IMG/VR virus record: IMGVR_UViG_3300045988_154997
Coordinates: 37,871 to 101,870 of that record
Length of the DNA: 64,000 bases
Source: a virus
Lineage: Duplodnaviria; Heunggongvirae; Uroviricota; Caudoviricetes
Reading direction: 5' to 3' (one strand)
Part shown: piece after piece, positions 1 to 64,000 of the stretch
Numbering within the stretch: the stretch's first letter is position 1
How the letters are laid out: every line of letters starts with the position of its first letter
Position numbers and translations under genes: made by a program
Notes under the pieces: model-generated
The model's database searches: none
What the model was told of the DNA's origin: nothing
The model's input: the letters and a program-made list of their open reading frames with translations, nothing else

Positions 1-241
1 CATTCTAACTTATACTATGGTAAGGAATACTACTAAAATTTGTATCAATACTGAATACATTCATATCATATGCAAGTTACTTTTCTTACCTATTTTGGGC
101 TAATTTTTCTCCGTGCAATGGCCTTTAACCGGTCTTTTAAGTGCCTATCGAAAAAAATGATAATAGCTTTACAACCCTAACCTTTGATGTAATATCGGTA
201 AGCACTTACCAGAGAGAATTGAACGCGCAAAGGTTGTGACC

Positions 242-628
242 ATGTCTGATAACAAGATTGAATTTATAGAAAGTCGCTACGCTGCTTTTATCGCAGGGTT
301 GATTGAATCCTCACCTATGAGCCAGGCCCAGATAGCCAAAACAATTGGGTATAAAAACGCCAACAACCTTTCTTTAATTAAAAGCGGCAAAATTCCTTTG
401 CCTATCGATAAGGTTCGTCCGCTGGCGCTGGCACTGGGTATTGAGCCAAGTCGTCTTATGATGATGGTGCTGGAAGAACGCCAACCCGAACTCGCAGCAT
501 TTTTATACAAAGAAGGCACTGCTCCTCTTAACGAGGACGAAAAACAGGTTCTTGCTGCATATAACGAGCGATTCGGTAAAGAGAAAGGCGCATCACAAAA
601 GGTTGTTGAGGCCATAAAGTCTCTATGA
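242..628 (+). CDS. XRE-family HTH regulator (putative)
   Basis: ORF track 236..628 starts at GTG; first ATG at 242. HTH-like stretch SQAQIAKTIGYKNANNLSLIKSG. Converges on and overlaps the recombinase stop by 6 nt. Confidence 0.5.
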   Translation: MSDNKIEFIESRYAAFIAGLIESSPMSQAQIAKTIGYKNANNLSLIKSGKIPLPIDKVRPLALALGIEPSRLMMMVLEERQPELAAFLYKEGTAPLNEDEKQVLAAYNERFGKEKGASQKVVEAIKSL

Positions 629-1726
629 AAAATTTACACGAATAAGCTCTGTTGATAGACGATCTCCCTTAAATTTGTGGTCAATTTCGTCTAAATCCGG
701 TTGCTCTACGATTGATGCGATGTACGTCGAGAAACTTTCTAAGGCGTCTCGCATCTCGTCCATATAATCGTGCCGGTCGTAGACCCGATCTATCCCCTCA
801 AGACTGTGGTTCATGATTTTACGTGATACCTCCTGGCTTATGCCTAATGCTGGGAAGTAACTACGCGCAGTACGGCGCAAATCTCGGGGTGTAAATGGCT
901 CAAGCTCCATCAGTTCTGGTCGTTCCAGAATACGACGTAATGCCTGGGCTATTGCCACTTTAGACATAGGAAGGTCTTTCCCGATTTTTTTATTCGAAGG
1001 CACGAGCCACTGGCTGTCTTTACCATATTCGAACAACTCTTCAATACATGTGCGCATTAATGAGCTTAAAGGCAGAGAATGCTCACGGGCAGATTTGTTC
1101 CTCTTGCCTTGATTCCAAACCCCACGCTTAAGATTGAACTCACTTTTTTTAGCCCGCAGTACTTCGTCAGGTCGTCTTGCGGATACAAGACATAGCCTGG
1201 CCGCCCATTTTGTACCAGCACACACATTGAAGTAGTCCCATATATTCCAGAACACCCATACCTCTGCGTCGGTCAGCTTCCGCTCGCGAGGTGTGGGCTT
1301 TGCGCCACCGGCAACTTTGTTAAGTGACATATCGTTTAACGGTGACACGTCGATCATCCCCTGGAAGGCGCACCAGCTGAGGAACTGCTTCATCAGAGAG
1401 AAAACGCGGCGACCCATAACAATTTTGCCATCCAGTATTAGTGGGTTGACCAGTTGGTTCACCATGAACCTATTAATATCACTTACTTTTACATCGGCAA
1501 TGTGCGGCAAAACATGTATCAAAATACAATGAACAGCGATCTCTGGCCGACGTCTTGTTATCAGCAGAGATAAGCGAGTGAATAACATGAATGCGTCCGA
1601 GAATCTCATGTCATTGCTGACCTGGGAGATCATAACGGCCTGCATTTGAGATGCTCTTTCGAGATACTCAATCGCCTCTTTTGAGGTGTTCTCCGCAGCG
1701 CGTGCTCTGTCAAAGCTATTTTTCAT
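623..1726 (-). CDS. int: tyrosine recombinase / integrase
   Basis: C-terminal catalytic signature: ARRPDEV (Arg box), PRDLRRTARSY (box II-like), MNHSLEGIDRVYDRHDY (HxxxxxxxY with catalytic Tyr). Confidence 0.75.
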   Translation of the reverse strand: MKNSFDRARAAENTSKEAIEYLERASQMQAVMISQVSNDMRFSDAFMLFTRLSLLITRRRPEIAVHCILIHVLPHIADVKVSDINRFMVNQLVNPLILDGKIVMGRRVFSLMKQFLSWCAFQGMIDVSPLNDMSLNKVAGGAKPTPRERKLTDAEVWVFWNIWDYFNVCAGTKWAARLCLVSARRPDEVLRAKKSEFNLKRGVWNQGKRNKSAREHSLPLSSLMRTCIEELFEYGKDSQWLVPSNKKIGKDLPMSKVAIAQALRRILERPELMELEPFTPRDLRRTARSYFPALGISQEVSRKIMNHSLEGIDRVYDRHDYMDEMRDALESFSTYIASIVEQPDLDEIDHKFKGDRLSTELIRVNFS

Positions 1727-1824
1727 ATGACAATCACCGAGTTACGCCGATGCACTGTATAAGTAAACAGTATATTAGGCATAGATTCTTATAGGATCAA
1801 GAGTAAAAGTAACTCATTTTCAGT

Positions 1825-1857
1825 AATGATTCCATACATAGTAGGTATGGAATCATT
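1825..1857. promoter_or_regulatory. perfect 13-bp inverted repeat AATGATTCCATAC-N7-GTATGGAATCATT, candidate operator
   Basis: Read directly in the divergent intergenic region between the recombinase (minus) and the first cargo ORF (plus). Half-site recurs at 6642-6654 and 7654-7666. Confidence 0.5.
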
Positions 1858-1946
1858 GGGGGGCGATTTTTTTGAATCTATCTTTTCGAACGGAGGGGTT
1901 GGCTTCACTTTTATCTTCATCACCTAAAAGGTAATTGATTTACTTG

Positions 1947-2924
1947 AAAATGGCTGGTTTTATAGTATTGTCATGCGATCGCTGCAACAGGATAAGAAAA
2001 ATGATAAAAGAGACACCGGAAGTCAACACGCTATCTGAGTTATTAGGGGCTACGCCTCCCAAACCTCAGCTAGTAGTGACGACTAAAGGTATTGATTTAG
2101 GTCTGGATATCTCCCTCGGAGATTGGAATAACTCTTCATTATTATCACGACCTTCAGCTTTGTTAGCAATTGAGCATGGGGAAAATTTATTTGAACTCAT
2201 GGATAAAGAGTTAGGTCTTGTTGGTATTAATGAAGAAGGAGTGATCAAGTCAAACATCATTATCGAACTAGATCCCCATAAAACAACTATGAGAATATTA
2301 GGTAAAATTGCGGAAGCACTCATTGTTGAAGAATGTGAAAAAAACGCGAAACAAAATGAAAACTGGGCATTATTAGCAAAGAGATATACCCCTTTCACAG
2401 ATAGTTTGTCTAATTATAAAGCTGTTGGGACTGGACTCAACTATACGAAAATTAACTATCCTACTAAATATCAACCTAATGATACTCAACGGGACATTGT
2501 GTGGATAGACAAACGAGACCCACTTTCTCAATTACTTATTTCTGCTCCAACGTCGAATTCAGGTATACAGGCTGGAATTCAAGTGAAGGTCAGTGCAAAT
2601 GGTCTTAACTATCTATCACCAATGGATTTTTCTAGCAGAAGATATGAGGTCCCTATTGTTTACTTTGATTTAAATAATGATTTTTTTGAAATTCAGATGA
2701 AGATAGTGAACTCAGGAATTGATTCGGTTTATGGAATGGATTATCACCGTGGTAGAAACATTTCTCCTGAAATACATGAAAAACTATGTGCATATTATAA
2801 CCTTATATACTCCATTATCATTGGTGATATGAAATTAGAGGCTCTGTTACTAAATGAAGAGGCACTGAAAGGGTATGTGACTGAGATTAAAGATAGACAA
2901 GGTAAAAGAATAATCGTGACGTGA
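1947..2924 (+). CDS. hypothetical protein (AT-rich cargo gene, no recognisable motif)
   Basis: Long ORF 1935..2924 (TTG in track); first ATG at 1947, alternative ATG at 2001 with AGGA upstream. Visibly AT-rich compared with the structural genes. Confidence 0.45.
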   Translation, partial: KMAGFIVLSCDRCNRIRKMIKETPEVNTLSELLGATPPKPQLVVTTKGIDLGLDISLGDWNNSSLLSRPSALLAIEHGENLFELMDKELGLVGINEEGVIKSNIIIELDPHKTTMRILGKIAEALIVEECEKNAKQNENWALLAKRYTPFTDSLSNYKAVGTGLNYTKINYPTKYQPNDTQRDIVWIDKRDPLSQLLISAPTSNSGIQAGIQVKVSANGLNYLSPMDFSSRRYEVPIVYFDLNNDFFEIQMKIVNSGIDSVYGMDYHRGRNISPEIHEKLCAYYNLIYSIIIGDMKLEALLLNEEALKGYVTEIKDRQGKRIIVT

Positions 2925-3086
2925 AAACCTAAACTGTAAAGGCAACAAAAGGTGAAATAATAACTCATTAAAAGCACATTGTGTGAAATTTTAATCTGAT
3001 AATTCATATATCGGAAGGGATTTTAGATATTTTTAATATTTATAACTGTCCTTTTCATAGATATAGTTGATTTGAGCGCACACTTT

Positions 3087-3107
3087 CATGTAAAAAGCCG
3101 CCTAAGC
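3087..3107. terminator. hairpin AGCCGC-CTAA-GCGGCT, T-run on minus strand
   Basis: Stem-loop followed by TTTTT when read on the minus strand, immediately downstream of the glutaredoxin stop (3117). Confidence 0.5.
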
Positions 3108-3116
3108 GGCTCTTAA

Positions 3117-3362
3117 TTATAATGTACTCACCAGAGCGGCGAATTCCGTATAGCCACCGATAGATTCGCCATTTACGAACACCTGCGGTATGGTCTCCAC
3201 CGGCTTGCCAACCAGGGCGCTCAATTTCTCTTTGTCTATCCCAGCAGACACAATATCGATGTATTCGTAATCGCCAAAACCGTGACCGTGAAGCTGCTTC
3301 GCCAGCTCGACCGCACGTTTGCAGTATGAGCAGTTATCTCGTCCATAGATAGTGATCGTCAT
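3117..3362 (-). CDS. glutaredoxin (GrxA/NrdC-like)
   Basis: 81 aa; CSYC active-site motif at the N-terminus; KPVETIPQVFVNGESIGGYTEF closely resembles E. coli Grx1 from memory. RBS GAGG 7 nt upstream. Confidence 0.85.
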   Translation of the reverse strand: MTITIYGRDNCSYCKRAVELAKQLHGHGFGDYEYIDIVSAGIDKEKLSALVGKPVETIPQVFVNGESIGGYTEFAALVSTL

Positions 3363-3502
3363 TGCTTTGCCTCGTTATGCGCTTCGCTGGGGAACGTGTA
3401 GCGGTTAGTGAAAGAGCTGAGGTGGTAGTGCTCGTGAATGTATGGATTTGACTTCTGCACCTGACGAGATGCGCGACGCGCATGTTTACATTTATTTCCC
3501 AT
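3359..3502 (-). CDS. small basic hypothetical protein (47 aa), translationally coupled to glutaredoxin
   Basis: ATG at 3502 preceded by AAGGA. Stop overlaps the glutaredoxin start as ATGA. Track ORF 3359..3577 is probably an over-extension. Confidence 0.35.
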   Translation of the reverse strand: MGNKCKHARRASRQVQKSNPYIHEHYHLSSFTNRYTFPSEAHNEAKQ

Positions 3503-3558
3503 ATTGAGTCCTTTCAAGTGAGTATCCGAAAGAACTATACAGTTAACGTGCGTAAAAA

Positions 3559-3587
3559 GTAAGTGCTTACCTATCATTTATTGATAG
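3559..3587. promoter_or_regulatory. dispersed motif copy: GTAAGtgCTTAC palindrome + CTATCA-N5-TGATAG palindrome
   Basis: Contains the 16-mer GTGCTTACCTATCATT (3563-3578), identical to 9685-9700. Sits upstream of the plus-strand ORF at 3652. Confidence 0.4.
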
Positions 3588-3651
3588 AAGAATAGCCGCC
3601 TGTCGTGTGATACTATTTACAGAACTAAACTGGCTTTCCACAAGGTGTAAA

Positions 3652-4473
3652 ATGACTATCCTTGAAAATCCTGATGCGAATGTTGAATCTGTTTATAGTC
3701 TTCATCCAACCACGTTGTTTCATTTTACAAAAAACGAAGATGCTTTCTATAGCATATTGGCTGAGAAATATTTTAAACCATTTCTTGCTCGCGAGGAAAT
3801 AAGAGGAGTCGGGGGACGCAGGAGGTTTGCAGTACCAATGGTATCGTTTTGTGACATAAAACTATCACAAATCAGAGATCATAGCGGAAAATATGGAGAA
3901 TTCGGTCTTGGGCTAACTAAGTCTTGGGCGGAAAAGAAAGGTCTACACCCAGTTCTATATATGAATAAGAGTAGTGAAATATTTTCTAAATACAATGCCA
4001 GAATTCGACTTATTAAAAATAAGTTGGTGCCGCTTTGGAAGGCTAGAGGAAATTTAGATACCAAAAACAGAATAGAGTTTGAGAAATTGAAAGCAGAATA
4101 TTCTGATCTATATAATTTACTGCGTTATATGAAAAATTACAGAGGCAAGCTAGAGCGAAAAGATAATAAAACAATAGAGAATTATATATATGCAGACGAG
4201 AAAGAGTGGCGTTATGTGCCAGCTCCTTTTATTGGTGATTTATGGCCTAGTCTGAGTTTGGAGCGTGTTATCACTTCTGATGACAAAGCAAAAATTAGCT
4301 CAAAATTTTCAAAGTTTGGCATTGATTTTGAGTTCAATGATATAAAATATATACTTATACCTAAAGAACAACATATCCAAAAGCTAATTAACTTTCTCTC
4401 AGGTTTAGATGGATTTGAATCTTCAATTATTAGCAAAATTCTGACCATGGATAAAGTAAAGCAAGATTTTTAA
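3652..4473 (+). CDS. hypothetical Abi-like protein (N-terminal LFHFT motif)
   Basis: ORF 3607..4473; first ATG in frame at 3652 (MTILENP). N-terminal LFHFTKNEDAFYSIL recalls the HFT start of AbiGi-type proteins (from memory, unverified). AT-rich. Confidence 0.45.
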   Translation: MTILENPDANVESVYSLHPTTLFHFTKNEDAFYSILAEKYFKPFLAREEIRGVGGRRRFAVPMVSFCDIKLSQIRDHSGKYGEFGLGLTKSWAEKKGLHPVLYMNKSSEIFSKYNARIRLIKNKLVPLWKARGNLDTKNRIEFEKLKAEYSDLYNLLRYMKNYRGKLERKDNKTIENYIYADEKEWRYVPAPFIGDLWPSLSLERVITSDDKAKISSKFSKFGIDFEFNDIKYILIPKEQHIQKLINFLSGLDGFESSIISKILTMDKVKQDF

Positions 4474-4499
4474 TTTTTGGTTTAACGGGAGCCTAATTA

Positions 4500-5711
4500 G
4501 TGTCAATATTTTTAAGCGAAAAGGAAATGCAAAATTGGATAATTGACAAATTATCTGATCAAGATGGATTATATAATTCAATCATCAATATTGATAAATT
4601 AAATGAATTTAATCCGAAAAGACCCGAAGAGAAAAAAATTAAGGAGAGTTATCAGTTTTGTTTAAAGAACATAACATTGTTACATTTAATGACAGATGAT
4701 GAGAATATCTCAGCAACAAAATCTGAGATATTAAGACCTGATGTCGTTGCTTATTCAACAGAGAATGAATCCTTAGTTCTTATTGAGTTAAAAAATTTTT
4801 CAACACCAACAAGGGAAGCTGGAACTGAGCTAGTGGCATATGCTGCGGAACTAAAAAGTTACTTGTCATACTTGTCTGATGGAGATATTACCAATGTACT
4901 TATATCACCTGACTGGCCACCTTTGGTTAGACACTTTATTTTTAATATGATCGTGTGGCAGAAGAAAAACTTTCTATGTTTAGAACCTTGCTATGATTTA
5001 CAAGGTAACGTATCACTTACTCCTTTAGATATTAATAAATTAGTTATTGCGGAAGAAGCACTCAAGTTCTCATTTCGTCATCTTGGCGGGTTTCATATAT
5101 GTTTGTATGATGATGAAATGTATAATCAACCGACTTCCACTTCTCGTTTACATTCGAAATTGAATGTTATTAAAGCCAGCATGGCAAAAATGTCCTCAGA
5201 CGGTGAAAAGACTAATAGCCATGGGTTTGCTATTTTATGTAGAAATTTGAACGAGAGAACTTTAGCACCATATACGATTACTCTAGTTAATGTTTCTGCG
5301 TTTTCTTCCATAGAGCGATACTTTCATTCGCCACAAATATCCAATGCTTCTCAACTCCCTAGAATAGGACAAAAAATTTATGACATTTACACTCATTACC
5401 AACCATCAGGTTTTGGGGCATCAATGTCGAAAATTTACAATTCTGGGAGGGCATATTTAGAAAAAATTAATTGCAAGCCGCGGATCGAGGTTATAGACAC
5501 CTGGGATGTATTGCAAGTACATACACATGCGCCTTATATGGAAATGGTTCATATTGAAACGTGGGGAGTTTTTAAAGAAAAATTGATTGAAGGTCTAAAT
5601 GAATGTTATGAGGATGAATATTACACACCTGATTTTAACGATGTAGATTTTTGCATGGTGTGTATTGAATCCTTAATTGACCAGAATTATGAATTTATAA
5701 AACTTTTTTGA
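4500..5711 (+). CDS. PD-(D/E)xK nuclease-like protein (putative)
   Basis: 403 aa. Motif ILRPDVVAYSTENESLVLIELK fits the PD...(D/E)xK nuclease core. GTG start at 4500 with GGGAG 9 nt upstream; 26 nt after the previous gene. AT-rich. Confidence 0.5.
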   Translation: MSIFLSEKEMQNWIIDKLSDQDGLYNSIINIDKLNEFNPKRPEEKKIKESYQFCLKNITLLHLMTDDENISATKSEILRPDVVAYSTENESLVLIELKNFSTPTREAGTELVAYAAELKSYLSYLSDGDITNVLISPDWPPLVRHFIFNMIVWQKKNFLCLEPCYDLQGNVSLTPLDINKLVIAEEALKFSFRHLGGFHICLYDDEMYNQPTSTSRLHSKLNVIKASMAKMSSDGEKTNSHGFAILCRNLNERTLAPYTITLVNVSAFSSIERYFHSPQISNASQLPRIGQKIYDIYTHYQPSGFGASMSKIYNSGRAYLEKINCKPRIEVIDTWDVLQVHTHAPYMEMVHIETWGVFKEKLIEGLNECYEDEYYTPDFNDVDFCMVCIESLIDQNYEFIKLF

Positions 5712-5713
5712 AG

Positions 5714-5736
5714 AAAAGGGGCCGAAGCCCCTTTGA
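5714..5736. terminator. rho-independent terminator hairpin (AAAAGGGGC-CGAA-GCCCCTTTT), bidirectional
   Basis: GC stem with 4-nt loop and flanking A/T runs. Ends the plus-strand cargo operon and the minus-strand tRNA transcript. Confidence 0.6.
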
Positions 5737-5805
5737 ATATTGCGCTGAAAAAAAGTGTTGCTAGGATGTTAGCAAGCTATGGTTAAGAACGTCTGCCGTA
5801 ATTGT

Positions 5806-5895
5806 CAATCACAGCGTTGAGCGGTCTGGTTTATGTTAGCGGAGTCTTAATCGAGTTGATTAAAAGGCCAAACCGCTCAACGCTGTGTCTGGCGG
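5806..5895. repeat. long inverted repeat (15-bp arms ACAGCGTTGAGCGGT / ACCGCTCAACGCTGT, ~56-nt spacer)
   Basis: Read directly. Arms resemble those of a second IR at 6712-6833. Lies next to the 3' end of tRNA-Ser. Confidence 0.5.
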
Positions 5896-5899
5896 AGAG

Positions 5900-5986
5900 T
5901 AATGGAATCGAACCATCATCGTTTGCACAATGGGACGATTTTCAAGACCGCTTGAGCACCATGCTCCCTACTCTCCGGCCGTTGTG
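5900..5986 (-). tRNA. tRNA-Ser (anticodon UGA, type II) - tentative isotype
   Basis: 87 nt; reverse complement starts GGAGAGT, ends GGTTCGATTCCATTACTCTCCGCCA. Anticodon loop CTTGAAA. Long variable arm. Anticodon stem has two G-U pairs. Confidence 0.6.
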
Positions 5987-6200
5987 GTGGCCGGTACTGA
6001 ATCTCCGGCATACGGTGCAGCCAATTAGGACTACGGACGATCACCGCTCGCGAAAGGGAAGATTTGCGGCCGCATTTCCCTAACATCCAAGAAAGCTATC
6101 GCATCAGTCTGCGAATCCACCACAACGGTAAGATCACTACCTTTCGACCAGTCATTGTGCACATGAACGACGATTAACCGTAATGATCTTATCGTTGTAT

Positions 6201-6276
6201 TGGTGCCGGTTAACGGACTCGAACCGCTGACATCCTGCTTACAAGGCAGGCGCTCTACCAACTGAGCTAAACCGGC
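6201..6276 (-). tRNA. tRNA-Thr (anticodon UGU)
   Basis: 76 nt GCCGGTTTAGCTCAGTTGGTAGAGCGCCTGCCTTGTAAGCAGG...GGTTCGAGTCCGTTAACCGGCACCA; perfect acceptor and anticodon stems; CCA encoded. Confidence 0.8.
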
Positions 6277-6280
6277 AATT

Positions 6281-6367
6281 TGGTGGGGAGTGATGGAGTC
6301 GAACCACCCGAGTCGCAATGACAGTAGATTTACAGTCTGTCCCGCTACCTCTACGGACTAACTCCCC
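6281..6367 (-). tRNA. tRNA-Tyr (anticodon GUA, type II), atypical anticodon stem
   Basis: 87 nt GGGGAGT...ACAGA-CTGTAAA-TCTAC...GGTTCGACTCCATCACTCCCCACCA; resembles E. coli tRNA-Tyr but the two outer anticodon-stem pairs are C-A / A-C. Confidence 0.65.
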
Positions 6368-6372
6368 TAAAT

Positions 6373-6447
6373 TGGCGATGGTGGGTGGATTCGAACCACC
6401 GACCAGTTGGTTAACAGCCAACTGCTCTACCGCTGAGCTACACCATC
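6373..6447 (-). tRNA. tRNA-Asn (anticodon GUU)
   Basis: 75 nt GATGGTGTAGCTCAGCGGTAGAGCAGTTGGCTGTTAACCAACTGGTCGGTGGTTCGAATCCACCCACCATCGCCA; canonical cloverleaf. Confidence 0.8.
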
Positions 6448-6637
6448 AATTCAGCACTGCCAGTATTTATTACTCAACAGTGCCAATCGCGGCGGTGTTA
6501 GTTTCTGCCAGGAAACACACCGCTACTGGCACTTTCCGTTAGTGCCAGACGTTTTCGACTTCGCTCAATAGAAGGCAAAATCTTTAAGTAGATGATGTTT
6601 CTGAGGACAGCACCTACTTTGTAATTTATACAATGTG

Positions 6638-6654
6638 ATGTATGGAATCATTTG
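6638..6654. promoter_or_regulatory. 17-mer GATGTATGGAATCATTT (copy 1 of 2)
   Basis: Identical 17-mer at 7650-7666; shares its 13-mer with the operator palindrome at 1825-1857. Confidence 0.4.
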
Positions 6655-6711
6655 TTGTGAAAACAGGCACTAATGGCAACAGTGGTTAAACCTATACAAC
6701 AATCCTGTCTT

Positions 6712-6833
6712 CACAACGTTGAGGCCACTACTCCGATTGAATGTTTGCCCAACATGTTACATATCAACGCTCGCCGGTATCTCTGTGAATAGAACCTTAG
6801 AATTGATAAAAATGTAATGGCCTCAACGTTGTG
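6712..6833. repeat. long inverted repeat (15-bp arms CACAACGTTGAGGCC / GGCCTCAACGTTGTG, ~92-nt spacer)
   Basis: Read directly; arm sequence is related to the 5806-5895 IR. Confidence 0.5.
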
Positions 6834-6909
6834 TGCTGGCTAACCATACCAGCCGGGCTACGTCGCCGCTTTTTAACCCAGTATAAACGACATAATTGAA
6901 CAAAATGAC

Positions 6910-6989
6910 GTAACAGGATGGGCGGTCATTGGCTAAGAATCCGGGAGTCGTATATGAGTTGAAAATATACTGACCGCCCATTCTGTTAC
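6910..6989. repeat. inverted repeat (19-bp arms GTAACAGGATGGGCGGTCA / TGACCGCCCATTCTGTTAC, 1 mismatch)
   Basis: Read directly. A further 8-bp-stem hairpin (GAGGGAAC-TCTCAT-GTTCCCTC) follows at 6997-7018. Confidence 0.5.
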
Positions 6990-7193
6990 TTCATCGGAGG
7001 GAACTCTCATGTTCCCTCCTGCGTTCTGCAATCACACTCGCTCAGTGTGTCCCATTTCGGTAACGAGGCTGGAAACTGACCTCGCTGGTGTTTGGCTTAT
7101 TAGGCTACTGCCAGATAGACTTCTTCGTTTGCACTTGTATTTAAGTTCAAACAGTCGCGTCTCAACGAAAACAAAGTCATCTTATACATAAAA

Positions 7194-7219
7194 GATAGGT
7201 AAGTAAATACTTATTATTG
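7194..7219. promoter_or_regulatory. dispersed motif copy (GATAGGTAAGTA + TAAGTA-aa-TACTTA)
   Basis: Contains the reverse complement of TACTTACCTATC and a TAAGTA..TACTTA palindrome; just downstream of the gene ending at 7225. Confidence 0.35.
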
Positions 7220-7224
7220 TATTT

Positions 7225-7515
7225 TTATTCGGTTGTGACTTTTTTGATCAAGGCCACTCTACGACTAGGTGTTCTTGTGATGGTGGCAGTGAATTGTTTC
7301 GCTTGGATAGTAATGGTTTCGTTCTCCTTAAGTTGCCCGTAGCGAGTTTCCACCAGGGTGCCAAGACGCCACAGACCATCATCGATACGTTTATGACTAG
7401 CAAATTTAATCAGCAACAGTTTTACGACTAACTGACCTACGTAAAAGGCGAATGCGACTCCGGCCGCTAAGAAATAGGTGACCAACCACCATTCCCAAGA
7501 AGTTAACTTGCTCAT
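7225..7515 (-). CDS. small membrane protein (hypothetical)
   Basis: 96 aa with hydrophobic segment WEWWLVTYFLAAGVAFAFYVG; start overlaps the upstream stop as ATGA. Confidence 0.5.
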   Translation of the reverse strand: MSKLTSWEWWLVTYFLAAGVAFAFYVGQLVVKLLLIKFASHKRIDDGLWRLGTLVETRYGQLKENETITIQAKQFTATITRTPSRRVALIKKVTTE

Positions 7516-7664
7516 TTTTTCACCTTTGTTTCATGAACTACTCGATACACGCGCTTTCCGATGCACAGTGTTTTGGTTTTAAGTTCCTGCTTAATCAAAT
7601 CATGACAGATGCCGAAGCCGATAAGGAAGCCAGCCATAAAAGCCAATGAGATGTATGGAATCAT
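7512..7664 (-). CDS. small hydrophobic protein (50 aa; below the ORF-track size cutoff)
   Basis: Hand-translated MIPYISLAFMAGFLIGFGICHDLIKQELKTKTLCIGKRVYRVVHETKVKK; ATGA overlaps at both ends. Its start lies inside the 17-mer motif. Confidence 0.35.
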   Translation of the reverse strand: MIPYISLAFMAGFLIGFGICHDLIKQELKTKTLCIGKRVYRVVHETKVKK

Positions 7665-7876
7665 TTAAAGGCTCCTGATTCTACTAATTGCTGTAGCAAT
7701 AATTTCCCTTTATCAGTTAACTGGTAGTTGGCCGAGCGCCACGTTTCAGAAACGTTTGCAACCAACCCTAAACGCTCTAACTTAGCTCGCGTTTTAGGCT
7801 TCCAGTACTCAGGGAACTCCGGCCACTTACTTATTTCATGAAGCGTTTCTTTCTCCCGTTTACTTAATACGATCAT
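7661..7876 (-). CDS. hypothetical protein
   Basis: 71 aa ORF; start overlaps the ligase stop (7873-7876), translationally coupled. Confidence 0.45.
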   Translation of the reverse strand: MIVLSKREKETLHEISKWPEFPEYWKPKTRAKLERLGLVANVSETWRSANYQLTDKGKLLLQQLVESGAFK

Positions 7877-9195
7877 TCTTTATCTCCGATTCGATCTTCG
7901 GTATCGCGTAAGCAACGCGGCCATTTCAGTCGTGGGTGGCGTAAGCTGCCATCAGGTGTTTTCTCGTGACAATGAACCTCGACAATACGACCACGGTACT
8001 TCTCTTTGTTGTTCCAGATCTCGTCCAGATATTTATGCTTAATGCCGCTCGCACGAACGATGACGCCGTTTTCAAGACGAATAACAATTTTCCCAAGCGT
8101 GTTGGCAAAACCAGAGTCCGGGTCGCCCGGCTCAAAATCGATAATTTCACCATCTTCTGAATCTTCGTCTTTTAACTTCCACCAGCTGCGGGTACGTTTA
8201 AACTCGTAAACAGAGTTCGGATCTTTGCCCATCTCCCCTTCTTCGTTATCGTCCAGGCGTTTCATGAAGCGTTCGATGAAGTCTTCGTGGCTATGGATGA
8301 TGTAGAACGGATGCAGGTGAATGTCTTGTGCGTAGCCTTCACTGCGATCGTTTTTGAACAACGCCACGAGCATAGCCAGGCGCTCTTTCAGCTTCATACC
8401 TGTCTTTGCATACTCTTTGGATTTAGCCTGTGCTCGCCATTCCGGTAGGAAGAAGTCGAAAACATGATAAATAGCGCCAATTGCCTGCACGTTCTTTTTG
8501 CGCAATGCAGATACGGACTGGTTAAATGAACCGGCTGTGCCTTCACCATCGAAGAAGATGTGTTTGTGGCCTGAAAGTTTGCCTAATTCGAGCATGGCTG
8601 GCTTTAGGTGATCGAGAGACGTGATTGGATTACCAGTACGAGAAAGGAAGTTAACCTCTTCTTCGTCAACAATAACCTCGCAAATTACTCGCAAACCATC
8701 GAGCTTAAGGCTGCCAATCATCGGCCATTTTGCTTTAGGGTTTGGCTTGAAGGGGTATTTGTCGCCTTTTTCTTTATACGGTGACGCCAGCTGCACCTCG
8801 AATTTCGGAATGGGATTTTCAAAAACCTTGTTGCATAGGCTAATCCCAACGCCAGCTTTCGGATCTTTTAAGAGGAAACGACGGAAGACGTCCTGCCCAT
8901 CGGCGCACATTGACGCCACGATAGACTCAACAGCAGCTATTGCTGCGTTCCCCGTCAGCTCGCGAGAGGCCAGCTTATTCAGTACATCAATGGCTTTTTC
9001 GTCACTTGGGACGGACTCACTAAGCGGCTCTGCCACTTTGTATTTCTTTACCCCAAAACGGATGAAAGGGTTGAGCATCAATGAAACCATGCTTTGTTCA
9101 AAGTCATCCATGTTGGCCAATGCCTCTTTTTTTGCATTGGTTCCCATAGCTTTCATTTCGTCCAGCTTATGCTTAAGTGCGATCAACTTTTTCAT
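7873..9195 (-). CDS. ATP-dependent DNA ligase
   Basis: Adenylation motif I KLDGLR (SLKLDGLRVICEV); C-terminal GSLRHPRLKWPRCLRDTEDRIGDKE typical of ATP-dependent ligase OB-domain ends. Confidence 0.8.
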   Translation of the reverse strand: MKKLIALKHKLDEMKAMGTNAKKEALANMDDFEQSMVSLMLNPFIRFGVKKYKVAEPLSESVPSDEKAIDVLNKLASRELTGNAAIAAVESIVASMCADGQDVFRRFLLKDPKAGVGISLCNKVFENPIPKFEVQLASPYKEKGDKYPFKPNPKAKWPMIGSLKLDGLRVICEVIVDEEEVNFLSRTGNPITSLDHLKPAMLELGKLSGHKHIFFDGEGTAGSFNQSVSALRKKNVQAIGAIYHVFDFFLPEWRAQAKSKEYAKTGMKLKERLAMLVALFKNDRSEGYAQDIHLHPFYIIHSHEDFIERFMKRLDDNEEGEMGKDPNSVYEFKRTRSWWKLKDEDSEDGEIIDFEPGDPDSGFANTLGKIVIRLENGVIVRASGIKHKYLDEIWNNKEKYRGRIVEVHCHEKTPDGSLRHPRLKWPRCLRDTEDRIGDKE

Positions 9196-9662
9196 TGTTG
9201 TTTTGCCTCCATATGTTGATCGATTTGCTCATGTGTTTCTTTTGTTGTTTCTTCAATCAACGCCGCATACACGTCAGTGATCGCTGTTTGTGATGTGGCG
9301 CTCTTCTTAACCATGCTATTAATCGTTACACTGTCACGTTTTCGTTTTATAGTTCTGGCTTGTTTATTCCGTTCTTCAACCTCCTTAATGAGTGCGGTCA
9401 TATCTTCGTAATACAGAGATTCTCCTTTACGAATCTCTTCAACCATCATTTTTAACGCCTTGCATTTGCCTGCTTTAATAGCGGTTGCGCACGACTGGAA
9501 AGACGTTCGAGGAAGACGGTTTTCTTTGAAGGCAAGAATGGTGTGCTGGCAAACGGAGTAGCTGCAATATGCCGACTCACCGTTTATCTTTACTTCCTCA
9601 CAACGAAGTGAATAACCGTTATTTCCTGAAATAGAAGGGATTTTTGACAAATCAGCTTTCAC
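9192..9662 (-). CDS. Cys-rich hypothetical protein
   Basis: 156 aa with clustered cysteines (YCSYSVC, SCATAIKAGKC); overlaps the ligase start by 4 nt. Confidence 0.45.
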   Translation of the reverse strand: MKADLSKIPSISGNNGYSLRCEEVKINGESAYCSYSVCQHTILAFKENRLPRTSFQSCATAIKAGKCKALKMMVEEIRKGESLYYEDMTALIKEVEERNKQARTIKRKRDSVTINSMVKKSATSQTAITDVYAALIEETTKETHEQIDQHMEAKQQ

Positions 9663-9684
9663 AATTACCGCCAGAAATAATCTT

Positions 9685-9700
9685 GTGCTTACCTATCATT
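9685..9700. promoter_or_regulatory. dispersed motif copy GTGCTTACCTATCATT
   Basis: Exact 16-mer shared with 3563-3578, in the intergenic region between minus-strand genes. Confidence 0.4.
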
Positions 9701-9729
9701 ATTTGCGTAAAAAACGACACACAGAGAGC

Positions 9730-10512
9730 TTACCAACTTCCCCAGCTAATCATCTTGCGCTGATCGCTTTCTAAGCGATAGGGGGCAAGAAGCTCTGTGA
9801 CATGATTGGTGGCGTATGATTTGGCCTCTTGCTCTATCATCGGTAATTCGTTAGCAATCCTGACCATCTTCCCAGCAAATTCCGCCATTACGCCATCACA
9901 CGCCTTACCCGCATCAACAATGATATGCACAAGATCCAACTGGCTTTTGCACATGTCCCAAAGAGTCGAATATTCGCTCTCCCTGATTAGATTTACAGCA
10001 TCATTAGCCCCTTTATTAATCAAAACCTCCAACAGATTTGTCGGGGTGACGAAATCGGCTTTCAGAGACAATGTTGGTTCAGCTTTTACCGACAGCAAGT
10101 AATCTTCAAAGTTTTGCTTGTCTTCCAGCAAAGCTAAACTACGCATAGCTCGAATTGATTCTCGAATAACGGCTTCAATATGTTCGTCACCTGGAGGACA
10201 GATAATGGTATCTGTATAGATGACTCTGCCATCAAACCACGTCCCAACCTGCACTTTTAGAGTTCGTAAGTTTTCTTTGCGTACAAAAACAACTAATGCA
10301 GAACGTCGTGCATGTGCAGGTTCGCCCCATACGCACAACTTAACCTTCAGATAAGGTAGCCCCGGTAGCGGGATCTCGACCAAACGAGTGGCGATATGAT
10401 CCATTGCCGTATTGACGGCTTTTCCAATGATGTCTAGCCGATTGCTCTCGCTGATTTCTAAACCAGTTTTATCAATGATGTTGCAGGCTAATCTCTTAAT
10501 TTCTTCTTTCAT
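9730..10512 (-). CDS. hypothetical protein
   Basis: 260 aa ORF, no motif recognised. Confidence 0.45.
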   Translation of the reverse strand: MKEEIKRLACNIIDKTGLEISESNRLDIIGKAVNTAMDHIATRLVEIPLPGLPYLKVKLCVWGEPAHARRSALVVFVRKENLRTLKVQVGTWFDGRVIYTDTIICPPGDEHIEAVIRESIRAMRSLALLEDKQNFEDYLLSVKAEPTLSLKADFVTPTNLLEVLINKGANDAVNLIRESEYSTLWDMCKSQLDLVHIIVDAGKACDGVMAEFAGKMVRIANELPMIEQEAKSYATNHVTELLAPYRLESDQRKMISWGSW

Positions 10513-10553
10513 ACCAACTCCTAGCTAACGGATGAAAGTATTCTTACAAAAAC

Positions 10554-10580
10554 TTAAGTATGTATATACTTATCATTTTA
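10554..10580. promoter_or_regulatory. dispersed motif copy TAAGTA-tgtata-TACTTA + TCATTTTA
   Basis: Palindromic motif in the intergenic region upstream of the 9730..10512 gene. Confidence 0.35.
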
Positions 10581-10637
10581 GGTGCAATAGTTCTTTATAC
10601 TAAGATGCCGGGCGTATCCGCAGCCCAGCATTCACCT

Positions 10638-11051
10638 TTAATGAGCTACAGCCTCACTGTTGCACATCTTTCTGTAGACCTGCTTATAACGCTGTAAATC
10701 ATGAGGATCATTAGGTGCCAACGACTTCGATAGGATTTTGTATACCACCCCTTTTGAAAACATGCCCTTTGGCTTCATTTCGAGTTCAACAACATATGAG
10801 TGATAGCCCACGTATGCACCAAAGCCATTTTTGGCGTTTAATTCACCACACACAAAGCCTGTCACACTCCCATCATCATGATCAGTCCTGACAAACTTAT
10901 CTTTCCTAAACATCACCGACGTGGGATCTTTCATATCATCCGCAATTGCCTGTTGGCCCAGAGTAATAGCCTTCTCGTCTGTAGGCTTACACCCAACTAA
11001 TGCAAACAAAGACAATAAAGCACCTGTTAAAATCAACTTCTTTTTGCTCAT
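10638..11051 (-). CDS. lipoprotein (hypothetical)
   Basis: Signal peptide with lipobox MSKKKLILTGALLSLFALVGC. Confidence 0.55.
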   Translation of the reverse strand: MSKKKLILTGALLSLFALVGCKPTDEKAITLGQQAIADDMKDPTSVMFRKDKFVRTDHDDGSVTGFVCGELNAKNGFGAYVGYHSYVVELEMKPKGMFSKGVVYKILSKSLAPNDPHDLQRYKQVYRKMCNSEAVAH

Positions 11052-11284
11052 TTTGACTTCCCTTTATTTATATTTATCGTAGGTATTAGTTAACCAAAAC
11101 ACGAGCCGTGTCACAATAATTCCATAGCTCATTATTTCCATCGGTGATTAATATCACATCAACTTTACAGTTCATAAATTAAATTATCAAAGCTGACAGA
11201 TTAACTAAATTTAAGTACCCTTTTCGCACACTTGACGCTTGCCGCGTCTAAACTGTTCATCCTATATCAACAGAACAAAAAAAC

Positions 11285-12430
11285 ATGAAATACATAAAAT
11301 CTTCATCGTTGCTGGCATTAACTTTGCTTTTTAACTCTGGATTCGTTAACGCAGACAATAAACAAACGCTGATAGAAGCCGCTACCGCAGGGGATACCGC
11401 AGCACAAAGTGAGTTAGGTACAAATTATTTTGATGGTGTCAATGGTTTTGATAAGGATGTAGTTGAGGCCAAGAAGTGGATTGATCTAGCTGCAGAAAAG
11501 GGAGATAAAGTAGCATATTATGCACTTGGAGTTATGTACACATTTGGCGAGGGTGTAGATAAAGACCTAAATAAAGCTGTTGAGTACTACAAACTTGCGG
11601 GGGATGCTCGTGAAGGTAGAGCCTACAACAATCTTGGTGCTATTTATCAAAAGGGGATGCTTGGTAAAGTAGATCATGCACTCGCCATTAAATACTTCAA
11701 ACTAGCCTCTGATGCCGGGTATGTTAAAGCAACTTCAGTTCTTGGGGCGTATTACCAATATGGTAAAGGCGTTAAAAAGAATTATAAAAAGGCTTTTACT
11801 TATTACAAAAAGGCGGCAGACCAAGGCAGTTCAGAAGCTATGATAGGATTAGGAATACTATACGATGATGGGTTAGGCGTTAAACGCAATGATGCAGAAG
11901 CAGTTAAGTGGTATAAAAAGGCAGCGGAACTTGGAAACGCCGACGCCATAACCAATCTTGGCATTATGTATGAGAATGGGGAAGGTGTAAAAAAGGACTA
12001 TAAAAAAGCAGCCGACCTTTATCAGACTGCTTGCGATAAAGGAGAAAAAAGAGGCTGCGATTACATTGCAGAACTGAAAGAAAGCGGCAAATATCGAGCG
12101 CCGGCTTCCAAAGCCAAAACAAAATCCGCCACCCAGCGACTTATTGCTAAATCCATTGATAAGGGCGTTAACGCTACATTTACCTGGCAGGGTGATGATG
12201 CTACCTTCACCGCTAATGATGGCAAAGTTGACTGCACCTTCCTGAAGGATTTTTCAGAGAAAGGAGGCAATCTGGCTACCTCGTTTGTTTGCACCGACAA
12301 CGTTCAAATCATCCTGAAGCAATTCAGAGATACCAAGAATGCCTACCTCGCGGTAATGACTGACAACTTCAACACAGAAGTTAAATCATTTTCGGTCAAT
12401 GTGTACGTGACTAATACTGGTTCAAACTAA
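11285..12430 (+). CDS. secreted Sel1-repeat (TPR-like) protein
   Basis: N-terminal signal peptide; several Sel1-type repeats (AxxGxxxAxxxLGxMYxxGxGVxKDxxKAxxWYKKAAxxG). Encoded opposite to its neighbours. Confidence 0.75.
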   Translation: MKYIKSSSLLALTLLFNSGFVNADNKQTLIEAATAGDTAAQSELGTNYFDGVNGFDKDVVEAKKWIDLAAEKGDKVAYYALGVMYTFGEGVDKDLNKAVEYYKLAGDAREGRAYNNLGAIYQKGMLGKVDHALAIKYFKLASDAGYVKATSVLGAYYQYGKGVKKNYKKAFTYYKKAADQGSSEAMIGLGILYDDGLGVKRNDAEAVKWYKKAAELGNADAITNLGIMYENGEGVKKDYKKAADLYQTACDKGEKRGCDYIAELKESGKYRAPASKAKTKSATQRLIAKSIDKGVNATFTWQGDDATFTANDGKVDCTFLKDFSEKGGNLATSFVCTDNVQIILKQFRDTKNAYLAVMTDNFNTEVKSFSVNVYVTNTGSN

Positions 12431-13675
12431 TGCTGCTATGCCTTTTACCTTGCTTAAAAGTTCAAGCTGTCGTGAGTAAGGTTTTGCGCAATAGTAGGCT
12501 TTGATAATCTGCCCCGGGGTCGCATCGCCGGGGTCGAGTCCTTCCTCGCCCAAACATGCAATTTTCACATTAAGACCGATACTGGTCAGTCGCCTGGCTG
12601 CGGCCATAGTGTTTCGTATAGCTTGCTTTTCACTATCCCACATCATGATCACATTACGTAATCCACGCGCCTTGAGCGTCAGGAACGCGCCCAACTGATC
12701 TTCTGCATCCTGAGTGGTGTTACCAGATAGATGCATCCCGAACGTTCCTATTGGTTCCACGTAATCGCGTAATGTTTCTTCGTCAAAAATAGCTCGTTTG
12801 ACCCCCATAACATCGAACGCCCCCTCACAGACAACTACAGTCTGTTTGCCGACTGCATTGTGGCCGTTGTAGAGAAACTTACCTGAAGCTGGAAGCTGCA
12901 TAGGAAAGAGGTAGCGGCGTTCTGCTGTACCGGTAATGTCTCGTCCTTGAAATGTCTTCATTACCCCATCCAGATCGTAAACCGGTATCAGTATTCGCAT
13001 ATCGAAAATCTGTCCTTTAACCTGATCTGTATACGGATCTACATAAGCGTGCTTGCCTTCGACGCAGTATCGTAGGTCAAAATACTTTGCCATTTCAGGC
13101 GATATATTTCGTTCAACCAGATAGTCTGGAAGATGGCCATCTATAGGAAGATCGTAATGACGAGGGAGTGCAACTGGTCCCTCTAACTCGACTGTGCTTG
13201 CAAGCACTATCTCTTCTTTCTTTGGTGCCCACCCCTGGGAAAGAAGAGCGTTCTGCACATATTCCTCGAACTGTCGTCGTGATTTACCGCTGTAGTGCTT
13301 GAGGAAGACCAGCTTATTGAACTGAATCTCTTCGGGATGATCACCAGCGAAGCATTTACCGACGCCACTGGTCAGATTGAAATATACCTTCCAGTTGGAG
13401 CTGCCGCATACCGGACACTCCTTGATATTCACTTCACGACCGCGAGTACTCACGCCTCCACGTCGATAAACGATACCTTCAGTATCCAACCATTGTTCAA
13501 AATCTAATTCGGTAATTAGCTCTTTCAGCTCGCTCACGATAATTCCACTTTTAACAGGCAATATTGTGACCAACCTAAATGTTGATATAACATAAAGGCT
13601 CATGTGTTTTTCTTTTGTGGTTTGGCAAAAGAAAAGTTGTTTCACCAATGAATCAAGCGTGGAGGTGTTCTCCAC
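12422..13675 (-). CDS. DNA primase (zinc-binding + TOPRIM)
   Basis: CPVCGSSNWKVY...GKCF zinc-ribbon; TOPRIM-like VVVCEGAFDVMGV. Start uncertain (GTG at 13675; internal candidates at 13606 and 13537). Confidence 0.7.
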   Translation of the reverse strand: MENTSTLDSLVKQLFFCQTTKEKHMSLYVISTFRLVTILPVKSGIIVSELKELITELDFEQWLDTEGIVYRRGGVSTRGREVNIKECPVCGSSNWKVYFNLTSGVGKCFAGDHPEEIQFNKLVFLKHYSGKSRRQFEEYVQNALLSQGWAPKKEEIVLASTVELEGPVALPRHYDLPIDGHLPDYLVERNISPEMAKYFDLRYCVEGKHAYVDPYTDQVKGQIFDMRILIPVYDLDGVMKTFQGRDITGTAERRYLFPMQLPASGKFLYNGHNAVGKQTVVVCEGAFDVMGVKRAIFDEETLRDYVEPIGTFGMHLSGNTTQDAEDQLGAFLTLKARGLRNVIMMWDSEKQAIRNTMAAARRLTSIGLNVKIACLGEEGLDPGDATPGQIIKAYYCAKPYSRQLELLSKVKGIAALV

Positions 13676-13684
13676 GCTTATTTT

Positions 13685-15025
13685 TTAGGTAACGTCTAAG
13701 ATTCGCTCAATGAAGCGCATTTGTTCGAGGTTTTGTTTAACGCGAATGCTGATCCCTCCCTGCTGGTTACGCGAACCAGCAAAGTAGAGACGAGCCTCTC
13801 CTTTCGCTTCTTCTTCTTCGGTTTTGTTGATCGTTATTACCAGGTCAGCAATACGTACTTTTTCGATGTTGTCGGCAGCGTGCATCATTGTGGCAACTTC
13901 TGACGCGCCACCTTCACGGTTTGTTTGCGACGCCGTGATACCAGCAACGTTATGCTTGTCATAAAGAGCACGTAAATCGGTGTAGATACTACGAATGTTG
14001 GCGCGATCATCACGAAGGTCATAACTGGCACGCATCAAATCTGCGTAGTCGACAACAACCATGTCAGGCACCATGCCGTTGGCTTTCATGCTGTTAAGCA
14101 TACGGTCCAGATCTGCCGGTGACATACTTCCTGACGGACGCTCAACCACCCACAAACTACCAATCCCCTTCGTGGCTCCCAACTCTGCCAACTTACGATG
14201 AACCTCATCGCGCCGTTCCACCAGCTTGGACATTTCTGTCTCCGACAATCTTGCATCAAAACGGTCGGATAAAATGGTGGTGTGAACCTCCAGCGAGAGA
14301 TACAGAACATTGTAGCCAGCAAGCGTTGCGTTTATGGAAAACTCACCCATTGCGGTCGATTTGCCGGATTTAGCGAACCCCATGAAGAGCACCATTTCAC
14401 GCTTCGCCCAGCCTTTTTGGTACAGCAACCTATCGAGCAGAGGGAGTCCAGTTGTAATGCTGTTTGGCACATACTCCTCTGAAGCCTCATATTCACGCGC
14501 TTTCAATCGCTCACTTGCGGAGGTGTAGTAGTCATAGATTCCGGTCGCTTCGTTCGAGCCTATCTGCTGAACCTTGGCCATGATTGCCATCGCCCCCTGA
14601 AAGTCGCCCTTCTCTTTCAGTTCAGCAGCTTTAATCAGAGCATCATCAAACGCTACACTTTTTGCGAATGTGGATACCTGGTCAACCATGTACGAGGTAT
14701 CAGACAATTTTTCTGCAAGGATGCGCTTAAACGCAGCAACAACATCCGGGAAGAGTTCCTCACGGATGGTCTTATCGCGTTTCGCGCGCTTAAGCATATC
14801 CAGAATCGCAGATGAAGAAGGCGCGCTCTTGTACATACGGTAATAGCCCGAAACCATATTAACCAATATGGCATTGGCCGCATTGGCAAATTGGCTAGGC
14901 ACAACCAGATCTCCCGCACGAGTAAGAAACTCGTGATCACGACAAAAATATGCCGTCAGTCTGTTCTGGAAATCTTCATCAAACTCTTCGGACAGCCCGC
15001 GTCCTGTATGGCAAAGTTCGGTCAT
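13685..15025 (-). CDS. replicative DNA helicase (DnaB-like)
   Basis: Walker A GFAKSGKST, Walker B VVVDYADLM, ASQTNREG; RecA-like C-terminal domain typical of the DnaB/gp41 family. Confidence 0.85.
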   Translation of the reverse strand: MTELCHTGRGLSEEFDEDFQNRLTAYFCRDHEFLTRAGDLVVPSQFANAANAILVNMVSGYYRMYKSAPSSSAILDMLKRAKRDKTIREELFPDVVAAFKRILAEKLSDTSYMVDQVSTFAKSVAFDDALIKAAELKEKGDFQGAMAIMAKVQQIGSNEATGIYDYYTSASERLKAREYEASEEYVPNSITTGLPLLDRLLYQKGWAKREMVLFMGFAKSGKSTAMGEFSINATLAGYNVLYLSLEVHTTILSDRFDARLSETEMSKLVERRDEVHRKLAELGATKGIGSLWVVERPSGSMSPADLDRMLNSMKANGMVPDMVVVDYADLMRASYDLRDDRANIRSIYTDLRALYDKHNVAGITASQTNREGGASEVATMMHAADNIEKVRIADLVITINKTEEEEAKGEARLYFAGSRNQQGGISIRVKQNLEQMRFIERILDVT

Positions 15026-15044
15026 GTGCTTTCCTTTGTTTTTT

Positions 15045-15075
15045 AAACAAATTGTTTTCTAGTATTAGTTAATTA
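15045..15075. promoter_or_regulatory. conserved promoter/operator element (AACAAATTGTTTTCT...TTAATTAG)
   Basis: One of 8 copies of AACAAnTTGTTTTCT, here ~20 nt upstream of the helicase start. Confidence 0.45.
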
Positions 15076-15818
15076 GATAGGGGATCAATAAACCGCCGTG
15101 CTTCTTCCAGTTCTTCTGGAAAGTGGGCGGAAATAAGGCGCTCTGGAACGATTTCCATTAGCCAGATAGCAGAGAAAATTGCGCGTATGCGCTTGCTGCG
15201 GGGGATGATGCGCAAACGCTCCAGAATCCACTCAAAATAGCTTTCCTGAATCGGGTTGAACTGCATGTCTCCCATATGCTTAAAGCTAACCAGAGAGTCA
15301 TCCAGACGGGTTGTTGCGCGTCTGGATAATTTCTCTTCGAATATCTCAATCAGTTCTGGCTGCCATAAATGCTGTGGGCGCGGCAACTTGTCCCACAGAC
15401 GCCGTGCAGCTGCGGAAAGAACCGTGGAGATAAAGTAGTCGTATGAACAGCAATAGCGATCAGCAAACTGGCGTGCTTTCCATAGCGACGTTTTATTGGC
15501 AGTCGACAACTCCTGATAAGGCAGGCGTTTTAACCCGGTGGTGAACGGAGCTGTTTCAAAGTGTTCGCGACCGTGCGTCAGCATGATATTTGAGTACTGA
15601 CGTTTGTATGCCTCCGTAAAAAGACAGGTGGCCATGAGAGGATGCATGTCGCGGTAATCAAACCACTTCGTCTCGAAGAGTTCAGCCTCGTCATTGCAGC
15701 GCGACAAACCAATGTTTTCAGCGACCCACTTGTCCATAACAGCGGTATTCCACTCTGTCATGAAGTCGTACTGGTCGTTGTCAATGGTATCAAAAAAGAT
15801 TTGGCTCATGTGGCTCAC
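15069..15818 (-). CDS. hypothetical protein
   Basis: 249 aa ORF directly upstream of the helicase; no motif recognised. Confidence 0.45.
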   Translation of the reverse strand: MSHMSQIFFDTIDNDQYDFMTEWNTAVMDKWVAENIGLSRCNDEAELFETKWFDYRDMHPLMATCLFTEAYKRQYSNIMLTHGREHFETAPFTTGLKRLPYQELSTANKTSLWKARQFADRYCCSYDYFISTVLSAAARRLWDKLPRPQHLWQPELIEIFEEKLSRRATTRLDDSLVSFKHMGDMQFNPIQESYFEWILERLRIIPRSKRIRAIFSAIWLMEIVPERLISAHFPEELEEARRFIDPLSN

Positions 15819-15819
15819 C

Positions 15820-15840
15820 TGATAGGTAGTTACTTACTTA
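15820..15840. promoter_or_regulatory. dispersed motif copy (reverse orientation: TAAGTAAGTAACTACCTATCA)
   Basis: Lies ~10 nt upstream of the start codon of the 15069..15818 gene on the minus strand. Confidence 0.35.
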
Positions 15841-15927
15841 TTGCAATGAGCGGATGATAGCGACTGGTGGCAGTTTTTGGAAGTGGAAACGGAAGGGAAT
15901 GTGTCTGGGAAGTTGGCATAGAAAAAG

Positions 15928-15985
15928 ACCTGCTTCCGTATAAATAATAATAAGTAACTTAGTATTTATATACAGAAGCAGGTTC
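15928..15985. repeat. ~58-bp palindromic element (CCTGCTTCCGTATA...AT-rich core...TATACAGAAGCAGG)
   Basis: 14-bp GC-containing arms around an AT-rich core with TAAGTAACTTAGTA; a paralogous element sits at 49989-50045. Confidence 0.5.
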
Positions 15986-16006
15986 CAAATTCAACCAGCA
16001 GGATGC

Positions 16007-17203
16007 TTAAACATCTTTTAGAAAGCCTGGAAACCAATGTTTCATGATATACCTAAAATGTGCTCTAGTTGGTTCAAAAACCTGTCTAGATACCAGCGCT
16101 CCATCAGGATGATTCTGAACAGACTGTTCTTTTTCCATATCGTAAAAATTATGAGTTATCTCTGGGGGGAAGAAAATATTTCTGTCCAGTGGCACTGTCG
16201 CAAAAGGATTGTAGTAAATATGAAGGCCGTCAAAGTGCGTCTCTTCATGAGCAGTGGAATGGCAAACTACAATATCCGCACCAGTGACTTCGTTATTTAA
16301 AAAATGCCGATATGTAGTGATGAAATGATCAGGACCTATCCTTTGTGTGTGCTTTCCCTCGTTTTTCATCCCTTCATTGGCGATGAAATCATTCACATCA
16401 ATGGCTCGATATCGTGTTGACCTTACATATCTACCGATACCGCTTTGAACCACGGCTTTTCCAAAAGTGCCGGTGGTGGAGAAAATAACCGCACTTATTT
16501 CTTTATATGAGTCGTTAGTAAATATACCTAATGGAATTTCAACGTCTTCATTCTTTTTGATTGAGGTAACTTTAGTTTGGCTGCCAGTCACCAAATTTCT
16601 GGTGGTAGGTTCCTCAATGCCAAACAACACTCGATTGATGATTGTGTTATTTTGAGACAATGATAAATCGGAGTCAAAGGGTGCAAGCGCCAGAACAAAC
16701 GGCTTATTAACTACATGAGACATCGTAGAGTACGGGAATTTTTTGCCATTAACTCCTGTAAAAAGATCATGTTTGTCTTTGATTTTTCCGATTAATTTTA
16801 GCGTTGATTGATGTTTGAATTTTGATTCGCTAAAAAGAGCACCTGCAGGTGGATTATGTGGCCGATCTGATATCACAGCTTCGACGTTAAACTGGTAGCC
16901 TGACGGTGTAGTAACACAGAAATCGGGACTGTCTTTTGTGTAGTCGACAGAATAATCGAGACGAATAAACATTTCGTTCAGATACAATTCCCATAAGGCG
17001 GAATTGAAGGTTGTCTGAAACTCTTTAACGAATTTAGTCTGCTCACCGCTACGCTCCAGTAACCCACGCCCCCACGACTGTATCACTTCTCTTACTGGAG
17101 CATATGTATTATCTTGATAAATCTGTTTAAAAGATTCGTGCAGCTTGTTTTTTGCTATTTTGGTTGAGAACAAATCCATTATTAGCCTCACTAACCAGTT
17201 CAA
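16007..17203 (-). CDS. hypothetical protein (398 aa), partner of the DUF2971-like gene
   Basis: Long ORF, moderately AT-rich, no motif recognised; immediately downstream of the DUF2971-like gene on the same strand. Confidence 0.45.
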   Translation of the reverse strand: MNWLVRLIMDLFSTKIAKNKLHESFKQIYQDNTYAPVREVIQSWGRGLLERSGEQTKFVKEFQTTFNSALWELYLNEMFIRLDYSVDYTKDSPDFCVTTPSGYQFNVEAVISDRPHNPPAGALFSESKFKHQSTLKLIGKIKDKHDLFTGVNGKKFPYSTMSHVVNKPFVLALAPFDSDLSLSQNNTIINRVLFGIEEPTTRNLVTGSQTKVTSIKKNEDVEIPLGIFTNDSYKEISAVIFSTTGTFGKAVVQSGIGRYVRSTRYRAIDVNDFIANEGMKNEGKHTQRIGPDHFITTYRHFLNNEVTGADIVVCHSTAHEETHFDGLHIYYNPFATVPLDRNIFFPPEITHNFYDMEKEQSVQNHPDGALVSRQVFEPTRAHFRYIMKHWFPGFLKDV

Positions 17204-17245
17204 TAAGAAAAGCGCCCAACATAATCATTTGAGGAAAGTCTGGAG

Positions 17246-17965
17246 CTACTTCAGCTTTTCTTTGACAAGAAGATAACCATCATCAGGTGTACTCATTTTG
17301 TAAACCTCGATGCTCGTGTCTAGCTGTGTCCGGGCATATTCTTCTACTTCAGGAGAAACGTTATACCCAAGAATGATCTCTCTAATATATTTCTTATCAA
17401 ATGCCTGAGCGCCTATTTTTTTAGTAATAACCCTTTGTTCTTCCTCATATTTCCAGCATTCGTGCTTGTAGAAAAAGAGCTTATCAAAAAGTACCTTAAA
17501 CTCATCTGTAACTTCATCGAACACGGGAACAGAAGGTATATATTTCACATTATCAAAGCTGTGATACCCCTCAATAGAGGTAACAAAATCATCATCAAAG
17601 CCTATGCAGAAACCTTTATGCGACACTGAGTAATGTGACCACATCAAGATGTTATCTTCGTTTGGTGACAAGCACACCACACCAAAAGCCCCTAATGATT
17701 CTTTCCGCAAATCCACAGCCAACGATTTTGCAGCTTCAGGAGCTACAGCATCCCAGTCTTCAAAGGAAAAATCCTTACATCCATTGTCTTCAAAGTGTTT
17801 CCGGCGCTCCACTTCTGTACCTCCCATCGTTATCGAAACTTTGAACTCTGATGGGTCGTTGAATGAAGAAGGTGCGCTAGCAGAGATAGTGCCGTCCTCT
17901 ACAAACCGTTTGAGGTTACGTAACACTTTTTGCGAATCTTCACTTCCAATATATTTGTAGAGCAT
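17246..17965 (-). CDS. DUF2971-like protein
   Basis: First ATG gives MLYKYIGSED...SSFNDPSEF...NILMWSHYSVSHKGFCIGFD; the LYKY / FNDP / MWSHY pattern matches my recollection of DUF2971. Track start 18004 is TTG. Confidence 0.45.
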   Translation of the reverse strand: MLYKYIGSEDSQKVLRNLKRFVEDGTISASAPSSFNDPSEFKVSITMGGTEVERRKHFEDNGCKDFSFEDWDAVAPEAAKSLAVDLRKESLGAFGVVCLSPNEDNILMWSHYSVSHKGFCIGFDDDFVTSIEGYHSFDNVKYIPSVPVFDEVTDEFKVLFDKLFFYKHECWKYEEEQRVITKKIGAQAFDKKYIREIILGYNVSPEVEEYARTQLDTSIEVYKMSTPDDGYLLVKEKLK

Positions 17966-18009
17966 TAGGGAACCTATAGAAAGAGGTGCCAAGCAGCACC
18001 TCAATAAAA

Positions 18010-18369
18010 TTAACCTTTCTTCATCAACTCGCGTTTGATTTCATCGGTACGCATCGTGACGTCGGCAGCAGTGATCGCCTCGTTAAGTTTCACGATATCC
18101 TCGATTTCCTGCGGCGACTTCTCTGCCAGATGGAAAATAGCAGCACGAATCACATCAGAGCGGGTGAATTTCTCGAAGCGAGGGATGAACTTCATCATCT
18201 CCAGCAGTTCGAAGTATTCGTCTTCCAGTGACATTGTGCGGCTTTTAATTTTCTCTTTGCCACGAGTCGGGCGTCCCTGTGGTCTGACTGGTTGGCGCAA
18301 AGGAGTTGTGTTCTTAGCCGGTGCATCAGGCTCTTTGCGCTTTGCTAGGTCACCCATTTTCATGGACAT
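18010..18369 (-). CDS. small partition partner protein (ParG/ParB-like, putative)
   Basis: 119 aa, basic N-terminus then helical C-terminus; directly downstream of ParA with a 1-nt overlap, as in type Ib partition operons. Confidence 0.45.
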   Translation of the reverse strand: MSMKMGDLAKRKEPDAPAKNTTPLRQPVRPQGRPTRGKEKIKSRTMSLEDEYFELLEMMKFIPRFEKFTRSDVIRAAIFHLAEKSPQEIEDIVKLNEAITAADVTMRTDEIKRELMKKG

Positions 18370-19037
18370 TATTCTTCTTCCTCCAGACTCAACAGATAAT
18401 CTACAAATTCTTCAAACTCGGCTTCCGCCTTTTTGTCGCGCTCGCTACCGGTCATTTCAAAGATAGAACGACCAGACTCTTCCGCATCATCGTAGACGTT
18501 GCGGTTATATAGATTGACAGGCGCAGACTCGATGCCAAACGTCTCGACAATCTCTTTAGCCGCCAGAATGCGAGACACTTGTGATGGCAAAGCCGGGCAC
18601 TGGTTCATGACCGCGCGGACCTTCACTTTATCGTTTACATTGCGAACATTGTCGATAATAGGATCGATGTCACGTAAAGATTTCAAATCACGACGCTTAG
18701 GACGCAGCGGGATAATGATAACGTCAGCCATCAGCATCGCTTGTCGCTGAATTTCGGAGTCGAAGCCACCAGCATCTACCACTACATACTCAGCTCTACC
18801 CTGAAGCGATTTTAGGTGCTTAATGATGTCATCCTGAACGTATGCAAAAGGAATCAGCTCAAGGTCTTCGTTCTGTCGACGGTCTTCACACCAGCTCGTT
18901 GTCGTGCGCTGAATATCTATATCGGTGATATAAACCTTCTTCTTCTTTTTGACTTTCAGGCAAACGGCAATTTGCTGGGCAACGGTGGATTTGCCAGGCC
19001 CGCCCTTTGTGCCGCCAACCACAAAGATCTTGGTCAT
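18369..19037 (-). CDS. parA: ParA-family partition ATPase
   Basis: Deviant Walker A GGTKGGPGKST at the N-terminus, ~220 aa, acidic C-terminal tail. Confidence 0.8.
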   Translation of the reverse strand: MTKIFVVGGTKGGPGKSTVAQQIAVCLKVKKKKKVYITDIDIQRTTTSWCEDRRQNEDLELIPFAYVQDDIIKHLKSLQGRAEYVVVDAGGFDSEIQRQAMLMADVIIIPLRPKRRDLKSLRDIDPIIDNVRNVNDKVKVRAVMNQCPALPSQVSRILAAKEIVETFGIESAPVNLYNRNVYDDAEESGRSIFEMTGSERDKKAEAEFEEFVDYLLSLEEEE

Positions 19038-19073
19038 TGGAGAGTTCCCTTTGCGTATATAATTATCGTCTGA

Positions 19074-19100
19074 AACAACTTGTTTTCTTATATGTGATAT
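19074..19100. promoter_or_regulatory. conserved promoter/operator element (AACAACTTGTTTTCTTATATGTGATAT)
   Basis: Copy of the AACAAnTTGTTTTCT element ~40 nt upstream of parA. Confidence 0.45.
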
Positions 19101-19172
19101 AGCCTAAATGCCTACGGCTGTGGTGTAAAGGTTTAATGATAGGTACATAGATTTGGTAAGGACTTAATAACA

Positions 19173-19197
19173 AAAAACCCGCCGTAGCGGGTTTAGG
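19173..19197. terminator. rho-independent terminator (AACCCGC-CGTA-GCGGGTT), minus strand
   Basis: Hairpin followed by a T-run on the minus strand, 3 nt after the stop of the 19200..19976 gene. Confidence 0.6.
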
Positions 19198-19199
19198 AA

Positions 19200-19976
19200 T
19201 TAGTGGTTGGTAGACCTGGCATCAAATGTTGTAACGCCCACTTCAATGTGGCGGTCTTCTTTGGAGATGATGGTGAGAATCTGACTAGATGGGTCTATGC
19301 TGACAGCCATAGGGTTCCAGTGACGTAACTGAGCCTCGCTGTTCAATAGCAGCGCATCCCACGGTTTGACGCCATTCTGCCCAATACCACCTTCAACAAG
19401 GACATCTATAAATTCTTTATTTAAATTGTCATAGATTTGGACACGCCCGACCAGAAGCATACCGACCGCCCAAATTCTGGCACCGTAAACCGTCTGATGG
19501 TCATCACATACCACATGGTCATGCCAATTGAGAAGGAAATTGTAAACTCTTCTAGCAAGTCCCTTTTGTTCCTTTGAAGGGGTTACAAATGCCCCTTTGA
19601 TCTGGACACCAAGGTGAGAGCCTTTTTGTGAGCGAAACTGGAAACGTTTGTAGACGAACCTGGCAATCTGAATGCCGTCATCATCTTCTTGTTCATCACC
19701 AACTAACTCACGAACACTATGAACTATCTCTGCTTCTGAATACCCCTGCTCGTCAAGATCCATTGCATGTTCTTGAAGCCAATCTGCATCAGGGTCGCCT
19801 ACAAATGATACTGTCAAACAGTAATCATAATTAGATCCCGTCAAGGACCATTCTGTGAGCCGTAAAACAGAAAAATCAGAGTTAACCATGTAGCCAACTC
19901 TGATTTTCTCTCTTGCTTCACATTCAGGGAAATCAGACAGAACTTTTGAATACTCTGCTATGAATGATGGTGACAT
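19200..19976 (-). CDS. hypothetical protein
   Basis: 258 aa ORF with an acidic stretch EQEDDDG; no motif recognised. Confidence 0.45.
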   Translation of the reverse strand: MSPSFIAEYSKVLSDFPECEAREKIRVGYMVNSDFSVLRLTEWSLTGSNYDYCLTVSFVGDPDADWLQEHAMDLDEQGYSEAEIVHSVRELVGDEQEDDDGIQIARFVYKRFQFRSQKGSHLGVQIKGAFVTPSKEQKGLARRVYNFLLNWHDHVVCDDHQTVYGARIWAVGMLLVGRVQIYDNLNKEFIDVLVEGGIGQNGVKPWDALLLNSEAQLRHWNPMAVSIDPSSQILTIISKEDRHIEVGVTTFDARSTNH

Positions 19977-20375
19977 TTAGTTCGCAAGCCGCATATCCGT
20001 AGATGAATCCAGTTTCGCTATTTTAACATCTACGCGGTATTTATCTTTGATAAATTTAGCTATTTTGCTTTCAATCTCATAGAAAGCATCCTGTTCACAA
20101 CGCACAACATCGGGAAACTGTTTTTCTGGCTTAACAAGAAAACGTAACCGATTGTTGAGCACCATCATTTCTGCAAACAATTTGATGGTAAACTTGCCTT
20201 CTTCAACGTCACTTTTAAGGTTAACGATGAAACGCTGATCCTTAAGCATACCCGGTTTGTTCATTTCACGAATTTGGAGCGAGTCATTCCAATGCCGCAA
20301 CGGAACCGATGCGATCATCTTGGTACAGTCTCTTATCGTCTGAATAGAACGAGATGCGTTAAGTGCAGTATGCAT
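19977..20375 (-). CDS. hypothetical protein
   Basis: 132 aa ORF abutting the previous gene. Confidence 0.45.
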   Translation of the reverse strand: MHTALNASRSIQTIRDCTKMIASVPLRHWNDSLQIREMNKPGMLKDQRFIVNLKSDVEEGKFTIKLFAEMMVLNNRLRFLVKPEKQFPDVVRCEQDAFYEIESKIAKFIKDKYRVDVKIAKLDSSTDMRLAN

Positions 20376-20549
20376 GTTTCCACCTTAGCCGGTAATAACT
20401 TTATGTCATAGCGGCGACCTTGTCGGTTTAGAGGCTACGAGTATGCGTCGATTTATTAAAACAAGGTATGATTTACTTGACATCCATGCTTCAAATCTAC
20501 CTTGTGCTCTAATAATATGCAAATTTTATGTTAGAAAATTCCGCTTTTA

Positions 20550-20789
20550 TTATGGCACTTTTCTGCCCCATCCACACAATCGCTCCCCTATCATATTGTG
20601 AAAAAGTACTTCCCTTTCAGTCTCTTCGGTCATGAGATCATCACGGCTGATGTATAGCGGTGTAGCCGCATCGCAGAAAAGCACACCAGAGGATTGAGGC
20701 TTAATCACGCAACCACTTATTGTGCAACTCATGATGAACAGTAGAAGCATCTTTGCGCCGTAACTCATCAAGTGTTTCATTTTTGACAT
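20550..20789 (-). CDS. outer-membrane spanin (Rz1-like lipoprotein), overlapping the i-spanin
   Basis: Internal start MSKMKHLMSYGAKMLLLFIMSCTISGC gives a signal peptide and lipobox; the frame overlaps the 3' part of the i-spanin gene. Confidence 0.45.
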   Translation of the reverse strand: MSKMKHLMSYGAKMLLLFIMSCTISGCVIKPQSSGVLFCDAATPLYISRDDLMTEETEREVLFHNMIGERLCGWGRKVP

Positions 20790-20952
20790 CCACTGTGCTT
20801 TGAAGTCGTTTCCTGTCTTCCTGTTTTGCCTTCTCTTCCATTGCTCGTCGCGCCGCATTTCCGCCCATCGTGTAAGCGCCGACCAGAACGAAAAGAACGG
20901 CAGCCAGCGTAATCAAAGCAACTTTTAGCTTTGTCATCAGGCTGCCTAGCAT
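20701..20952 (-). CDS. inner-membrane spanin (Rz-like)
   Basis: 83 aa; N-terminal TM segment ALITLAAVLFVLVGAY followed by charged coiled-coil; directly downstream of the endolysin. Confidence 0.5.
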   Translation of the reverse strand: MLGSLMTKLKVALITLAAVLFVLVGAYTMGGNAARRAMEEKAKQEDRKRLQSTVDVKNETLDELRRKDASTVHHELHNKWLRD

Positions 20953-20953
20953 A

Positions 20954-21673
20954 TTAGACCATCCCTTTCTGGTGTCTTCTTACCTGCGACCAGGCGATAA
21001 ATCCAGCCACAACAATAGTGGCAATACCGAAGATGATGCGTACTGTATCCCCACTAGAGATATGACCTTGTGCTTTATCCATAGCAGCGGAAACCTGCGG
21101 CATAACATCGGCCAGCTGCGCCAGACCAATACCTGCTGTAACAGTTGCGCCTGCTGTTTCTTTAGTTACAGGAACAGCCTTCACGGTTTTCACCGGCTTA
21201 ACGACGCCAGCTCGACGCAGACCTTCCTCAATAACTTCTGCCGCATACCAGGTGTTCAGCGTTTTTAGCGGACCTCGCCCATTCTCATGGCGAATGATTG
21301 CCTCAACCAAAGGTCGAAGAATGTCGTAATCATGCAGATCGATGATCATGTCTGCGGTTACACCAACGGCTTTAGACACCTCATTAATGTAGGCGTCAGT
21401 GTTGTTTTCATTCGGCGGTGCCCAACGTTCAATAACTTCACGAATGGTATCGATACTTGAGCCGTCTTTTGCGCGACGTTTGTCGTGGTAGGTAATTAGA
21501 GTCACCGCCAGCGCACGAATCCCCCAAACAGGGTCTTTAAACGTGCAAAAGCGCGGTTCGTCTGGATTCGCAACCAGACCTTGCCACGGTGATCCTTTAT
21601 CAAGATTACCGGGGTTATTATTACGAATGCCTCTCGGAGTCTTCATCCTTGATCTCCTGTTATTGCAGTCCAT
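20954..21673 (-). CDS. putative endolysin (peptidoglycan hydrolase) with C-terminal TM segment
   Basis: Position in the lysis cassette; N-terminal GIRNNNPGNL motif (recalled from phage lysins, unverified); C-terminal hydrophobic VRIIFGIATIVVAGFIAW. Confidence 0.45.
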   Translation of the reverse strand: MDCNNRRSRMKTPRGIRNNNPGNLDKGSPWQGLVANPDEPRFCTFKDPVWGIRALAVTLITYHDKRRAKDGSSIDTIREVIERWAPPNENNTDAYINEVSKAVGVTADMIIDLHDYDILRPLVEAIIRHENGRGPLKTLNTWYAAEVIEEGLRRAGVVKPVKTVKAVPVTKETAGATVTAGIGLAQLADVMPQVSAAMDKAQGHISSGDTVRIIFGIATIVVAGFIAWSQVRRHQKGMV

Positions 21674-21995
21674 TTTTTACGCCATACGCGGCTAACCCCA
21701 AAAGCAGTGCAGTAATAAAGAACGACGTTATTTTAGAAACAATGCCGCCAAAGAACCCACTGGAGATGGAATCTAACCGGTTAAGGAGTTTGTCCAGATT
21801 GGAGTGTTGAATACTATGTTGCGCCGGGGTCATATCACCAAAGTAGGTTTTCAGCTGATCATTGACCTCCTGGCCAATTTCTTCACGTAGCTCTTTACCT
21901 AATTTGCCAACAACCTCCCGAGCAACGATCGCGGCAATACGCTCAACTTGCTCTGTTGTAACGCTCGCCATCTCGTTCGACATGTTTTCCTCCAT
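21660..21995 (-). CDS. holin-like membrane protein (putative)
   Basis: 111 aa with C-terminal TM segment SKITSFFITALLLGLAAYGV; directly upstream of and overlapping the endolysin. Confidence 0.35.
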   Translation of the reverse strand: MEENMSNEMASVTTEQVERIAAIVAREVVGKLGKELREEIGQEVNDQLKTYFGDMTPAQHSIQHSNLDKLLNRLDSISSGFFGGIVSKITSFFITALLLGLAAYGVKNGLQ

Positions 21996-22051
21996 GAAAA
22001 GTCAAATCGGGATGGCGGATTTATATCACATTTCACCCTTTTGTTGTAGGT

Positions 22052-22069
22052 GTGTACTTACCTATCATT
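22052..22069. promoter_or_regulatory. dispersed motif copy GTGTACTTACCTATCATT
   Basis: Upstream (~60 nt) of the holin-like gene start. Confidence 0.4.
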
Positions 22070-22298
22070 CAGCATTGCAACGAACTGATGAGAAAGCACC
22101 TACTCCTACCCATCGCCAGTTATAGATGCTACCCGCTTTGTATAAGGTATAGTCGTTCACTTTTTTAACAGCATATATGGGTATGACTGTCTCCTGTCCA
22201 CCAATGATAGCCTCACCGTAACATATAGGTGTCGGCAATTTCTGGCAGCCAGTAAGAGAGAGAACAACAGCTATTGTTAGAAATAATCTTTTCATCAT
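22065..22298 (-). CDS. small lipoprotein, candidate superinfection-exclusion (Cor/Llp-like role)
   Basis: 77 aa, lipobox MMKRLFLTIAVVLSLTGC; sits between the tail-fibre genes and the lysis genes. Confidence 0.5.
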   Translation of the reverse strand: MMKRLFLTIAVVLSLTGCQKLPTPICYGEAIIGGQETVIPIYAVKKVNDYTLYKAGSIYNWRWVGVGAFSSVRCNAE

Positions 22299-22305
22299 TT
22301 ACTCA

Positions 22306-22914
22306 TCAGTTATACAGATTTCTATTTATTACCGGTACTCTGCCATTTACGCTAAAACTATGGCCGCCATTAAGTTGGTTTACGAATATCGAGCTAACAG
22401 TATTTCCATATGCCGCATATCCATAAACCATTGTCATGGCCCCGCCCGGTACTGGAACCGCGAACACATTTGCATATGTTGGGATTATCGCTGGCGGGTA
22501 ATCAAAAACATGCCCTCCAGAACTGTTCCACTCCGTATTATTAAGAAAGGTAAATGAAAGTGGGATATTTGCCGTATTATAGATCTCCTCTCCTCGCGCA
22601 TTGAAAAAACTCATGCCCCAAGTTTCTTTTTTGGCTATACCTTTCGAAAATACGTATATCGTGGCACTAGAATCGCTACCCTGACCTCCGAAACTGTAAA
22701 TCACCTGGTTGTTACGCACTATTCTGTTGGCTATTAATGAAACAGCTTTCGAATAGGCAACAAAAATCATCGGTGAACGATCTGGAGATATTTGGGTGTT
22801 AAACTCTGTCCCGCCAGACAAAGAAACAACCTGCTTTCTCTGAAAAACGATAGGAGACAAAGAAGGAGACATCCAGACCTTCCCGTCAGATCGATATATC
22901 TTGCTTCCGTACAT
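22306..22914 (-). CDS. tail fibre-associated protein (hypothetical)
   Basis: 202 aa, Gly/Ser/Asn-rich; coupled (TAATG overlap) to the upstream 84-aa gene, downstream of the tail fibre. Confidence 0.4.
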   Translation of the reverse strand: MYGSKIYRSDGKVWMSPSLSPIVFQRKQVVSLSGGTEFNTQISPDRSPMIFVAYSKAVSLIANRIVRNNQVIYSFGGQGSDSSATIYVFSKGIAKKETWGMSFFNARGEEIYNTANIPLSFTFLNNTEWNSSGGHVFDYPPAIIPTYANVFAVPVPGGAMTMVYGYAAYGNTVSSIFVNQLNGGHSFSVNGRVPVINRNLYN

Positions 22915-23168
22915 TATTTTTGAAAAACCAATATGTTTAAATTGCCACTAGCTCCAGACCATGAAATGGTATTTCCAGAAACCGTAAGACTTGTGTATTT
23001 CCCATTGGTTACGTCCATTATGTAATAGTCGATTCCCAATCCCGCCTCAACCTCATATGTTCTACTTCCTGAACCAGAGGGAGTAAAATAATCGAGGTAA
23101 TAAACAGGGGCCAACGCATCGACCATCTCCTGTCTTGATGGCGACCAAACCTGTGCACCATAGCTCAT
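22914..23168 (-). CDS. hypothetical protein (tail fibre region)
   Basis: 84 aa ORF directly downstream of the tail fibre gene. Confidence 0.4.
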   Translation of the reverse strand: MSYGAQVWSPSRQEMVDALAPVYYLDYFTPSGSGSRTYEVEAGLGIDYYIMDVTNGKYTSLTVSGNTISWSGASGNLNILVFQK

Positions 23169-23228
23169 AAATATATCCTTATACTTTTAAGCAGGGGCTG
23201 GTTTAGTTCCAGCCCCGATTGAAGTTGT

Positions 23229-26200
23229 TTATTCTTTAGGTGAATTTAACTTCGTTTCAAGCTCCTCAACCCTTTTGGTCAATTGCTGAATATGATGAAT
23301 GAGTGGTACAACCAAACGCTCATACATCACTCCTTCAGCGACCATACCATTTGAGGAAATATCTCCTGGAGAATCATTATTTGTTGGTTCACGCCAATGG
23401 ACATATTGCGGGGCAATCTCACCAACCTCTTCAGCAATAAGGCCGTAATACCCCCAATCCTTTCGGTCACCTCGACAAATTGAACGATACCAAACAGGTC
23501 TTAATGACAAAAGTTCATCAGCATATCGATCTTGTAATGTTTCAATATCCTTTTTATAGCGCCTTGAAGATGTTGAACGCCAAACTGTATTGATACCTGG
23601 GTTTGGATCAATGTACATATTGGCACCGCTAGTAGTTGTGCCAATATCCCATATAGCAAACCCTCCACTACCGCCTGATTTGACAACCAGTGTTTCAGCA
23701 ATAATATCCAGGTTGCCACTATAGCCTGTCAGTGATGATCTGCTTGCATAGGAACTTAGAAGGTTTGTTACCTCTGTTTTCGTATAAGCATTAAGGTTAG
23801 CCGCAGTCAAAGTAATATCGGCAGAGCCATCAAACGCCACACCAGCAATTTTCCTTGCTGTCTGCAATTTTGTGGCTGTTGCGGCATTACCAGTAGTATT
23901 CTGATTACCGGTTGTATTCACACCAGGGATTGAATCCTTAGCGGTATATACCTGCGCCCACGCTGACCATGCCGCATCAGTGGTATCTCTTCTGGAGCGA
24001 ATGAAAACCGGCGCATGTGCACCGCTCGTACCACTCCAGCCAATAAGCAACTCGCCCTCACCAGCAGCACTCGCACCTTTCATGTGCAATACGTTGCCAT
24101 ACGTGGTCGGGTAGCTATTGTTGTACGCCTCGTACATTTGAATGCCAGCAGTACCTTGAGTAGAACCGCTTAAAGCCGTAACTCGACCACGAGAAACCAA
24201 TGTATTAATATTGATATCACCTGAACCATCAAACTTAACACCATTGATGTTTCTCGCTGTTTGCAACTTCGTAGCTGTTGAAGCATTGCCATTCAAGCTA
24301 CCATTTACGCCACCAGTAACATTTAGTCCATTACCAATAGACACAACACCGCTGCTATTATTAATTATAATCGGTCGCAAACTGTTCCATGAACCTAACG
24401 TATCTCCTGATGCTGTTAGCATGAAATATGTGCTGCCGCCGTCATTACGGATAAAGAACCCGTAGTTACCGTAAGCAATGCGGAAACCATTTGCATATTT
24501 TGAAACGATCTCACCAGAAGACGTTAACCCTCCAGATAATGTGCCACCTGAAAGCGGTAATGCTCCTACATCAGAAGCTGTTGGTTTGTTTCTAGTGTTA
24601 TAAGAACGACGCCAGCCTGGTGCATAATCACTTCCATTGTACACATAAATAAATTCCGCATTGTTAACACCACCATGACCCGATGTTGTTGTCGTTGTAA
24701 CACGAATAGTGTAGTGGCTTGTTGCCTTATTACTAAACACCTCAATCACGGAACCAGATAGATCGATCCTACCGCAACCAGTGTCGTCTATATAATTATT
24801 GTTGGCGTAAGTCCATGAGCACCGTGCGATCCAATGTTTGTTTGTAAATGCCCCCTGATTATTTAGCCAAGTTATAAATTGAGCAGTCGTAAATGCCGTT
24901 CCGTTACCACTATTTAACCATCCAGCGGCAGCGGTTGGCGCGTTTATATCAGCCGGCTGAGGCATAAATCCAGTCGTGTAAACCTGCTCCCAACCACTTT
25001 CAAAACCATAGCCATCTCTTGAGGAACGGTAGAACAGACCACCATTTTTATAGTGAGCTTTAATTTGAAGCGTACGGCAACTACCTACACCGGTATAAAA
25101 GTTGGCAAGAATATAACTGTCGCCTGTTCTAGTTACATTGTAAGCACCAGATTCAGCATTCCACGGCACGCCACCATCAGCATCCGCATATGACCCTGTT
25201 GCCCTTCTTGCGAAAGCGGCAACATGCGCAGCGGTTAAAGTGATATCAGTAGAACCATCAAATGGAACACCGGATATTTTTCTTGCAGTCTGAAGTTTTG
25301 TAGCAGTTGCAGCATTACCAGTGGTGTTCTGATTACCCGTAGTGTTTACACCTGGAAGGTTGATATTTGCAGAACCGTCGAAACCAACTCCACCGATAGA
25401 TCTTGCCGTCTGCAATTTCGTTGCTGTACTTGCATTACCATTTAATGTTCCGGTGATCCCACCAGTAACAGACAACGGACCTGAAACTGTTCCTCCGGTT
25501 GTTGGCAGTGCTCCAATATCTAACGGCGTCGGTTTCTGATGTGTGCTATACATCGTATAAACAACACCATCGGTAACGCTGGAAGGCTTACTCGCTGAAT
25601 ATGTTGGCGATGTATAAATAGAAACTGACGCATTTGCAGTACAATCCCAATGGATATTTACACTCGTCGCATAATTGCCAATTTCAACGTAAATATCATA
25701 TGTATCGCCGGATGTGTTGATCCAGGCGAAATTCGTTAATCCGACAGCTGTACGCTTCCACAAAGCACCTGTAATCCCTTTGGGGTTTCCATTGCCTGCT
25801 CGTAGAACCAGTTCTGAAATGCCTGCCTGATGTGGGGAGCCGACGTTGTAACCAGCGCCACCAATCAATGCGATGTAAACGATGGAACTCGCTTGTGGCA
25901 TTGTAACAGTAGCCAGTTTGAACCACCCGGCCCCGCCAGAGAAAGACATCGTTATTGAATTTAAAGTACCAATATCTTTCGGCGTTAATGTGATATCCGC
26001 AGTCAGTGCTTTCCCGTTAATTTTTCGGTTAGATGGCACCCTGCTGTTCGCATTGTCATTGACTACTTTAACTGCTTTTGGCGTTGCGGCCAGCGATTCA
26101 CTGGTGCTGTCGACAGCACTGCTAAGTTTCACAACACCTTTAGTTGTAAGGCTTGCGTCTTCCATCGCAACTGCACCGGCAATCTCTTCAGCACGATCAG

Positions 26201-27527
26201 CAGCAGCTTCCGCACGGGTCGCAGCGGATTCAGCAGCAGTTTTGCTCTGAGATGCTGCCGTCGCACTGCCTGCCGCCTCTGTTGCTTTCGTGGATGCCGT
26301 CGTGGCGCTGCCCTTCGCTGCTGACGCCTGTCTGGTCGCCTCATCTTTTGAAGCAGACGCAGATGATGCCGATGACGCCGCCGAACTGGCGGACGATGCG
26401 GCAGCCGTTTTTGAGGATTCTGCGCTGGTTTCCGACGCTTTCGCGTTCGTTTCGGATGTCTTCGCTGCGGAAGCAGACCTCGCTGCTGCGCTGGCCTGTT
26501 CAGTGGCTTCGCCAGCCTTCGTTGTGGCTGTTGAAGCAGACGATGCGGCACTTTCTGCCGATTTTCCGGCGGCGGTGGCACTGGCTGAGGCCTGCCCGGC
26601 ACTTGTTGACGCGGCACTGGCAGACGACGCAGCCGCTGTTTTTGAGCCTGCCGCAGCCGAGGCGCTCTGTCCCGCTGCCGTTTCAGAAGACCTGGCGTTC
26701 GTCTCGGACGTTTTTGCCGCCTTCGCGGAATTTCCTGCCGCCGTTGCCGAGGAAGCGGCATTACTGGCGCTCGAGGCTGCGCTCGTTTCTGATGATTTCG
26801 CTGCCTCTTTTGAGGCCGCCGCATCCCGGGCTGAGGTGGCAGCTTCTGACGCCTTCGTGGTCGCGGTGGATGCAGAAGTGGCTGCAGATTTTTGTGACGC
26901 TGCAGCATTCGTTTCAGACGTTTTCGCGGCACCGGCACTGGTGGCCGCCGCGCTTTTTGAGGACTCTGCAGCGGATGCACTTTGAGACGCTTGAGAGGCT
27001 TTTTCTCCAGCGGTATTGGCGCTTTCTGCTGCTGCGGCAGCACTGGCCGCCGCCTCACGAGCTTTGTCGCCAGCAGCATCAATCGCGTCAGTGTTATTTT
27101 TATACCACTCAACGTTTTCGTTGTGCTCGTTGACGATCTGCATTAGCGGCTTAACGGTCACTTCTGTACCGTCTTCACGCTCGATTGTCACCTCATCCAG
27201 AGCAGTCAACCAACTGCGCATGGACTTGGAATCAGCCGACATACGCGACATTAGTGCTGTAAAGCGCGCGCTAAACTGTGTTAAGTCGCCTTCATAGGTC
27301 GTAATGATTCGGCACGGAACTTCAGACTGAGTTTCGCCGGTATAAGGTTCTGAGAGAACAATGTTCGTATCACTGGTTACGCGCTTGATCTCATACAGCT
27401 TATTGTCGGGGCCAATGACGATCATCCCCGGCAACACACCATTAGCTGTTACGTTCCAGGCTGTCCCTGCCCCAACCAGAGTATTGCTGCCCTGTGTAAA
27501 TGTGATAGTACCTTCCCTGTACCACAT
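23229..27527 (-). CDS. long tail fibre protein with C-terminal intramolecular chaperone (S74-like) domain
   Basis: 1432 aa: N-terminal Ala/Ser-rich low-complexity region, four copies of a GNASTATKLQTARxIxGVxFDGSxDI fibre repeat, C-terminal RYKKDIE...GLIAEEV autoproteolytic chaperone-like domain. Confidence 0.8.
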   Translation of the reverse strand: MWYREGTITFTQGSNTLVGAGTAWNVTANGVLPGMIVIGPDNKLYEIKRVTSDTNIVLSEPYTGETQSEVPCRIITTYEGDLTQFSARFTALMSRMSADSKSMRSWLTALDEVTIEREDGTEVTVKPLMQIVNEHNENVEWYKNNTDAIDAAGDKAREAAASAAAAAESANTAGEKASQASQSASAAESSKSAAATSAGAAKTSETNAAASQKSAATSASTATTKASEAATSARDAAASKEAAKSSETSAASSASNAASSATAAGNSAKAAKTSETNARSSETAAGQSASAAAGSKTAAASSASAASTSAGQASASATAAGKSAESAASSASTATTKAGEATEQASAAARSASAAKTSETNAKASETSAESSKTAAASSASSAASSASSASASKDEATRQASAAKGSATTASTKATEAAGSATAASQSKTAAESAATRAEAAADRAEEIAGAVAMEDASLTTKGVVKLSSAVDSTSESLAATPKAVKVVNDNANSRVPSNRKINGKALTADITLTPKDIGTLNSITMSFSGGAGWFKLATVTMPQASSIVYIALIGGAGYNVGSPHQAGISELVLRAGNGNPKGITGALWKRTAVGLTNFAWINTSGDTYDIYVEIGNYATSVNIHWDCTANASVSIYTSPTYSASKPSSVTDGVVYTMYSTHQKPTPLDIGALPTTGGTVSGPLSVTGGITGTLNGNASTATKLQTARSIGGVGFDGSANINLPGVNTTGNQNTTGNAATATKLQTARKISGVPFDGSTDITLTAAHVAAFARRATGSYADADGGVPWNAESGAYNVTRTGDSYILANFYTGVGSCRTLQIKAHYKNGGLFYRSSRDGYGFESGWEQVYTTGFMPQPADINAPTAAAGWLNSGNGTAFTTAQFITWLNNQGAFTNKHWIARCSWTYANNNYIDDTGCGRIDLSGSVIEVFSNKATSHYTIRVTTTTTSGHGGVNNAEFIYVYNGSDYAPGWRRSYNTRNKPTASDVGALPLSGGTLSGGLTSSGEIVSKYANGFRIAYGNYGFFIRNDGGSTYFMLTASGDTLGSWNSLRPIIINNSSGVVSIGNGLNVTGGVNGSLNGNASTATKLQTARNINGVKFDGSGDININTLVSRGRVTALSGSTQGTAGIQMYEAYNNSYPTTYGNVLHMKGASAAGEGELLIGWSGTSGAHAPVFIRSRRDTTDAAWSAWAQVYTAKDSIPGVNTTGNQNTTGNAATATKLQTARKIAGVAFDGSADITLTAANLNAYTKTEVTNLLSSYASRSSLTGYSGNLDIIAETLVVKSGGSGGFAIWDIGTTTSGANMYIDPNPGINTVWRSTSSRRYKKDIETLQDRYADELLSLRPVWYRSICRGDRKDWGYYGLIAEEVGEIAPQYVHWREPTNNDSPGDISSNGMVAEGVMYERLVVPLIHHIQQLTKRVEELETKLNSPKE
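26130..27110. repeat. low-complexity GC-rich coding repeat (Ala/Ser/Thr-rich part of the tail fibre)
   Basis: Repetitive GCx codon runs; produces three long artefactual antisense ORFs in the six-frame track. Confidence 0.7.
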
Positions 27528-27571
27528 GTTGAATATGCTCCTTGATTTGGTGGGCTATCCTTGCCCACCAT

Positions 27572-27590
27572 TAAGTATGTACCTACTTAT
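27572..27590. promoter_or_regulatory. dispersed motif copy TAAGTATGTACCTACTTAT
   Basis: Between the J stop and the tail-fibre start; preceded by hairpin GGTGGGC-TATCCTT-GCCCACC (27549-27569). Confidence 0.35.
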
Positions 27591-27619
27591 TTTTACCGAT
27601 ATAAATATTTTTTTCTACA

Positions 27620-30600
27620 TTACAGAAGGCCAATTCTTACTCGTAGGACGTTGTTATCGTCATAAACGTCAATCCGCTGACCATTTATGACCAGTCGCCC
27701 ATTACCCCCGCTATTACCGTTGATCTCAAGCGTTCCATTTTTGCCGAACCGCCATCCAGATCTACCGCTAACAAAATTGGTAGATTGCAGATCGCCTACT
27801 TTTGCATTGGTGATTGTGCCATCCTTGATATACGCACCATTCATATAGGCGATACTGTTTTCGATAACAAATGGCGTGGTGATCTTCCCGTTAACAGAGT
27901 TGACCAAACCAAACCTGTCAGCCTGCACCAAAAACTGAGAAAGGCCAGTGGTGTCGATACCAAGCGCAATACCAGCAACATACTTCTGCCCTCCGCTCGT
28001 TGAAGTTTCCATTTTCAACGTCCACGCGGTTGACACTTTTTTGTTGGTATCAGCAATAGCTGTTGCCTGCTGTTGAATTGTCGCGGTATTTCCATCCACC
28101 TCTGCTTTCAGAGTATCGATTCGCCCACTCAGAGCATTATCTGCCTGCGTTCTCGCTGTCGTTTCAGTTGTTACCGCCGCGGAAATGTTGGCTGCCGTTT
28201 GAGACTCTAAGTTTGTGATTTGAGTCGCCAATGCAGCATCTTGCTCTGTACGCGTTTTCGTTTCGGTTGCTACAGCCGCTTTAATATCCTCTTTGTATTG
28301 AGAGGTCAGCTTGGTGATCTGAGACGACAACGCCGAGTCAGCATCAGTTCGAGCCTGCGTTTCAACTGCAACGGCCGCACTAATATCTTTCGCTGTCTGT
28401 GCTTTTAAACTTGAAACCTCTTTTGTTAAAGCGGTATCACCATCAGCACGAGCCGTTGTTTCTCTGGCAAGAGATGCCTCGAGATCATTAGCTTTTGCTG
28501 TAAGAGACGAAATCTGAGTGGACAATGCACTATCGGCATCAGTCCTTGCCTTTGTCTCTACAGCAACCGCTGCGGCAATATCAGTTCCGGTTTGTGCTCG
28601 CAGGCTGTTAATTTCTCGTGAGAGCGCCTGGTCAGCACTTGCTCTGGCCTCCTGCTCCTGAGTGATGGCAGCGGATATATCACCGTCAACCTTTGACTGA
28701 AGCTGGTTTATTTGTTTGGCTAACGCAGAGTCCCCGCTTGCTCGGGCCTCCTGCTCACTACGTATTGCAGCAGAAATATCATCATCAACCTTTGCCTGAA
28801 GTTGGGTGATCTGGCTTGCCAGAGCCGAATCTTCCGTTGCTCGGGCTTCTTGCTCTTCCTTAATAGCTGCGACGATATCGTTGCTTACTTTCGACTCAAG
28901 CTGAGTGATCTGTGTCGTCAGAGCTTCATCGGCAGATGTGCGAGCCTCCTGCTCTGTACTAATCGCCGCGCTGATATCTCCTTCAAACTTAGATTGCAGC
29001 TGAGTGACACGCTTTGCCAACGCTTCATCGCCATCGGCACGAGCGGTGGACTCTTCCAGAATACTGGCCTTAATGTCTTCGCCAATTTCTACGCGAATTT
29101 CCTCAACCTTCGTGGCCATTGCAGACATATCATCAGCAAAGGTTTTCTGTGTTGTTGCGATCTTCGCGTTATTGACCATCTGCTTGTGCTGGTCTTCATC
29201 TTGACGAAGAGCCAGGTCAATATTTGTTTTGGCTAACGCCTCAATGTTCGTAGTCAGTTCTGCACTGGCACGATCGACCTCTGCAACCGTCTTTTTCATT
29301 TCTTCAACGGCAGCGGAGCTTTCCTCTACCGTTGACTGCAACACTTCCAGTTGTTTAGCGTTTGCAGCATCGCCTTCAACACGAGCCTCGCTTTCCTTAG
29401 CAATAAGAGCCGCCGCTTCATCTCTTGCAGCCTTTATTGCCTCGACTGTATTAGCGAGAGCTTTATCGTGTTCAGATACGGTGTTTTCGATTTCAACAAT
29501 TGCAGCATCAGTAGCATCAATTTTTTCAAACGCTTCATTGACCTTGTCGATCGTTGCCGAAACCTCACCTTTAAGCTCGGTTTGTGCGTTCTCCAAAGCA
29601 TCGCTACGCTCGTTGAATTTTATTTCAAAACCCGCGAGGTTATCGCTGAACTGCTTATCTAATTCAGCTATATCTTCCTTAACGTCGTTTACCGACCCCT
29701 CCAAAGATTCGACGCTCTGGTTGATATGCTCATTTAACTCGTCAACTGCTTCTTGAGAGGCTTTGCTGTTGATGTCCTCAAGCAGAGCCTGACCAAGCTC
29801 GGAAGATGTAATTTTGCCAGCCAGGAACGACAGTACATCGCGAGTTGTCGCCTCTGTACCCAAGTTTGAGTTCGGAGGGCTTAACATACCTCGCTTGTTC
29901 GATGCTCGAACCCAGTAATACCACGTTTCGCTATCCCCAAGACCAGCATGTGTAAAGGTGGTGCTTGCAGACTCTGCGATCAGTTTCGCCGTATCCAGAT
30001 TGTTGGTCTGGGATGCGTAAACATTAATGTGATCAAGGTCTACCGAATCTGGATTAACCCAATTCAGTATCACATTACGATAGTCTCCAACGGCCGTTAA
30101 TGACGTTGGTGCATCCGGCGGTGTCATTGTGCCCAGCACCTGATAAACGGTACTGATAATTTCTGTTTTTTTACCGTTGAATGAAACCGCATACAGTTGG
30201 AAGTCGTAGCGTCCATTCTCCGCGACATTAACGATTTCGTATTGCTCTTCGGTTACACGCGCCGATTGCCAGTTCGATACATTGTTTTCATCAGAACGTC
30301 GCCAACTGATCCAATACTCTGGAGATTTCCCTTCCCATGTTGCAGTCAGTTTTACTGACAGGTTGCCCGGGCTTGAGAGGTAAGTCCCTTCAGTGATTTG
30401 CAAATTAGACGGCTTGGAGTAAGTCGGGTCCAATACCGTCGTATTCTGCGGGATAAGCGTTGCACCATTGTCGATCGCCTCATATTTAGACGGATTGTTT
30501 TCAACAGCGGTGATGTCAAAGCTACCCGACGTTTCCCCCTGAGCGATGTTAACGATGCGAACGCGCATAGGTTCGAGATCTGGTTCTGTAATTGTCCAGA

Positions 30601-32350
30601 CACCGTTCAAAACAGGCGTTTCCGCTGACGACAGAGCTTTTGAAAACGTAACCTTTGTTATGTTTTCGCCAGTTTCAAGAACATCGCGCTCAACGATTTT
30701 GCCTTCCTGATTCAATATCCGAATAAAGCTGCCGCTTTTAGCTAACGACACAGGCGCATCGAGAGTGATGCTGTTTTTGGTAAACTCCACAATTCGACCG
30801 GAGTTACGTTTACCTGCACGATATTTGTTCTGAATCAGAACGGTTTCACCGGGCATCAGAAATGAGGCGTCTAAGCCGGCAGTAAATGTAATTACATCCG
30901 ACTCCATTCTGGCGGTATACAAAAGCCACAAACCAACTCGGTGAGCCTGGCCTCGGCTTGTACATCCAAATGCTACGACTTCTGTTTTACGCTCACCATA
31001 ACGGCGCATTGCGTCCTGATCTTCAACGTACTCGATATTTTGCTTATAACCGTCCTCCTTGTTGTTGTAGGTTACGAGCGCAACGGATGGGCGATCTTTA
31101 CGCGCAGAACCTTTATAGGTAAACAGTCCATCTTTGACGTTGGAGTTGGTAAACATCATTACCGGATCTGATGGGCTATCCTGCATGATGTTAACCATGC
31201 CACCAGCCCAAAACACCATGCCGCGGAATGCACCGGCAATATCCTGAATTAATCGGTATGCGTCTTGTCGACTGGTGATCTGCGTATTGATTGCAAAGCG
31301 TTTCTCTTTACCCCCAAAGCCATCATCGACCTCTTCGTCACAATATCGACCAATCTGGTAGAGCTGGCCGAGGTCAATCATGGATTCCGACACAAATTGC
31401 CCAAGACCATACCGAGTATTGGTAAGCAAATCGTAGAGAATCCACGCAGGGTTTGAAGAAGACAACAGCTTAAAAGTACCGTCCCATACGCCGACATAAG
31501 TATTGGTGTATTCGTTGTAGTTTGACGGTACTCGGATTTTGATACCGCGCACCAAATACGAACGGGAAGGCATTGTGCTACCAAACTGCTCTGAATTGAC
31601 CTTCAAGCCAACAAGAGCAGAGTTAGGGTAGTTCATTGGCGTGTCGACAATCTCACCGATGGAATCAACCCATGTGTCGTTGTAGAGGTACTGGCTACTG
31701 TTATCATCTGTAAGACGAATCACCCTAACCTTGTATGCACGACCAGGCTTAGGTAGTTTCAGCTCATAGCTACGGTAATACACGCCTGTTTTCTTTGCCG
31801 TTAGCGTGATATCAACGCTTTTCTCACCTTCTGCCACCACATCAGAAAATGTTGCGTCTCCGTTGGCGATCTGGAATTTGTACTTCACCGTAGTGCCATT
31901 TGTATCGCCAGAGCTTTTATCAACGCTACGTAAAGAGGGGAATTTCATGATGACACGAACGCGATCAGCTTCATCGTTATCGATTGAAACCGTAACGTCG
32001 TGTGTTTTTTTAAGCTGAATATTTACGGACTTAGGCGTTTCAACAAAATCAAAACCAGCCATTGGCGTCTGGTCTTGTGAGCCGTCACGAAAATCCCATG
32101 TAATACCGCTGAAGTTGGAAGAGCCATCTTCATTCAAGATCGGTAAATCGTCGATGAAGATCGACTTTGCGCCATTTACCAGGCCACCGATAACCCCCTC
32201 GCCAAGAAGGTCGAGGATGGCTGCCATAGCACGAGAATTGACAGTATCATCAGCTTCAACCGGGGTACGGCTGGAGCTTTTACTTTTCTTGCCACCAGCA
32301 CCGGCAATAAGAAGCGGTAATTTTTTCTTCTTGAACTGTTCCATGTCCAA
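27620..32350 (-). CDS. J: central tail fibre / tip attachment protein J with inserted tandem-repeat region
   Basis: N-terminal half aligns by eye to lambda gpJ (YPNSALVGLKVNSEQFGS, AFGCTSRGQAHRVGLWLL, KYVAGIALGIDTTGLSQFLV); contains ~10 tandem ~33-aa repeats. Confidence 0.85.
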   Translation of the reverse strand: MDMEQFKKKKLPLLIAGAGGKKSKSSSRTPVEADDTVNSRAMAAILDLLGEGVIGGLVNGAKSIFIDDLPILNEDGSSNFSGITWDFRDGSQDQTPMAGFDFVETPKSVNIQLKKTHDVTVSIDNDEADRVRVIMKFPSLRSVDKSSGDTNGTTVKYKFQIANGDATFSDVVAEGEKSVDITLTAKKTGVYYRSYELKLPKPGRAYKVRVIRLTDDNSSQYLYNDTWVDSIGEIVDTPMNYPNSALVGLKVNSEQFGSTMPSRSYLVRGIKIRVPSNYNEYTNTYVGVWDGTFKLLSSSNPAWILYDLLTNTRYGLGQFVSESMIDLGQLYQIGRYCDEEVDDGFGGKEKRFAINTQITSRQDAYRLIQDIAGAFRGMVFWAGGMVNIMQDSPSDPVMMFTNSNVKDGLFTYKGSARKDRPSVALVTYNNKEDGYKQNIEYVEDQDAMRRYGERKTEVVAFGCTSRGQAHRVGLWLLYTARMESDVITFTAGLDASFLMPGETVLIQNKYRAGKRNSGRIVEFTKNSITLDAPVSLAKSGSFIRILNQEGKIVERDVLETGENITKVTFSKALSSAETPVLNGVWTITEPDLEPMRVRIVNIAQGETSGSFDITAVENNPSKYEAIDNGATLIPQNTTVLDPTYSKPSNLQITEGTYLSSPGNLSVKLTATWEGKSPEYWISWRRSDENNVSNWQSARVTEEQYEIVNVAENGRYDFQLYAVSFNGKKTEIISTVYQVLGTMTPPDAPTSLTAVGDYRNVILNWVNPDSVDLDHINVYASQTNNLDTAKLIAESASTTFTHAGLGDSETWYYWVRASNKRGMLSPPNSNLGTEATTRDVLSFLAGKITSSELGQALLEDINSKASQEAVDELNEHINQSVESLEGSVNDVKEDIAELDKQFSDNLAGFEIKFNERSDALENAQTELKGEVSATIDKVNEAFEKIDATDAAIVEIENTVSEHDKALANTVEAIKAARDEAAALIAKESEARVEGDAANAKQLEVLQSTVEESSAAVEEMKKTVAEVDRASAELTTNIEALAKTNIDLALRQDEDQHKQMVNNAKIATTQKTFADDMSAMATKVEEIRVEIGEDIKASILEESTARADGDEALAKRVTQLQSKFEGDISAAISTEQEARTSADEALTTQITQLESKVSNDIVAAIKEEQEARATEDSALASQITQLQAKVDDDISAAIRSEQEARASGDSALAKQINQLQSKVDGDISAAITQEQEARASADQALSREINSLRAQTGTDIAAAVAVETKARTDADSALSTQISSLTAKANDLEASLARETTARADGDTALTKEVSSLKAQTAKDISAAVAVETQARTDADSALSSQITKLTSQYKEDIKAAVATETKTRTEQDAALATQITNLESQTAANISAAVTTETTARTQADNALSGRIDTLKAEVDGNTATIQQQATAIADTNKKVSTAWTLKMETSTSGGQKYVAGIALGIDTTGLSQFLVQADRFGLVNSVNGKITTPFVIENSIAYMNGAYIKDGTITNAKVGDLQSTNFVSGRSGWRFGKNGTLEINGNSGGNGRLVINGQRIDVYDDNNVLRVRIGLL
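28060..29010. repeat. tandem ~99-bp repeats inside the J gene (encode the 33-aa DISAAIxxEQEARxxAD repeats)
   Basis: Near-identical segments recur with 99-bp spacing (e.g. GCTCGGGCCTCCTGCTC at ~28737 and ~28836). Confidence 0.7.
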
Positions 32351-32361
32351 AAAATCCTTGA

Positions 32362-32952
32362 TTACATAAGCTGGTCGATGGTGATAGAAGAACTCACGAC
32401 CTGTGAGCCAACTAAAATTTCCTCGCCATAGATAAGCTGTACAGGGTTCCCCTGGTTTGTTGTGTTTTGAGGTCCATCAAAGTAATAAGAGTTCGAGTTA
32501 TCCGCCTGCCTCACACTTTCGTTAGTGGCTTGCGGAGATATGATTTGCGCTATACCGCCCATCATCAGTGACAAACCGAGAGGCGCAAGAGCGGGCACCC
32601 ATATCGAGGCAACCATTAATACTGCTCCAACAACCGTCTGAAACCATCCAAAAGCAGATCCACCACTTCCTCGCGGAACAGGGGTAATGCGGATTTTTGC
32701 AATATTGTCAGACTGCCCCATCATCTGATATTCACTCTCGTCCACAGACCACTTGTGGCCCTGTTTATTGGTGATCTGGATGTGGTATCTGTCATAGGTT
32801 TTGATATTGCGCTTCATCCATGCTTTAAACCCAGGCTTGTTGGCCTCAATTAAATCCAGAGCCTGTTTTGTATTACGCACCTTTAGATGCCAGTGGCGGC
32901 CAAAATGTTTGGCCATAGGGCCTCCAAGCTGCACATGAACTAACTCAGACAC
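32362..32952 (-). CDS. I: tail assembly protein I
   Basis: C-terminal GPQNTTNQGNPVQLIYGEEILVGS matches lambda gpI GPVNTVAQGNPVPLLYGEMIVGS; position between K and J. Confidence 0.7.
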   Translation of the reverse strand: MSELVHVQLGGPMAKHFGRHWHLKVRNTKQALDLIEANKPGFKAWMKRNIKTYDRYHIQITNKQGHKWSVDESEYQMMGQSDNIAKIRITPVPRGSGGSAFGWFQTVVGAVLMVASIWVPALAPLGLSLMMGGIAQIISPQATNESVRQADNSNSYYFDGPQNTTNQGNPVQLIYGEEILVGSQVVSSSITIDQLM

Positions 32953-33764
32953 GTCTCATCTCCCTTGAGCAAGTCTCTGTGACGCAAGTGATGCGTCGTA
33001 TGTTTCTGATACATTCCGCCGTAATAAGCACGACAACTTAGGCGGTCGATCTGGTGATGAAGAATCATTCCATCGCCGATATAAACCGCGCAGTGGTCAG
33101 GCATTTTCCCGTATTGGATAAAGAATACGTCCCCACGTTGAGGCTCTGTTCCGGGCGCAAGACGCACCAATCCCTCGTTACGGTAGTTCTGATCGAGAAT
33201 GTCGTTATCGCCGGTGTACCACGATGGAATATGCAGGTGTGCGTTCGGGTTTAGTTCGACGTTAAACTCACGCTTCAAATAGTCCCGACACAACATCCAG
33301 CAATCAAATACGCCAAATACATACGGTCTGCCCAGGTATGGCATTTCGAAACCATCAGGTGTGATCACATTCATCTCGCTAAAATGGAAAGGGGCATCTC
33401 CCTCAACATTCTTGCGAATAGCCAGAATCATCCACGGAACTTCCGTCGTTTCGCAGCCTGCACGATCGGCATAAGATGCTTCTGCTGATTCATCAGTATG
33501 TGAATGCCAGATTGCGATAACATCACCCGCATCCTCTGCCGCCATAATGTCGTCAACGTGCATTACAAAAGTGTTCTGCGGGTTCTCCGAAACATTCCGC
33601 GCTTCCATAAAGCGATATTTGTCGCCATTAGTTCTAACCAGAAAGCCACACGCTTCATTAGGGTAGCGATTTATGGCGCAGAGATAGATTTGCTGCATAA
33701 CGTCAGAGCCAAGCTCAGGGATTGCTTTATTACCCATACCGCGTAGCTCCAATAAATCCGCCAA
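32940..33764 (-). CDS. K: tail assembly protein K (JAB/MPN + NlpC/P60 domains)
   Basis: ACGFLV and HSHTDES (JAB-like), GDVFF...HCAVYIGDGMILHH (NlpC/P60-like); lambda K position. Confidence 0.75.
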   Translation of the reverse strand: MADLLELRGMGNKAIPELGSDVMQQIYLCAINRYPNEACGFLVRTNGDKYRFMEARNVSENPQNTFVMHVDDIMAAEDAGDVIAIWHSHTDESAEASYADRAGCETTEVPWMILAIRKNVEGDAPFHFSEMNVITPDGFEMPYLGRPYVFGVFDCWMLCRDYLKREFNVELNPNAHLHIPSWYTGDNDILDQNYRNEGLVRLAPGTEPQRGDVFFIQYGKMPDHCAVYIGDGMILHHQIDRLSCRAYYGGMYQKHTTHHLRHRDLLKGDETCLS

Positions 33765-34428
33765 AATGGATCACACCGTCGGCAAAATAATTCCGACGCG
33801 CATTACAGGCGTCATAACGTTTTGTGCAGTAATCCGCACCAGACATAGACGTCTGCTGGTTATTTTTGTCGAAATATGGACCGGTATAGCCGCATTCTGG
33901 CCCTCGGTATTTCCACGGGCAGGTGTTTTTAATGATCTGACGATACGGCAGTTGCACCCCCATCAAATCGAACACACTGGACAATTCAAACTCGACAACC
34001 TGATGAGTTTCGAGAGTTTTCTGTTCGATAAACCACATTTCATCCGGGAAATGTTGGTTTGGATCTGCTGTTGGGTTGCCGTCTTTAAAATTAACGGCAT
34101 CGAGGAAGCGAGCCAGCGTCATCTTGCGAATAATGCGGCAGCCAACAAGATCGTCGTTCGCCTGAACTTCCGCAGAGACGGTTCCGGCAAAGTTCGATAC
34201 CTGAATTTTTGGACGAGGCAACGTTCCCTGGCCCGTTTTGTCAAAGCCTGATGCTTTTATTGGCCACGGCTCGTATGTCACTCCTTGCCAGACGACCGGT
34301 TGCATCAGTTCGTTTGTTCCGGCGTGGAAGAATAGCTTCCCCCCTGAAGTTGTGTTCGACATATCCAGTACGAACAACTCAATGAGTGCAGAGGGAGATA
34401 AGCTCTGAATATCAGCTTTAATTCCCAT
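33730..34428 (-). CDS. L: minor tail protein L
   Basis: ARFLDAVNF and NTCPWKYRGPECGYTGP match lambda gpL; start moved to MGIKAD (34428) with AAGGA upstream, giving 232 aa. Confidence 0.85.
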   Translation of the reverse strand: MGIKADIQSLSPSALIELFVLDMSNTTSGGKLFFHAGTNELMQPVVWQGVTYEPWPIKASGFDKTGQGTLPRPKIQVSNFAGTVSAEVQANDDLVGCRIIRKMTLARFLDAVNFKDGNPTADPNQHFPDEMWFIEQKTLETHQVVEFELSSVFDLMGVQLPYRQIIKNTCPWKYRGPECGYTGPYFDKNNQQTSMSGADYCTKRYDACNARRNYFADGVIHFGGFIGATRYG

Positions 34429-34477
34429 TGTTTCATCCTTGAAATAAGTAGGCGCTAACATCCTGTCAGCGCCACAA

Positions 34478-34500
34478 TGATAGTAAATTAGTACTTACTT
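34478..34500. promoter_or_regulatory. dispersed motif copy (TGATAG...TACTTACTT) with adjacent hairpin
   Basis: In the M-L intergenic region; hairpin GGCGCT-N11-AGCGCC at 34451-34473. Confidence 0.3.
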
Positions 34501-34510
34501 ATCCAGATAC

Positions 34511-34846
34511 TTAAGCCTCAAATACTTGTCTGAATGTAGCAGTTAAGACACAGTACCCCTGATATCGCTTGACCGTATGACTGTCACATACAACTACAAT
34601 CTGCTTGCCTCTTGGATTAACCCAATAGAACGATTCAACGCCTGATCGCTCAGTCAGGAAGTCATCGATTGCATTAATTTCGTTGTATGATCTGGTAAAG
34701 GTTAACGACCATTCTTCTTTAATACGATTAAGACCTTGAGCCTGTCGCTGCTCGTAGTCATCACCAAAATTAAGTACCGTTACATTCGGTTTTACGCTTT
34801 TTTCAGATTCGTAATCTGGATACCAATTAAACGTTTGTCTTTCCAT
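34511..34846 (-). CDS. M: minor tail protein M
   Basis: 111 aa; FGDDYEQRQAQGLN...SFYWVNP resembles lambda gpM (FGDGYSQRAPAGLN...SFLWTPP); located between H and L. Confidence 0.8.
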   Translation of the reverse strand: MERQTFNWYPDYESEKSVKPNVTVLNFGDDYEQRQAQGLNRIKEEWSLTFTRSYNEINAIDDFLTERSGVESFYWVNPRGKQIVVVCDSHTVKRYQGYCVLTATFRQVFEA

Positions 34847-34888
34847 CTCACATCCTTGTGAGACTGCCCCGGTCGGGGCAGTCGATAG

Positions 34889-37800
34889 TTAGTTACGTTG
34901 AGTGTTTGGGTTGAGTGATCCGCCAGGGCGTTTCTCTTGAGCAATAGTCTCAAGCGCGATTGCTTTCATCCGTTGAGCGGCATTGTTCCATATGCTTTCT
35001 GTATCGCCGGATTCAGTTGTGCTACCGTCACTATGGACGTTGATCTCAATTGATACCGGAGAAAGAACATTTCCTCCTCCACTCATACCATCGGTACTGA
35101 GCGTTACAGGGATTGTTCGGCCATCAGGCAATGGAACATACGCCTCATTCATAGAACCTTCCCCAAACAACGCTAATTGAGGCGAGTTAGCAATACCGCC
35201 TTTCTGGTATGCCCGGAGCGGGATCACGCCGTCTTTTCCGAATATTCCTCCATTTGCAAACTTCGGGATTGCAGGAATGCCTTTAGTTCCGTCAGCCACA
35301 CTGCTGGTTGCGGTTTTAGCAGAGCTTGATGTCACGCTGTCGAAACCACCGCCAGCCCAAGCTGAAACAAGACCAGATGCAACCGTTGCTCCAAAACTCA
35401 ACCACTTATTACCAGAGCCGGAAGCATTAGCTCCAAGCATTGCAAACGCGGCAGACAGCGCGCCGGTAACAGAGCTTAGGTTCTGCATCGAGAAGATGGA
35501 GTCCTTCACTGCTTTTGTCTCAGCATCTTTGGCTTCAGTGCTATCAAATAGCCCTGATACCCAGCTACCAATCGCATTTGTTGCAGTGCCAATTGCGCTG
35601 GTGGTCTGCTGTGTTGTTTGCCCCAATCCAGTTACCGAACTGGACGTCTCCTTCGTGGCTTCTCCTACTGACTTGTCGCCGTTAACAGTGTTACCCATTC
35701 GTACACCTTGATTGGCAACGGCGGAAGCAACCCCGGTCAGCAAATTACCACTCTGTGAACTACCAGCTGCGGTGGTTCCCATCCCCAACATGTTCATTAG
35801 AGGCAGCGTGATCTGCGACTTCACGACCATATTGGTGATATCTTTCAAAATGGACTGAGATAGGCTGGAGAAGCTCATCTTCCCGTTAATAACGAAATCA
35901 GTCAGGGCATCAGTTAAGCCACTAAACAAATCAGTCCAGGTGTTTTCGATCTGCTCTGCCAGATTTTCGTATTCCAGTGCCAACTTCTGCGTCGCAGTCC
36001 CCGTCTCTTTAATGAGCGCGGTATTTCCAGCGGCAATAAGTTGATTGATTTTCTTAGTATAAAGCGCCACGACTTTAGGATCAGACGCCTTATCACGAAG
36101 TTCTATCAACGCTTTAAGATTACGGTTGTAGGTGCCTTCGAAATCAGCAACTTTATCTTCGCGAGACGGCGTATAGCCAGCACTAATAATGGAATCCGCC
36201 TCCGGTGCCCAAGTGGAGATCATCTGCTCAACATTGCGGCGATTAAACATCTCGCGATATTCAGGTGTCGCATTTTTGAGGTCTTCAAGACGTTTTTTCG
36301 CCTTGTCGATCATCTCTTGAGTGATGAACTCGTTAGGAACCGCATTAGCCAAATCTGTCAGCGATTTCGTTGTATCGCGAAGAGACTGATCAAACGATAC
36401 CGTAGCCTTAGAGCTTTCACCCATTTGCCCCATAAGCTGATCGGCTTTGTCCAGAGCCTTCTGGTATCCGGCTGCCAGTTTCTGTTGCGCTGCCTGTTCC
36501 TTCTTGGCCGCACGCTGCGAGGCGTTAGCTGATCGTTGGGCTGCTTTCTCGGCAGCTGCTGCATCCTGTTCACGAGCTTTAGTCAGTGCAGCAATGGCTG
36601 CGGCACGCTCTTCATCGCTCATTTTCTCCAGAGAGCTGGCGCTGGATGCTTTCTGCAAATTAAGCTGCGTCTTGAGTTGTTTAGGCCCAATAATCGGCTT
36701 ACCTTCGAAGTCCATCATCGGAGTGCCGTCAGGCAAAGTACGTTGATAAGTCGCAGAATCCATCTGGTTTCGCATATATTGCGCCAGCGCCTTCTGAGCT
36801 GCTTTATCAGTTGTACCTAACCCAAGAACAGTCCCCTGGTTTGACATTACGCCCTTACCAGTTTTGGCCGCGTTATCTCTCTCGAACTCTGCCTGAGTCA
36901 GCTCCTGAGCAACGGCTTCCAAATGCTCCTGATAACCACGAATACTGCCTTGCAGTTTCTGGATCTGCTCGGTATTTCCATCCTTTTTGGCTTTTTCAAG
37001 CTGATCATTAAGAGTCGCGATTTGCTTCTCGGTCGCATTCTTACGAGAAGAAAGTGAATCAACCAGTTTTTGCGCAGGCTCCAGATAGCTTTTGTTTACC
37101 GTTTCACGTAACGGTGCCAATAGCTTGTTCTTTTCGTCATCTGAAAGTGAACCGTCATCATTGATTTTCTGGATCTTATCCAGAGCCTCCTGCCGGGCTT
37201 TCACGAATGTTGCCGCGAAAATCTGGTTTTCCGCTCGAATTTTCTCAATCTGAGATTCGGCAGCCTCTTTAGCCAAACGCTTTGCTACAGCGCCGTCACC
37301 AAGAGCTATCGTGCCGGTTATCTTTTGATACTCTTCCTGATTTTTTTTCAGGCGTGCTTCGATGTCAGCCTTCGACTCTTTGTGAGTAATAACACCGGCA
37401 GAGTTAGATACGTAATTAACGCCCTCACCATTTTTTAATGCTCGTTGATCAGCGAGAATCTGCTTTTCGAGCTTTTCTGCGCGATCGGCCATCTGTGCTC
37501 GTTTGGCCGCTGTCATCGCCTCTGGTATTTTCCTAATCTCGTCAACGACCTTTGAAGTTTCGCTGCGGAGCATGGTCATGTACGTGATTAGGCCAGCAAC
37601 AGCTACAGTGGCAACTGTAAATGCTGCCCCTATAGGGTTTGCTGCAATGAACGCCGTTAATCCCGCAAAAGCGCCTTTAAGCCCCGTAATCGCCCCACGG
37701 ATGGCGAAAATAAGAGAGGGAATCGGAGCCAGCCCCATACGTGCCGCACGATTGAATCGAGTTACTGCTGTAGCACCGAGATTAAATGGAGTCTGTATGG

Positions 37801-39463
37801 CGGTCGCCATCGTGGCAAAGGTGCTAACCATCTGGCTCCCAGCGCCAACTACCCCCATGATCCCTGCTCGCATCAGTTTGAACGCAACCATCGCGGCCAC
37901 GACCTTACCGAGATTAATTACCAGCTCTTGGTTCTTTGCTAACCATTGAGCAAGCTGACGCAACCCATCGATTGCCGTTGTTAACCCCGAACCTAAAGAA
38001 TTGGCAAACGAAATCCCTTCGGCGCTATTCATGATTGAAGCCAGTTCTTTCATCCCCTTCGATAGAGAATCCAGATATCCGGCCTGACCAACCCGATCAG
38101 CAAATAACGTGAATGACGTCTGAAGTTGCGCCAGCGCACCTGTGTAGGTTTGCATCATGTCTTTCGCTGCGTTCTCATTCTCCGCACGCAGACCAACAAA
38201 CATCAGAGACAACGCCTGTTTTGCCTCAACCGTACCGCTGGCAACGGCTTTAGTCAGTTCCCCCATAGTGATGCCTGCGGCGTCTGCCATTGCCTGCATC
38301 GCGTTAGGAACGGCTTCACCTAATTGCTGACGTAGCTCTTCCATTGACACAACGCCCTTACCGGACATCTGCTGAACGGCCACAGCCGCACGTTTCAACA
38401 GCTCACTATCACCACCAAAACGAGCAACGGAGTCCACCAGCGCCTTCAGAGAACCATCGGTTGGATCTAAGCCAGCAGAACGAAACTTCACGAAGGAGTC
38501 TGTTAACGCCTGCATCGCGAACGGCGCATTTTGAGCCATGTCTACGATGTACCTCATATCATCAGCGGCAGCCTGGCCCGGGTTGGACTTCTCCTTATTC
38601 AACCCTCGAAGCATCACCCGCATACGTTCCATTTCGGCCGCAGCTTCAACAATAGGCTTCTGCCACCCAAACATGATGTCAGTAACCGTTCTGGCTGCAT
38701 CTCCGATCTCGCCAAGCAGGAAAATGTTGCCACGAAGGCCAGAGAACATACCTCCTTCGTTACTTTTACCGCTATGGCCAGAAGCGCCGCTACGCCGCCC
38801 GCTACCACCATCGCCACTTCCAGATGTACGAACGCGTACCGGCTTGCTAATCAGTTGCTGACGTCCGATAACTTCGTCCATCTGCTCACGAACCTTTTTC
38901 AGTCCCTCGGCAGCCTGACTCGTTGTGACACCCCAATTACTGAGTCGCTTCGTCGTGGTATTAAGGCGCGTATTCATGCCACTCACGGACGCAGAGGCTT
39001 CTTTGACCTCCGTACCAAAGCGGCTTGCGCTTTTGCTTGCATAGGTCGCCCAATCAGAGAAATCATTTAGCTCTGATTGCACTTTACGTAATGACGCGGT
39101 GAGTTTATCTACTGAAGAAGTTGTCGTATCGACGCGCTCAATCAGGGCTTTAAGACCAGAATTGAGGCTGGTGATGTTGCCACGCATTTTACGCGTAGCA
39201 TCTGAAGCAAGCTCAAAACCGGCAGCTACATCCTGTAGTTTATCTGCCGTAGAATCGAGCTTGCTTTCCAGAACGCCAATGATACGGGCGACCGAACCCA
39301 AAGAGCGTTCAAAGGTTTGGATTTTTTGAGCAGGCTTTGTTACCTGCTCACCAAATCGAGTAAGCAGTTTCCCCGCACGATCGATTGACGCTGTAAACTG
39401 TTTGTCTTCCAGCGACAGGATAAACTCTACGTTTTGTGACATTCCCTTGTCATCCTCTGCCAA
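34889..39463 (-). CDS. H: tail tape measure protein
   Basis: 1524 aa, long helical/coiled-coil central region, hydrophobic Gly-rich segment; position between G-T and M. Confidence 0.85.
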   Translation of the reverse strand: MAEDDKGMSQNVEFILSLEDKQFTASIDRAGKLLTRFGEQVTKPAQKIQTFERSLGSVARIIGVLESKLDSTADKLQDVAAGFELASDATRKMRGNITSLNSGLKALIERVDTTTSSVDKLTASLRKVQSELNDFSDWATYASKSASRFGTEVKEASASVSGMNTRLNTTTKRLSNWGVTTSQAAEGLKKVREQMDEVIGRQQLISKPVRVRTSGSGDGGSGRRSGASGHSGKSNEGGMFSGLRGNIFLLGEIGDAARTVTDIMFGWQKPIVEAAAEMERMRVMLRGLNKEKSNPGQAAADDMRYIVDMAQNAPFAMQALTDSFVKFRSAGLDPTDGSLKALVDSVARFGGDSELLKRAAVAVQQMSGKGVVSMEELRQQLGEAVPNAMQAMADAAGITMGELTKAVASGTVEAKQALSLMFVGLRAENENAAKDMMQTYTGALAQLQTSFTLFADRVGQAGYLDSLSKGMKELASIMNSAEGISFANSLGSGLTTAIDGLRQLAQWLAKNQELVINLGKVVAAMVAFKLMRAGIMGVVGAGSQMVSTFATMATAIQTPFNLGATAVTRFNRAARMGLAPIPSLIFAIRGAITGLKGAFAGLTAFIAANPIGAAFTVATVAVAGLITYMTMLRSETSKVVDEIRKIPEAMTAAKRAQMADRAEKLEKQILADQRALKNGEGVNYVSNSAGVITHKESKADIEARLKKNQEEYQKITGTIALGDGAVAKRLAKEAAESQIEKIRAENQIFAATFVKARQEALDKIQKINDDGSLSDDEKNKLLAPLRETVNKSYLEPAQKLVDSLSSRKNATEKQIATLNDQLEKAKKDGNTEQIQKLQGSIRGYQEHLEAVAQELTQAEFERDNAAKTGKGVMSNQGTVLGLGTTDKAAQKALAQYMRNQMDSATYQRTLPDGTPMMDFEGKPIIGPKQLKTQLNLQKASSASSLEKMSDEERAAAIAALTKAREQDAAAAEKAAQRSANASQRAAKKEQAAQQKLAAGYQKALDKADQLMGQMGESSKATVSFDQSLRDTTKSLTDLANAVPNEFITQEMIDKAKKRLEDLKNATPEYREMFNRRNVEQMISTWAPEADSIISAGYTPSREDKVADFEGTYNRNLKALIELRDKASDPKVVALYTKKINQLIAAGNTALIKETGTATQKLALEYENLAEQIENTWTDLFSGLTDALTDFVINGKMSFSSLSQSILKDITNMVVKSQITLPLMNMLGMGTTAAGSSQSGNLLTGVASAVANQGVRMGNTVNGDKSVGEATKETSSSVTGLGQTTQQTTSAIGTATNAIGSWVSGLFDSTEAKDAETKAVKDSIFSMQNLSSVTGALSAAFAMLGANASGSGNKWLSFGATVASGLVSAWAGGGFDSVTSSSAKTATSSVADGTKGIPAIPKFANGGIFGKDGVIPLRAYQKGGIANSPQLALFGEGSMNEAYVPLPDGRTIPVTLSTDGMSGGGNVLSPVSIEINVHSDGSTTESGDTESIWNNAAQRMKAIALETIAQEKRPGGSLNPNTQRN

Positions 39464-39719
39464 ATATTTGCATCAGTTGCTCTTTGGCGTCAGGGTCTGC
39501 CTTATCCTGGCTTGGATCGTAGACTTTATCTGTTACGACTGGTCTTCCAATCCTGAGTTGCAAACCCTCCATGAACGCCTTCACAGCCTCGCCATCCGCC
39601 TGGGACGCACGAGCGACTTGTAAGTTGCGGACATCCTCTTCCGCACGCAGACGGTCTATATTGCGACTGAGCATCCAGAACATCGTGAGAGGAACGTTCA
39701 GTAGCTCTAATGGCGACAC
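39450..39719 (-). CDS. T: T-frame segment of tail assembly chaperone G-T (reached by -1 frameshift from G)
   Basis: This frame is open upstream to 39836 and sits at -1 relative to G; poly-A slippery stretch GAAAAAG at plus coordinates 39823-39829 (minus strand). Confidence 0.6.
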   Translation of the reverse strand: MSPLELLNVPLTMFWMLSRNIDRLRAEEDVRNLQVARASQADGEAVKAFMEGLQLRIGRPVVTDKVYDPSQDKADPDAKEQLMQIFGRG

Positions 39720-39799
39720 GGCGTAGTGAGCAACTACACGACTGAAATAGAATCCGAGATCTATTGAGACGGTCCTTGTCCCGGATTCATCGCGGGAAA

Positions 39800-40117
39800 T
39801 TACTTTGCCCCTTCGCCAGCCGCTTTTTCGTTTTCTTCATCAATCACTTCCATAGCGAAGGTGAAGATCTGCTGGAGTTGCGGAACAGTCAGTTTTTCAA
39901 GAACTTCGTTAGGTACTGAAGGGATAACCTTACGAACCAGATCTGCATAAGCTGTCACTTGCTCAACAGGAGACATGTTCATGAGATCTTTGCCTTCCAT
40001 CTGCTTGATGGAAACGAACAGACCTACCGTCATTTCAACGATGGGATATTCCTGACCGCCAAATTTGATGCTTTTCTTCGGAGGCAGAATGGAATCTAGA
40101 TCGAGTAATTTGGTCAT
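39800..40117 (-). CDS. G: tail assembly chaperone G
   Basis: 105 aa acidic protein between the major tail and tape measure genes; ends EENEKAAGEGAK. Confidence 0.7.
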   Translation of the reverse strand: MTKLLDLDSILPPKKSIKFGGQEYPIVEMTVGLFVSIKQMEGKDLMNMSPVEQVTAYADLVRKVIPSVPNEVLEKLTVPQLQQIFTFAMEVIDEENEKAAGEGAK

Positions 40118-40172
40118 TGGTTAAAATCCTTTTAAAAGAGAGGCCCATCCTGAGCCTCTGCTTAATTACTGA

Positions 40173-40919
40173 TTAATCTGCGGGGTTAATCGTTACTGAC
40201 TTAGTTGCCTTCTTACCACCGCTATTGCTGGTGAAGGAGATATTTGTAGAACCCTGCGCCACACCACGTACCAGACCCGTTTGATCTACCGTGGCCTTTT
40301 TCTGGTCTTCGGATTCCCAAACACCGGTTTTGTCTGCGGCATCAGCTGGAGTGATTTCGGCTGTCAGTTGCACAGTCTCCCCTGCTTTTACAGTTGGAGA
40401 TTCCGGTTTGATCGACACGGTTTTTACCGGTTTAGGGCCGCTCATTCTTCCCAGAACGCCTTCGTCATCAGGGTATGCGCTGAACTGAACAGAGAACACA
40501 CGAACATCATCAGACTGGTAAGTCATGGTGAAGTTACCTGCGGTCGCAGCTTTCGGGATGGTCAGAACGTAGTCGGTAGTGTCCTGCGGAGTCAGAACCA
40601 GCTCTTTGGCTACGTCGATCAGGTTGACACCCTGTGCGGAAGTGATGGTCACAGCGTTGTCGTCTTCGTTCAGAGTAGACCCCGGCATCAGATCGACCAT
40701 ATTTTTCAACACAGACTCGGCCAGCGGCGCAGTAATGGTAATGTTACGACCCTGCACCAGCTCTGACATAATTGTCTGGCCGTGCTGGTCGACAGTGACT
40801 TTCAGCGTTTCAGTGGCTACTTCAACCTGAACACCACCTTTGGTGTAACCCAAATCCACACCACCAAACGACACCTTACAGGCACCAAGTTTGATGTTTT
40901 TTACATGGGTATTAGACAT
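40173..40919 (-). CDS. V: major tail protein with C-terminal Ig-like (Big_2) domain
   Basis: Start MSNTHVK with AAGGAG 8 nt upstream; C-terminal Big_2-like VKAGETVQLTAEITPADAADKTGVWESEDQKKATVDQTGLVRGVAQG. Confidence 0.75.
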   Translation of the reverse strand: MSNTHVKNIKLGACKVSFGGVDLGYTKGGVQVEVATETLKVTVDQHGQTIMSELVQGRNITITAPLAESVLKNMVDLMPGSTLNEDDNAVTITSAQGVNLIDVAKELVLTPQDTTDYVLTIPKAATAGNFTMTYQSDDVRVFSVQFSAYPDDEGVLGRMSGPKPVKTVSIKPESPTVKAGETVQLTAEITPADAADKTGVWESEDQKKATVDQTGLVRGVAQGSTNISFTSNSGGKKATKSVTINPAD

Positions 40920-40969
40920 TGATGGAAAACTCCTTTTTCCGTTAATTCTACGCATTCATTGCGCTAACA

Positions 40970-40985
40970 GTAAGTATATACTTAC
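40970..40985. promoter_or_regulatory. dispersed motif copy, perfect palindrome GTAAGTATATACTTAC
   Basis: 16-bp perfect palindrome in the U-V intergenic region. Confidence 0.4.
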
Positions 40986-40993
40986 CGATTAAC

Positions 40994-41377
40994 TTAATTC
41001 AATAAATAGCCAGCAAATTCAACAGGAATGCCTGCTTCTATTAATGCTCCATCATTTTTGGGATAAATGATTGGCATCGCCATCGGTCGTACCAGTCGAA
41101 AATAAACACCACCAGATTCCGTTTCCTCTACTGGAAACATCTCAATGATTTTATTGGCTTTCTCAACCGTCGTAGTAATTGACGAACCACGCACAATTAT
41201 TGTGAATGATTCGTGGTAAAAGCCCTGTAGCTCATGATCGATGCTGATACCGGTATTTGGGTTAATAAGCAGGACGCCAGATTTCACATTGGCAGGCAAG
41301 TAGTGACAGAAAATGTCAGTCCCGACCGTGCCAATCTTTGCCTTCTGCATCAAACTTGCAAACGCTTCAATAAACAC
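40994..41377 (-). CDS. tail terminator protein (U-like), by position
   Basis: Probable GTG start at 41377 with GAGAGG upstream, 2 nt after the upstream stop; track start 41500 would overlap the upstream gene. Confidence 0.45.
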   Translation of the reverse strand: MFIEAFASLMQKAKIGTVGTDIFCHYLPANVKSGVLLINPNTGISIDHELQGFYHESFTIIVRGSSITTTVEKANKIIEMFPVEETESGGVYFRLVRPMAMPIIYPKNDGALIEAGIPVEFAGYLLN

Positions 41378-41378
41378 A

Positions 41379-41852
41379 TTAACCTCTCGTAAAACCGGCT
41401 TTTCTGGCAGCCTCAAGAATCGCTTCTGAGAACTGCTTCTCGCTAATTTCCACCGTTCTTTCCAGAAAGTGTGGCCCAACACGAGGTTTAACACCGGCAA
41501 TTGGTGGGTTTGTCACGTTCTTCATTCGAGAAAGATAACCGAGTCGGTATTTACCCAGCTCCATGTACTTAGCATAGTCACCGACTTCTACGCCCGGATG
41601 CCCCTGACGTGGTTTTGCTCCAGACACAGAAAGCTCAATGCGCAGCCCTGAATAACCTTCTTTAATCACCCTGGCAAAGATGGCTGTCTCCAGAGATCCG
41701 GTTTCCAGCGGGGCCATTGCACGGCTGAGACGCTCAACCAAACGCGCCAGCTTTTCCATGTCCCGAATAAGATATCGCTTAAATGCTTTCTGGCTGTTAT
41801 TGAGTCTATTCCCCGCACGTTTGAACTGATGCGCATCGTATTTCAGACCCAT
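41379..41852 (-). CDS. tail completion / head-tail joining protein (Z or HK97 gp10-like), by position
   Basis: 157 aa basic protein in the head-tail connector position. Confidence 0.45.
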   Translation of the reverse strand: MGLKYDAHQFKRAGNRLNNSQKAFKRYLIRDMEKLARLVERLSRAMAPLETGSLETAIFARVIKEGYSGLRIELSVSGAKPRQGHPGVEVGDYAKYMELGKYRLGYLSRMKNVTNPPIAGVKPRVGPHFLERTVEISEKQFSEAILEAARKAGFTRG

Positions 41853-42187
41853 ATATTCGCCCCCACTTCAAGATGCCCAGGTCTTCCTCGTAGCCCCCAG
41901 CGGCGATGAACACTGGACACCTTTAATTTTTGACCTTCAAGGATCAGCACATCATCAAGTTGTACAGCCGCTTCTAAAGGGACAACTAACACAGCATCAA
42001 ACAGCTCCAGACTCGCCTTACCACGACTACCAGAGCTATCAGCACGAACTGACGATTTCTCATTACTCTGTTCGAACTTAACCACGCCGACATTCGTCTT
42101 CCTGACGAATTGTAATTGCGCCTCGCCGTAAACGTTCTTTGCGCCAAAGCGGTAGATCGCAATTTCTGTTTGCCACGAAATATTCAT
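41843..42187 (-). CDS. head-tail adaptor / head closure protein (putative)
   Basis: Track ORF starts at TTG (42283); first ATG at 42187 (MNISWQTEIAIY). Confidence 0.4.
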   Translation of the reverse strand: MNISWQTEIAIYRFGAKNVYGEAQLQFVRKTNVGVVKFEQSNEKSSVRADSSGSRGKASLELFDAVLVVPLEAAVQLDDVLILEGQKLKVSSVHRRWGLRGRPGHLEVGANIWV

Positions 42188-42266
42188 GCTCTCTCTCTGT
42201 TGTTGTCGGTCGCTCTCATTACTGGCCAAAAACCCTTTCGACCAAAAGTAAATAATGCGACTGGCG

Positions 42267-43100
42267 TTACGCACGGCGAACAATCATACGGTTGTTGATG
42301 TAACTGACCAGCAAGCGCCAGGTACTGCGAGCCACATGCACGTTTGCAGCTTTACCGGTACGGTACATGTTGGTTGTTTCACCGATTGACTCTGATAAAA
42401 TGCCATCCTCTCGTGCTGCGGCAACATCATTGCCATTTGCGATCTCACACGCTTCGTTGACAACGGCAAGCATCAACGCTTCTTTGAAGTAGTCAGGGAA
42501 CTCTTCAAACTTCTCCTGCGTCATCTTTTCCCAATCGACTAAATCATGCCGGTACGCTCCATCTGCTCCCCACGGAATGTCATACACATTCAGCATATTT
42601 TGAGGGCGATCGTATCGGTCAAAGTCGATACGTAGAATTTTGCAGATTGAGAACGGTAAAGTTTTAATTCGTCTGGTAGCCTCAATGAGACGCTTGCGCA
42701 TTAAGCCTTCACCATCCGACAGCAAAGTGTCCCCATTCAGCATATCGATCGCCTGCATTTGAGCATCAGCGACAGTTGCAAACGACTGTTCTGGTATCGA
42801 CAGTTCAAAACTATTCAGCAGAACATACATTTGCCGCTCTTCATGCGTCAGACCCGATGCAACAGCCTTCACAATGATGTACCGCAGATCGCGTTCTTTC
42901 TCAGAGAGCTGGTTATATTCAGCCGACACGACAACCGGAATCGACATTTGACCGCTGGTAATTTCTAGCGGCTCGCCATCAACGAGAATAGCCCCGGTGC
43001 TGTCCTTTACTGTGTAGGTAGCAGATTCGATATCCAGCACGTTGAAGGCAAATGAAAGGGAAACAGCTTCACCGCTACGATACGAGTCGATCTGCGCCAT
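42267..43100 (-). CDS. hypothetical virion-module protein
   Basis: 277 aa ORF in the head-tail connector block. Confidence 0.45.
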   Translation of the reverse strand: MAQIDSYRSGEAVSLSFAFNVLDIESATYTVKDSTGAILVDGEPLEITSGQMSIPVVVSAEYNQLSEKERDLRYIIVKAVASGLTHEERQMYVLLNSFELSIPEQSFATVADAQMQAIDMLNGDTLLSDGEGLMRKRLIEATRRIKTLPFSICKILRIDFDRYDRPQNMLNVYDIPWGADGAYRHDLVDWEKMTQEKFEEFPDYFKEALMLAVVNEACEIANGNDVAAAREDGILSESIGETTNMYRTGKAANVHVARSTWRLLVSYINNRMIVRRA

Positions 43101-43534
43101 TACTCACCGCCTTGTGCTTTCAGGATGCCTTCAATCATCTCGACAATTCCTTTCGCTTTGACACCAACCTGATTACCAATCACACGTAGACCGGCAATGC
43201 CTTCATTGTCTGCAATTGACTCCAACTCTTCTCGTGTGAAAGTCTGGATCTGTTTGGCCGGTTCATCTGGTGTCCCACGTTTCATTGGCACAATGTCAGG
43301 TGCTGCTGGCTCGGTAATCAGGTCTGCGGTCAACTCGCCACGATCACTGTATGCGGCAGACGGAGAAACATTTTTGCCCTCGACTGTTGATGCTCGCATT
43401 GAGGCACAAATCCTTTGCTGATCGATAAAAGGCAACTCCGCTACGGACACCCCGTTCTCGAACTGAACGCCGCACAACATTCCCGAATAACCGGAAAATT
43501 GCGGTTCTAATAAAACAATTTTTGCTGGTTTCAT
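43100..43534 (-). CDS. hypothetical virion-module protein
   Basis: 144 aa ORF, start overlaps the downstream gene. Confidence 0.45.
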   Translation of the reverse strand: MKPAKIVLLEPQFSGYSGMLCGVQFENGVSVAELPFIDQQRICASMRASTVEGKNVSPSAAYSDRGELTADLITEPAAPDIVPMKRGTPDEPAKQIQTFTREELESIADNEGIAGLRVIGNQVGVKAKGIVEMIEGILKAQGGE

Positions 43535-43578
43535 AACGCATTCTCTCTACATGGGCGGCTTTCGCCGCCCAATATTGA

Positions 43579-44499
43579 TTATTCCTGTGCAGCAGTGACT
43601 TCTACGGTCGCTGTCGCTTTGTGGCTACCATCTTGGGTAGTAACCTCGATTGTGGCAGTACCAGCCGCAACGCCAGTTACAACACCGGTTTCGCTATCCA
43701 CCGTTGCAAACTCGGTATTTTTGGATTCCCAAGTAACGGTTTTATTTGTTGCTCCTGCCGGCTCGACATTTGCGGTCAGCTGAACAGTTTTGTTTGCCTC
43801 AACGGTTGTGCTATTTGGGTCGATTTCGACGCCGGTAACAGCCACAACAGGCGCAGTTACTTCCACCGTTGCAGTTGCCTTTTTGCTGCCATCTTGGGAA
43901 ACGATCTCAATCGTCGCAGTGCCAACTTCTACACCAGTAACGTTCCCGCTCTGGTCTACCGTTGCCTTATCTTCATTTTTGGAAGACCAGGTAACAGCCT
44001 TATTCGTCGCATTTGACGGCTGAACATTCGCTTTCAGACTGACTGATTTCCCTTTCTCAACAGACGTTGATTCTGGCGTTACCGTTACGGATTGAACGGC
44101 TACCGGATTTACGGTGACTTCCACTGAAGCGGAAAGCTGGGTTTCCTGATCAGTTGCAGTAATTTTTACTTTGCCTGGTGCTGCGCCAGTTACTAATCCA
44201 GTGCCGTTAACGGTTGCAATTTGGTCATTGGCTGACTTCCAGGTGAATGAACTGGCACTCTTACCCATACTAATACCTGCACTAAGTTGAACAGTTTTCC
44301 CAACCAAAACTGACGGTGAAGCCGGGGTTATGTTTACGGATTGGGAGAGGGGAACCGCCTGCAAACAAGCAGATAGCTGACTTTGTTGCCGCTCGGTTAA
44401 AGGTTCATCGGAGATAGAATTGGTAAATCCGGCACGGCACATATGCCCCGTAAAATCCGAAAATGCCTCTTCCGTAATCTTCATCTTTTGTTCTGGCAT
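43579..44499 (-). CDS. Ig-like (3x Big_2) capsid decoration protein (putative)
   Basis: Three tandem ~85-aa Big_2-like repeats (VxLxAxVxPxxATNKxVTWxSxNxxxATVDxxGxVTGVxxGTATI); directly downstream of the major capsid gene. Confidence 0.6.
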   Translation of the reverse strand: MPEQKMKITEEAFSDFTGHMCRAGFTNSISDEPLTERQQSQLSACLQAVPLSQSVNITPASPSVLVGKTVQLSAGISMGKSASSFTWKSANDQIATVNGTGLVTGAAPGKVKITATDQETQLSASVEVTVNPVAVQSVTVTPESTSVEKGKSVSLKANVQPSNATNKAVTWSSKNEDKATVDQSGNVTGVEVGTATIEIVSQDGSKKATATVEVTAPVVAVTGVEIDPNSTTVEANKTVQLTANVEPAGATNKTVTWESKNTEFATVDSETGVVTGVAAGTATIEVTTQDGSHKATATVEVTAAQE

Positions 44500-44572
44500 T
44501 TCTCGCTCCTACAAAAAGGGTGGGCGTATAGCCCACCCTTTAACATAGATAACTACCTATCTACCACACTGA

Positions 44573-45448
44573 TTAAATTTTTACATTGGTCAGTGCAGCG
44601 ATAGCCTTATCGTGCTTATTCGCCAGAGAGCAGTACCACTTCACACGGGTACGTACTGCGTCTTTGTTCTGTACAGTACCAATGTTTTCAACAACGATAC
44701 CTGCGTTGTCGCCGCCATACAGACCAGTAACGCCGTTCTCTTCTGACAGATGCAGGCAGTAGATGCTTGCTTTGCCAGCATCGGTCGGGATGAAGTCGTT
44801 GATGATGAACGGAACGCCGTTATGACACAGCATCGGACGACCGAAGTTCTCCATCATGATTTCAGACGGACCTACGTTTACTGTACGCAGCAGCGCACGG
44901 TAAGCACGCAGGTGCTCTGAACGCATCATGATGCAGTCAGCACCAAGATCTTTCACCGCATCGACCAGTTCGTCGAACATAGAGAAAGTCATAGATGCAC
45001 CGGCGATATCGATCTTCTGATCTGCGTGCATCAGGCGTGGAATGCCGTCAAACGCCTTGTTGTTGGAGCTGGAGTCACCCAAAATCAGGTTGCGACGGAA
45101 CGCACGAGCCAGACCTTTAACTTTCTGACGAACCTGAATAGCCAACTGGTTGTTGGTGTCGGCCATAGTGGTCGCCAGGAATTTATCAACGTCTACGTCA
45201 CCAGCCAGAATACGCAGTTTCGCAACGCATTCTTCGAAGGTTGCTGCACCTTCAGGGATGGTGTCGTTAACGTCGATGAAGGTAGCTTCACTCAGCGTTT
45301 TTTCACGGTTGTACAGATATGCCTTTGAATTAATTTTCATAAAAGGCAGGATGGCAAACAGGTCATCGCGATCGATGATAGTTTCGATCACACCCTGTTC
45401 AAGTTCGTTGTTAGACAGCTTTTCAGCTTCTTCACGCAGTAGTGGCAT
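44573..45448 (-). CDS. major capsid protein
   Basis: 291 aa, located after the scaffold gene and before the decoration gene; call rests on gene order and size only. Confidence 0.75.
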   Translation of the reverse strand: MPLLREEAEKLSNNELEQGVIETIIDRDDLFAILPFMKINSKAYLYNREKTLSEATFIDVNDTIPEGAATFEECVAKLRILAGDVDVDKFLATTMADTNNQLAIQVRQKVKGLARAFRRNLILGDSSSNNKAFDGIPRLMHADQKIDIAGASMTFSMFDELVDAVKDLGADCIMMRSEHLRAYRALLRTVNVGPSEIMMENFGRPMLCHNGVPFIINDFIPTDAGKASIYCLHLSEENGVTGLYGGDNAGIVVENIGTVQNKDAVRTRVKWYCSLANKHDKAIAALTNVKI

Positions 45449-45473
45449 CTATCAATTCCCTTTGATTTAGATG

Positions 45474-46361
45474 TTACTTAAGTCCAATTTTCCCCAGACC
45501 GGAGGCCAACTTATCCATAGTCGACTTGTTCTTCGGTTGGGATATTGTGTAGGTCGATTTGGAATGTGAGCCTACACCCTGCTTGGCTTCGCTACGCATC
45601 AATGCGTCAGCTTCCGGATCTGCCCGCACAATGCGTTCAATCGCGGATTCAAACGGCAACGGCTTACCTTCACCGTCAACCAGAACAGCTCGTTCTTTGT
45701 GACCTGCCGGTTTGTCATAACCCACTACGCTACCGTCTTCACCCACTTCAAAATGAGAACCGTAGATCACGCGGGCTTTTGCCGGGGTCATCAGAACTTT
45801 GTCACGTAGGAAGAGAGAGTTACTGAAGGAAGCGCCCACGGTCATCTCGACTAATTGAGATTTCAGTGATGCGTTTTCACTTTCCAGTGCTGCATAACGT
45901 TCGTCACGCTGTGCCAGCTCTGCCTGGTGTGCTTCGATCATCTGTTTTTTAACAGCATCGAACTCACCACGACGCTCCAGTTCAGCTTGCTCCGCCTCAC
46001 GACGTGCGTTTTCTGCGGCCTGTTCAGCTTCTAAAAGCTGGCGAGCACGAGCCGGATCGATATCACCGTACTGAGCAAGCTGATCGGCCAATGTGCGCTC
46101 TTTCTCTTTGCGCTTCATGTTCTCCTTCAGCAGTTCAGCACCAGCTTTCTTGGTTTTACGAAGTTCGGCCAGTAACTCTTCCTGAGTCATGCCAGCGTAT
46201 TCGTCATCGCCCTTCGGCTGCTCTTTTTGTTCCCCCTGTTTGTCAGGATCTTGTGTACTCTGCTCATTATCAGCAGCTACACCGCCAGCGCCTCCACGCT
46301 CATGCGCTTCAGCGACATCCATCAGACCACGACGGGCCAAAAGCATTTGCCACAGATTCAT
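45474..46361 (-). CDS. scaffolding protein
   Basis: 295 aa, strongly charged/helical (EAEQAAENARREAEQAELERR); between portal and capsid. Confidence 0.7.
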   Translation of the reverse strand: MNLWQMLLARRGLMDVAEAHERGGAGGVAADNEQSTQDPDKQGEQKEQPKGDDEYAGMTQEELLAELRKTKKAGAELLKENMKRKEKERTLADQLAQYGDIDPARARQLLEAEQAAENARREAEQAELERRGEFDAVKKQMIEAHQAELAQRDERYAALESENASLKSQLVEMTVGASFSNSLFLRDKVLMTPAKARVIYGSHFEVGEDGSVVGYDKPAGHKERAVLVDGEGKPLPFESAIERIVRADPEADALMRSEAKQGVGSHSKSTYTISQPKNKSTMDKLASGLGKIGLK

Positions 46362-46382
46362 AAAAATTCCTTTTGTTACTTA

Positions 46383-47957
46383 TCACTCGTTCTCTTGAGT
46401 AGATGAGTCCCCATTCCCTCGGGGTTGATCTTGCCCGCTTTCTTGGGCTGCACCACGATCATAAGTAAGTACTGACTTATTTTCAAGGGTATTTAGATCA
46501 TTTTTTGGAGGAAAATTCAAGAGATCTTTATCAAATTCCTTTTTCATCGCCTCAGTAATGTTCGGGAAAATCTTCTCAATAAGCATTTCCATCTGGTGAC
46601 GACGTACAGAGTCCGGTGCCTGAAGTAATGACAGTTTCTCGGCAACAGAAAATTCATCAGTAAGGCCACGAATATCGAAACTTTCTGGATACGCAATTAA
46701 AGAGTGGTCTTCGTCCAGATCTACCCCCATCCATTTCGCAACCAGTAGCATGATTTGGCGTTCAGCCCTTTCCAGACGCTCTGCTTTTGTGACAAGCAAG
46801 CTATTTACACGCTGGAAGTCATACATTTTTGCGGCACCAGATGAATTATCGATTCCCTGTGCGTTGTCCTGCTTCGTTCGCTCACCAGCTACACCAACTG
46901 AATGGTAGATTTCGTTAATCACCGTCTTAATCGTAGTGATGATCATCTGAGCTTGTTTCGGGTCTGGTGACAGATAAAACGGCTGGTTTCCACCTTCAGA
47001 ATCGTAGGTGAAGACTCGCTTTGTGCCCATTTCAAGCACTTTAGTGTGGTTTTCATCACCAGGTAAAAGCGACTGTACCGGTATAGCCAACTGGCTAAAT
47101 GTCTGATCCTGAATAATGGCATCAAGGTTTGACAGATAGTTTGCAACCGCACGATCAAGATAAGCGATATCATCGATCAACGATGGGCTGAAATACGGTG
47201 ATTCACTTTCTCCAATACAATCAACAGGAAACACAGGAACTACGCCGAGATTATGCTCACCGCTATCCTCTAAAATAACTTTTGCCTGACGGCGACCTGC
47301 TCCACCAGCGCCCTTCTTCACTTCCTCACGGAACAGATACCACTCGTTTTGTGTCCACAGACGATAACGTTGGTATTCCTGACCTGTAGAAGTAAAAGGA
47401 TCTGCGTCATCACGAGCGACTTCCACAATTAACGCCCACAACATATTCCCGTCGTCGTCCCATGCCACATCCAGCATTTGCTGAGGTGAAATCCAGTAGG
47501 CGTAGGCGCGAGCATCTTTCTTTTTCTCGTCAGCTACTGACTCAACATCACCACTCATCGTGCTATCGACAACAACCCATATGCGACCGTAAATAGACGA
47601 CTGCAAATCAATAGCGGCCATAAATGAGTCAATAGAGGCATTCTGGCGAGTCGCACGTTTCCAGAAATTGCGGATCTGCTCTGGTGCCTCTTCGATATTT
47701 CTATGAATGTCTTCTTTAAAGAGATATTTGTTGATGAGGTTTACCACCTCACGAGTGTGGTTGAAGCGATAAGCACGTTCAACTCGCTCCTTAAACTCCT
47801 GATCTCCCTCTTTAAAGTAACGAAAGATATTGTCTGTAAACCAACCACGCCCGCCAGCGTAAGTGCTGGCGAGGAAGTCCCAATGTTCTTTTTTCTTTTC
47901 GTATTCCGGGTGGCGTCGCGCCACCAGATCCTTAATTTGTTTGTCGTTCAATTCCAT
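46383..47957 (-). CDS. portal protein
   Basis: 524 aa directly downstream of the large terminase; acidic C-terminus. Confidence 0.75.
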   Translation of the reverse strand: MELNDKQIKDLVARRHPEYEKKKEHWDFLASTYAGGRGWFTDNIFRYFKEGDQEFKERVERAYRFNHTREVVNLINKYLFKEDIHRNIEEAPEQIRNFWKRATRQNASIDSFMAAIDLQSSIYGRIWVVVDSTMSGDVESVADEKKKDARAYAYWISPQQMLDVAWDDDGNMLWALIVEVARDDADPFTSTGQEYQRYRLWTQNEWYLFREEVKKGAGGAGRRQAKVILEDSGEHNLGVVPVFPVDCIGESESPYFSPSLIDDIAYLDRAVANYLSNLDAIIQDQTFSQLAIPVQSLLPGDENHTKVLEMGTKRVFTYDSEGGNQPFYLSPDPKQAQMIITTIKTVINEIYHSVGVAGERTKQDNAQGIDNSSGAAKMYDFQRVNSLLVTKAERLERAERQIMLLVAKWMGVDLDEDHSLIAYPESFDIRGLTDEFSVAEKLSLLQAPDSVRRHQMEMLIEKIFPNITEAMKKEFDKDLLNFPPKNDLNTLENKSVLTYDRGAAQESGQDQPRGNGDSSTQENE

Positions 47958-47975
47958 TTGAATAACCTTGGATAA

Positions 47976-47990
47976 TTACTTACCTATCGA
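47976..47990. promoter_or_regulatory. dispersed motif copy TTACTTACCTATCGA
   Basis: In the 26-nt gap between the terminase large subunit and the portal. Confidence 0.35.
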
Positions 47991-49240
47991 GAACCACCAA
48001 GAATAACACGGTTTTTGACTGGATACCTACGATGTACTGGATAGCCCAATGCGTCTGCACTATGCTCAATGCCACCTGTCTTATCCATATCTCGTGTTCC
48101 AGGCTTGTAGATGACTTTTTCCAGTGAATCAATCAAATGCTTGCACTTCGGATCGATATACAGCCGGATATCTCCAGATGCGGACATCAGCATTCGGTTA
48201 ACAGCATTAACACGATCCGCAATTGGCGGGTGCTTTTTCGAATAATCGACACGTAAGAATCCCTTCTCTTTGAATATGTCTACGTCAGACTCCCCACGAG
48301 CATGTTGGCGATAAGCACCTGCCGGATCTGGAAATACCGTTACCTGTGATTTCCAGCGCCAGAAGCGTCTCTCAAGCTCATCACAAACTTCTGCCGTGTT
48401 AGAGGAAAAGAGCACCAATTCATCAATTGCCCATAGCTCACCATTTGGCTGAGGTTGCAAAATTACTGAAGACATCGGGTCAATGTTGAAGTCCTGCCCT
48501 ACCCATATAGGCAACCGAGGGTTGAACTGAAGCGGTTTTACATGCACGTTACGATCGAACGGGTAGTAAACGCGCCCGGACATGTTCTCAAAGCTGGCCA
48601 GGTACTCCTGAGCGAACGATTTGGGGTCCATATCGTTCTTAGCAGCTTCAATTTCCGCCGTAGGTACAAACGGAGAATCGGCAGTTACAAACTGCCAGCT
48701 CTTCCACTGTCCCTTTCTTTGCAGCTCTACGTTCTGGCCTATAGTCCACAGTTTGTGAAATTCCGAGAAGCCTTTTGGCGTACCAATGATCAGTGCACCG
48801 CCGCGTGTCGATGAAAGAGTAGGTCGTAACACCTTGTACCAGGTGTCAGCCTTCATATCCTGAAATTCATCAAGCACTACAAAATGCAACGCTACGCCGC
48901 GCAGAGTGTCAGGCTTATCAGCACCTTTGAGGGCGATCTCCGAACCGTTCTTCAACACGATTGTCATCGTGGTGTCGTTCTTTTTCCTAACCCACTTACG
49001 AGGCAGAACTTCCTGTAGATCGTCCCATAAAATCTGGCGAGCCATCTGGTAAGTAGGAGCGACATACCAGACCCTTTGCTTTTTTTCCTTTGCCGCCGCA
49101 CGAATAATAGTGGAGATCGACAACCGGGATTTTCCCCAGCGTCGACCAGCACAAACAACTTTAAATCGATGCGGAGACTGGAAGACTTTCATCTGTCCAG
49201 AATGCAGTTGCACAAGACTGAGCGAGGACGGGATTGCCAT
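47984..49240 (-). CDS. terminase large subunit
   Basis: Walker A VVCAGRRWGKS, Walker B VVLDEF; C-terminal nuclease-sized domain. Confidence 0.85.
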   Translation of the reverse strand: MAIPSSLSLVQLHSGQMKVFQSPHRFKVVCAGRRWGKSRLSISTIIRAAAKEKKQRVWYVAPTYQMARQILWDDLQEVLPRKWVRKKNDTTMTIVLKNGSEIALKGADKPDTLRGVALHFVVLDEFQDMKADTWYKVLRPTLSSTRGGALIIGTPKGFSEFHKLWTIGQNVELQRKGQWKSWQFVTADSPFVPTAEIEAAKNDMDPKSFAQEYLASFENMSGRVYYPFDRNVHVKPLQFNPRLPIWVGQDFNIDPMSSVILQPQPNGELWAIDELVLFSSNTAEVCDELERRFWRWKSQVTVFPDPAGAYRQHARGESDVDIFKEKGFLRVDYSKKHPPIADRVNAVNRMLMSASGDIRLYIDPKCKHLIDSLEKVIYKPGTRDMDKTGGIEHSADALGYPVHRRYPVKNRVILGGSR

Positions 49241-49872
49241 TATTCGTCCTCCCCTTCACTTCCATCATCTGTCGCATCAAATTCGCTTAGAGCTTCTTCT
49301 TCCAACGTCTCAAGCAATTCGTCATCGATGATTTCAGGCTCGTCGTCTTCCTGACGTAATTTCGCCACCTGGGAAGGCGTAAGCTCACCAAATACCAGGT
49401 TCGGAATTTCTTCCTCGTCATTTTCCGCATGATCCATGCCCAATGCTTTGGACGAAACTTCAAAGCATTTTGCAAGGGTATTACTGGCTCTCTGTAAGCT
49501 CTTGAGAGAATCCTCAATCGCCCCTAAAGGCTTACCCTCACGTTTGGCCGTAGTGACTTCGACCATCACCATCTGCCCCAACGCATACGCCCAGCCGTCA
49601 TAACGTGTACGACGTTCTTCTATCTTTTCCGCACGGGCTTTAGCGCGAAGCTCTGCGTCAGATTTAAGAGACTCACGAACCATCTTCCCAACAGAGTCCG
49701 CGCCTTTCTCTAATCCTCGCTTTTTGAAATGTCTGGAGAGTGTTTCACGACGAATGCCGTACTCTTCCTCCAGCTTTGAGAGTGTATATTCGCCTGACGT
49801 CCATTTGGCTTCAGCTTCGGCCCACTCCGCTGGTGTCAGGCGAGTTTTTACCTCGTCTTTTTCGACCGTCAT
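49240..49872 (-). CDS. terminase small subunit (putative)
   Basis: 210 aa, N-terminal HTH-like YTLSKLEEEYGIRRETLSRHFKKRG, acidic C-terminus; start of the large subunit overlaps its stop. Confidence 0.6.
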   Translation of the reverse strand: MTVEKDEVKTRLTPAEWAEAEAKWTSGEYTLSKLEEEYGIRRETLSRHFKKRGLEKGADSVGKMVRESLKSDAELRAKARAEKIEERRTRYDGWAYALGQMVMVEVTTAKREGKPLGAIEDSLKSLQRASNTLAKCFEVSSKALGMDHAENDEEEIPNLVFGELTPSQVAKLRQEDDEPEIIDDELLETLEEEALSEFDATDDGSEGEDE

Positions 49873-49913
49873 AGATCCCTCTAAAACACACAGAGCGCGT
49901 CCATGCGCTCTAA

Positions 49914-49969
49914 AACAACTTGTTTACTGCATCTGCTAACCAACTTGTTTTCTGGGGTGTTTAATTAGG
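49914..49969. promoter_or_regulatory. two tandem copies of the conserved promoter/operator element
   Basis: AACAACTTGTTT (49914-49925) and CAACTTGTTTTCTGGGGTGTTTAATTAGG (49941-49969), upstream of the terminase small subunit. Confidence 0.45.
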
Positions 49970-49988
49970 TCTGGCATGTCTTACGAAG

Positions 49989-50045
49989 CCTGCTTCCGTA
50001 TATATTTAATAAGTTACTTATTATTTATATATACAGATGCAGGTC
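49989..50045. repeat. ~57-bp palindromic element, paralogue of 15928-15985
   Basis: CCTGCTTCCGTATATAT...TAAGTTACTTATTA...ATATATACAGATGCAGG. Confidence 0.5.
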
Positions 50046-50067
50046 TTTAAATAAGCTCCCAGACCGA

Positions 50068-50334
50068 TTACATCACCAGTAACTTCGCTTTGGCTCGACC
50101 TAAAGTGGTTAACCCAAGAGTTCGGCGGTGATAGCGATTGTCACTGCGTTGGCGCGTATGCCCTTTCTCCACCAGCCCCTTTTTTATCAGAGCGCGAATT
50201 GAGAACTGGATACTTTGCTTGGTTGTCTTGTACGGCAAAACTTCAAGCAATTCGTCCAGGTCAAGTAGATGACCTCGCTCATAACCGAGATTGAGCGTTT
50301 TGATGATGTCCTTTTGTTTATCGGTTAACGTCAT
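50068..50334 (-). CDS. small winged-helix DNA-binding protein (putative)
   Basis: 88 aa, basic C-terminus; last gene of the ParB-ParB-ATPase-GNAT operon. Confidence 0.4.
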   Translation of the reverse strand: MTLTDKQKDIIKTLNLGYERGHLLDLDELLEVLPYKTTKQSIQFSIRALIKKGLVEKGHTRQRSDNRYHRRTLGLTTLGRAKAKLLVM

Positions 50335-50343
50335 GGCAAATCC

Positions 50344-51234
50344 TTATGCCGGTAAAGCAATTTCTAACGGTTTATCCAAAGGTTGTTTGTCGAATGCCAG
50401 CAGTGGCAGCGTGTCAGGCAGTCGACGGCCAAAGTCAGGGTTTCGGTACACACCATACAACGGAGACGTAAAGCTCAGGTTGTGAATGTCCTTGAGCAGC
50501 TTCACAATGCTGGCCTCGTCCACCAGACTGTCGGCAATGTCCTGAATCGTCGTGCCACGATTCCGCCCAGCTTTTGCCAGGGAACTGTTCTTGTGGTAGT
50601 CCGCCACCAGATCACGCAGTGCACGGCGACGACGAGACTCGCTCATTGCGAACAACTCTTTGACGATCGCCTCGTTATCACCCGGGTCGGAACGGAAATG
50701 GCGCTGGAATACACGCAGTGCACTTTCATAGCTCTTCGGTCGCTCAGGGCGGATGAACTTAAACCCTGCTTTCATGGCGAAGGGATTGTATTTGCTCATC
50801 GAGGACTGGATCTCAATGATTGGCCGGTCATGCATCCTGCTAACCAGGTTAATCATTCGATAAGAGACGCCTACGCCACGATACTGAGTATCCACAACTG
50901 AGCGACTGATCACCGCAAAGTTGTTATTCACGTACCGACCCCAGTACTGGTTAGCCACGGTGGTATTAGTGGTTGGTTTCAACTTAGGAAACATGCGGTG
51001 GCGAGGTGCCAACAGTAGTTTCGGGTAAGCCATAACCACGACGCCCACCAGACGGTCATCAAGTTCGCAGCGATAGTAAGTTGGCGCGAAAGGTTTGCCG
51101 TCTGTTTTGTAGTGAAGCGACTTAAGAGCGTGCCAGTCCTCTACAGTTCCCTTTGTAACAGTCATTCGCTCCAGAAAGTCCAGATGACGCGGAAACTCTT
51201 CAGGGCGGTAGCGTTTAATGATGATGTCCGTCAT
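50344..51234 (-). CDS. GNAT-fold acetyltransferase-like protein (putative)
   Basis: Motif-A-like TQYRGVGVSYRMINLV (Q-x-x-G-x-G); 296 aa. Confidence 0.45.
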   Translation of the reverse strand: MTDIIIKRYRPEEFPRHLDFLERMTVTKGTVEDWHALKSLHYKTDGKPFAPTYYRCELDDRLVGVVVMAYPKLLLAPRHRMFPKLKPTTNTTVANQYWGRYVNNNFAVISRSVVDTQYRGVGVSYRMINLVSRMHDRPIIEIQSSMSKYNPFAMKAGFKFIRPERPKSYESALRVFQRHFRSDPGDNEAIVKELFAMSESRRRRALRDLVADYHKNSSLAKAGRNRGTTIQDIADSLVDEASIVKLLKDIHNLSFTSPLYGVYRNPDFGRRLPDTLPLLAFDKQPLDKPLEIALPA

Positions 51235-51896
51235 GAATGGACCTCATCATGACTACCATTGTGATATTCCACCTTCACGCGTTCTTTGTAGTGCTTGGTG
51301 ATCTGCATATCCGGGCGCAGCGCGTTCTTCAGGTCTTCGTGAGTCGTCGCCACCATTACCGTCGCACCAACCTTTCGAGCGGCACGCTGGAGGTTAGACG
51401 CCACAACCTGAGCGGTTACACGGTCGAGAACAGCGCCGAACTCGTCAGCAGCCCACACTTTAGCGCCTGACTCAATCAGTTTGGCAATCTTGAGACGATA
51501 TTTCTGACCGTCTGACATTTCAGAAGGCTTGCGAACAAACAGATATGCATCGTTCAGACCAGCCATAGATAACAACCCAAGCGCATCGCTGGTCGTTTTG
51601 CCCAACTGATCGATGACGTTAACCTCATTATCGAAGGTAAAATCATCGATGGAGGCTACAGACAGCCCTTCATCCTTCATCTGTCGTTGCAACTCGCGCA
51701 GCACAACGGATTTGCCGGAACCGGATTGGCCGGTGATGTACACCACATCGCCCTGCTTCACTTCCAGCTCCAGATTGTCGTAAAGCGTCCACTCTTTTTC
51801 GTCCAGGCCAAGCCCGAACGACTCAGCGATTTCCAACGTGCGCGTGGTTTTATTTACGCGTGTCTGAAACGATACGTTGATGATGTATTTGCTCAT
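51231..51896 (-). CDS. ABC-type P-loop ATPase
   Basis: Walker A GQSGSGKS, ABC signature-like LSDGQKYRL (my call; the 4th residue is D, and only one Gly is present), Walker B VWAADEF, H-loop TTHED; 221 aa. Confidence 0.7.
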   Translation of the reverse strand: MSKYIINVSFQTRVNKTTRTLEIAESFGLGLDEKEWTLYDNLELEVKQGDVVYITGQSGSGKSVVLRELQRQMKDEGLSVASIDDFTFDNEVNVIDQLGKTTSDALGLLSMAGLNDAYLFVRKPSEMSDGQKYRLKIAKLIESGAKVWAADEFGAVLDRVTAQVVASNLQRAARKVGATVMVATTHEDLKNALRPDMQITKHYKERVKVEYHNGSHDEVHS

Positions 51897-52594
51897 GCAG
51901 CCATCTCCCCGGAAGAGATCTTCTCCGCATATGCCACAAATGCGTCTACCCCGCTTTCTCCCGTCATTTCTTCCATGTGGGCAAGCAAATCACCAACAAC
52001 AATGGCAGAGCCAGCAGGAAGCGTTTTAAAGCCCAATACGTCGACAACACGTACTTCTTCCGCTGCAACTTCACGACTGATCTCGGTGTGTTCATCCTTC
52101 TGTCGTTTAGTTTCTTCGCCAAGATCGATAACTAGCGAGTCGGTGTCCATTTCTTCTGTCATGCTACCAACGAGAACATTCAACTCACGCTCTTCAAAGC
52201 CGAAAACCTCGATATCGTCCAGAACAAGCGACTCAAGCTCTTTCTGTAGCTTAATTGCATCGTAATCAATGCTGGCAAGTCGGTTATCTTCAAGGCGCTT
52301 CGCACGAACCTCGTCATCACTGAGATCATCGCGAACAATAACCGGTACGCGCTCAAGTCCAGCAAAAATTGCAGCCTCACGGCGGCCGTGGCCAGTAATA
52401 ATTACGTCGTTCTTATCGACCGTAATTGGCTGGTCAAATCCGCGCTTTTTAATGGCTGCGGCTAGATCTCGGATCTGCTGTTCATCATGCTTTTTGGCAT
52501 TCATCTCATAGGGAATAAGATCTGCCGGGTCGCGATATACGATTTCAAACTTTTTGGTCATTACATACGCTCCTTGTAGTAGTCGACCAGCCAC
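51893..52594 (-). CDS. ParB-like nuclease domain protein
   Basis: ParB/Srx N-terminal motif IITGHGRREAAIFAGLERVPVIV; acidic C-terminal half. Confidence 0.6.
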   Translation of the reverse strand: MAGRLLQGAYVMTKKFEIVYRDPADLIPYEMNAKKHDEQQIRDLAAAIKKRGFDQPITVDKNDVIITGHGRREAAIFAGLERVPVIVRDDLSDDEVRAKRLEDNRLASIDYDAIKLQKELESLVLDDIEVFGFEERELNVLVGSMTEEMDTDSLVIDLGEETKRQKDEHTEISREVAAEEVRVVDVLGFKTLPAGSAIVVGDLLAHMEEMTGESGVDAFVAYAEKISSGEMAA

Positions 52595-53259
52595 ACCAGA
52601 GCCTCACCAGCGTTCTCCATTTCATTACCGGTGTTAATAGCCTGCTCTTTGATGATGTTTTTTATGGTTTCTGCAACACGATCTGACGCATCGAAAGTTA
52701 CTTTGAAGCGCATGGTCTGATGTTCCGCACCCACACGTTCGGTTTTCTCTCGTTTGTCGGTATCGACAGGCTCATCACTACCACGAGACAACGCCTCCAG
52801 TGCTTCAAGGTCGATTGCCGCCTCTTTTGCTAAAACCATCGAGATTTCGTCGTCATACGGGGCGATTTCAGACAGTTGATAGTCAAGTTCTGACTGAATT
52901 TCTTCAATGAAGCGTTGCAATGCGATTTGGTCGTCTTCACCGTATCGCTCGTTGTCCACCAGTGACATCTGTTTAGCTACGACATCGCTAATTTTGCCCA
53001 CAGAAAGCACCGGAACCGTTGAAATTCCTTGCTCAATAGCAGCACGCCAGCGATGTTCGCCGCCGAGGATTTCAAAAAATCCATCTTCAAGTTCACGAGC
53101 CAAAATTGGCTTAAAAAAGCCCAATTTTTCGATAGAACCTTTCAGTTTTTCAAAATTCTGCGCACCAACCGAATTGGTGTTCCAGGTATTCGGGCGAAGG
53201 TTGGCAACATCAACCTGCAAAATCGTGATTTTTACATCCATTTTATTGCTACAATCCAC
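52561..53259 (-). CDS. ParB-like nuclease domain protein (second copy)
   Basis: ParB/Srx motif ILGGEHRWRAAIEQGISTVPVLSV; first gene of the operon. Confidence 0.6.
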   Translation of the reverse strand: MDCSNKMDVKITILQVDVANLRPNTWNTNSVGAQNFEKLKGSIEKLGFFKPILARELEDGFFEILGGEHRWRAAIEQGISTVPVLSVGKISDVVAKQMSLVDNERYGEDDQIALQRFIEEIQSELDYQLSEIAPYDDEISMVLAKEAAIDLEALEALSRGSDEPVDTDKREKTERVGAEHQTMRFKVTFDASDRVAETIKNIIKEQAINTGNEMENAGEALVWLVDYYKERM

Positions 53260-53277
53260 TAAGTAATCACTTACTTA
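53260..53277. promoter_or_regulatory. dispersed motif copy TAAGTAA-tcac-TTACTTA in a divergent promoter region
   Basis: Palindrome between the minus-strand ParB-like operon start (53259) and the plus-strand helicase start (53324). Confidence 0.4.
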
Positions 53278-53323
53278 TTATAATAGCCAAATAACATACA
53301 AAAGGCACTAAGGAAAGAGGTTT

Positions 53324-54883
53324 ATGACTGTTCGGATTGTATCTAACGCAGTTAATGCGCTTATTTCTGGCGCAGATGACAAGGTAAAGCAAATGGTGCA
53401 ACAGATGTTGAGCTACGAAGTCGAGACTGGCGACTGGAAGGGCACAAGCACGATGTTCAACTGGAGTAAAAACTCGTTCCCTGCTGGCTTTGCCAAGCCT
53501 GTAGCGGCGAACTTGAACAAGGCGGGCATCAAATGTGTTCATATCCGCAAAGACAAAGCCCCGGCGCTTGGTAAACCAAATCCTGCGGTTAACCCATTCC
53601 CATACAATCCTGATTATGCGTATCAGGATCAGACTGTGGAAACACTGGTTCGAGAGGGAATGATGATTGCGCAGATCGCTACTGGTGGCGGGAAATCTAA
53701 CGTTGCCTGCAAAGCAGCTGCACGTATCGGTCGAATGACATTATTTTTAACAACCCGCTCTGTTCTGATGTTTCAAATGGCCGAAAACTTCCAGAGATCC
53801 ATCGACTACCGCGCCGAAAATGGCGAACCGTGGTTAAAAGACCAAAAGGTTGGAGTCATTGGCTCGGGTGAGTTCCAGGTATCACGACATATCAACGTCG
53901 CTACAGTTCAAACTCTTGCAAGTTTCCTCGAAGAACCACCACGCGATGCAACACCAGATAAGAAAAGCTACCACCTCAAACGTCGGGAGTTGGTGAAACG
54001 CTTCCTTTCAAGTGTCTCTCTTCTTATTCTGGAAGAGGCGCATGAGTCTTCAGGCTCAAATTTCTATGACATCGCCAGATTATGTGTGAACGCAGACTAT
54101 CGTCTGGCGCTTACAGCCACGCCGTTCATGAAGGATTCGACGGAAGCCAACATGCGCCTGATGGCGGTGGCCGGGCGAATTGAAATTAAAGTCACAGAAA
54201 AGTACCTGATTGATCGAGGCATTCTGGCAAAGCCGTACTTCCTTTATCATAAAGTTGCCTACAAGCCAGACGAGGCCAGAATCAAGGCCGAACTTGCCAA
54301 CAAACACCTCAATTTTAGAGTTGGTATGAGCACCGCCTACCAAAAGGCTTATCAGTTGGGGATCGTGTATAATTTGGGACGTAACGAGGCCATTGTTCGC
54401 GAAGCATTGCTCTATAAGCAACATTCTCTCAATTGTATGACTCTGGTTCGTCTTAAACGCCACGGGCAAATCCTGATGGAAATGATGAAAGAGTCCGGCC
54501 TTAGAGTTGACTTCATCTATGGGGAATCTAACCAGGCGACAAGGCAAGCAAAGCTGAACAGTTTAGCGTCTGGAGAAATAGATGTTTTAATAGGCTCGAC
54601 TATTCTGGATGTCGGTGTTGATGTGCCAAGCGTTGGTGCGGTCATTCTTGCTGGTGGTGGGAAAGCAGAAGTTGAAATGAGGCAGCGTGTCGGTCGTGGC
54701 TTACGAGCCAAAAAAAATCAGGCAAACGTGTGTTTTATCACTGATTTCATTGACATTAGCAACAAATACCTGTTGTCTCACTCTTATGAGCGAAAACACA
54801 TCATCGACACCACACCTGGCTTTGCAGAAGGTGTATTGCCTATTGATGGAGCATTCGATTTTGGAGTTCTGAAACGAGATTAG
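53324..54883 (+). CDS. superfamily-2 DEAD/DEAH-box helicase
   Basis: Motif I IATGGGKSNVA, motif II LILEEAHES, motif III LTATPF, motif VI QRVGRGLR. Confidence 0.8.
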   Translation: MTVRIVSNAVNALISGADDKVKQMVQQMLSYEVETGDWKGTSTMFNWSKNSFPAGFAKPVAANLNKAGIKCVHIRKDKAPALGKPNPAVNPFPYNPDYAYQDQTVETLVREGMMIAQIATGGGKSNVACKAAARIGRMTLFLTTRSVLMFQMAENFQRSIDYRAENGEPWLKDQKVGVIGSGEFQVSRHINVATVQTLASFLEEPPRDATPDKKSYHLKRRELVKRFLSSVSLLILEEAHESSGSNFYDIARLCVNADYRLALTATPFMKDSTEANMRLMAVAGRIEIKVTEKYLIDRGILAKPYFLYHKVAYKPDEARIKAELANKHLNFRVGMSTAYQKAYQLGIVYNLGRNEAIVREALLYKQHSLNCMTLVRLKRHGQILMEMMKESGLRVDFIYGESNQATRQAKLNSLASGEIDVLIGSTILDVGVDVPSVGAVILAGGGKAEVEMRQRVGRGLRAKKNQANVCFITDFIDISNKYLLSHSYERKHIIDTTPGFAEGVLPIDGAFDFGVLKRD

Positions 54884-54885
54884 TT

Positions 54886-55164
54886 ATGAGCGAAAAGAAA
54901 ACAACTTATTGTCAGGTAGCATTGTCTGATAAGGCCAATGACAAACTTGGAAAGTTTCAAGTGAAACTAAAAGAAAAAAATATCAAAATGTCTAAGGCTG
55001 AAGTCATAAATACCATTCTGGAACAATTGACAATGGCCGACTTTGACAAGGTTATATCTTCTGTCGGGGCTTCCGCTAAGACTCGTGAGAAAATCATGCG
55101 TATCTATGAGAACTCTAATATGACAAAGGAAGATCTCGAAACGCTATTAAGCAGATTAAAATAA
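54886..55164 (+). CDS. hypothetical protein
   Basis: 92 aa ORF 2 nt after the helicase stop. Confidence 0.45.
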   Translation: MSEKKTTYCQVALSDKANDKLGKFQVKLKEKNIKMSKAEVINTILEQLTMADFDKVISSVGASAKTREKIMRIYENSNMTKEDLETLLSRLK

Positions 55165-55190
55165 TCACGCTATCAATTAGGGAGACAAAG

Positions 55191-55655
55191 ATGAAGTCTC
55201 CCATACTGTTCACTTTCTGTTCTAAAACTATCATGAAATACTCGCTTCTCCCTCTACTAACGTTACCAGTGTTGATGCTTACCGCGTGCCAATCACGCCC
55301 AATATCAATCCATGACGCCAAACCAGCACCGCAGGCCAAAGTGTTCAAGTATCAAAGCGCAGCGCCAGCTACGTTGGTGGTAATGAGAGACACAGGTTTT
55401 GTAGGAGCTGGATGTGATGCTTCCATTTTCATCAACGGCGAAACTGTCGCAAAACTGGCTACAGGCGAAAAAGCGACTTTCCATTTAAATGCCGGAGAAT
55501 TAATTGTGGGTGCATCTCTTGAAGGTGCAGGTTTATGTGCTCTAAACCCCGCTCGTCAAGAGCGAGAAACGACTCTGAAGAATGGAGACACAAAAGCGTT
55601 CAGGGTGTTCACCAGCAATTCTGGTGACATCGACATTCTGCCAACAACTCTGTGA
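55191..55655 (+). CDS. lipoprotein (hypothetical)
   Basis: Signal peptide with lipobox LLTLPVLMLTAC. Confidence 0.5.
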   Translation: MKSPILFTFCSKTIMKYSLLPLLTLPVLMLTACQSRPISIHDAKPAPQAKVFKYQSAAPATLVVMRDTGFVGAGCDASIFINGETVAKLATGEKATFHLNAGELIVGASLEGAGLCALNPARQERETTLKNGDTKAFRVFTSNSGDIDILPTTL

Positions 55656-55659
55656 TGAC

Positions 55660-56184
55660 ATGACAACCAAAGATATTACCTACGGTATCCAAGCTGAACT
55701 CTGGCCGCGAGATTACACTAACGTTGAAAAACTACTGATGTTCTGGCGCAGAGAACAAATTCCTGTAAGGGTCACTCTCGAAGATGGCCAGGCGTTTTGC
55801 ATGTACGTTTATGGCCTCATGCCATCTCGTAACAAAGTTGACCTTTGCCCAGCCCCTTTTGACAAAGAAAATCGTATAAGGCTCCCACTTGAACGCATTA
55901 GTACAATTGAATCAGGTGTGGTTGACAGTATCGCTCACGATTTCAAAGGTCGACTAACAGTTCACCCTGATTATGTCGATAATCGGCCATCACGCCGCGA
56001 TTTTTTTGCAATTTGCAACCAAGCCTACAAAGCAAACAAATCTATAAGGGTGTACATGGCGGATGGCCGTGAAATTGAGGGGGTGTCAGCAGGCGCAGAT
56101 GCTTGTCAGGTTACACTACGTGTCGAGAACGGTAGAAAAATAGTTGTTTTGTTCGATTGGGTTGAACGAATTTTGCCTTTTTGA
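55660..56184 (+). CDS. hypothetical protein
   Basis: Track ORF 55582..56184; in-frame ATG at 55660 (MTTKD) lies just after the upstream stop. Confidence 0.45.
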   Translation: MTTKDITYGIQAELWPRDYTNVEKLLMFWRREQIPVRVTLEDGQAFCMYVYGLMPSRNKVDLCPAPFDKENRIRLPLERISTIESGVVDSIAHDFKGRLTVHPDYVDNRPSRRDFFAICNQAYKANKSIRVYMADGREIEGVSAGADACQVTLRVENGRKIVVLFDWVERILPF

Positions 56185-56187
56185 GTT

Positions 56188-56496
56188 ATGAAATCGATAT
56201 TGTTACCACCATTATTTTTACTTTGCTCAGTTGCGGCAAATGCAATGGACTATAAGCCTGTCATTCAGTCGCTGATGAATGACGTGTGCTCAACGTCTCA
56301 GAATGTATCAGTTTGCATGTATCAATTTTCGGCAGCCGTAAAAGCAGGAAAAGCGATAGGTGAGAATGTGGAACTGTGTAAGAAAGTGGCAAATGAAGAA
56401 CGGGCAATGTTGGATTGCGAATCTAGCGAGTCATCGGCACAGTTCGTTGATGCGCTATTTGACACCAATCGTAAGGCTGTAGATTCTGTTCAATAA
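56188..56496 (+). CDS. secreted hypothetical protein
   Basis: N-terminal signal peptide MKSILLPPLFLLCSVAANA; several Cys. Confidence 0.45.
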   Translation: MKSILLPPLFLLCSVAANAMDYKPVIQSLMNDVCSTSQNVSVCMYQFSAAVKAGKAIGENVELCKKVANEERAMLDCESSESSAQFVDALFDTNRKAVDSVQ

Positions 56497-56508
56497 ATCT
56501 ATAAGGTT

Positions 56509-56540
56509 AATAACCGGCTAAGTCCGGTTATTATTTTTCA
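56509..56540 (+). terminator. rho-independent terminator (AATAACCGG-CTAAGT-CCGGTTATT + T-run)
   Basis: Hairpin followed by ATTTTT, 13 nt after the stop at 56496. Confidence 0.6.
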
Positions 56541-56779
56541 CATCACTTCTTTATATCTACAAATCAAATAACCTAAATATATATAAGGTCTAAAGCCGCA
56601 ATCGATTATTTATTTAGGGAACACCTTCGACGATCTCGCTTTTATTTCTAGGACTTTCATCCCTGCAAAAAATTTAAAAAAAACACTTGCAATCTTTTTT
56701 CGCATATCGATAATTGAACTCGTCGAAAGCGAAGACGCTAACGACAATAAATTTTAAATTTACATAAGGAAAAATTATC

Positions 56780-57430
56780 ATGGCTAACATTATCATTTCT
56801 AAAAAATCCATCATTGAAGCTGCTTCCATTGTATCCGATGAACTGCGCGAAAAAGCAGATCTGGCAACTCAAACATATAACGAACATTATAAAAATGGTA
56901 CGCACACTAAAGCAGACAAAGCAAATATGCAAGCTGCGACCACTAAACTTGCTTACTTCATCAACAACGTCGTAAACGCAGTAGAAGACGAAAAATTATG
57001 CTCTGTTTTCTACTATGCGATTAAAGCAAGCAAACAAGCGCCAGAAGTATTTTTCCGTGATGCAATGACTAATAGTTATTCTCTGGAAAAACTGGTTTAT
57101 CTGGTTAAATCAATTAAATCTGGTAAATGCGTTTATTCCATCGCTGATATGTCTGGATCTCGTGTATTCGCTTTAATCGATATGATTAACGACGAGATCG
57201 ACACGTTCACTAATGGCGCTGTTTTCGATTTAATGAATGAAGCTAAAAAAGCGTGTGAAATTAAATTGGACGCTGGTTATACTCAAGCCAACCAGTTGAT
57301 CAATCTTTGCGAACGTCTTGGACTTGTTGAAAAAGTCAAAGGAGCTGGGAGCGCGAAAGCTGGTACTCAGCAATATCGCTTCATTAAAAATGATTTCTAC
57401 AATTATTTAGCTGATGCTTTCAAAGCGTAA
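56780..57430 (+). CDS. hypothetical protein (AT-rich cassette gene 1)
   Basis: 216 aa ORF with AAGGAAAAA upstream; visibly AT-rich. Confidence 0.5.
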   Translation: MANIIISKKSIIEAASIVSDELREKADLATQTYNEHYKNGTHTKADKANMQAATTKLAYFINNVVNAVEDEKLCSVFYYAIKASKQAPEVFFRDAMTNSYSLEKLVYLVKSIKSGKCVYSIADMSGSRVFALIDMINDEIDTFTNGAVFDLMNEAKKACEIKLDAGYTQANQLINLCERLGLVEKVKGAGSAKAGTQQYRFIKNDFYNYLADAFKA

Positions 57431-57442
57431 TTAATGGAATCA

Positions 57443-57463
57443 AGCGCCCACTATGGGCGCTTT
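57443..57463 (+). terminator. hairpin AGCGCCCA-CTAT-GGGCGCT (weak T-run), duplicate of the 57940-57960 hairpin
   Basis: Identical 21-mer at 57940-57960; sits between gene 1 and gene 2 of the cassette. Confidence 0.4.
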
Positions 57464-57478
57464 AAAGGAGCTTTGAAA

Positions 57479-57682
57479 ATGGTCAGCTATGACAAGATCC
57501 GCGCGGAATATCGCGCAAAGTATCGCGCTTATAAACTAGAATTAATCGATGATTTAATCGCGCAACGCGACCAATTAAATTTTACGTTTTCTGATTTGCT
57601 TAACAGCAAGCGAGATTGCAAGCGCAAACGTGAATACTTACGTTTAAGCGCATTAATCGGAAAACTTCAAAATTCTATTTAA
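57479..57682 (+). CDS. hypothetical protein (AT-rich cassette gene 2)
   Basis: ATG at 57479 with AAGGAG 9 nt upstream; the track start 57434 would place the hairpin inside the ORF. Confidence 0.4.
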   Translation: MVSYDKIRAEYRAKYRAYKLELIDDLIAQRDQLNFTFSDLLNSKRDCKRKREYLRLSALIGKLQNSI

Positions 57683-57702
57683 TTTTTTTAAGGAGCTTAA
57701 TC

Positions 57703-57933
57703 ATGTTTGTTCTTATCGCTGGCGTTAACGTCCATAACGAATATTATGTTAATCGCATCGCTGGGATCGCTGGTTACGCTGGGCGCGCAGTCGAGCTTAT
57801 AGATGAAACGACGCGCAAAATTGACTTATTGAGCGACCAGGAGCGAAAAAAAGCAGACGTGAACGACGCTGATATATTTTTAATGTTAAAAGCGTTTGTA
57901 GAAATGGGATTTAAAATCAGTTTACACAAATAA
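57703..57933 (+). CDS. hypothetical protein (AT-rich cassette gene 3)
   Basis: 76 aa ORF with AAGGAG upstream. Confidence 0.4.
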   Translation: MFVLIAGVNVHNEYYVNRIAGIAGYAGRAVELIDETTRKIDLLSDQERKKADVNDADIFLMLKAFVEMGFKISLHK

Positions 57934-57937
57934 AATC

Positions 57938-57966
57938 GAGCGCCCACTATGGGCGCTTTTTTCGTT
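57938..57966 (+). terminator. rho-independent terminator (GAGCGCCCA-CTAT-GGGCGC + TTTTTT)
   Basis: Strong hairpin with a 6-T run, 5 nt after the stop at 57933. Confidence 0.7.
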
Positions 57967-58420
57967 TCCAATACTCCCACCATAACGCGCCATCATTAGC
58001 ACGTTTTTTATTGTCTTTAACTCACTCCAACAACATAAAAATAAGCGCCAAAATAACGCTATGGACGCGTTTTTATATCCTTACCAGTACATACCCATTA
58101 CTTAACACATTAACGCGCTTAAAACACGTTATATTGCGCTATAGAGTATGGTTAATCATTGGCTTTTAGTCTTGCTTTATGATCCGCGTTTATTTGTCGG
58201 CGCGGATCGGCATTTTGTTTTGTTCCGTATCCGCTCGCGTATTATGTGCGCGTGATTTTTCACATAATCACACCACTTAATCACGTATGTGATTATGCTA
58301 CGAAAGAAAACTGGATGTCTCAGGCGACGAAAGTCATCATAATTTTCCCCGCTCACCTGTCCGACAACCGCTGGTTGGATTCCACCAGCTTCCCGATGTT
58401 TTTTCTACATAAAGGCGAAT
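57967..58420. other. AT-rich non-coding region with short inverted repeats (candidate origin-associated region)
   Basis: No convincing ORF; short IRs (GATCCGCG...CGCGGATC, CATAATCACA...TGTGATTATG); adjacent to iteron-like repeats. Confidence 0.4.
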
Positions 58421-58423
58421 GCA

Positions 58424-58541
58424 GCCGTTTCCCGAAAAAAATCCTGGCCGTTCCCCGTCGGTTCATGAATACGTTCCTCGCCGTTTCTGAAAATTTCCCT
58501 GCGGCAGCTGGTGGCTATAGAGAAAGGGCCGTTTCTGGCCC
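58424..58541. repeat. iteron-like direct repeats, array A (GCCGTTTCCC-type, 4 copies)
   Basis: Copies at 58424, 58447, 58480, 58528; the last lies within a terminator hairpin downstream of the 58551..59033 gene. Confidence 0.5.
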
Positions 58542-58550
58542 TCTTCTCAG

Positions 58551-59033
58551 TTACACGCCATCAAGGATGTGGATGCGGTTGCTTGCGTATACATTCAGCA
58601 TAAAGTTAGCGCAAAACAGTTTCCATGTATCAACGCCAGCGGTATACGTAATGTTTTTGCATTTAATTGCATTGTTGGCGATCCGCATCCCCTGCGATAC
58701 TGCTTCATCGTCGGAAAATTTGAACGACGATTGAGTTTTAATCCAGACAGAAATCTGCGTAGCGAACTCAATCAGCTTGGACTGGCAGAATCGCCCGGAG
58801 CGCACCGGAAAGACGAACGTTCCGAATCCAGAATTTACCACATACGCTTTCTCAAATACCCGCGAGTAACGACGATTGCCAATGATGTCGCGTGCAATAA
58901 TGCATTTTTCTTGTGCTGACAGTTCTACCGTCTCATTGTCGCGCCATGCACCAAGTACTCGTTTTTCAATGTCAGAGAACGTTACAGCGATATTGCCATG
59001 TGCGGGTGCGTTTACAGTAGCGATAAAATTCAT
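58551..59033 (-). CDS. hypothetical protein
   Basis: 160 aa ORF flanked by a promoter-like element upstream and a terminator hairpin downstream. Confidence 0.5.
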   Translation of the reverse strand: MNFIATVNAPAHGNIAVTFSDIEKRVLGAWRDNETVELSAQEKCIIARDIIGNRRYSRVFEKAYVVNSGFGTFVFPVRSGRFCQSKLIEFATQISVWIKTQSSFKFSDDEAVSQGMRIANNAIKCKNITYTAGVDTWKLFCANFMLNVYASNRIHILDGV

Positions 59034-59044
59034 GATTAATTCCT

Positions 59045-59077
59045 TATCGTAAATAACAAATTGTTTTCTTGTTGGTG
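59045..59077. promoter_or_regulatory. conserved promoter/operator element (AACAAATTGTTTTCTTGTTGGTGTTAATTATCG)
   Basis: Best-preserved copy. On the minus strand reads TTAACA-N17-TGTTAT with palindrome AACAATTTGTT in the spacer, then AAGGA and ATG. Confidence 0.5.
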
Positions 59078-59119
59078 TTAATTATCGTTGTACGAATAAG
59101 GCGTCAAAGTGGAAAGTTG

Positions 59120-59208
59120 CGGTAGCCGGACGGGAACAGGTGGGTTTGTCGGTTGCCTGGAGGTAAGAGGTTGGTGTTTTTAGCCTGCGGGAAACAGGAT
59201 GGTCATTT
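59120..59208. repeat. three tandem ~31-bp repeats (CGGTAGCCnGG-N-GAGGTgGG-TTTT family)
   Basis: Same family recurs as two tandem copies at 62295-62357. Confidence 0.5.
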
Positions 59209-59228
59209 AAGGCCATCAATGCTGATGG

Positions 59229-59381
59229 CCTTAATAATTATCGACCGATTACGCTAAGGATCTTTTCCTCAACTGATTTGTTGTTGCGACTAAACTGCCT
59301 TGCGTATCTGATGACAGAAGAGGCGTTTTGCTTTCTGACCATCTCGGCTCTTTCCTTCAGGCGTTTCTTGAAATCGCCCAT
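59229..59381 (-). CDS. small basic protein (50 aa; below the ORF-track cutoff)
   Basis: Hand-translated MGDFKKRLKERAEMVRKQNASSVIRYARQFSRNNKS...; GGTGG upstream of the ATG; hairpin 59201-59224 downstream. Confidence 0.3.
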
Positions 59382-59383
59382 AT

Positions 59384-59758
59384 TTACCACCAGGCGCAGA
59401 AGGTCAGTCTGTTATTGTGAAAGTCGTGGTTCCTGATCAGGTCTTCCACAAGTTTTTTCAGCTTATCCACGTCATGCCAGTAACCTTCGTCGTACTCCTG
59501 ACTGCCGAAGAAAAAACCTTCCCGAGTAGGCAAGTACTCTTCGCAATTGCTTTCGTTTATGTGCATCAAATGAGCTTTCAGAAGACAAATGTCATTCATC
59601 GTTAATTCTAAAAGCTCACAATTTTCGACTTCACCTACGTTGCGCTCCATCCACCCAACGAGCGCATTGAACTTACGGAAGTAAGCAACCTGCTTTCTGG
59701 ATGCCTCGTTATTCAGATCGTTTTTAGGCTGTGTCTCGATATAGATATCAAGTCCCAT
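59384..59758 (-). CDS. hypothetical protein
   Basis: Start placed at MGLDIYIE (59758) with AAGGA 7 nt upstream; the track start 59800 is GTG. Confidence 0.45.
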   Translation of the reverse strand: MGLDIYIETQPKNDLNNEASRKQVAYFRKFNALVGWMERNVGEVENCELLELTMNDICLLKAHLMHINESNCEEYLPTREGFFFGSQEYDEGYWHDVDKLKKLVEDLIRNHDFHNNRLTFCAWW

Positions 59759-59805
59759 GATGGTTTCCTTATTAAGTTGCTTCAGTGAAATCATTTTCAC
59801 AAATC

Positions 59806-59826
59806 AGATAAGGCAGAAAACAAATT
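59806..59826. promoter_or_regulatory. conserved promoter/operator element (GAAAACAAATTGTTATCGGGC)
   Basis: Copy of the AACAAnTTGTT element upstream of the 59384..59758 gene. Confidence 0.4.
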
Positions 59827-59832
59827 GTTATC

Positions 59833-59857
59833 GGGCATAATAAAATGGCGCGGTTTA
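59833..59857. terminator. rho-independent terminator (AAATGGCGCG-GTTTA-CGCGCCATTT), minus strand
   Basis: Perfect hairpin with T-rich tail on the minus strand, downstream of the stop at 59876. Confidence 0.6.
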
Positions 59858-59875
59858 CGCGCCATTTAAAGAGGA

Positions 59876-60271
59876 TTAAGCGAATACGCTTTCAGGGATT
59901 AAGGTGTCGGCAGGAATGCCAGAGGTAATGCGCAGACCGTACTGGCCAATCCAGGTGGTGCTGGTGTTCAGGCTGGAGGCGAATACGGTGTTAACCATAT
60001 TCATCATGGTTTCAAACACCTCTTCATCAACCTGGCGGAAGTAGTTCTCGATTTTCAGCAGCAGCGGGTCAGTTGCATCGAGAATGGACTGGTATTGAGT
60101 CGCGTACTCGCCGCCGGAGGCGTCACCTTTACGCACGATCGTACTGGCCTGGACTTCGGCACCAGTTTCGGTGTTGTACGTAACAACGGTAATTTTTGCC
60201 ACATTCTTACCTTCGGCGGTTTCAGAGGCATAGTAAACATCAACTGTCAGTTTTTCGCGTTTAACGGTCAT
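59876..60271 (-). CDS. hypothetical protein
   Basis: 131 aa ORF between a terminator and an upstream palindromic motif. Confidence 0.5.
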   Translation of the reverse strand: MTVKREKLTVDVYYASETAEGKNVAKITVVTYNTETGAEVQASTIVRKGDASGGEYATQYQSILDATDPLLLKIENYFRQVDEEVFETMMNMVNTVFASSLNTSTTWIGQYGLRITSGIPADTLIPESVFA

Positions 60272-60314
60272 TTCACTCTCCGTAGTGTATTGGTTATTTT
60301 TCTATTCTATGATC

Positions 60315-60330
60315 GTAAGTATGTACTTAC
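60315..60330. promoter_or_regulatory. dispersed motif copy GTAAGTA-tg-TACTTAC
   Basis: Near-perfect palindrome ~45 nt upstream of the 59876..60271 gene start. Confidence 0.4.
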
Positions 60331-60340
60331 AATACAAAAA

Positions 60341-60363
60341 AGCCCCGTAAGGATGGCGGGGCT
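60341..60363. terminator. rho-independent terminator (AGCCCCG-TAAGGATGG-CGGGGCT), minus strand
   Basis: Hairpin followed by TTTTTT on the minus strand, downstream of the stop at 60398. Confidence 0.6.
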
Positions 60364-60397
60364 GTCGTACGGTCGACTAATTACCACTTGCACATTA

Positions 60398-60708
60398 TCA
60401 GGCTATTGCCATCACTGATGCTCTCTGAATCTCTTGCTGGGCCACGCGGTTAACTTCCATCAAAGCCAGTTCGAGCTGATGTTCCGGCCACATTCTTTGA
60501 AATGCCACCCAGCCTTTTCCACGCTGGCGACGAACATTCATTACATAACGAGTAAAGGTGTTTTTATCGAAAGACACCGCTGTTTCACGGAACAGACGAA
60601 TAGAGGTCCCATTGGCAACGATGTCCAGCAAAGTTAATTGAGCAACCAGTGCAGGCTTCTCTTTTCTCTTCTGGTCTTTGTCCAGACCAAGAACCAATGA
60701 TTTTTTCA
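60398..60708 (-). CDS. hypothetical protein
   Basis: Start placed at MKKSLVLG with GGAG 6 nt upstream; the track start 60739 would overlap the promoter element. Confidence 0.45.
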
Positions 60709-60721
60709 TCACAACTCCGTA

Positions 60722-60750
60722 AACAACTTGTTTTCTCAATGGCGTAAATA
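60722..60750. promoter_or_regulatory. conserved promoter/operator element (AACAACTTGTTTTCTCAATGGCGTAAATAAT)
   Basis: Copy of the AACAAnTTGTT element directly upstream of the 60398..60708 gene. Confidence 0.45.
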
Positions 60751-60862
60751 ATACCAGTAAGAAAACGGCTACAAAGCATATTGATCAGGTGCATGAGCTA
60801 TATGCAGGTTCTTCCCTGCGGCTATAGAGAAATTAAGCCAGCAATGCTGGCTTTGGTTGGGG

Positions 60863-61213
60863 TTACTCGAATACTTCAAGAAACTCCTGAACGTCCCAAT
60901 GCTGGACGAGGTGAAGATAGACCTTAGAAATCACGTCATTTTCGCTATCGCATGTGAAGTAGTACTTCTGGCTGCGGTTGTATGTGTCCACACAAAATTC
61001 GCTCATATCCATAAAGTCAGCATCTTCACCCATGTCGCAAATCATCAAAGCAGGTGCGTCATCACGAGTCATCAGCTCAAGCACCCACCGCGAATTGATC
61101 AGAGTGGAAGACCAACCTTCTAACTCATAAAACTGATCAAACTCTTTTTGAGTTAATTTCTTGATTTGGTTGATGTCGATATTTGCAAACATAAAGCAAT
61201 CCTTAAACAACAT
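60863..61213 (-). CDS. hypothetical protein
   Basis: 116 aa acidic ORF; start possibly at the internal MFANIDINQ (61192). Confidence 0.4.
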   Translation of the reverse strand: MLFKDCFMFANIDINQIKKLTQKEFDQFYELEGWSSTLINSRWVLELMTRDDAPALMICDMGEDADFMDMSEFCVDTYNRSQKYYFTCDSENDVISKVYLHLVQHWDVQEFLEVFE

Positions 61214-61236
61214 GTTTTCTTGATGGTGTTATTATC
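61206..61236. promoter_or_regulatory. conserved promoter/operator element (AACAACATGTTTTCTTGATGGTGTTATTATCG)
   Basis: Copy of the element at the 5' end of the 60863..61213 gene. Confidence 0.45.
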
Positions 61237-61555
61237 GCAATAACGCACAGGCGAAAAAGGATTTTATTCCGGTGAATGTGGTTTTGGCAGTGAGTTTTCA
61301 GGTTCAGTACCGAGTACACTTTTTACATTATTCTGATTTAGTGGCCGAAAGTGGCTGGTGGGCAGAATAATCCTCTCCCCGAAAACCTACTGAAATCGAT
61401 TGTGACCCGTTGGCTGTCTGGCACAATTACGCTGTAGCTGGGCATTCAGAGGGAATCCAGCGGTAAGCAAGTCCGCCTGCACGTGAGCGCCTCTCTTCTT
61501 CCCGCACATTACAGGTGGGTAGCCGCAACTCTCCCTCTCGCTATACCGGTACGCC

Positions 61556-61690
61556 GCCGTTCCTGAACCGGCATCGAGCCTTTTCCCGAAATCCACACAG
61601 GCAACTCGACCGTTTCCCTGAAAACCTCCAGCCGTACCCCGAAGGCAACCCAGCCGTTTCTGTAGCGGGATGCAGCCTTTTCCCTGTATG
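61556..61690. repeat. iteron-like direct repeats, array B (6 copies of GCCGTTTCCCTG-type 10-mer at ~22-bp spacing)
   Basis: Copies start at 61556, 61578, 61609, 61631, 61653, 61675; spacing 22 bp (one 31-bp gap). Confidence 0.6.
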
Positions 61691-61899
61691 GACCGAAGGC
61701 TGACCGTAGGGGTGTTACGGGGGATAAAATCAGGAGTTGAATAAATACGAAAAAGGAGGCGACACCCCTCCTTCCCTCCCGACTTATACATACCTGGCTT
61801 CTTCGCTATACATGTTGTGTTTTCTTCGTGTTTTATCTGTTTCAACCTCTCTATAGGCGTTAATGCTCACTCCTTCCAGAACGTTCTATACGGCGACTA

Positions 61900-62520
61900 T
61901 TTCTGTTGGTGAATTGGGTGTGTTGTTTTCTCTGTCGGTGTATGTGGTTTCGTTAGTTTTGCGGTGGTTCTTCTATGGGGTGTTCTCGTCGTTTTGGTGA
62001 TTGTTCTTCTCCGTCTATGGAGTAATGGCAGGTGGGCGATTGCTTTCGTTATTGTGTTTGAGTTGTTTGTCTGGAGTGTGTGAAAGGCTTTTGTAGTTAT
62101 TCGTGTATTGGGTAATGGCGTTTCCCGTGATTGTTATGTTTCGTGTCTTTTGGGATTGAGAGAAACCTTGCGGTTACAGGCTTCGTTGGGGTTTCAGTGA
62201 TTCTGGTGTTTCTTCGCTGTTTGGGTAATGGCGTGTCGTGGGTATCGCGCGTATGAATGTTTTCGGATTGCCTGTGAAAGTTAGGTTGGTTGTCCGGTAG
62301 CCTGGGGAGAAGAGGTGGGTCTTTTCGGTAGCCTGCCATAAAGAGGTTGGCTGTTTTGGGTAATGGCATATGTGTTATTTAGTTGTTTTGTTATGCCTGA
62401 AAATAAGTTGTTTATATGTTTGTGTAACGCAACGGGAACGATTTTGAGCGTGTGTTTTTGTTGGTAGTGTGTTGGGTCGTCTGTGGTGAAAATTGGACGC
62501 TGTGGCGCTGTCTGCTGCGT
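61900..62520. repeat. G+T-rich strand-biased non-coding region with internal repeats
   Basis: Plus strand almost only G and T; GGGTAATGGC recurs at ~62111, ~62223, ~62359; two tandem 31-bp repeats at 62295-62357; no credible ORF. Confidence 0.5.
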
Positions 62521-62756
62521 AGAATTACGGGTATAAGCAGTGATGTGTGAAAACGTCAATTTTTTAGACCAAATCGGGTGAAAGCGTTGATGTTTCGTTG
62601 ATCTGTTATTCAGTTGTTTTCTTGATTGTATAAACAACTATAACTTATTGATATTTAAGGATGTGATTGCGGGTATGGAAGGAGAGTAGTGGCGATCAAC
62701 GGATTCTTATAGAAAAGAATCAAATTGTGACCGCCATTATCAATGAGTTGCAACCG

Positions 62757-63326
62757 TTAGTTGTTCAGATAAACATTTGGAACACGGACGTAGAAGTTCC
62801 TGTCGCCGGTAAGTTCCAGAGTAATGTTAATGTCATTACCATTGTCTAGTGTAGCCGTTGCTCTATAGAACTTATCCGTCACCTTGTCCTCTATTGTCAC
62901 CTTCATACATTTTGGTGCAGTCGAACCGTTATTCTCTTTCAGAATAGTTGTCACGAGAGGGCAGGCTGCTTCTTCAAGAGCAACCTCGTCCTTGTGTGGG
63001 ATGCCGATGAAGATAATCCAAGCCAGCGACGCAACGATTATGATAAATGGCACTCTGCTGCCTTTTGTAATAGTCGCGCGCTTCCAGAGATAGACAGGCA
63101 GGAGGAATACCCCCCATAGAATTGAAGGTGGTTCACAGCCAGACTCCGATAGAGCCATTCTGTCAGCTACTAACAAACCGATGGTAGTTACACCCCCAAT
63201 TATAATAGCGTAATTGGTATACTCTTCCGGCGATACTCCAAAGAAGAAAGGCATGAACGCTAGAATCCACGCATAAATGTTATTCAGAGGTTTTGTTTGT
63301 TGGTTCTGGGTTTCCATCACATCCAT
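62757..63326 (-). CDS. membrane protein (hypothetical)
   Basis: 189 aa with several hydrophobic segments (IYAWILAFMPFFFGV, IIIGGVTTIGLLV, ILWGVFLLPVYLW, FIIIVASLAWIIFIGI). Confidence 0.5.
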   Translation of the reverse strand: MDVMETQNQQTKPLNNIYAWILAFMPFFFGVSPEEYTNYAIIIGGVTTIGLLVADRMALSESGCEPPSILWGVFLLPVYLWKRATITKGSRVPFIIIVASLAWIIFIGIPHKDEVALEEAACPLVTTILKENNGSTAPKCMKVTIEDKVTDKFYRATATLDNGNDINITLELTGDRNFYVRVPNVYLNN

Positions 63327-63478
63327 TCCATCACATAAAAATCGCGTTTATATATTATCAATTTTCTCACTTGTATAACCTAAATACGCATCCGTTTATC
63401 AATCCACCTTCCACAAACATCAGCGTTAGCTATGAAAAATAACAATCTCAAAGTGAAAACCATTATCATAGGAAACGA

Positions 63479-63664
63479 TTAGATGAGATGGTCTAATTCA
63501 TCATCTATCATTGCTTTAACACTTGAGTCATTAACCCCGTATTGATTTATGAACCGTTTCAGCTCCGGTGAAAACTGAAGGTAGATATCGTGAGCGTTTT
63601 TCACTGTAGGTTCAACGCCACGCATTTCAAGCGCCTTTAGTAGATATGAGTCTTCTTTAAGCAT
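63479..63664 (-). CDS. small hypothetical protein
   Basis: 61 aa ORF; no motif. Confidence 0.3.
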   Translation of the reverse strand: MLKEDSYLLKALEMRGVEPTVKNAHDIYLQFSPELKRFINQYGVNDSSVKAMIDDELDHLI

Positions 63665-63700
63665 AAATTCTCCGTTGTCTAGTATGAAGCGATTGCCGGA

Positions 63701-64000
63701 TTACCATTGCCAGCACTCTAGCCCTTCAACGACCGGTGCACCACAATCAAAATGTACAGAGTCAAAGCCTACATCAAGTACTTTCTGAATGTTCGCAATC
63801 GCGCCCTCGGATATACCATATCGACGCAACTCATCTTTCCAGTCATCGTCCTGTAACCCGGCGTGGACAATGCAACCGTACTCAATTTGTGAAACCCAAT
63901 CCAGCTCATTGCTTGCGATCATGAATCGGCGAGCATCTTCCTCTGATGTATGAGATGAGCTGATCAATGCCACCTGGTAGGCTTGGGTAATGTTCAACAT
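63701..64000 (-). CDS. hypothetical protein, possibly truncated by the window edge
   Basis: ORF reaches the last base of the window; the ATG at 64000 may or may not be the true start. Confidence 0.35.
   Translation of the reverse strand: MLNITQAYQVALISSSHTSEEDARRFMIASNELDWVSQIEYGCIVHAGLQDDDWKDELRRYGISEGAIANIQKVLDVGFDSVHFDCGAPVVEGLECWQW

Follow-up and report, generated by a model that had tools for sequence, protein, structure and literature searches.

Gene context and structure of the palindromes

The window analysed here, a 64,000-nt stretch of viral DNA (IMGVR_UViG_3300045988_154997:37871-101870), is part of an E. coli SSU5-like phage-plasmid. Nearly all of its genes are carried on the minus strand. 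A search for a phage RNA polymerase-like ORF found none, and the large ORFs without assignment were resolved as an usher, CobT, a DUF4942 protein and a gp32-like protein; the rules for host intrinsic terminators therefore apply. The first-pass annotation described two paralogous palindromes at 15928-15985 and 49989-50045, upstream of leftward operons. Both are present, far beyond chance, as E1 (15929-15982) and E2 (49989-50043), and they do precede the replication and terminase genes, respectively. E1 lies between the stop codon of ORF 16007..17203 and the start of ORF 15069..15809, after which come the helicase and primase genes, and E2 lies between the stop codon of ORF 50068..50334 and the small terminase gene TerS (49240..49872), all on the minus strand. 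In both cases the stop codon is only a few nucleotides before the hairpin. Together with a third copy outside the window (E3), the palindromes are all intergenic within a co-directional gene array. On the upstream side of E1 are variable, low-GC cargo genes (16007..18004, minus strand; phrog_8571 and DUF2971), whose 3' end abuts the hairpin, and the edge of E1 is the point at which homology to all relatives ends on the cargo side. ORF 50068..50334 was found directly upstream of E2 in every lineage examined; its protein matched no Pfam family and no relative with a solved structure.

The arms of E1 are 14 nt long (15929-15942 and 15969-15982) and enclose a 26-nt AT-rich core, and those of E2 are 17 nt long (49989-50005 and 50027-50043), are 88% complementary and likewise enclose an AT-rich core. 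The 14-nt arm sequence CCTGCTTCYGTATA is common to both, with matches at one mismatch or fewer at 15929-15942(+), 15969-15982(-), 49989-50002(+) and 50030-50043(-). The arms of about 14 bp reported earlier are thus real, but the right arm of E2 reads TATACAGATGCAGG and does not end in GAAGCAGG. When two mismatches were allowed, CCTGCTTCYGTATA had six matches against 0.52 expected, a number reached in 0 of 100 shuffles. The proposed paralogy is supported, and the TAAGTA-type motifs noted in the AT-rich cores are also there, as ATAAGTAAC-type words. E1 and E2 are among the longest local inverted repeats of the window, and a simple promoter/terminator scan misses them because its loop limit was 3-8 nt.

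Two other repeats occur nearby and are given as context only. The motif AATAAGTAAGTAACTACCTA (15823..15842, minus strand) is 14 nt upstream of the ATG of ORF 15069..15809 and belongs to a family of 12 copies (0.02 expected); the word ATAAGTAAC is common to this motif and the hairpin cores. Two operator-like AAACAAnTTGTT sites (49914..49953, minus strand) follow E2, and the window holds nine such sites against 0.09 expected.

On minus-strand RNA, all positions of the E1 stem are paired, with one G.U pair, and the predicted fold has an energy of -29.6 kcal/mol (z = -5.5 against shuffles). Directly 3' of E1, the coding strand reads TCTTTTTCT and provides the U-tract TCTTTTTCTATGCC (complement of 15914..15928). 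The earlier statement that the elements have no clear T-run thus fails for E1, where the run was missed because the plus strand was read while the genes are on the minus strand; it is correct for E2 on either strand. Of 31 flank variants, nearly all have TCTTTT(T/A) after E1, with a mean of 5.6 T in 9 nt on the coding strand versus 4.0 on the other strand, and only the top ~3.5% of the window background has a tail score as high. An outer conserved word, CCCAGAC, is located downstream of E1 (15903..15909, minus strand) and recurs in E2 and E3 in the three-way alignment.

The E2 stem contains one A.A mismatch and one G.U pair on minus-strand RNA. Described previously as an element of ~57 bp, E2 does contain a hairpin of about that size, but it is really an extended palindrome of ~100 nt (~98 nt; 49968-50065, minus strand), with outer arms GGTCTGG (49968-49974) and CCAGACC (50059-50065) and partly complementary spacers; the minus-strand fold of the extended form reaches -37 kcal/mol over 96 nt (z = -7.1 against shuffles). 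Compared with shuffled flanks, the flank complementarity of E2 has a mean z of -4.3, with 36 of 36 variants below -2, and RNAalifold retains the outer stem. All 21 main-clade flank variants lack a U-tract after E2 on either strand, with at most 4 T in 9 nt and no run. Beyond the AAACAAnTTGTT sites and immediately before the TerS ribosome-binding site, a small GC-rich, terminator-like hairpin is followed by TGTGTTTTAG (49881..49912, minus strand), and this canonical structure downstream of the U-less E2 is retained in relatives.

A third copy and the conservation of the family

The search for further copies extended the original pair: a complete genome contains exactly three near-identical copies of the hairpin, E3 being located after a Dam methylase gene. 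Similarity extends well beyond this genome: E1 is retained in 78 of 80 related loci (30 variants) and E2 in 73 of 75 (19 variants), and all three copies are conserved in relatives from E. coli, Klebsiella, Salmonella, Kluyvera and Yersinia. For the distant lineages, E2 was obtained from TerS-upstream regions located through TerL alignment; PLSDB held no record of the most distant lineages. The hairpins of close relatives are 49 to 57 nt long, and one distant relative has a hairpin of 77 nt. When 185,579 species genomes were scanned, 12 stretches matched, of which 10 were in SSU5-like contexts and two were chance matches; scans with the exact arm variants of a distant lineage recovered only the known E3 copy or chance matches. 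Rfam searches of the E1 and E2 regions at E<=10 gave chance matches to generic miRNA hairpins, far below gathering scores, and the arm sequences were not found in the literature searched.

The substitution patterns differ among the copies. Over the 30 E1 variants, the arm pairs comprised 383 Watson-Crick, 32 G.U, 3 A.C and 2 other pairs, with the G.U pairs spread over five different stem positions, and the sense RNA was more stable than the antisense RNA in 25 of the 30. The sense-strand bias of E2 is moderate (25 of 34 variants). E3 has none: it shows 7 G.U versus 11 A.C pairs and a more stable antisense fold. The coding strand at E3 nevertheless carries CTTTTT or CTGTTTTG in nearly all lineages (mean 4.6 T in 9 nt versus 2.9 on the other strand). 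In the Klebsiella and Salmonella clades, E3 is inverted with respect to E2, and in one clade only a single arm is left of a decayed E3, with a canonical GC hairpin and T-run right behind it. At E2, several distant lineages have a U-tract (CTCTCTTTTTAG, TCTGTTTTTTTTAG or TCTTTTTTATC) and a small downstream hairpin without one, the reverse of the main clade. One clade has a 1.1-kb insertion between E2 and TerS, and there E2 stays at the 3' end of the upstream gene.

Lineage-specific arm variants recur among the copies of a genome. E2 and E3 have theirs in common in four distant lineages, and identical 55-nt copies occur at two sites in seven genomes. Among close relatives, the E1-E2 distance was only slightly lower within genomes than between genomes (4.95 versus 5.62); clear signs of concerted evolution are confined to distant lineages and individual genomes. 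The shared variants point to either gene conversion between the copies or a shared trans factor.

Probable transcription boundaries and alternative readings

On RNA of the transcribed strand, E1 and E2 fold into the stable stem-loop expected of an intrinsic terminator. Such terminators also have a U-tract of ~7-9 nt directly 3' of the stem; a U-tract is present there at E1, E3 and the E2 of several distant lineages, and absent from main-clade E2. Expression data are available from the close relative Cyrano (Cyrano/pLF82 lysogen RNA-seq, PMC9928086 S1 table), in which ParA, CYRAN_29 and CYRAN_30, before E1, have values of 49.8, 89.1 and 54.6 fpkm and CYRAN_31, after it, has 6.2 fpkm, a gene-level fall of ~9-fold across E1; in one condition the log2 values go from 10.4 to 2.6. 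In the same data the genes on either side of E2 and of E3 do not rise above background and are uninformative for both hairpins. The coding-strand U-tract of E1, its excess of G.U over A.C pairs and this drop make E1 and E3 look like intrinsic terminators insulating the next operon; the first-pass inference that the elements are not obviously terminators, and could be bent-DNA, recombination or host-factor sites, is not supported. We consider it somewhat more probable than the contrary that the three palindromes are minus-strand RNA hairpins at the boundaries between transcription units, with E1, and with it E3, acting as factor-independent terminators. We infer termination itself, the insulating role and gene conversion as the homogenising force.

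Under this termination model, RNA polymerase leaving the partition and cargo genes would transcribe the 14-bp GC-containing stem and then the U-tract, and be released. Release at E1 would insulate the replication operon behind it (ORF246, DnaB-like helicase and primase), which would have its own regulated start. E2 would do the same job at the end of the operon preceding the terminase genes. In the E. coli/Klebsiella/Salmonella clade, E2 would have lost its U-tract, and the small terminator 95 nt downstream probably supplies the stop; E2 of the main clade may only pause the polymerase, or protect and process RNA 3' ends. Recombination (gene conversion) between copies would keep the hairpins alike.

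Several comparative patterns appear to favour termination: the decayed E3 with a canonical hairpin behind it can be read as a functional replacement, the presence of the U-tract at either E2 or the small hairpin as a complementary distribution, and the persistence of E2 beside its upstream gene despite the 1.1-kb insertion as a link to the end of that unit. Other observations count against it. E2 of the main clade has no U-tract, although no other copy is as well conserved or as extended; E3 has no sense-strand bias; and E1 lies between divergent genes, with the T-run on the opposite strand, in one intermediate clade and has an upstream gene on the other strand in PhiR41_1. Compared with E. 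coli and phage intrinsic terminators, E1 and E3 have a stem whose base is GC-rich, a U-tract after it on the transcribed strand, the unit-end position and, for E1, the RNA drop in a relative; they differ in their unusually long stem (~25 bp) with an AT-rich upper half, and in that three co-evolving copies of one sequence are present, with main-clade E2 lacking the U-tract. Ordinary terminators need not share sequence. That the three copies share arms and lineage-specific arm variants thus calls for an extra force beyond ordinary termination.

One such force would be a shared factor. It is possible, though we think it unlikely, that the palindromes are sites of one sequence-specific phage factor and perhaps double as terminators, the factor being, for example, the small protein encoded just upstream of E2 (as a DNA-binding regulator) or an RNA-binding antiterminator. 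Factor and arms would then evolve jointly, and the factor, by binding at the three operon boundaries, would coordinate expression in the plasmid and lytic modes. All three sites have identical arms around different cores, and the arms are kept across genera while the flanks diverge; the same-genome arm variants of E2 and E3 and the constant adjacency of ORF 50068..50334 to E2 fit as well. Palindromes that serve both as terminators and as transcription-factor sites have also been published before (LexA at yobI/ruvA; bioRxiv 10.64898/2026.08.19.745784). As in such promoter-coupled terminators, a terminator-stem palindrome lies here just upstream of the control region of the next operon, and a palindrome doubling as a factor site would explain the sequence conservation. 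However, no sigma-70 promoter convincingly overlaps E1 or E2, close relatives differ in arm spacing by as much as 8 bp, which a dimer bound to B-DNA would not easily accommodate, and a complete genome contains no isolated half-sites elsewhere. The variable hairpin length argues against a fixed dimer-binding site and is tolerated by a stem-loop. The binding protein is putative, and gene conversion, as suggested by the identical 55-nt copies, accounts for the shared variants without any factor. In this sense the recombination proposed earlier survives as the way in which the copies may evolve rather than as a demonstrated function. A related proposal is that a single phage-encoded, sequence-specific factor uses the palindromes as its cis sites and changes its specificity along with the arms; candidates are the small terminase, an RNA-binding antiterminator and the small protein whose gene adjoins E2. 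We consider this similarly doubtful.

Rather less probable is a role of the hairpins, and chiefly of E2, in RNase III processing or retroregulation after the pattern of lambda sib/tI or the T7 intergenic sites, in which read-through RNA would form a 25-45 bp duplex and its cleavage would separate or destabilise operon mRNAs. The predicted stems are at least 25 bp long, so that the ~20 bp or more of double-stranded RNA needed by RNase III is predicted to be available, and E2 with its flanks would form a nearly continuous ~45-bp duplex whose flank complementarity is significant in all 36 variants. Read-through is to be expected at E2, as it lacks a U-tract. As in lambda sib, a terminated transcript would end before the outer arms. 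In common with the lambda and T7 systems, there is a family of similar long intergenic phage hairpins with outer complementary sequences that can pair only in read-through RNA. RNase III cleavage is putative here, however, and the outer pairing is robust only for E2: it is not significant for E1 (20% of variants) and weak for E3 (31%). Covariation in the outer stem is slight, and the strand bias of E2, as given above, is only moderate.

We regard it as very improbable that E2 is a pac or cos site cut by terminase, with E1 and E3 as secondary or decoy copies. E2 is 115 nt upstream of the small terminase gene, and the SSU5 and Cyrano GenBank records start and end inside it. However, the Cyrano record was oriented after SSU5, and other assemblies break inside E1 (L088, L101) or at most ~35 nt upstream of E3 (L203, L239), which makes the SSU5 boundary look like a point where assembly broke off at a repeated palindrome. 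The large terminase belongs to the Terminase_3/6N type, which usually goes with headful packaging, E2 in one clade is 1.1 kb from TerS and remains with the upstream gene, and three equal cut sites would fragment the genome. We therefore treated the apparent genome end at E2 as an assembly artefact. The literature searched for SSU5 cohesive ends, termini or palindromes yielded nothing relevant.

Just as improbable is an action on DNA, as cruciform or unwinding elements of an origin, a site-specific recombination site or a telomere-resolution site, despite the ~55-bp palindromes with an AT-rich centre, the position of E1 beside the replication genes and its coincidence with the exact edge of a hypervariable cargo region. 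The G.U bias of E1 points to RNA. A replication origin at E1 or E2 does not agree with the cumulative GC skew, which has no inflection at 15.9 or 50.0 kb; in PhiR41_1 the Rep3-type initiator is at 104.4-105.5 kb, far from all three copies and ~30 kb from the nearest, and the plasmid origin is most likely near it. N15 telRL (about 56 bp) is a palindrome of similar size in a phage-plasmid, but the PhiR41_1 and pJN2-26 records are circular, the full PhiR41_1 record has no annotated protelomerase, and our palindromes have three copies per genome and an imperfect centre of variable length. The spacer of 21-29 bp, varying among close relatives, does not fit tyrosine-recombinase core sites of the loxP/dif type (11-13 bp arms, fixed 6-8 bp spacer). 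Integron attC sites (RYYYAAC ... GTTRRRY) were rejected as well, as the arms (CCTGCTTC.../...GAAGCAGG) lack the R'/R'' cores and no Rfam family scored above chance; SSU5 receives no more than a passing mention in a publication about integron attC sites in phages. Like REP/BIME, ERIC and the Neisseria Correia elements, the hairpins are repeated, transcribed imperfect palindromes homogenised within a genome, and palindromes of those types can terminate transcription or stabilise mRNA. They are unlike these dispersed repeats or MITEs in being found, in the genome scan, only in SSU5-like elements, with only three copies per genome at fixed syntenic positions and no sign of mobility.

Significance for SSU5-like phage-plasmids

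SSU5-like phage-plasmids occur commonly in clinical Enterobacteriaceae, and resistance genes are among their variable cargo; to our knowledge, hardly any of their transcription has been mapped. The three hairpins provide fixed landmarks that split the genome into units. Because the cargo hot spot has its exact edge at E1, this hairpin can serve as a practical marker for cargo boundaries, and it likely insulates the replication genes from cargo promoters. As palindromes break short-read assemblies, the hairpins also explain the odd start point of the SSU5 reference record. The most likely role of the hairpins is to stop transcription, which is ordinary, and it is the co-evolution of the copies that is unusual. 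If one factor does recognise all three, they would be switchable terminator/operator (or packaging) elements acting at three operon boundaries in the passage from plasmid maintenance to lytic growth. Their concerted evolution offers a small, tractable case in which to ask whether gene conversion or a shared factor can homogenise terminators.

Hairpin copies in the window and beyond it

The window derives from an SSU5-like phage-plasmid of Enterobacteriaceae; megablast gave 95-99% identity with the Escherichia phages CMS-2020a, PhiR41_1, and Cyrano (pLF82). Identity was lower with Salmonella phage SSU5 (about 84-87%) and with Klebsiella phage-plasmids such as pJN2-26 (about 79%). Because nearly all genes between about 12.4 and 53 kb lie on the minus strand, this strand was taken as "sense". 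Two inverted repeats, E1 (15929-15982, 54 nt) and E2 (49989-50043, 55 nt), form hairpins in this orientation. Their arm, CCTGCTTCYGTATA, occurs four times in the window with ≤1 mismatch (15929-15942 and 49989-50002 on the plus strand, 15969-15982 and 50030-50043 on the minus strand), and at ≤2 mismatches there were six matches against 0.52 expected, a number attained by no shuffle. Both elements rank among the longest local inverted repeats of the window and fold far more stably than shuffled sequence (z of -5.5 to -7.1). E1 is flanked by the stop codon of ORF 16007..17203 on one side and, on the other, by the ATG (15809) of a 246-amino-acid ORF at the head of the DnaB-like helicase and primase genes, whereas E2 lies between the stop codon of an 88-amino-acid ORF (50068..50334) and the small terminase (TerS) gene (49240..49872). 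The arm matches and the ORF map thus bear out the coordinates, arms, and gene context in the first-pass annotation, which had described two paralogous palindromes upstream of leftward operons.

A search for additional copies turned up a third, E3. The whole 107,998-bp genome of the relative PhiR41_1 (L177), when scanned, contained exactly three family copies: E3 at 13435-13487, just after a Dam-type methylase gene and in a part of the genome beyond the window, E2 at 45582-45636, and E1 at 75115-75169. A pattern scan of one genome per species (185,579 species) returned 12 stretches, of which two were chance matches and 10 were SSU5-like, from Kluyvera (three copies on a single 108.7-kb contig), Buttiauxella, Yersinia pestis pMT1, and one probably contaminated MAG. 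E3 occupies 3104-3160 of the Kluyvera record L169, and its orientation relative to E2 is flipped in the Klebsiella, Salmonella, and Kluyvera clades. Homologous hairpins were gathered in sense orientation from IMG/VR loci, with the neighbouring proteins as anchors, at 78 loci for E1 (30 distinct hairpins), 73 for E2 (19), and 67 for E3 (23), so the palindrome similarity is kept in relatives. Three-way alignment revealed a conserved unit exceeding the inner palindrome, with TCTGG upstream and CCCAGAC(C) downstream, 12-26 nt beyond the arms. The observed palindromes are real and conserved.

Other repeats were also seen in the window. Four long local inverted repeats (5810-5887, 6117-6203, 6654-6717, and 6905-6994; arms of 14-24 nt, 36-42 nt apart) surround four tRNA genes (Ser, Thr, Tyr, and Asn; 5890-6447, minus strand). 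Four tandem 99-nt (33-codon) repeats at 28607-29002, with 62-72% identity to the first copy, lie in a 1576-amino-acid minus-strand ORF (27620..32350), and additional repeats at 23800-25440 lie in a 1432-amino-acid ORF; both ORFs probably encode tail proteins.

Sense-strand RNA and transcription at E1

The first-pass annotation had reported no clear T-run at either element and therefore no obvious terminator. This description holds for the plus strand only and fails for the sense strand of E1, where TCTTTTTCTATGCC directly trails the hairpin. In relatives, nearly every one of 31 flank variants of E1 had TCTTTT(T/A) behind the hairpin, and E3 was trailed by CTTTTT or CTGTTTTG, in both cases on the sense strand; the flank variants of E2 at the anchored IMG/VR loci had no T-run on either strand (at most four T in 9 nt). 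With a TransTermHP-style tail score, the E1 tail of the window fell in the top 3.5% of background and the E2 tail at the 24th percentile.

Across the 30 variants of E1, the 14-bp arms contained 383 Watson-Crick, 32 G.U, 3 A.C, and 2 other pairs. The G.U pairs were spread over five positions of the stem, and in 25 of the variants the antisense RNA was less stable than the sense RNA. Because a G.U pair on one strand is an A.C pair on the other, the constraint on E1 acts at the level of sense-strand RNA. The arms of E2 had nine G.U pairs versus one A.C; those of E3 had seven versus 11, which is no bias and is uninformative for E3 in either direction. Hairpin lengths in the sample were 49-57 nt owing to expansion and contraction of core TA units, and such variable arm spacing would be tolerable for a stem-loop but would not be for a dimeric protein on B-DNA.

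In RNA-seq of the LF82 lysogen, Cyrano fpkm values were 49.8 for ParA, 89.1 for CYRAN_29, 54.6 for CYRAN_30, and, across E1, 6.2 for CYRAN_31 (PMC9928086, supplementary table); in log2, the same drop in one condition was from 10.4 to 2.6, and the prophage median was 9.8. An efficient transcription stop at E1 fits this drop. For E2 and E3 the lysogen data are uninformative, as RNA from the neighbouring genes is at background.

The sequence sense-upstream of E1 changes entirely from one relative to the next (a dozen or more unrelated contexts), and homology stops exactly at the hairpin; E1 therefore marks one border of a cargo hot spot beside parA. In the window, the cargo genes (16007-18004; phrog_8571 and a DUF2971 protein) are bounded exactly by E1 and have a GC content of 0.40, versus 0.46-0.48 in the adjoining 2-kb windows.

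A 20-nt motif, GATAAGTAAGTAnnTACCTA, had 12 matches in the window at ≤3 mismatches (0.02 expected), mostly on the minus strand, at positions including 3554, 7194, 10555, 15823, 22047, 27572, 34484, 46460, 47969, and 53260. At the three positions checked (15823, 47969, and 53260), a start codon follows the motif 1-14 nt downstream, even within an operon, at the TerL/portal junction (TerL being the large terminase). TAAGTAAGTAA gives the motif a TAA in each of the three frames, and ATAAGTAAC is common to this motif and the hairpin cores. No phage RNA polymerase was found.

E2 and the probable terminator before TerS

When 30-40 nt on either side are included, E2 is predicted to fold into a duplex of about 45 bp with few interruptions. 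The flank complementarity was significant in 36/36 variants (mean z of -4.3 versus shuffled flanks), and the outer stem was retained by RNAalifold with slight covariation; outer pairing was weak in E1 and E3. On the 3' side of E2, two operator-like AAACAAnTTGTT sites come first; a small GC hairpin (49881-49912) bearing TGTGTTTTAG comes next, immediately ahead of the TerS ribosome-binding site. Among more distant lineages, reached through TerL alignment, several have a clear U-tract at E2 (CTCTCTTTTTAG, TCTGTTTTTTTTAG, and TCTTTTTTATC), and their small downstream hairpin has none. In another clade, E3 is reduced to a single arm, with a canonical GC hairpin and T-run right behind it. These complementary patterns suggest that the terminator is what is maintained, each position preserving one that either hairpin may supply.

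The operator-like motif AGAAAACAAnTTGkT, with the palindromic core AAACAAnTTGTTT, occurs nine times in the window at ≤1 mismatch (0.09 expected): at 15046, 19074, 49914, 49939, 54896, 59055, 59815, 60722, and 61206. Copies precede the helicase and ParA genes and, twice, the TerS gene, with a cluster at 59-61 kb; they are likely a set of repressor operators.

The 88-amino-acid basic protein encoded beside E2 (50068-50334, minus strand) belongs to phrog_900, has neither a Pfam family nor a relative of solved structure, and is labelled DNA-binding in the Cyrano annotation. In all lineages examined, its gene immediately preceded E2, and the protein is a candidate trans factor for the hairpins.

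Alternative readings and concerted evolution

A physical genome end at E2 could be supposed from the SSU5 and Cyrano records, which begin inside it (the ends of SSU5 record JQ965645 are at L006 1-20 and L007 1460-1500). However, Cyrano was oriented after SSU5, and other assemblies break at E1 or E3, with IMG/VR contigs starting inside E1 (L088 and L101) or ending no more than ~35 nt upstream of E3 (L203 and L239). TerL belongs to the Terminase_3/6N type. It is simpler to suppose that assemblies break at a repeated palindrome, and the SSU5 reference genome probably starts at such a break and not at a physical end. A packaging site tied to TerS is disfavoured because, in one clade with a 1.1-kb insertion between E2 and TerS, E2 keeps to the 3' end of the upstream gene. 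A replication origin was rejected, since GC skew has no inflection at E1 or E2 and the Rep3-type initiator is distant from all three copies, as was a telomere-resolution site, given circular records, three copies, and no annotated protelomerase. A lox/dif-type core is contradicted by the variable spacer (21-29 bp), attC by the absence of its core sites, and a mobile repeat by copy number and context; Rfam contained no known RNA family for E1 or E2.

The three copies have common arms despite site-specific cores. In distant lineages, the arms are altered, yet the same lineage-specific variant occurs at the copies within one genome: E3 CCTTGCTCCCATA / TATGGGAGCAAGG with E2 right arm TATGGGAGCAAGG (contig 2597490185_000004), CCGTG...CACGG at both (2751185775_000001), GGAGCCAGG at both (3300045988_137243), and E3 CCAGAGCAAGG with E2 CCAGAGCACGG (2843521547_000006). 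Among close relatives, E1 equals E2 over all 55 nt in seven genomes, a rare CTTTCG variant is common to E1 and E3 in one genome, and one lineage has an identical unusual core at all three sites. This within-genome sharing of variants argues that the hairpin copies evolve concertedly. The simplest cause is gene conversion, in a phage proficient in recombination, between palindromic units of ~100 bp; a more interesting alternative is that the arms co-evolve with one trans-acting factor, and terminator palindromes with a second role as sites for transcription factors have a recent precedent (bioRxiv 10.64898/2026.08.19.745784).

The reading with the best support is that these hairpins make up a small family of long terminators or insulators that mark operon boundaries and evolve together; E1 is the well-supported case and E2 the more tentative one. 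It is out of the ordinary that three such putative terminators have a common sequence, and that E2, with no U-tract, is maintained as a palindrome of ~100 nt.

What the first reader, a model, noticed from the sequence alone, without database searches (positions are those of the whole stretch)
16007..17965. DUF2971-like gene plus 398-aa partner between the replication and partition genes
The 17246-17965 protein starts MLYKYIGSED and carries FNDPSEF and MWSHY motifs that match my recollection of DUF2971, a family of unknown function. It is followed on the same strand by a 398-aa protein with no recognisable domain. Both are AT-richer than their neighbours and sit between the helicase/primase genes and parA, a non-obvious place for a two-gene accessory module.
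Basis: partly seen in the sequence, partly recalled or inferred. Interest (0 to 1): 0.6.

Follow-up and report, generated by a model that had tools for sequence, protein, structure and literature searches.

The report
Two anti-phage genes in phage-plasmid hotspot
The two genes are a swappable cargo cassette in an SSU5-like phage-plasmid of E. coli: a predicted ADP-ribosyltransferase-like defence gene (DUF2971) followed by a member of the PD-T7-5 anti-phage nuclease family. It is a real accessory module but built from known kinds of parts.

Summary

The window is an SSU5-like phage-plasmid, 100% identical to E. coli pEc2-51408 over the 8.5 kb compared. The cargo lies between the small gene after parA and a conserved gene upstream of the helicase.

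The "no domain" partner is not unknown. It matches PD-T7-5 full length (E 1.5e-139), a family whose founding 390-aa gene was experimentally validated on its own. Its model has an N-terminal PD-(D/E)xK nuclease fold. The DUF2971 protein matches the PADLOC candidate PDC-S31 and folds like DarT-type ADP-ribosyltransferases.

In 74 related viral contigs the same slot is empty or holds PD-T4-3-like, KAP NTPase, DUF2971 alone, PD-T7-5 alone or unknown genes. It is a defence hotspot, not a replication accessory.

Each gene also occurs alone, so two stacked single-gene systems is my best reading (0.68). A coupled ART-plus-nuclease system is not excluded (about 0.2). PD-T7-5 in these elements has already been reported.

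The parts
15986..18008 (.). Variable cargo (2,023 bp) of the par-rep hotspot. It holds both genes and is GC 0.401.
   Evidence: Conserved flanks end at 18009-18014 and resume at about 15983-15985 when compared with relatives that have empty or differently filled slots. The cargo is 99.2% identical in Citrobacter pCAV1741-110, whose flanking genes are only 76-90% identical.
17246..17965 (-). DUF2971 / PDC-S31 gene, 239 aa. Predicted ADP-ribosyltransferase-like fold of the DarT/Tpt1/AbiGi-related kind.
16007..17179 (-). PD-T7-5-family gene, 390 aa (398 aa if read from TTG 17203). N-terminal PD-(D/E)xK nuclease fold plus a beta-rich C-terminal domain of unknown role.
17180..17245 (-). 66-bp intergenic spacer with a GAGG ribosome-binding site (17186-17189) 6 nt before ATG 17179. 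No minus-strand terminator lies between the genes.
   Evidence: Sequence read. The terminator scan finds no minus-strand terminator here. Homology to solitary PD-T7-5 genes in other elements starts at about 17192-17200.
17983..18002 (-). Terminator-like hairpin directly after the stop of the 119-aa par-associated gene and 18 nt before the DUF2971 ATG.
   Evidence: One search reports 8 pairs, 5 of them G-C. Hairpins of different sequence occupy the same place in other cargo types.
15928..15983 (-). Conserved long hairpin at the other cargo boundary, 24 nt after the PD-T7-5 stop. Probably a terminator. It belongs to the backbone.
   Evidence: RNA fold -27.6 kcal/mol, z -4.45, with none of 200 shuffles as stable. 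It is present in relatives with empty and differently filled slots, seen as self-complementary blast hits.
18010..19037 (-). Conserved left flank: parA (18369-19037) and a 119-aa downstream gene (18010-18369). A ParB/ParG-like role for the small gene is inferred from position only.
   Evidence: ParA-type Pfam hits. The flank is conserved across relatives.
15069..15818 (-). Conserved right flank: phrog_2500 gene of unknown function, upstream of the DnaB-like helicase and primase.
   Evidence: phrog_2500 E 2.9e-112. It served as the anchor for 80 related viral loci.

Best explanation
The region is a 2-kb cargo cassette in a recombination-exchanged defence hotspot of an SSU5-like phage-plasmid. 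The hotspot lies between the partition operon and the replication genes. The cassette stacks two single-gene anti-phage systems that can each work alone.

(1) DUF2971/PDC-S31 protein. It has an ADP-ribosyltransferase-like fold. By inference, it uses NAD+ to ADP-ribosylate a nucleic acid or an essential host or phage factor once infection is sensed. That would stall transcription or replication in an abortive-infection manner, as reported for the lactococcal DUF2971 system Aristaios.

(2) PD-T7-5-family protein. By inference, its N-terminal PD-(D/E)xK nuclease domain (E64, D86, E100, with lysine from K128 or K136) cuts phage DNA. The beta-rich C-terminal domain would supply target recognition or activation.

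Both genes protect the lysogen, and so the phage-plasmid, from competing phages.

Shown here: family membership, the predicted folds, the hotspot, exchange of the cassette as a unit, and solitary occurrence of each gene. Inferred: the enzymatic activities, the triggers and the anti-phage phenotype of this allele.
For: Identity:
- PD-T7-5 HMM E 1.5e-139 and PDC-S31 E 2.6e-38; DUF2971 above Pfam's cut-off.

Hotspot:
- In 74 related IMG/VR loci the slot measures 192-2,210 bp.
- It is empty in 5 loci. Elsewhere it holds a PD-T4-3-like GIY-YIG gene, a KAP NTPase (PDC-S49), DUF2971 alone in either orientation, PD-T7-5 alone, membrane-protein pairs or an unknown 357-374-aa gene.
- Annotated relatives agree: Cyrano has DUF2971 only, SSU5 has DUF2971 plus three unknown genes, and CP027358 has the KAP NTPase.

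Mobility: the cargo is 99.2% identical in a Citrobacter plasmid whose flanks are 76-90% identical.

Independence:
- The validated PD-T7-5 was one 390-aa CDS cloned with 143 bp of upstream sequence (PMC9519451 Table S2).
- A 76%-identical E. coli homologue stands alone in a P4-like integrase island.
- Across 110 loci with PD-T7-5 relatives there is no shared neighbour. None of 79 genome loci has DUF2971 within 8 kb.
- Phage-plasmids with PD-T7-5 alone keep only the first 4 or so and last 12 or so codons of a DUF2971 ORF. DUF2971 was therefore deleted while the nuclease gene stayed intact.
- A 51%-identical DUF2971 gene sits alone between the tail-fibre assembly and sheath genes of P2-like prophages. 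Of 80 viral DUF2971 loci, only one, the window's own type, has PD-T7-5.

Literature:
- DefenseFinder already found PD-T7-5 and PD-T4-3 in SSU5 clade J phage-plasmids (bioRxiv 10.1101/2025.09.12.675607).
- Aristaios is a single-gene DUF2971 Abi system (PMC11381338).
- DUF2971 was classed as an ART family related to DarT and AbiGi (PMC12522546).
Against: - No experiment bears on this allele. It is about 76% identical to the E. coli chromosomal PD-T7-5 homologue I examined, and I could not tell which variant was the validated one.
- PDC-S31 is only a candidate family. Aristaios is a distant relative whose sequence I could not compare.
- The two genes are 66 bp apart with no terminator between them. 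They move together and recur as a pair in three diverged versions (100/100, 80/73 and 76/54% identity). This also fits a coupled system.
- Close PD-T7-5 homologues in Proteus and Yersinia prophages follow an AbiGi-family ART-like gene in the same arrangement.
Confidence: 0.68

Rival explanations
1. The two genes form one coupled two-gene system with an AbiG-like architecture. An ART-like protein (DUF2971 here, AbiGi elsewhere) would sense infection or regulate a roughly 400-aa nuclease effector that sits downstream. Alternatively the two would act in sequence, for example ADP-ribosylation marking a target that the nuclease then cuts.
For: - The genes share a strand, lie 66 bp apart with an RBS and no intervening terminator, and there is no clear separate promoter.
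- The pair recurs in three diverged versions in phage-plasmid-derived DNA and is exchanged as a unit.
- PD-T7-5 homologues 76-77% identical to this one in Proteus terrae and Yersinia enterocolitica prophages are preceded, 66-86 bp upstream on the same strand, by an AbiGi-family gene (Pfam E about 1e-49).
- The same window holds a second pair of this kind: AbiGi (3607-4473) followed by a 403-aa protein with a canonical PD...ExK motif.
- Lactococcal AbiG is a two-gene system. From my own recollection, its AbiGi and AbiGii proteins are about 249 and 397 aa.
Against: - Each part exists and persists alone. PD-T7-5 was validated as a single gene and is solitary in E. coli islands and 110 diverse loci.
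- DUF2971 was deleted next to an intact nuclease gene.
- DUF2971 is alone in most phage-plasmid slots and in P2-like prophages.
- The 403-aa family is also solitary elsewhere.
- There is no sequence relation to AbiGii in PADLOC or Pfam, and no relation between the two nuclease families.
- Adjacency is expected for independent systems that accumulate in one hotspot.
Confidence: 0.2
2. The pair is a plasmid-maintenance device: a toxin-antitoxin addiction module, or an accessory of replication or partition, placed next to par and rep for that reason.
For: - The cassette lies between the partition and replication genes.
- ART-fold toxins such as DarT, and nucleases, are common TA toxins (established knowledge).
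- Pfam labels AbiGi an 'antitoxin'.
Against: - The slot is empty in 5 related elements and filled with unrelated genes in most others, so nothing in it is needed for maintenance.
- The exact pair is in 11 of 722 plasmids matching the surrounding region.
- Either gene can be present without the other, which argues against toxin/antitoxin dependence.
- There is no macrodomain or other known antitoxin.
Confidence: 0.06
3. The genes serve the phage side of the element's life cycle: host takeover or counter-defence, for example an ART that modifies host proteins as the T4 Alt/Mod enzymes do, and a nuclease that degrades host or rival DNA during lytic growth.
For: - The element is a phage (tail fibre and lysis genes nearby).
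- Phage-encoded ARTs that modify host proteins are known (established knowledge).
- DUF2971 occurs in tailed-phage genomes.
Against: - The PD-T7-5 family was selected experimentally as a host-protective function from a bacterial genome library.
- Homologues lie in prophage moron slots and integrase islands typical of defence cargo.
- The other occupants of the slot are defence-type genes.
Confidence: 0.05

Closest known systems
PD-T7-5 (Vassallo et al. 2022, single-gene E. coli anti-T7 system; PADLOC PDLC04110)
   Same: Full-length HMM match at E 1.5e-139. Same length, 390 aa, as the validated CDS. Same nuclease annotation, and a PD-(D/E)xK fold is found here. It is carried on mobile elements.
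   Different: This allele is about 76% identical to the E. coli chromosomal homologue I examined. It sits directly behind a DUF2971 gene in a phage-plasmid. I could not establish its identity to the exact validated protein, and its activity is untested.
PDC-S31 (PADLOC candidate) and Aristaios (lactococcal DUF2971 single-gene Abi system)
   Same: DUF2971 domain and PDC-S31 HMM hit at E 2.6e-38. ADP-ribosyltransferase-like predicted fold, as reported for Aristaios. Single-gene occurrence on plasmids and prophages.
   Different: Aristaios is 316 aa and comes from Lactococcus. I could not make a sequence comparison. PDC-S31 has no experimental validation that I could find: no paper in the library mentions it.
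DarT of DarTG (ssDNA thymidine ADP-ribosyltransferase toxin)
   Different: There is no DarG macrodomain antitoxin next to it and no sequence-level DarT match. Sequence identity in the structural alignments is 9-15%. Large helical inserts are present.
AbiG (AbiGi + AbiGii) of Lactococcus
   Same: Two adjacent same-strand genes of about 240 and 390 aa. The first belongs to an ART-like family related to AbiGi. Close PD-T7-5 homologues follow true AbiGi genes in Proteus and Yersinia.
   Different: The DUF2971 protein does not hit the AbiGi models, and the 390-aa protein does not hit AbiGii. [quoted passage not shown] The protein here is PD-(D/E)xK.
Defence hotspots of temperate phages and satellites (P2/P4-type hotspots) and defence cargo of SSU5-group phage-plasmids
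   Same: A fixed position between conserved genes, with many alternative defence cargos, empty sites and low GC. PD-T7-5 and PD-T4-3 were already listed for SSU5 clade J elements.
   Different: The papers I read did not describe this particular slot, between the par operon and the phrog_2500/helicase genes. I did not search for it specifically.

Membership tests
DUF2971 (Pfam PF11185) | Profile match at or above Pfam's gathering score | tested here: met
   30.2 bits against a cut-off of 22, E 1.2e-6, residues 108-179 covering positions 1-89 of the 89-position profile.
DUF2971 (Pfam PF11185) | ART-like core with conserved Tyr (motif II) and ExE (motif III), as described in PMC12522546 | tested here: met
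PDC-S31 (PADLOC candidate single-gene system) | Match to the PDC-S31 HMMs | tested here: met
   PDLC04990 E 2.6e-38, residues 2-234 against positions 9-254 of 259. Three further PDC-S31 models also hit.
PDC-S31 (PADLOC candidate single-gene system) | Anti-phage activity | not testable with these tools
   This needs a plaque assay. No paper in the library mentions PDC-S31.
PD-T7-5 | Full-length match to the PD-T7-5 HMM | tested here: met
   PDLC04110 E 1.5e-139, 462.9 bits, covering positions 1-342 of 346. The E. coli island homologue scores the same.
PD-T7-5 | Single-gene system, able to stand alone | tested here: met
   The validated clone held one CDS plus 143 bp upstream. Relatives are solitary in 110 loci. 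The gene stays intact beside a deleted DUF2971.
PD-T7-5 | PD-(D/E)xK nuclease core with catalytic acidic residues and lysine | tested here: inconclusive
PD-T7-5 | Protection against T7 | not testable with these tools
   Needs an experiment.
AbiG (AbiGi + AbiGii) | First gene matches the AbiGi profile | tested here: not met
   There is no AbiGi hit for 17246-17965 in PADLOC or Pfam. True AbiGi genes elsewhere hit strongly.
AbiG (AbiGi + AbiGii) | Second gene matches AbiGii | tested here: not met
   There is no AbiGii hit in PADLOC at E up to 0.1, nor in Pfam for 41 family members at E up to 1.
DarTG toxin-antitoxin | DarT toxin paired with a macrodomain DarG antitoxin | tested here: not met
   The neighbours are the par-associated gene and the PD-T7-5 nuclease, with no macrodomain. 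Similarity to DarT is structural only.
Defence hotspot of a mobile element | Conserved flanks, many alternative cargos including known defence genes, and empty sites | tested here: met
   74 loci show slot lengths of 192-2,210 bp and at least 8 cargo types, 4 of which hit PADLOC models.

The most novel reading that the evidence does not exclude
ART-like proteins of the DUF2971/AbiGi group and roughly 400-aa PD-(D/E)xK nucleases form a recurrent coupled two-gene defence architecture, a nuclease-effector counterpart of lactococcal AbiG. The ART-like partner would be exchangeable (DUF2971 in phage-plasmids, AbiGi in Proteus and Yersinia prophages and in the window's second island) and would widen or gate the nuclease's activity. 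The nuclease would keep a basal stand-alone function.
Probability: 0.15. Interest if true: 0.6.

Novelty: new member of a known kind. Interest (0 to 1): 0.3.

Why it matters
The finding turns two "hypothetical" genes into a defined defence cassette. It also maps a cargo hotspot in SSU5-like phage-plasmids, which are common in clinical E. coli, Shigella, Salmonella and Klebsiella.

The hotspot is a useful place to look for new defence genes. Examples are the unannotated 357-374-aa gene and the membrane-protein pairs that fill the same slot.

The repeated ART-like plus nuclease adjacency gives a cheap, testable question about whether such neighbours cooperate. In itself the finding is ordinary: known families, and PD-T7-5 carriage already reported for these elements.

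Tried and rejected
- Replication or partition accessory. Rejected because the slot is empty or differently filled in most relatives.
- AbiG membership. Rejected because neither protein hits the AbiGi or AbiGii models.
- Obligate pairing with DUF2971. Tested on 79 genome loci and 27 viral loci of PD-T7-5 relatives. DUF2971 appears only in phage-plasmid-derived DNA.
- An apparently independent context, L093/L094 next to a CbtA toxin. It carries remnants of the par-associated gene and of phrog_2500 on both sides. It is therefore a transplanted phage-plasmid fragment, not independent evidence.
- Homology between the PD-T7-5-like protein and the window's other 403-aa nuclease-like protein. BLASTP and hhalign were not significant.
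- Sequence search of the three families against PDB. Nothing useful came back.
- Promoter scan. No more sites than in shuffled sequence, so it does not settle operon structure.
- Foldseek against afdb50. The library was unavailable.
- Identifying which 90% cluster holds the validated protein RRM82777.1. The accession was not among those listed.
Full report
**1. What is there**

The region holds two minus-strand genes.

- Gene 17246-17965 encodes 239 aa (MLYKYIGSED..., with FNDPSEF and MWSHY). It matches Pfam DUF2971 above the gathering score (30.2 against 22 bits, E 1.2e-6), phrog_1762 and the PADLOC candidate family PDC-S31 (E 2.6e-38).
- The second ORF can be read from TTG 17203 (398 aa). 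ATG 17179 (390 aa) is the likely start. It has a GAGG ribosome-binding site 6 nt upstream, RefSeq annotates that start in the identical plasmid, and homologues begin MDLFS.
- Pfam finds nothing in the second protein or in 40 relatives. PADLOC places it full length in PD-T7-5 (E 1.5e-139, positions 1-342 of 346), with a weaker match to PD-T7-1.
- The AT-richness is real. The 2,023-bp cargo has GC 0.401, against 0.456 for the window and 0.477-0.494 for the flanking genes.

**2. The element**

The surrounding 8.5 kb is 100% identical to E. coli plasmid pEc2-51408 (112.6 kb, non-mobilizable). It is 82-97% identical to the phages SSU5, Cyrano and PhiR41_1. With its tail-fibre and lysis genes, the window is an SSU5-like phage-plasmid.

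On the minus strand the gene order is:
- parA (18369-19037)
- a 119-aa conserved gene (18010-18369)
- a terminator-like hairpin (17983-18002)
- DUF2971
- PD-T7-5-like
- a strong conserved hairpin (15928-15983; -27.6 kcal/mol, z -4.45)
- phrog_2500 (15069-15818)
- a DnaB-like helicase
- primase

**3. The slot is a cargo hotspot**

Annotated relatives differ exactly here. Cyrano has a DUF2971 gene only, SSU5 has DUF2971 plus three unknown genes, and CP027358 has a 564-aa KAP-family NTPase.

I anchored on the phrog_2500 protein and recovered 80 IMG/VR loci. In the 74 that hold both anchors, the slot measures 192 to 2,210 bp. The cargo types are:
- empty, about 200 bp, in 5 loci
- a PD-T4-3-like GIY-YIG gene on the opposite strand, the commonest type
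- an unannotated 357-374-aa gene on the opposite strand
- a KAP NTPase matching PDC-S49
- DUF2971/PDC-S31 alone, in either orientation
- membrane-protein pairs
- PD-T7-5 alone
- DUF2971 plus PD-T7-5, in one locus, the window's own type

Conserved flanks end at the stop of the 119-aa gene (18009-18014) and resume at the hairpin (about 15983-15985).

The exact cassette is in 11 of 722 plasmids that match the surrounding region. It is in 13 of 5,426 complete E. coli genomes, always on plasmids.

In Citrobacter freundii pCAV1741-110 the cargo is 99.2% identical while the flanking genes are 76-90% identical. The cassette has therefore been swapped as a unit by recombination in the flanks.

**4. What the proteins are**

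DUF2971 protein:
- The model is confident (pLDDT 91.9).
- Invariant residues in 48 homologues include Y142, Y173 and E174, with E176 nearly invariant. This fits the Tyr and ExE motifs described for DUF2971 as an ART family close to DarT and AbiGi (PMC12522546).
- A lactococcal DUF2971 protein, Aristaios, is an experimentally shown single-gene abortive-infection system that affects phage transcription.

390-aa protein:
- E64, D86 (in PDF) and E100 are invariant. The canonical lysine is missing (E-A-V), and K128 or K136 on the next helix are candidates.
- The beta-rich C-terminal half has no informative match.
- Vassallo et al. list PD-T7-5 as "Nuclease". It was one CDS of 1,174 bp (390 aa) from E. 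coli UMB0934, cloned with 143 bp upstream and 119 bp downstream.
- A review lists PD-T7-5 among PD-(D/E)xK systems.

**5. One system or two?**

Evidence for independence:
- The founding PD-T7-5 worked as a single gene.
- A 76%-identical E. coli homologue stands alone in a P4-like integrase island.
- In 110 loci with relatives, no neighbour family is shared by more than 7 loci. None of 79 genome loci has a DUF2971 gene within 8 kb.
- Phage-plasmids with PD-T7-5 alone still carry the first 4 or so and last 12 or so codons of a DUF2971 ORF between the par hairpin and the nuclease RBS. DUF2971 was deleted there and the nuclease gene survived intact.
- DUF2971 genes are alone in most slots. Of 80 viral DUF2971 loci, only the window's own type has PD-T7-5.
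- A 51%-identical DUF2971 gene sits alone between the tail-fibre assembly and sheath genes of P2-like prophages. From my own knowledge, this is a classic moron/defence position.

Evidence for coupling:
- The genes are 66 bp apart with no terminator between them. Homology to solitary PD-T7-5 genes starts only 13-21 bp before the ATG. The nuclease gene here may therefore depend on upstream transcription.
- The pair recurs in three diverged versions: 100/100, 80/73 and 76/54% identity. All three are phage-plasmid-derived. The L093 contig next to a CbtA toxin carries backbone remnants on both sides.
- In Proteus terrae and Yersinia enterocolitica prophages, 76-77%-identical PD-T7-5 genes directly follow an AbiGi-family gene on the same strand.
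- The window itself has a second such pair. It lies in the window's most AT-rich island, next to an integrase. AbiGi (3607-4473) is followed by a 403-aa protein with a canonical P-D...E-x-K motif and a weak HSDR_N match.
- That 403-aa family is also solitary elsewhere. It is not detectably related to PD-T7-5.

I read this as two stand-alone systems stacked in a hotspot (0.68). A coupled ART-plus-nuclease architecture is a live minority view (0.2).

**6. Comparison with the known**

- The 390-aa protein is a member of PD-T7-5 by profile, length and fold.
- The 239-aa protein is a member of DUF2971/PDC-S31.
- Neither belongs to AbiG: there are no AbiGi or AbiGii hits.
- Neither belongs to DarTG: there is no macrodomain partner.
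- A 2025 preprint already reports PD-T7-5 and PD-T4-3 in SSU5 clade J phage-plasmids of E. coli and Shigella.

New here, as far as the papers I read go, are four things: the mapping of the slot between par and rep as the hotspot, the cargo catalogue, the identification of the DUF2971 neighbour as an ART-like defence candidate, and the recurrent ART-like/nuclease adjacency.

**7. Verdict**

It is a new member of known kinds, of modest interest (0.3). The enzymatic activities, triggers and anti-phage phenotype of this allele are inferred, not shown.

Noticed in passing
window 623-5711: The window's most AT-rich island (GC down to 0.34) holds a phage integrase (623-1726, minus strand). It also holds a second ART-like plus nuclease-like pair on the plus strand. 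The first gene is an AbiGi-family gene, 3607-4473 (PADLOC AbiGi E 5e-47). A 403-aa ORF, 4500-5711, follows 26 bp later. It matches phrog_30092, has a canonical P-D...E-x-K motif and a weak HSDR_N_2 hit at E 0.008, and has no PADLOC hit. The 403-aa family is solitary in P2/186-like prophages, an ICE and chromosomes.
   Followed up: partly
L085 5187-7176; L086-L088 5249-7182; L096, L098: In Proteus terrae and Yersinia enterocolitica prophages, PD-T7-5 homologues 76-77% identical to the window's protein directly follow an AbiGi-family gene (Pfam E about 1e-49) on the same strand, 66-86 bp upstream. A true AbiGi is thus paired with a PD-(D/E)xK nuclease instead of AbiGii.
   Followed up: partly
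L256 5425-5620 (same contig as L097): Phage-plasmids with PD-T7-5 alone keep the start (ATG CTC GAC AAT) and the last 12 or so codons of a DUF2971 ORF. This is the scar of an internal deletion of DUF2971 beside an intact nuclease gene.
   Followed up: yes
L211 5665-6735 (-); L266, L270; L271 5692-6816 (-): A 357-374-aa protein with no Pfam or PADLOC hit is one of the commonest occupants of the same hotspot, on the opposite strand. It occurs alone or convergent with a DUF2971 gene. It is a candidate for an undescribed defence gene.
   Followed up: no
L251 5773-6414 and L281 6292-6813; L276 3370-4134: Pairs of small predicted membrane proteins (214 or 255 aa, plus 136-174 aa) fill the same hotspot in other relatives, sometimes together with DUF2971. 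They have no family hits apart from a weak, sub-threshold Mit_KHE1 match for the 255-aa protein.
   Followed up: no
L093 1543-3930; L094: An 80%/73%-identical copy of the pair lies next to a CbtA-toxin gene cluster. It is flanked by short remnants of the par-associated gene (33 aa) and of phrog_2500 (31 aa). A piece of a phage-plasmid appears to have been transplanted into another element.
   Followed up: partly
window 55582-56184: In another AT-rich stretch (55400-58600), a 200-aa ORF matches Pfam Flag1_repress (repressor of phase-1 flagellin, FljA-like) at E 2.5e-84. This is an unexpected cargo for a phage-plasmid.
   Followed up: no
window 11285-12430: A plus-strand Sel1-repeat protein (381 aa with a signal-like N-terminus, GC 0.42) is inserted against the direction of the replication genes. 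It is absent or replaced in Cyrano and SSU5, so this is another variable locus.
   Followed up: no
window 19200-20375 compared with L002 7167-8001: The two genes beyond parA (phrog_3307 and phrog_2594) are replaced in phage Cyrano by a KacT-type acetyltransferase toxin-antitoxin pair. The far side of parA is therefore variable too.
   Followed up: no
L282-L286 5001-5726: A DUF2971 gene 51% identical to the window's sits alone between the tail-fibre assembly and tail-sheath genes of P2-like prophages in many E. coli assemblies. The index lists it in 138 blocks of the collection.
   Followed up: partly

Follow-up and report, generated by a model that had tools for sequence, protein, structure and literature searches.

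The partition systems of P1 (ParAB-parS) and N15 (SopAB-sopC) are of type Ia, in which ParA is large, has a regulatory DNA-binding domain at its N-terminus and is paired with a helix-turn-helix (HTH) ParB. The archetype of type Ib is parFGH of TP228, which consists of the ATPase ParF, the ribbon-helix-helix (RHH) protein ParG and the centromere parH. Its cis region (parH/OF) lies upstream and overlaps the promoter (PMC3130281). Another type Ib protein, ParB of pCXC100, lacks any recognisable sequence motif; crystallography identified it as an RHH protein (PMC3074162). Here we describe a two-gene cassette that resembles parFGH in having a small ParA without an N-terminal DNA-binding domain, a partner gene behind the ATPase gene, a partner predicted to combine a flexible N-terminal tail with a small C-terminal DNA-binding domain, and a candidate cis region that is upstream and overlaps the putative promoter. 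It differs from TP228 in that the partner has 119 aa and two extra helices as compared with the 76 aa of ParG, and in that neither a tetramer-box array nor any other repeat was found at the cassette. The pCXC100 system has the same operon logic and shows that a type Ib centromere-binding protein may escape classification by sequence searches, although a PDB sequence search detected no relation between its ParB and the partner, and its host is Gram-positive. The role that we propose, stable inheritance of a plasmid-replicating prophage, is that of the P1 and N15 systems, but ParA is only 222 aa here and the partner has no match to the ParB family in Pfam. Finally, about 20 promoters of the element share an operator-like palindrome with the par leader, which recalls RK2 KorB/IncC and pSM19035 omega/delta; however, nothing ties the partner to this palindrome and comparative evidence argues against such a tie. 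We consider it likely that we are dealing with a type Ib-like, self-contained partition system that keeps an SSU5-type phage-plasmid as a free plasmid.

The DNA analysed (the window) is a stretch of 64,000 nt from IMG/VR virus record IMGVR_UViG_3300045988_154997 and, judged by its sequence, is an SSU5-like phage-plasmid of E. coli. Its closest relative is the E. coli plasmid pLH09-a-C, which it matches at 99.6% over 19.6 kb and at 97.3% in the other overlap, both of which are outside the par region. The par module itself is 98% identical to those of PhiR41_1, CMS-2020a and Cyrano and 86% identical to that of SSU5. The cassette is present in about 5% of the complete genomes of E. coli. All of its sites in these genomes are on plasmids (262 of 262) and none on a chromosome. 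These data bear out the extrachromosomal phage-plasmid lifestyle that had been proposed from an initial inspection (the sequence-only reading) and argue against an element that occurs only in integrated form. A further 774 PLSDB plasmids contain the module, most of them ~100–120 kb in size and non-mobilizable. Phage-plasmids of the SSU5/pHCM2 type are frequent in E. coli, Klebsiella, Salmonella Typhi and Shigella. Genes for resistance and defence are found on them too, and they rely on maintenance functions to be stably inherited. A partition system in this element is only a modest surprise because a low-copy phage-plasmid of 110 kb would be expected to have one.

The product of parA is a small Walker-type partition ATPase of type Ib size. 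Its ATPase core begins at residue 2–9, leaving no N-terminal DNA-binding extension of the HTH kind that is the hallmark of type Ia. Residues 8–18 (GGTKGGPGKST) form the deviant Walker A box that had been noticed at the outset, with the signature lysine at K11, and align with NPKGGSGKTT of ParF. The Walker A’ and B aspartates are present in DIDIQ (residues 39–43) and VVVDAGG (residues 85–91). Among solved structures the top relative was ParF of TP228 (PDB 4dzz), whose residues 8–189 aligned with residues 9–199 of ParA, nearly the full length, at E 3e-10; MipZ and Soj ranked lower. ParA also matched Pfam AAA_31, MipZ and CbiA as well as PHROG 164, a ‘ParA-like partition protein’ family (E 2e-51). 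By far the best family was ParA_partition (NCBIfam NF041546), which ParA matched over its full length with 115.5 bits, a score that is below the curated equivalog cutoff of 180 bits, whereas MinD scored 29.5 bits. Thus the homology search placed ParA in the plasmid-partition family rather than with MinD/Soj-like proteins, and no PADLOC defence model matched it. Its farther relatives (30–47% identity) are ParA genes of ordinary plasmids. No other ParA-type gene was found in the window or in the remainder of pLH09-a-C.

The unnamed gene behind parA probably encodes the centromere-binding partner. It had been described as a small basic and helical protein of 119 aa, and its predicted properties agree with this description: the pI is 9.6, residues 1–47 (pI 11.4) are predicted to be disordered, and AF2 secondary structure places four helices in residues 48–118. 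In RefSeq the start codon on the closest plasmid is two codons later (18363), giving 117 aa. The protein begins with an invariant MGDLAKR/K peptide, continues with a basic disordered linker and ends with the two extra C-terminal helices; the invariant residues are I41, R44, S47, E49, R70, D72 and R75. It belongs to a tiny family (25 clusters, and 18 representatives among 1.8 billion) and matches PHROG 5111, to which no function is assigned. The partner of this window matched no Pfam family. RHH-type signals in the family were weak, yet they recurred across independent libraries: aCcr1_fam (RHH) in 9 of 13 members with a best E of 1.6e-4, Pfam RHH_1 in 2 of the 13 (E 0.005), RHH_3 in the Acinetobacter homologue (E 0.012), and CopG in the correct register by hhalign (E 0.019). 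These signals suggest that residues ~41–84 probably form an RHH core. Nothing significant was returned by fold searches with low-confidence monomer models or by sequence and profile searches of the PDB, in which ORF56 (RHH) was found at E 1 and SREBP (bHLH) at E 0.05. We also considered the ParG family (PF09274) and rejected it, as hhalign against a 15-member ParG alignment gave E values of 0.47, 0.37 and 0.21; single ParG and omega sequences likewise showed no similarity to the partner. The literature that we searched contained no stability or binding experiments on any family member.

The features of the cassette are collected in the table below. The parA stop codon and the partner start codon share one base (TAATG).

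Features of the par cassette and its leader (positions in the window)
Feature	Position	Strand	Remarks
Terminator-like hairpin, right behind the partner stop codon	17983–18002	minus	Downstream limit of the bicistronic unit
Partner gene, candidate centromere-binding protein	18010–18369	minus	119 aa from first ATG
parA	18369–19037	minus	222 aa; from the ORF list
Ultraconserved non-coding leader/promoter block, ~75 bp	19062–19136	minus	Cross-element conservation
13-bp palindrome AAACAAnTTGTTT / AAACAAGTTGTTT (extended form AGAAAACAAGTTGTTTCA), operator-like	19073–19085		36 nt before the parA start codon
par-specific part of the block	19086–19136	minus	Two TAGGC pentamers 8 bp apart; palindrome TATATCACATATA (19089–19101)
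Terminator-like hairpin of the upstream gene	19175–19194	minus	Upstream limit of the par transcription unit

In the window the cassette is situated between the lysis cassette (20.5–22 kb) and the helicase/primase genes (12.4–15 kb), and variable cargo genes stand between it and both. Thus the initial placement of the module amid phage replication genes did not hold, as cargo divides it from the helicase/primase genes. The RepB replication initiator of the closest plasmid is outside the window, and we found no iteron array adjoining the cassette.

The ParA–partner pair is part of a wider family of plasmid cassettes in which the partner always follows parA. This order was kept in 10 of 10 genome loci and in two outgroup plasmids. 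Synteny was observed in every relative examined, down to elements of Morganella, Xenorhabdus and Photorhabdus in which ParA is 51% and the partner 35% identical; the type Ib layout recognized earlier, a small ParA followed by a coupled small basic partner, is conserved over the same distance. On one side, DNA similarity among the relatives breaks off precisely at the stop codon of the partner gene, and on the other side ~107 bp before parA; the genes that flank the cassette vary. The cassette and its leader therefore behave as one unit. Homologous pairs with the same gene order are also present on Acinetobacter pittii pOXA58_100004 and Pseudomonas amygdali p2_tig3, with ParA proteins that are 43–45% identical and partners that hhalign related to the family profile with a probability of 96–98% (E 3e-9, 5e-12). 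These partners share an N-terminal GL..K peptide and an RS(D/S)V.RAA helix with the partner described here, although their predicted strand residues are unlike those of the SSU5 group. Unlike the phage-plasmid, the two replicons are ordinary mobilizable plasmids. The region upstream of the P. amygdali pair contains repeated TGCATA/TATGCA motifs (weak statistics), whereas the SSU5 group lacks them. We found no characterisation of either pair.

Its conservation makes the leader block the best candidate for a cis-acting site, which might serve as promoter, operator and centromere. The block is invariant or nearly so across elements from E. coli, Klebsiella, Enterobacter and Salmonella and in SSU5, whereas the parA coding DNA is only ~80% identical. 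In a sliding-window profile of 14 loci the leader held the best-conserved 20–30 nt of the module (0.90–0.95, compared with ~0.8 in coding DNA), and conservation collapsed on either side, at ~19145 and at the stop codon of the partner gene. Putative sigma-70 promoters could be read by eye (TTTACA-17-TAGGCT or TAGGCA-16-TATAAG); a consensus promoter scan reported none. An RNA-based explanation of the conservation was rejected, since the leader had no Rfam match and its folding was not better than that of shuffled sequences (z 0.70).

The par-specific part of the block occurs only once in the window, and the remainder of the closest plasmid has no copy of it. The absence of visible centromere repeats beside the operon, which had also been pointed out at first inspection, was confirmed by three tests at the cassette: seed-based repeat finding, a test for phased short boxes and a two-strand k-mer test each gave nothing beyond shuffled controls. 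With both strands counted, the leader contained fewer k-mer repeats than its shuffles, although this test has low power, as the P. amygdali region, which served as a positive example, gave no more than p 0.09. The TAGG/TAAG boxes of the leader suggested a parH-like phasing of 8 bp, which was no better than in shuffled sequence. The conserved TATCTTAT motif of distant elements was dismissed as a partner site because it resembles a −10 element common to another promoter. As no type Ib-style repeat array was found, the centromere could be elsewhere on the element.

The conserved promoter/operator element that had been noticed before parA corresponds to the 13-bp palindrome AAACAAnTTGTTT. It occurs nine times in the window (0.49 expected), and all nine sites are 15–40 nt upstream of start codons on the minus strand. 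The genes that it precedes include the helicase gene and a small-terminase-like gene (PHROG 867), which itself precedes the large terminase gene. The closest plasmid has further sites, among them those before nrdB and a cobT-related gene, so that about 20 operons of the element have the palindrome in front of them. The HTH regulator that adjoins the integrase gene (236–628) has as its homologue CYRAN_45, a ‘putative repressor’.

Published RNA-seq data for the Cyrano lysogen, grown overnight in LB, gave normalized counts of 49.8 for parA and 89.1 for the partner gene, together with 133 for repA and 95.8 for the repressor gene (PMC9928086). Most structural and lytic genes had counts of roughly 5–12 in the same data, and the copy number of Cyrano was 5.5 per cell (PMC9928086). 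Thus the par operon is transcribed in lysogeny. The palindrome of its leader also occurs at promoters that are silent in this state.

We propose the following model. A promoter in the leader would drive the two genes as a bicistronic operon with coupled translation and a terminator on either side. The partner would dimerize through its probable RHH core and bind the ~75-bp block upstream of parA, where it could both autoregulate the operon and form the partition complex. Its MGDLAKR/K peptide and basic tail may then touch nucleoid-bound ParA-ATP dimers and stimulate ATP hydrolysis by them, as the ParG tail does with ParF, and the resulting ParA gradient would move the copies of the plasmid (~110 kb, with about 5 copies per cell for Cyrano) and separate them before division. 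For the 13-bp palindrome in the leader, the most likely role is that of an operator bound by a different, phage-wide regulator, such as the HTH protein encoded next to the integrase gene. If so, expression of par would join the regulatory circuit of the prophage.

The recurrence of the palindrome also raises the possibility of a wider role for the partner. It might be a centromere-binding protein and a phage-wide repressor at the same time, like KorB, omega or N15 SopB. It would then bind the ~20 AAACAAnTTGTTT palindromes and silence the lytic operons in lysogeny, and the same sites would serve ParA as dispersed centromeres, so that one protein would link plasmid segregation to lytic silencing. 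RK2 KorB/IncC, pSM19035 omega/delta and the dispersed sopC sites of N15 are precedents for such an arrangement. It would account for a palindrome that is in the par leader itself as well as before the other operons, for the silence of these operons in the Cyrano lysogen and for the lack of a par-specific repeat array, and a 13-bp palindrome with half-site centres 7–10 bp apart could suit an RHH dimer. However, the palindrome at the parA and helicase promoters, which is kept in 14 SSU5-proper loci, is absent from four distant SSU5-like elements that keep both the pair and the strand residues IKSRTvSmE. In addition, the par operon is on in lysogeny despite its palindrome, whereas the other palindrome promoters are off, and the HTH regulator, which is expressed in lysogeny, is a more conventional candidate for the palindrome-binding protein. 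We therefore regard a dual role of the partner as unlikely.

It is quite unlikely, in our judgement, that the ATPase serves instead as a ParA/MipZ-like positioning or division factor, or as part of a defence or anti-defence system, with the small protein as its adaptor. PGAP does call some copies ‘division plane positioning ATPase MipZ’, and ParA matches Pfam MipZ at E 2.7e-13; however, this match spans only the N-terminal 130 residues, whereas those to ParF and NF041546 extend over the full length. Defence-type genes are indeed neighbours of the cassette in the window (PD-T7-5, E 1.5e-139, and DUF2971/PDC-S31), but they are variable cargo that is missing from the relatives, in which the cassette is constant. 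Neither protein belongs to a known defence system according to PADLOC, the partner giving a chance-level match only (E 0.006 over 24 residues). Moreover, the homologous pairs of ordinary plasmids adjoin maintenance genes such as a recombinase gene, and parA encodes the sole partition-type ATPase on a low-copy plasmid of 110 kb, both of which argue for partition. Least probable of all is that the partner is a RelE/ParE-type toxin and the pair an addiction module, which we consider hardly credible even though CYRAN_29 is so annotated in the Cyrano record and paper (PMC9928086). Pfam searches with 13 family members at E values up to 10 found no RelE/ParE or other toxin match, and NCBIfam likewise gave no toxin match. 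The architecture of the partner, which joins a basic, disordered N-terminus to a helical domain, does not resemble the compact RelE fold, and the gene upstream encodes a ParA ATPase and no antitoxin. Our analysis thus corrects the ‘RelE/ParE toxin’ annotation of CYRAN_29. The type Ib-like partition cassette favoured here is delimited as a unit of ~1.14 kb (18010–19145), which is directly clonable for stability, incompatibility and curing work.

The parA product carries KGGPGKST with its signature lysine, confirming the deviant Walker A box of the sequence-only reading, together with DIDIQ and VVVDAGG, and it matches Pfam AAA_31, MipZ and CbiA as well as PHROG 164 ('ParA-like partition protein'). 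Structures of ParF of TP228 (4dzz, 5u1g; E 3e-10, nearly full length) ranked ahead of MipZ (N-terminal part only), PF-32 and Soj. The top NCBIfam model, ParA_partition, matched over the full length at 115.5 bits, under its 180-bit cutoff, compared with 29.5 bits for MinD, and a PADLOC search of ParA returned no match. When plasmids were searched by tblastn, 2908 records were found, those below 60% identity being ParA genes of ordinary plasmids. The window and the rest of the closest plasmid, E. coli pLH09-a-C, hold this single ParA-type gene. We conclude from these homologies that its product is a plasmid-partition ATPase of small, type Ib size.

The parA stop codon shares one base with the partner ATG (TAATG, by reading of the sequence) and terminator-like hairpins lie on both sides; therefore, the pair looks like a self-contained bicistronic unit. 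RefSeq annotation of pLH09-a-C starts the partner two codons later, giving 117 aa. Among relatives, the similar DNA runs from about 107 bp ahead of parA exactly to the stop codon of the partner gene. Flanking genes vary among elements, being defence-type in the window, a KacT toxin-antitoxin pair in Cyrano (pLF82) and others elsewhere. Because relatives carry different genes at the downstream position and on the other side, both flanks appear to be cargo hot spots. In the window, the two genes directly downstream of the cassette, one matching PD-T7-5 (16007-17203, minus strand; E 1.5e-139) and one encoding a DUF2971 protein that matches PADLOC candidate PDC-S31 (17246-18004, minus strand; E 2e-38), look like anti-phage defence cargo.

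Features of the partition cassette and copies of the shared palindrome in the window
Feature	Position	Strand	Remark
parA ORF, 222 aa	18369-19037	minus	ORF listing
Partner ORF, 119 aa	18010-18369	minus	ORF listing; follows parA
Terminator-like hairpin ending the preceding gene	19194-19175	minus	just upstream of the pair
Terminator-like hairpin	18002-17983	minus	directly 3' of the partner gene
Leader block, promoter-distal part	19086-19136		two TAGGC pentamers and palindrome TATATCACATATA
Leader block, proximal part			13-bp palindrome AAACAAGTTGTTT
13-bp palindrome sites	15045, 19073, 49913, 49938, 59054, 59818, 60721, 61205, 62401

A parA homologue was immediately upstream in 10 of 10 species-level genome loci encoding a partner relative, including Morganella, Xenorhabdus and Photorhabdus elements (ParA 51-54%, partner 35-42% identity), so that the proposed type Ib layout, a small ParA followed by a coupled small partner, held at every one. 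Beyond the SSU5 group, the nearest ParA relatives (43-45% identity) are encoded by mobilizable Acinetobacter pittii and Pseudomonas amygdali plasmids. The small protein encoded after each of these parA genes matched the partner profile with 96-98% probability (E 3e-9 and 5e-12), and the Acinetobacter protein aligned from the N-terminal peptide through the C-terminus. Since the pair is kept down to distant elements and is found on ordinary plasmids, it is, judged by sequence, a plasmid maintenance cassette common to phage-plasmids and ordinary plasmids. Upstream of the homologous parA of P. amygdali p2_tig3 (locus L022, 1330-1467) there are several TGCATA/TATGCA motifs, a possible repeat-type centromere without counterpart in the SSU5 group (statistics weak, p about 0.09).

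The partner matched no Pfam family and only PHROG 5111, whose function is unassigned. Its family is tiny, with 25 clusters among 5.8 billion proteins and 18 representatives among 1.8 billion. In the alignment, a variable linker separates the invariant N-terminal peptide MGDLAKR/K from a basic stretch, also invariant, that runs into I-K-S-R-T-x-S-L/M-E-D-E, and a helix begins with T/S-R-S-D-V-x-R-A-A. As the earlier description of a basic, helical protein anticipated, its pI is 9.6 (11.4 for the N-terminal 47 residues), and a low-confidence AF2 model has residues 1-47 disordered, followed by four helices (48-59, 70-82, 86-97 and 101-118). With an extended segment, then two helices separated by a loop, and the RSDVIRAA motif, the partner resembles a ribbon-helix-helix (RHH) protein. 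Weak matches were obtained in several libraries, to NCBIfam aCcr1_fam (9 of 13 family members, best E 1.6e-4), to Pfam RHH_1 (2 of 13, E 0.005), to RHH_3 (the Acinetobacter homologue, E 0.012) and, by hhalign in the correct register, to CopG (E 0.019). Fold searches of the partner were uninformative and one profile search ranked a bHLH protein first (E 0.05); thus, we rate an RHH fold only as probable. By profile comparison, the partner is not a member of the ParG family.

The best-conserved DNA of the module is non-coding: identity over 14 loci was 0.90-0.95 at 19071-19100 versus about 0.8 in coding sequence, and the roughly 75 bp at 19062-19136 form a block that does not vary among elements whose parA is only about 80% identical. 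Its promoter-distal part is unique on the element. Three methods found no repeat array, in keeping with the earlier remark that no obvious centromere repeats were visible, and the leader RNA showed neither an RNA family match nor unusual folding. By eye, TTTACA-17-TAGGCT or TAGGCA-16-TATAAG could be sigma-70 promoters; a promoter scan of the region reported none. We consider the leader a centromere candidate, unusual in being without repeats. ParB of pCXC100, a type Ib partner, resembles the partner protein here in having no recognisable sequence motif (PMC3074162).

The conserved promoter/operator element noted upstream of parA proved to be a copy of the 13-bp palindrome, which occurs 9 times in the window versus 0.49 expected and, with further sites, about 20 times in pLH09-a-C. 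All copies precede the leading gene of a minus-strand operon by 15-40 nt, and in front of AAACAAnTTGTTT there is often a -10 box resembling TAATTAAC together with AGA. These operons, which include a helicase, a small-terminase-like gene (PHROG 867) before the large terminase, nrdB and a cobT-related gene, serve replication, nucleotide metabolism and packaging among other functions. The set looks like operators of a phage-wide regulator, an arrangement reminiscent of the C1 operators scattered over P1.

Normalized RNA-seq counts for the Cyrano lysogen (PMC9928086 S1 Table) were 49.8 for ParA and 89.1 for the partner, comparable with those of RepA (133), repressor (95.8) and integrase (49.5), with most structural and lytic genes at about 5-12. 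Thus, the par promoter is active in the plasmid state despite the shared palindrome. The palindrome operons terS (7.1), nrdB (12.9) and helicase (21) were silent or nearly so, the operons being taken from our element and the palindrome checked in Cyrano only at parA and helicase.

The analysis establishes the identities of the two genes, their pairing, the plasmid-only location, the conserved leader and transcription during lysogeny. We think that the cassette is probably a type Ib-like partition system. By analogy with ParF/ParG (PMC3130281, PMC7308502) and pCXC100 ParB (PMC3074162), on which the suggested partner fold, DNA target and ATPase activation are modelled, the partner would bind the conserved leader, producing both autoregulation and a partition complex. 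On the nucleoid, ParA-ATP would be activated by the N-terminal peptide and basic tail of the partner, and the dynamics of ParA would draw plasmid copies apart. The main alternative is unlikely; in it the partner would act as a global regulator of the KorB/omega kind by binding the dispersed palindromes itself. The palindrome is present at the parA and helicase-operon promoters in 14 of 14 SSU5-proper loci; however, it is absent from these promoters in 4 of 4 distant SSU5-like elements, whose partners retain the same predicted strand residues (IKSRTvSmE). This argues that another protein would bind it, and the obvious candidate is the HTH regulator beside the integrase (236-628; 'putative repressor' in Cyrano).

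A non-partition role for the ATPase is poorly supported and improbable. The Cyrano homologue of the partner (CYRAN_29; locus L002, 5999-6358) is publicly annotated 'RelE/ParE putative toxin' and listed as a toxin moron (PMC9928086), but no profile search supports RelE/ParE, and a toxin is a poorly supported and very improbable reading. The SSU5 ParA gene was already annotated and partition genes are known on phage-plasmids (PMC7969092); no paper found by a literature search characterises the system, the partner or the centromere. Its novelty is an unclassified partner family and a repeat-free centromere candidate within a known kind of system.

The Escherichia phages PhiR41_1, CMS-2020a and Cyrano share 98% identity with the region, Salmonella phage SSU5 86% and Klebsiella phage-plasmids about 80%. 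Over its first 19.6 kb the window matches pLH09-a-C, a circular plasmid of 111 kb, at 99.6% identity; in the par region identity is 100%. The cassette was carried by 261 of 5426 complete E. coli genomes, and all 262 places were on plasmids and none on a chromosome, clearly not an element found only integrated. In PLSDB, 774 plasmids have the cassette, most of them non-mobilizable and 100-120 kb in size. The phage Cyrano can be induced and has a copy number of about 5.5 per cell (PMC9928086).

The XRE-type HTH regulator (plus strand) adjoins a tyrosine recombinase (623-1726, minus strand), and the Cyrano homologues of both (the regulator being CYRAN_45) are expressed in lysogeny. In a prophage that is a plasmid, this enzyme may serve multimer resolution rather than integration of the element. 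Four tRNA genes (Ser, Thr, Tyr, Asn) lie at about 5890-6450 according to the pLH09-a-C annotation. A 1576-aa ORF (27620-32350) that probably encodes a tail-fibre or host-specificity protein contains four tandem 99-bp (33-codon) repeats at 28607-29002, with 62-72% identity to the first of them. About 1.5 kb at about 60820-62400, without an annotated gene in pLH09-a-C, contains several 16-37-nt direct-repeat families (e.g. TGTATTGGGTAATGGC in 3-4 copies and a 37-nt pair at 61551/61648) and two copies of the 13-bp palindrome. It could be an origin or non-coding RNA region, and its repeats may be the 'iterons' of the sequence-only reading.
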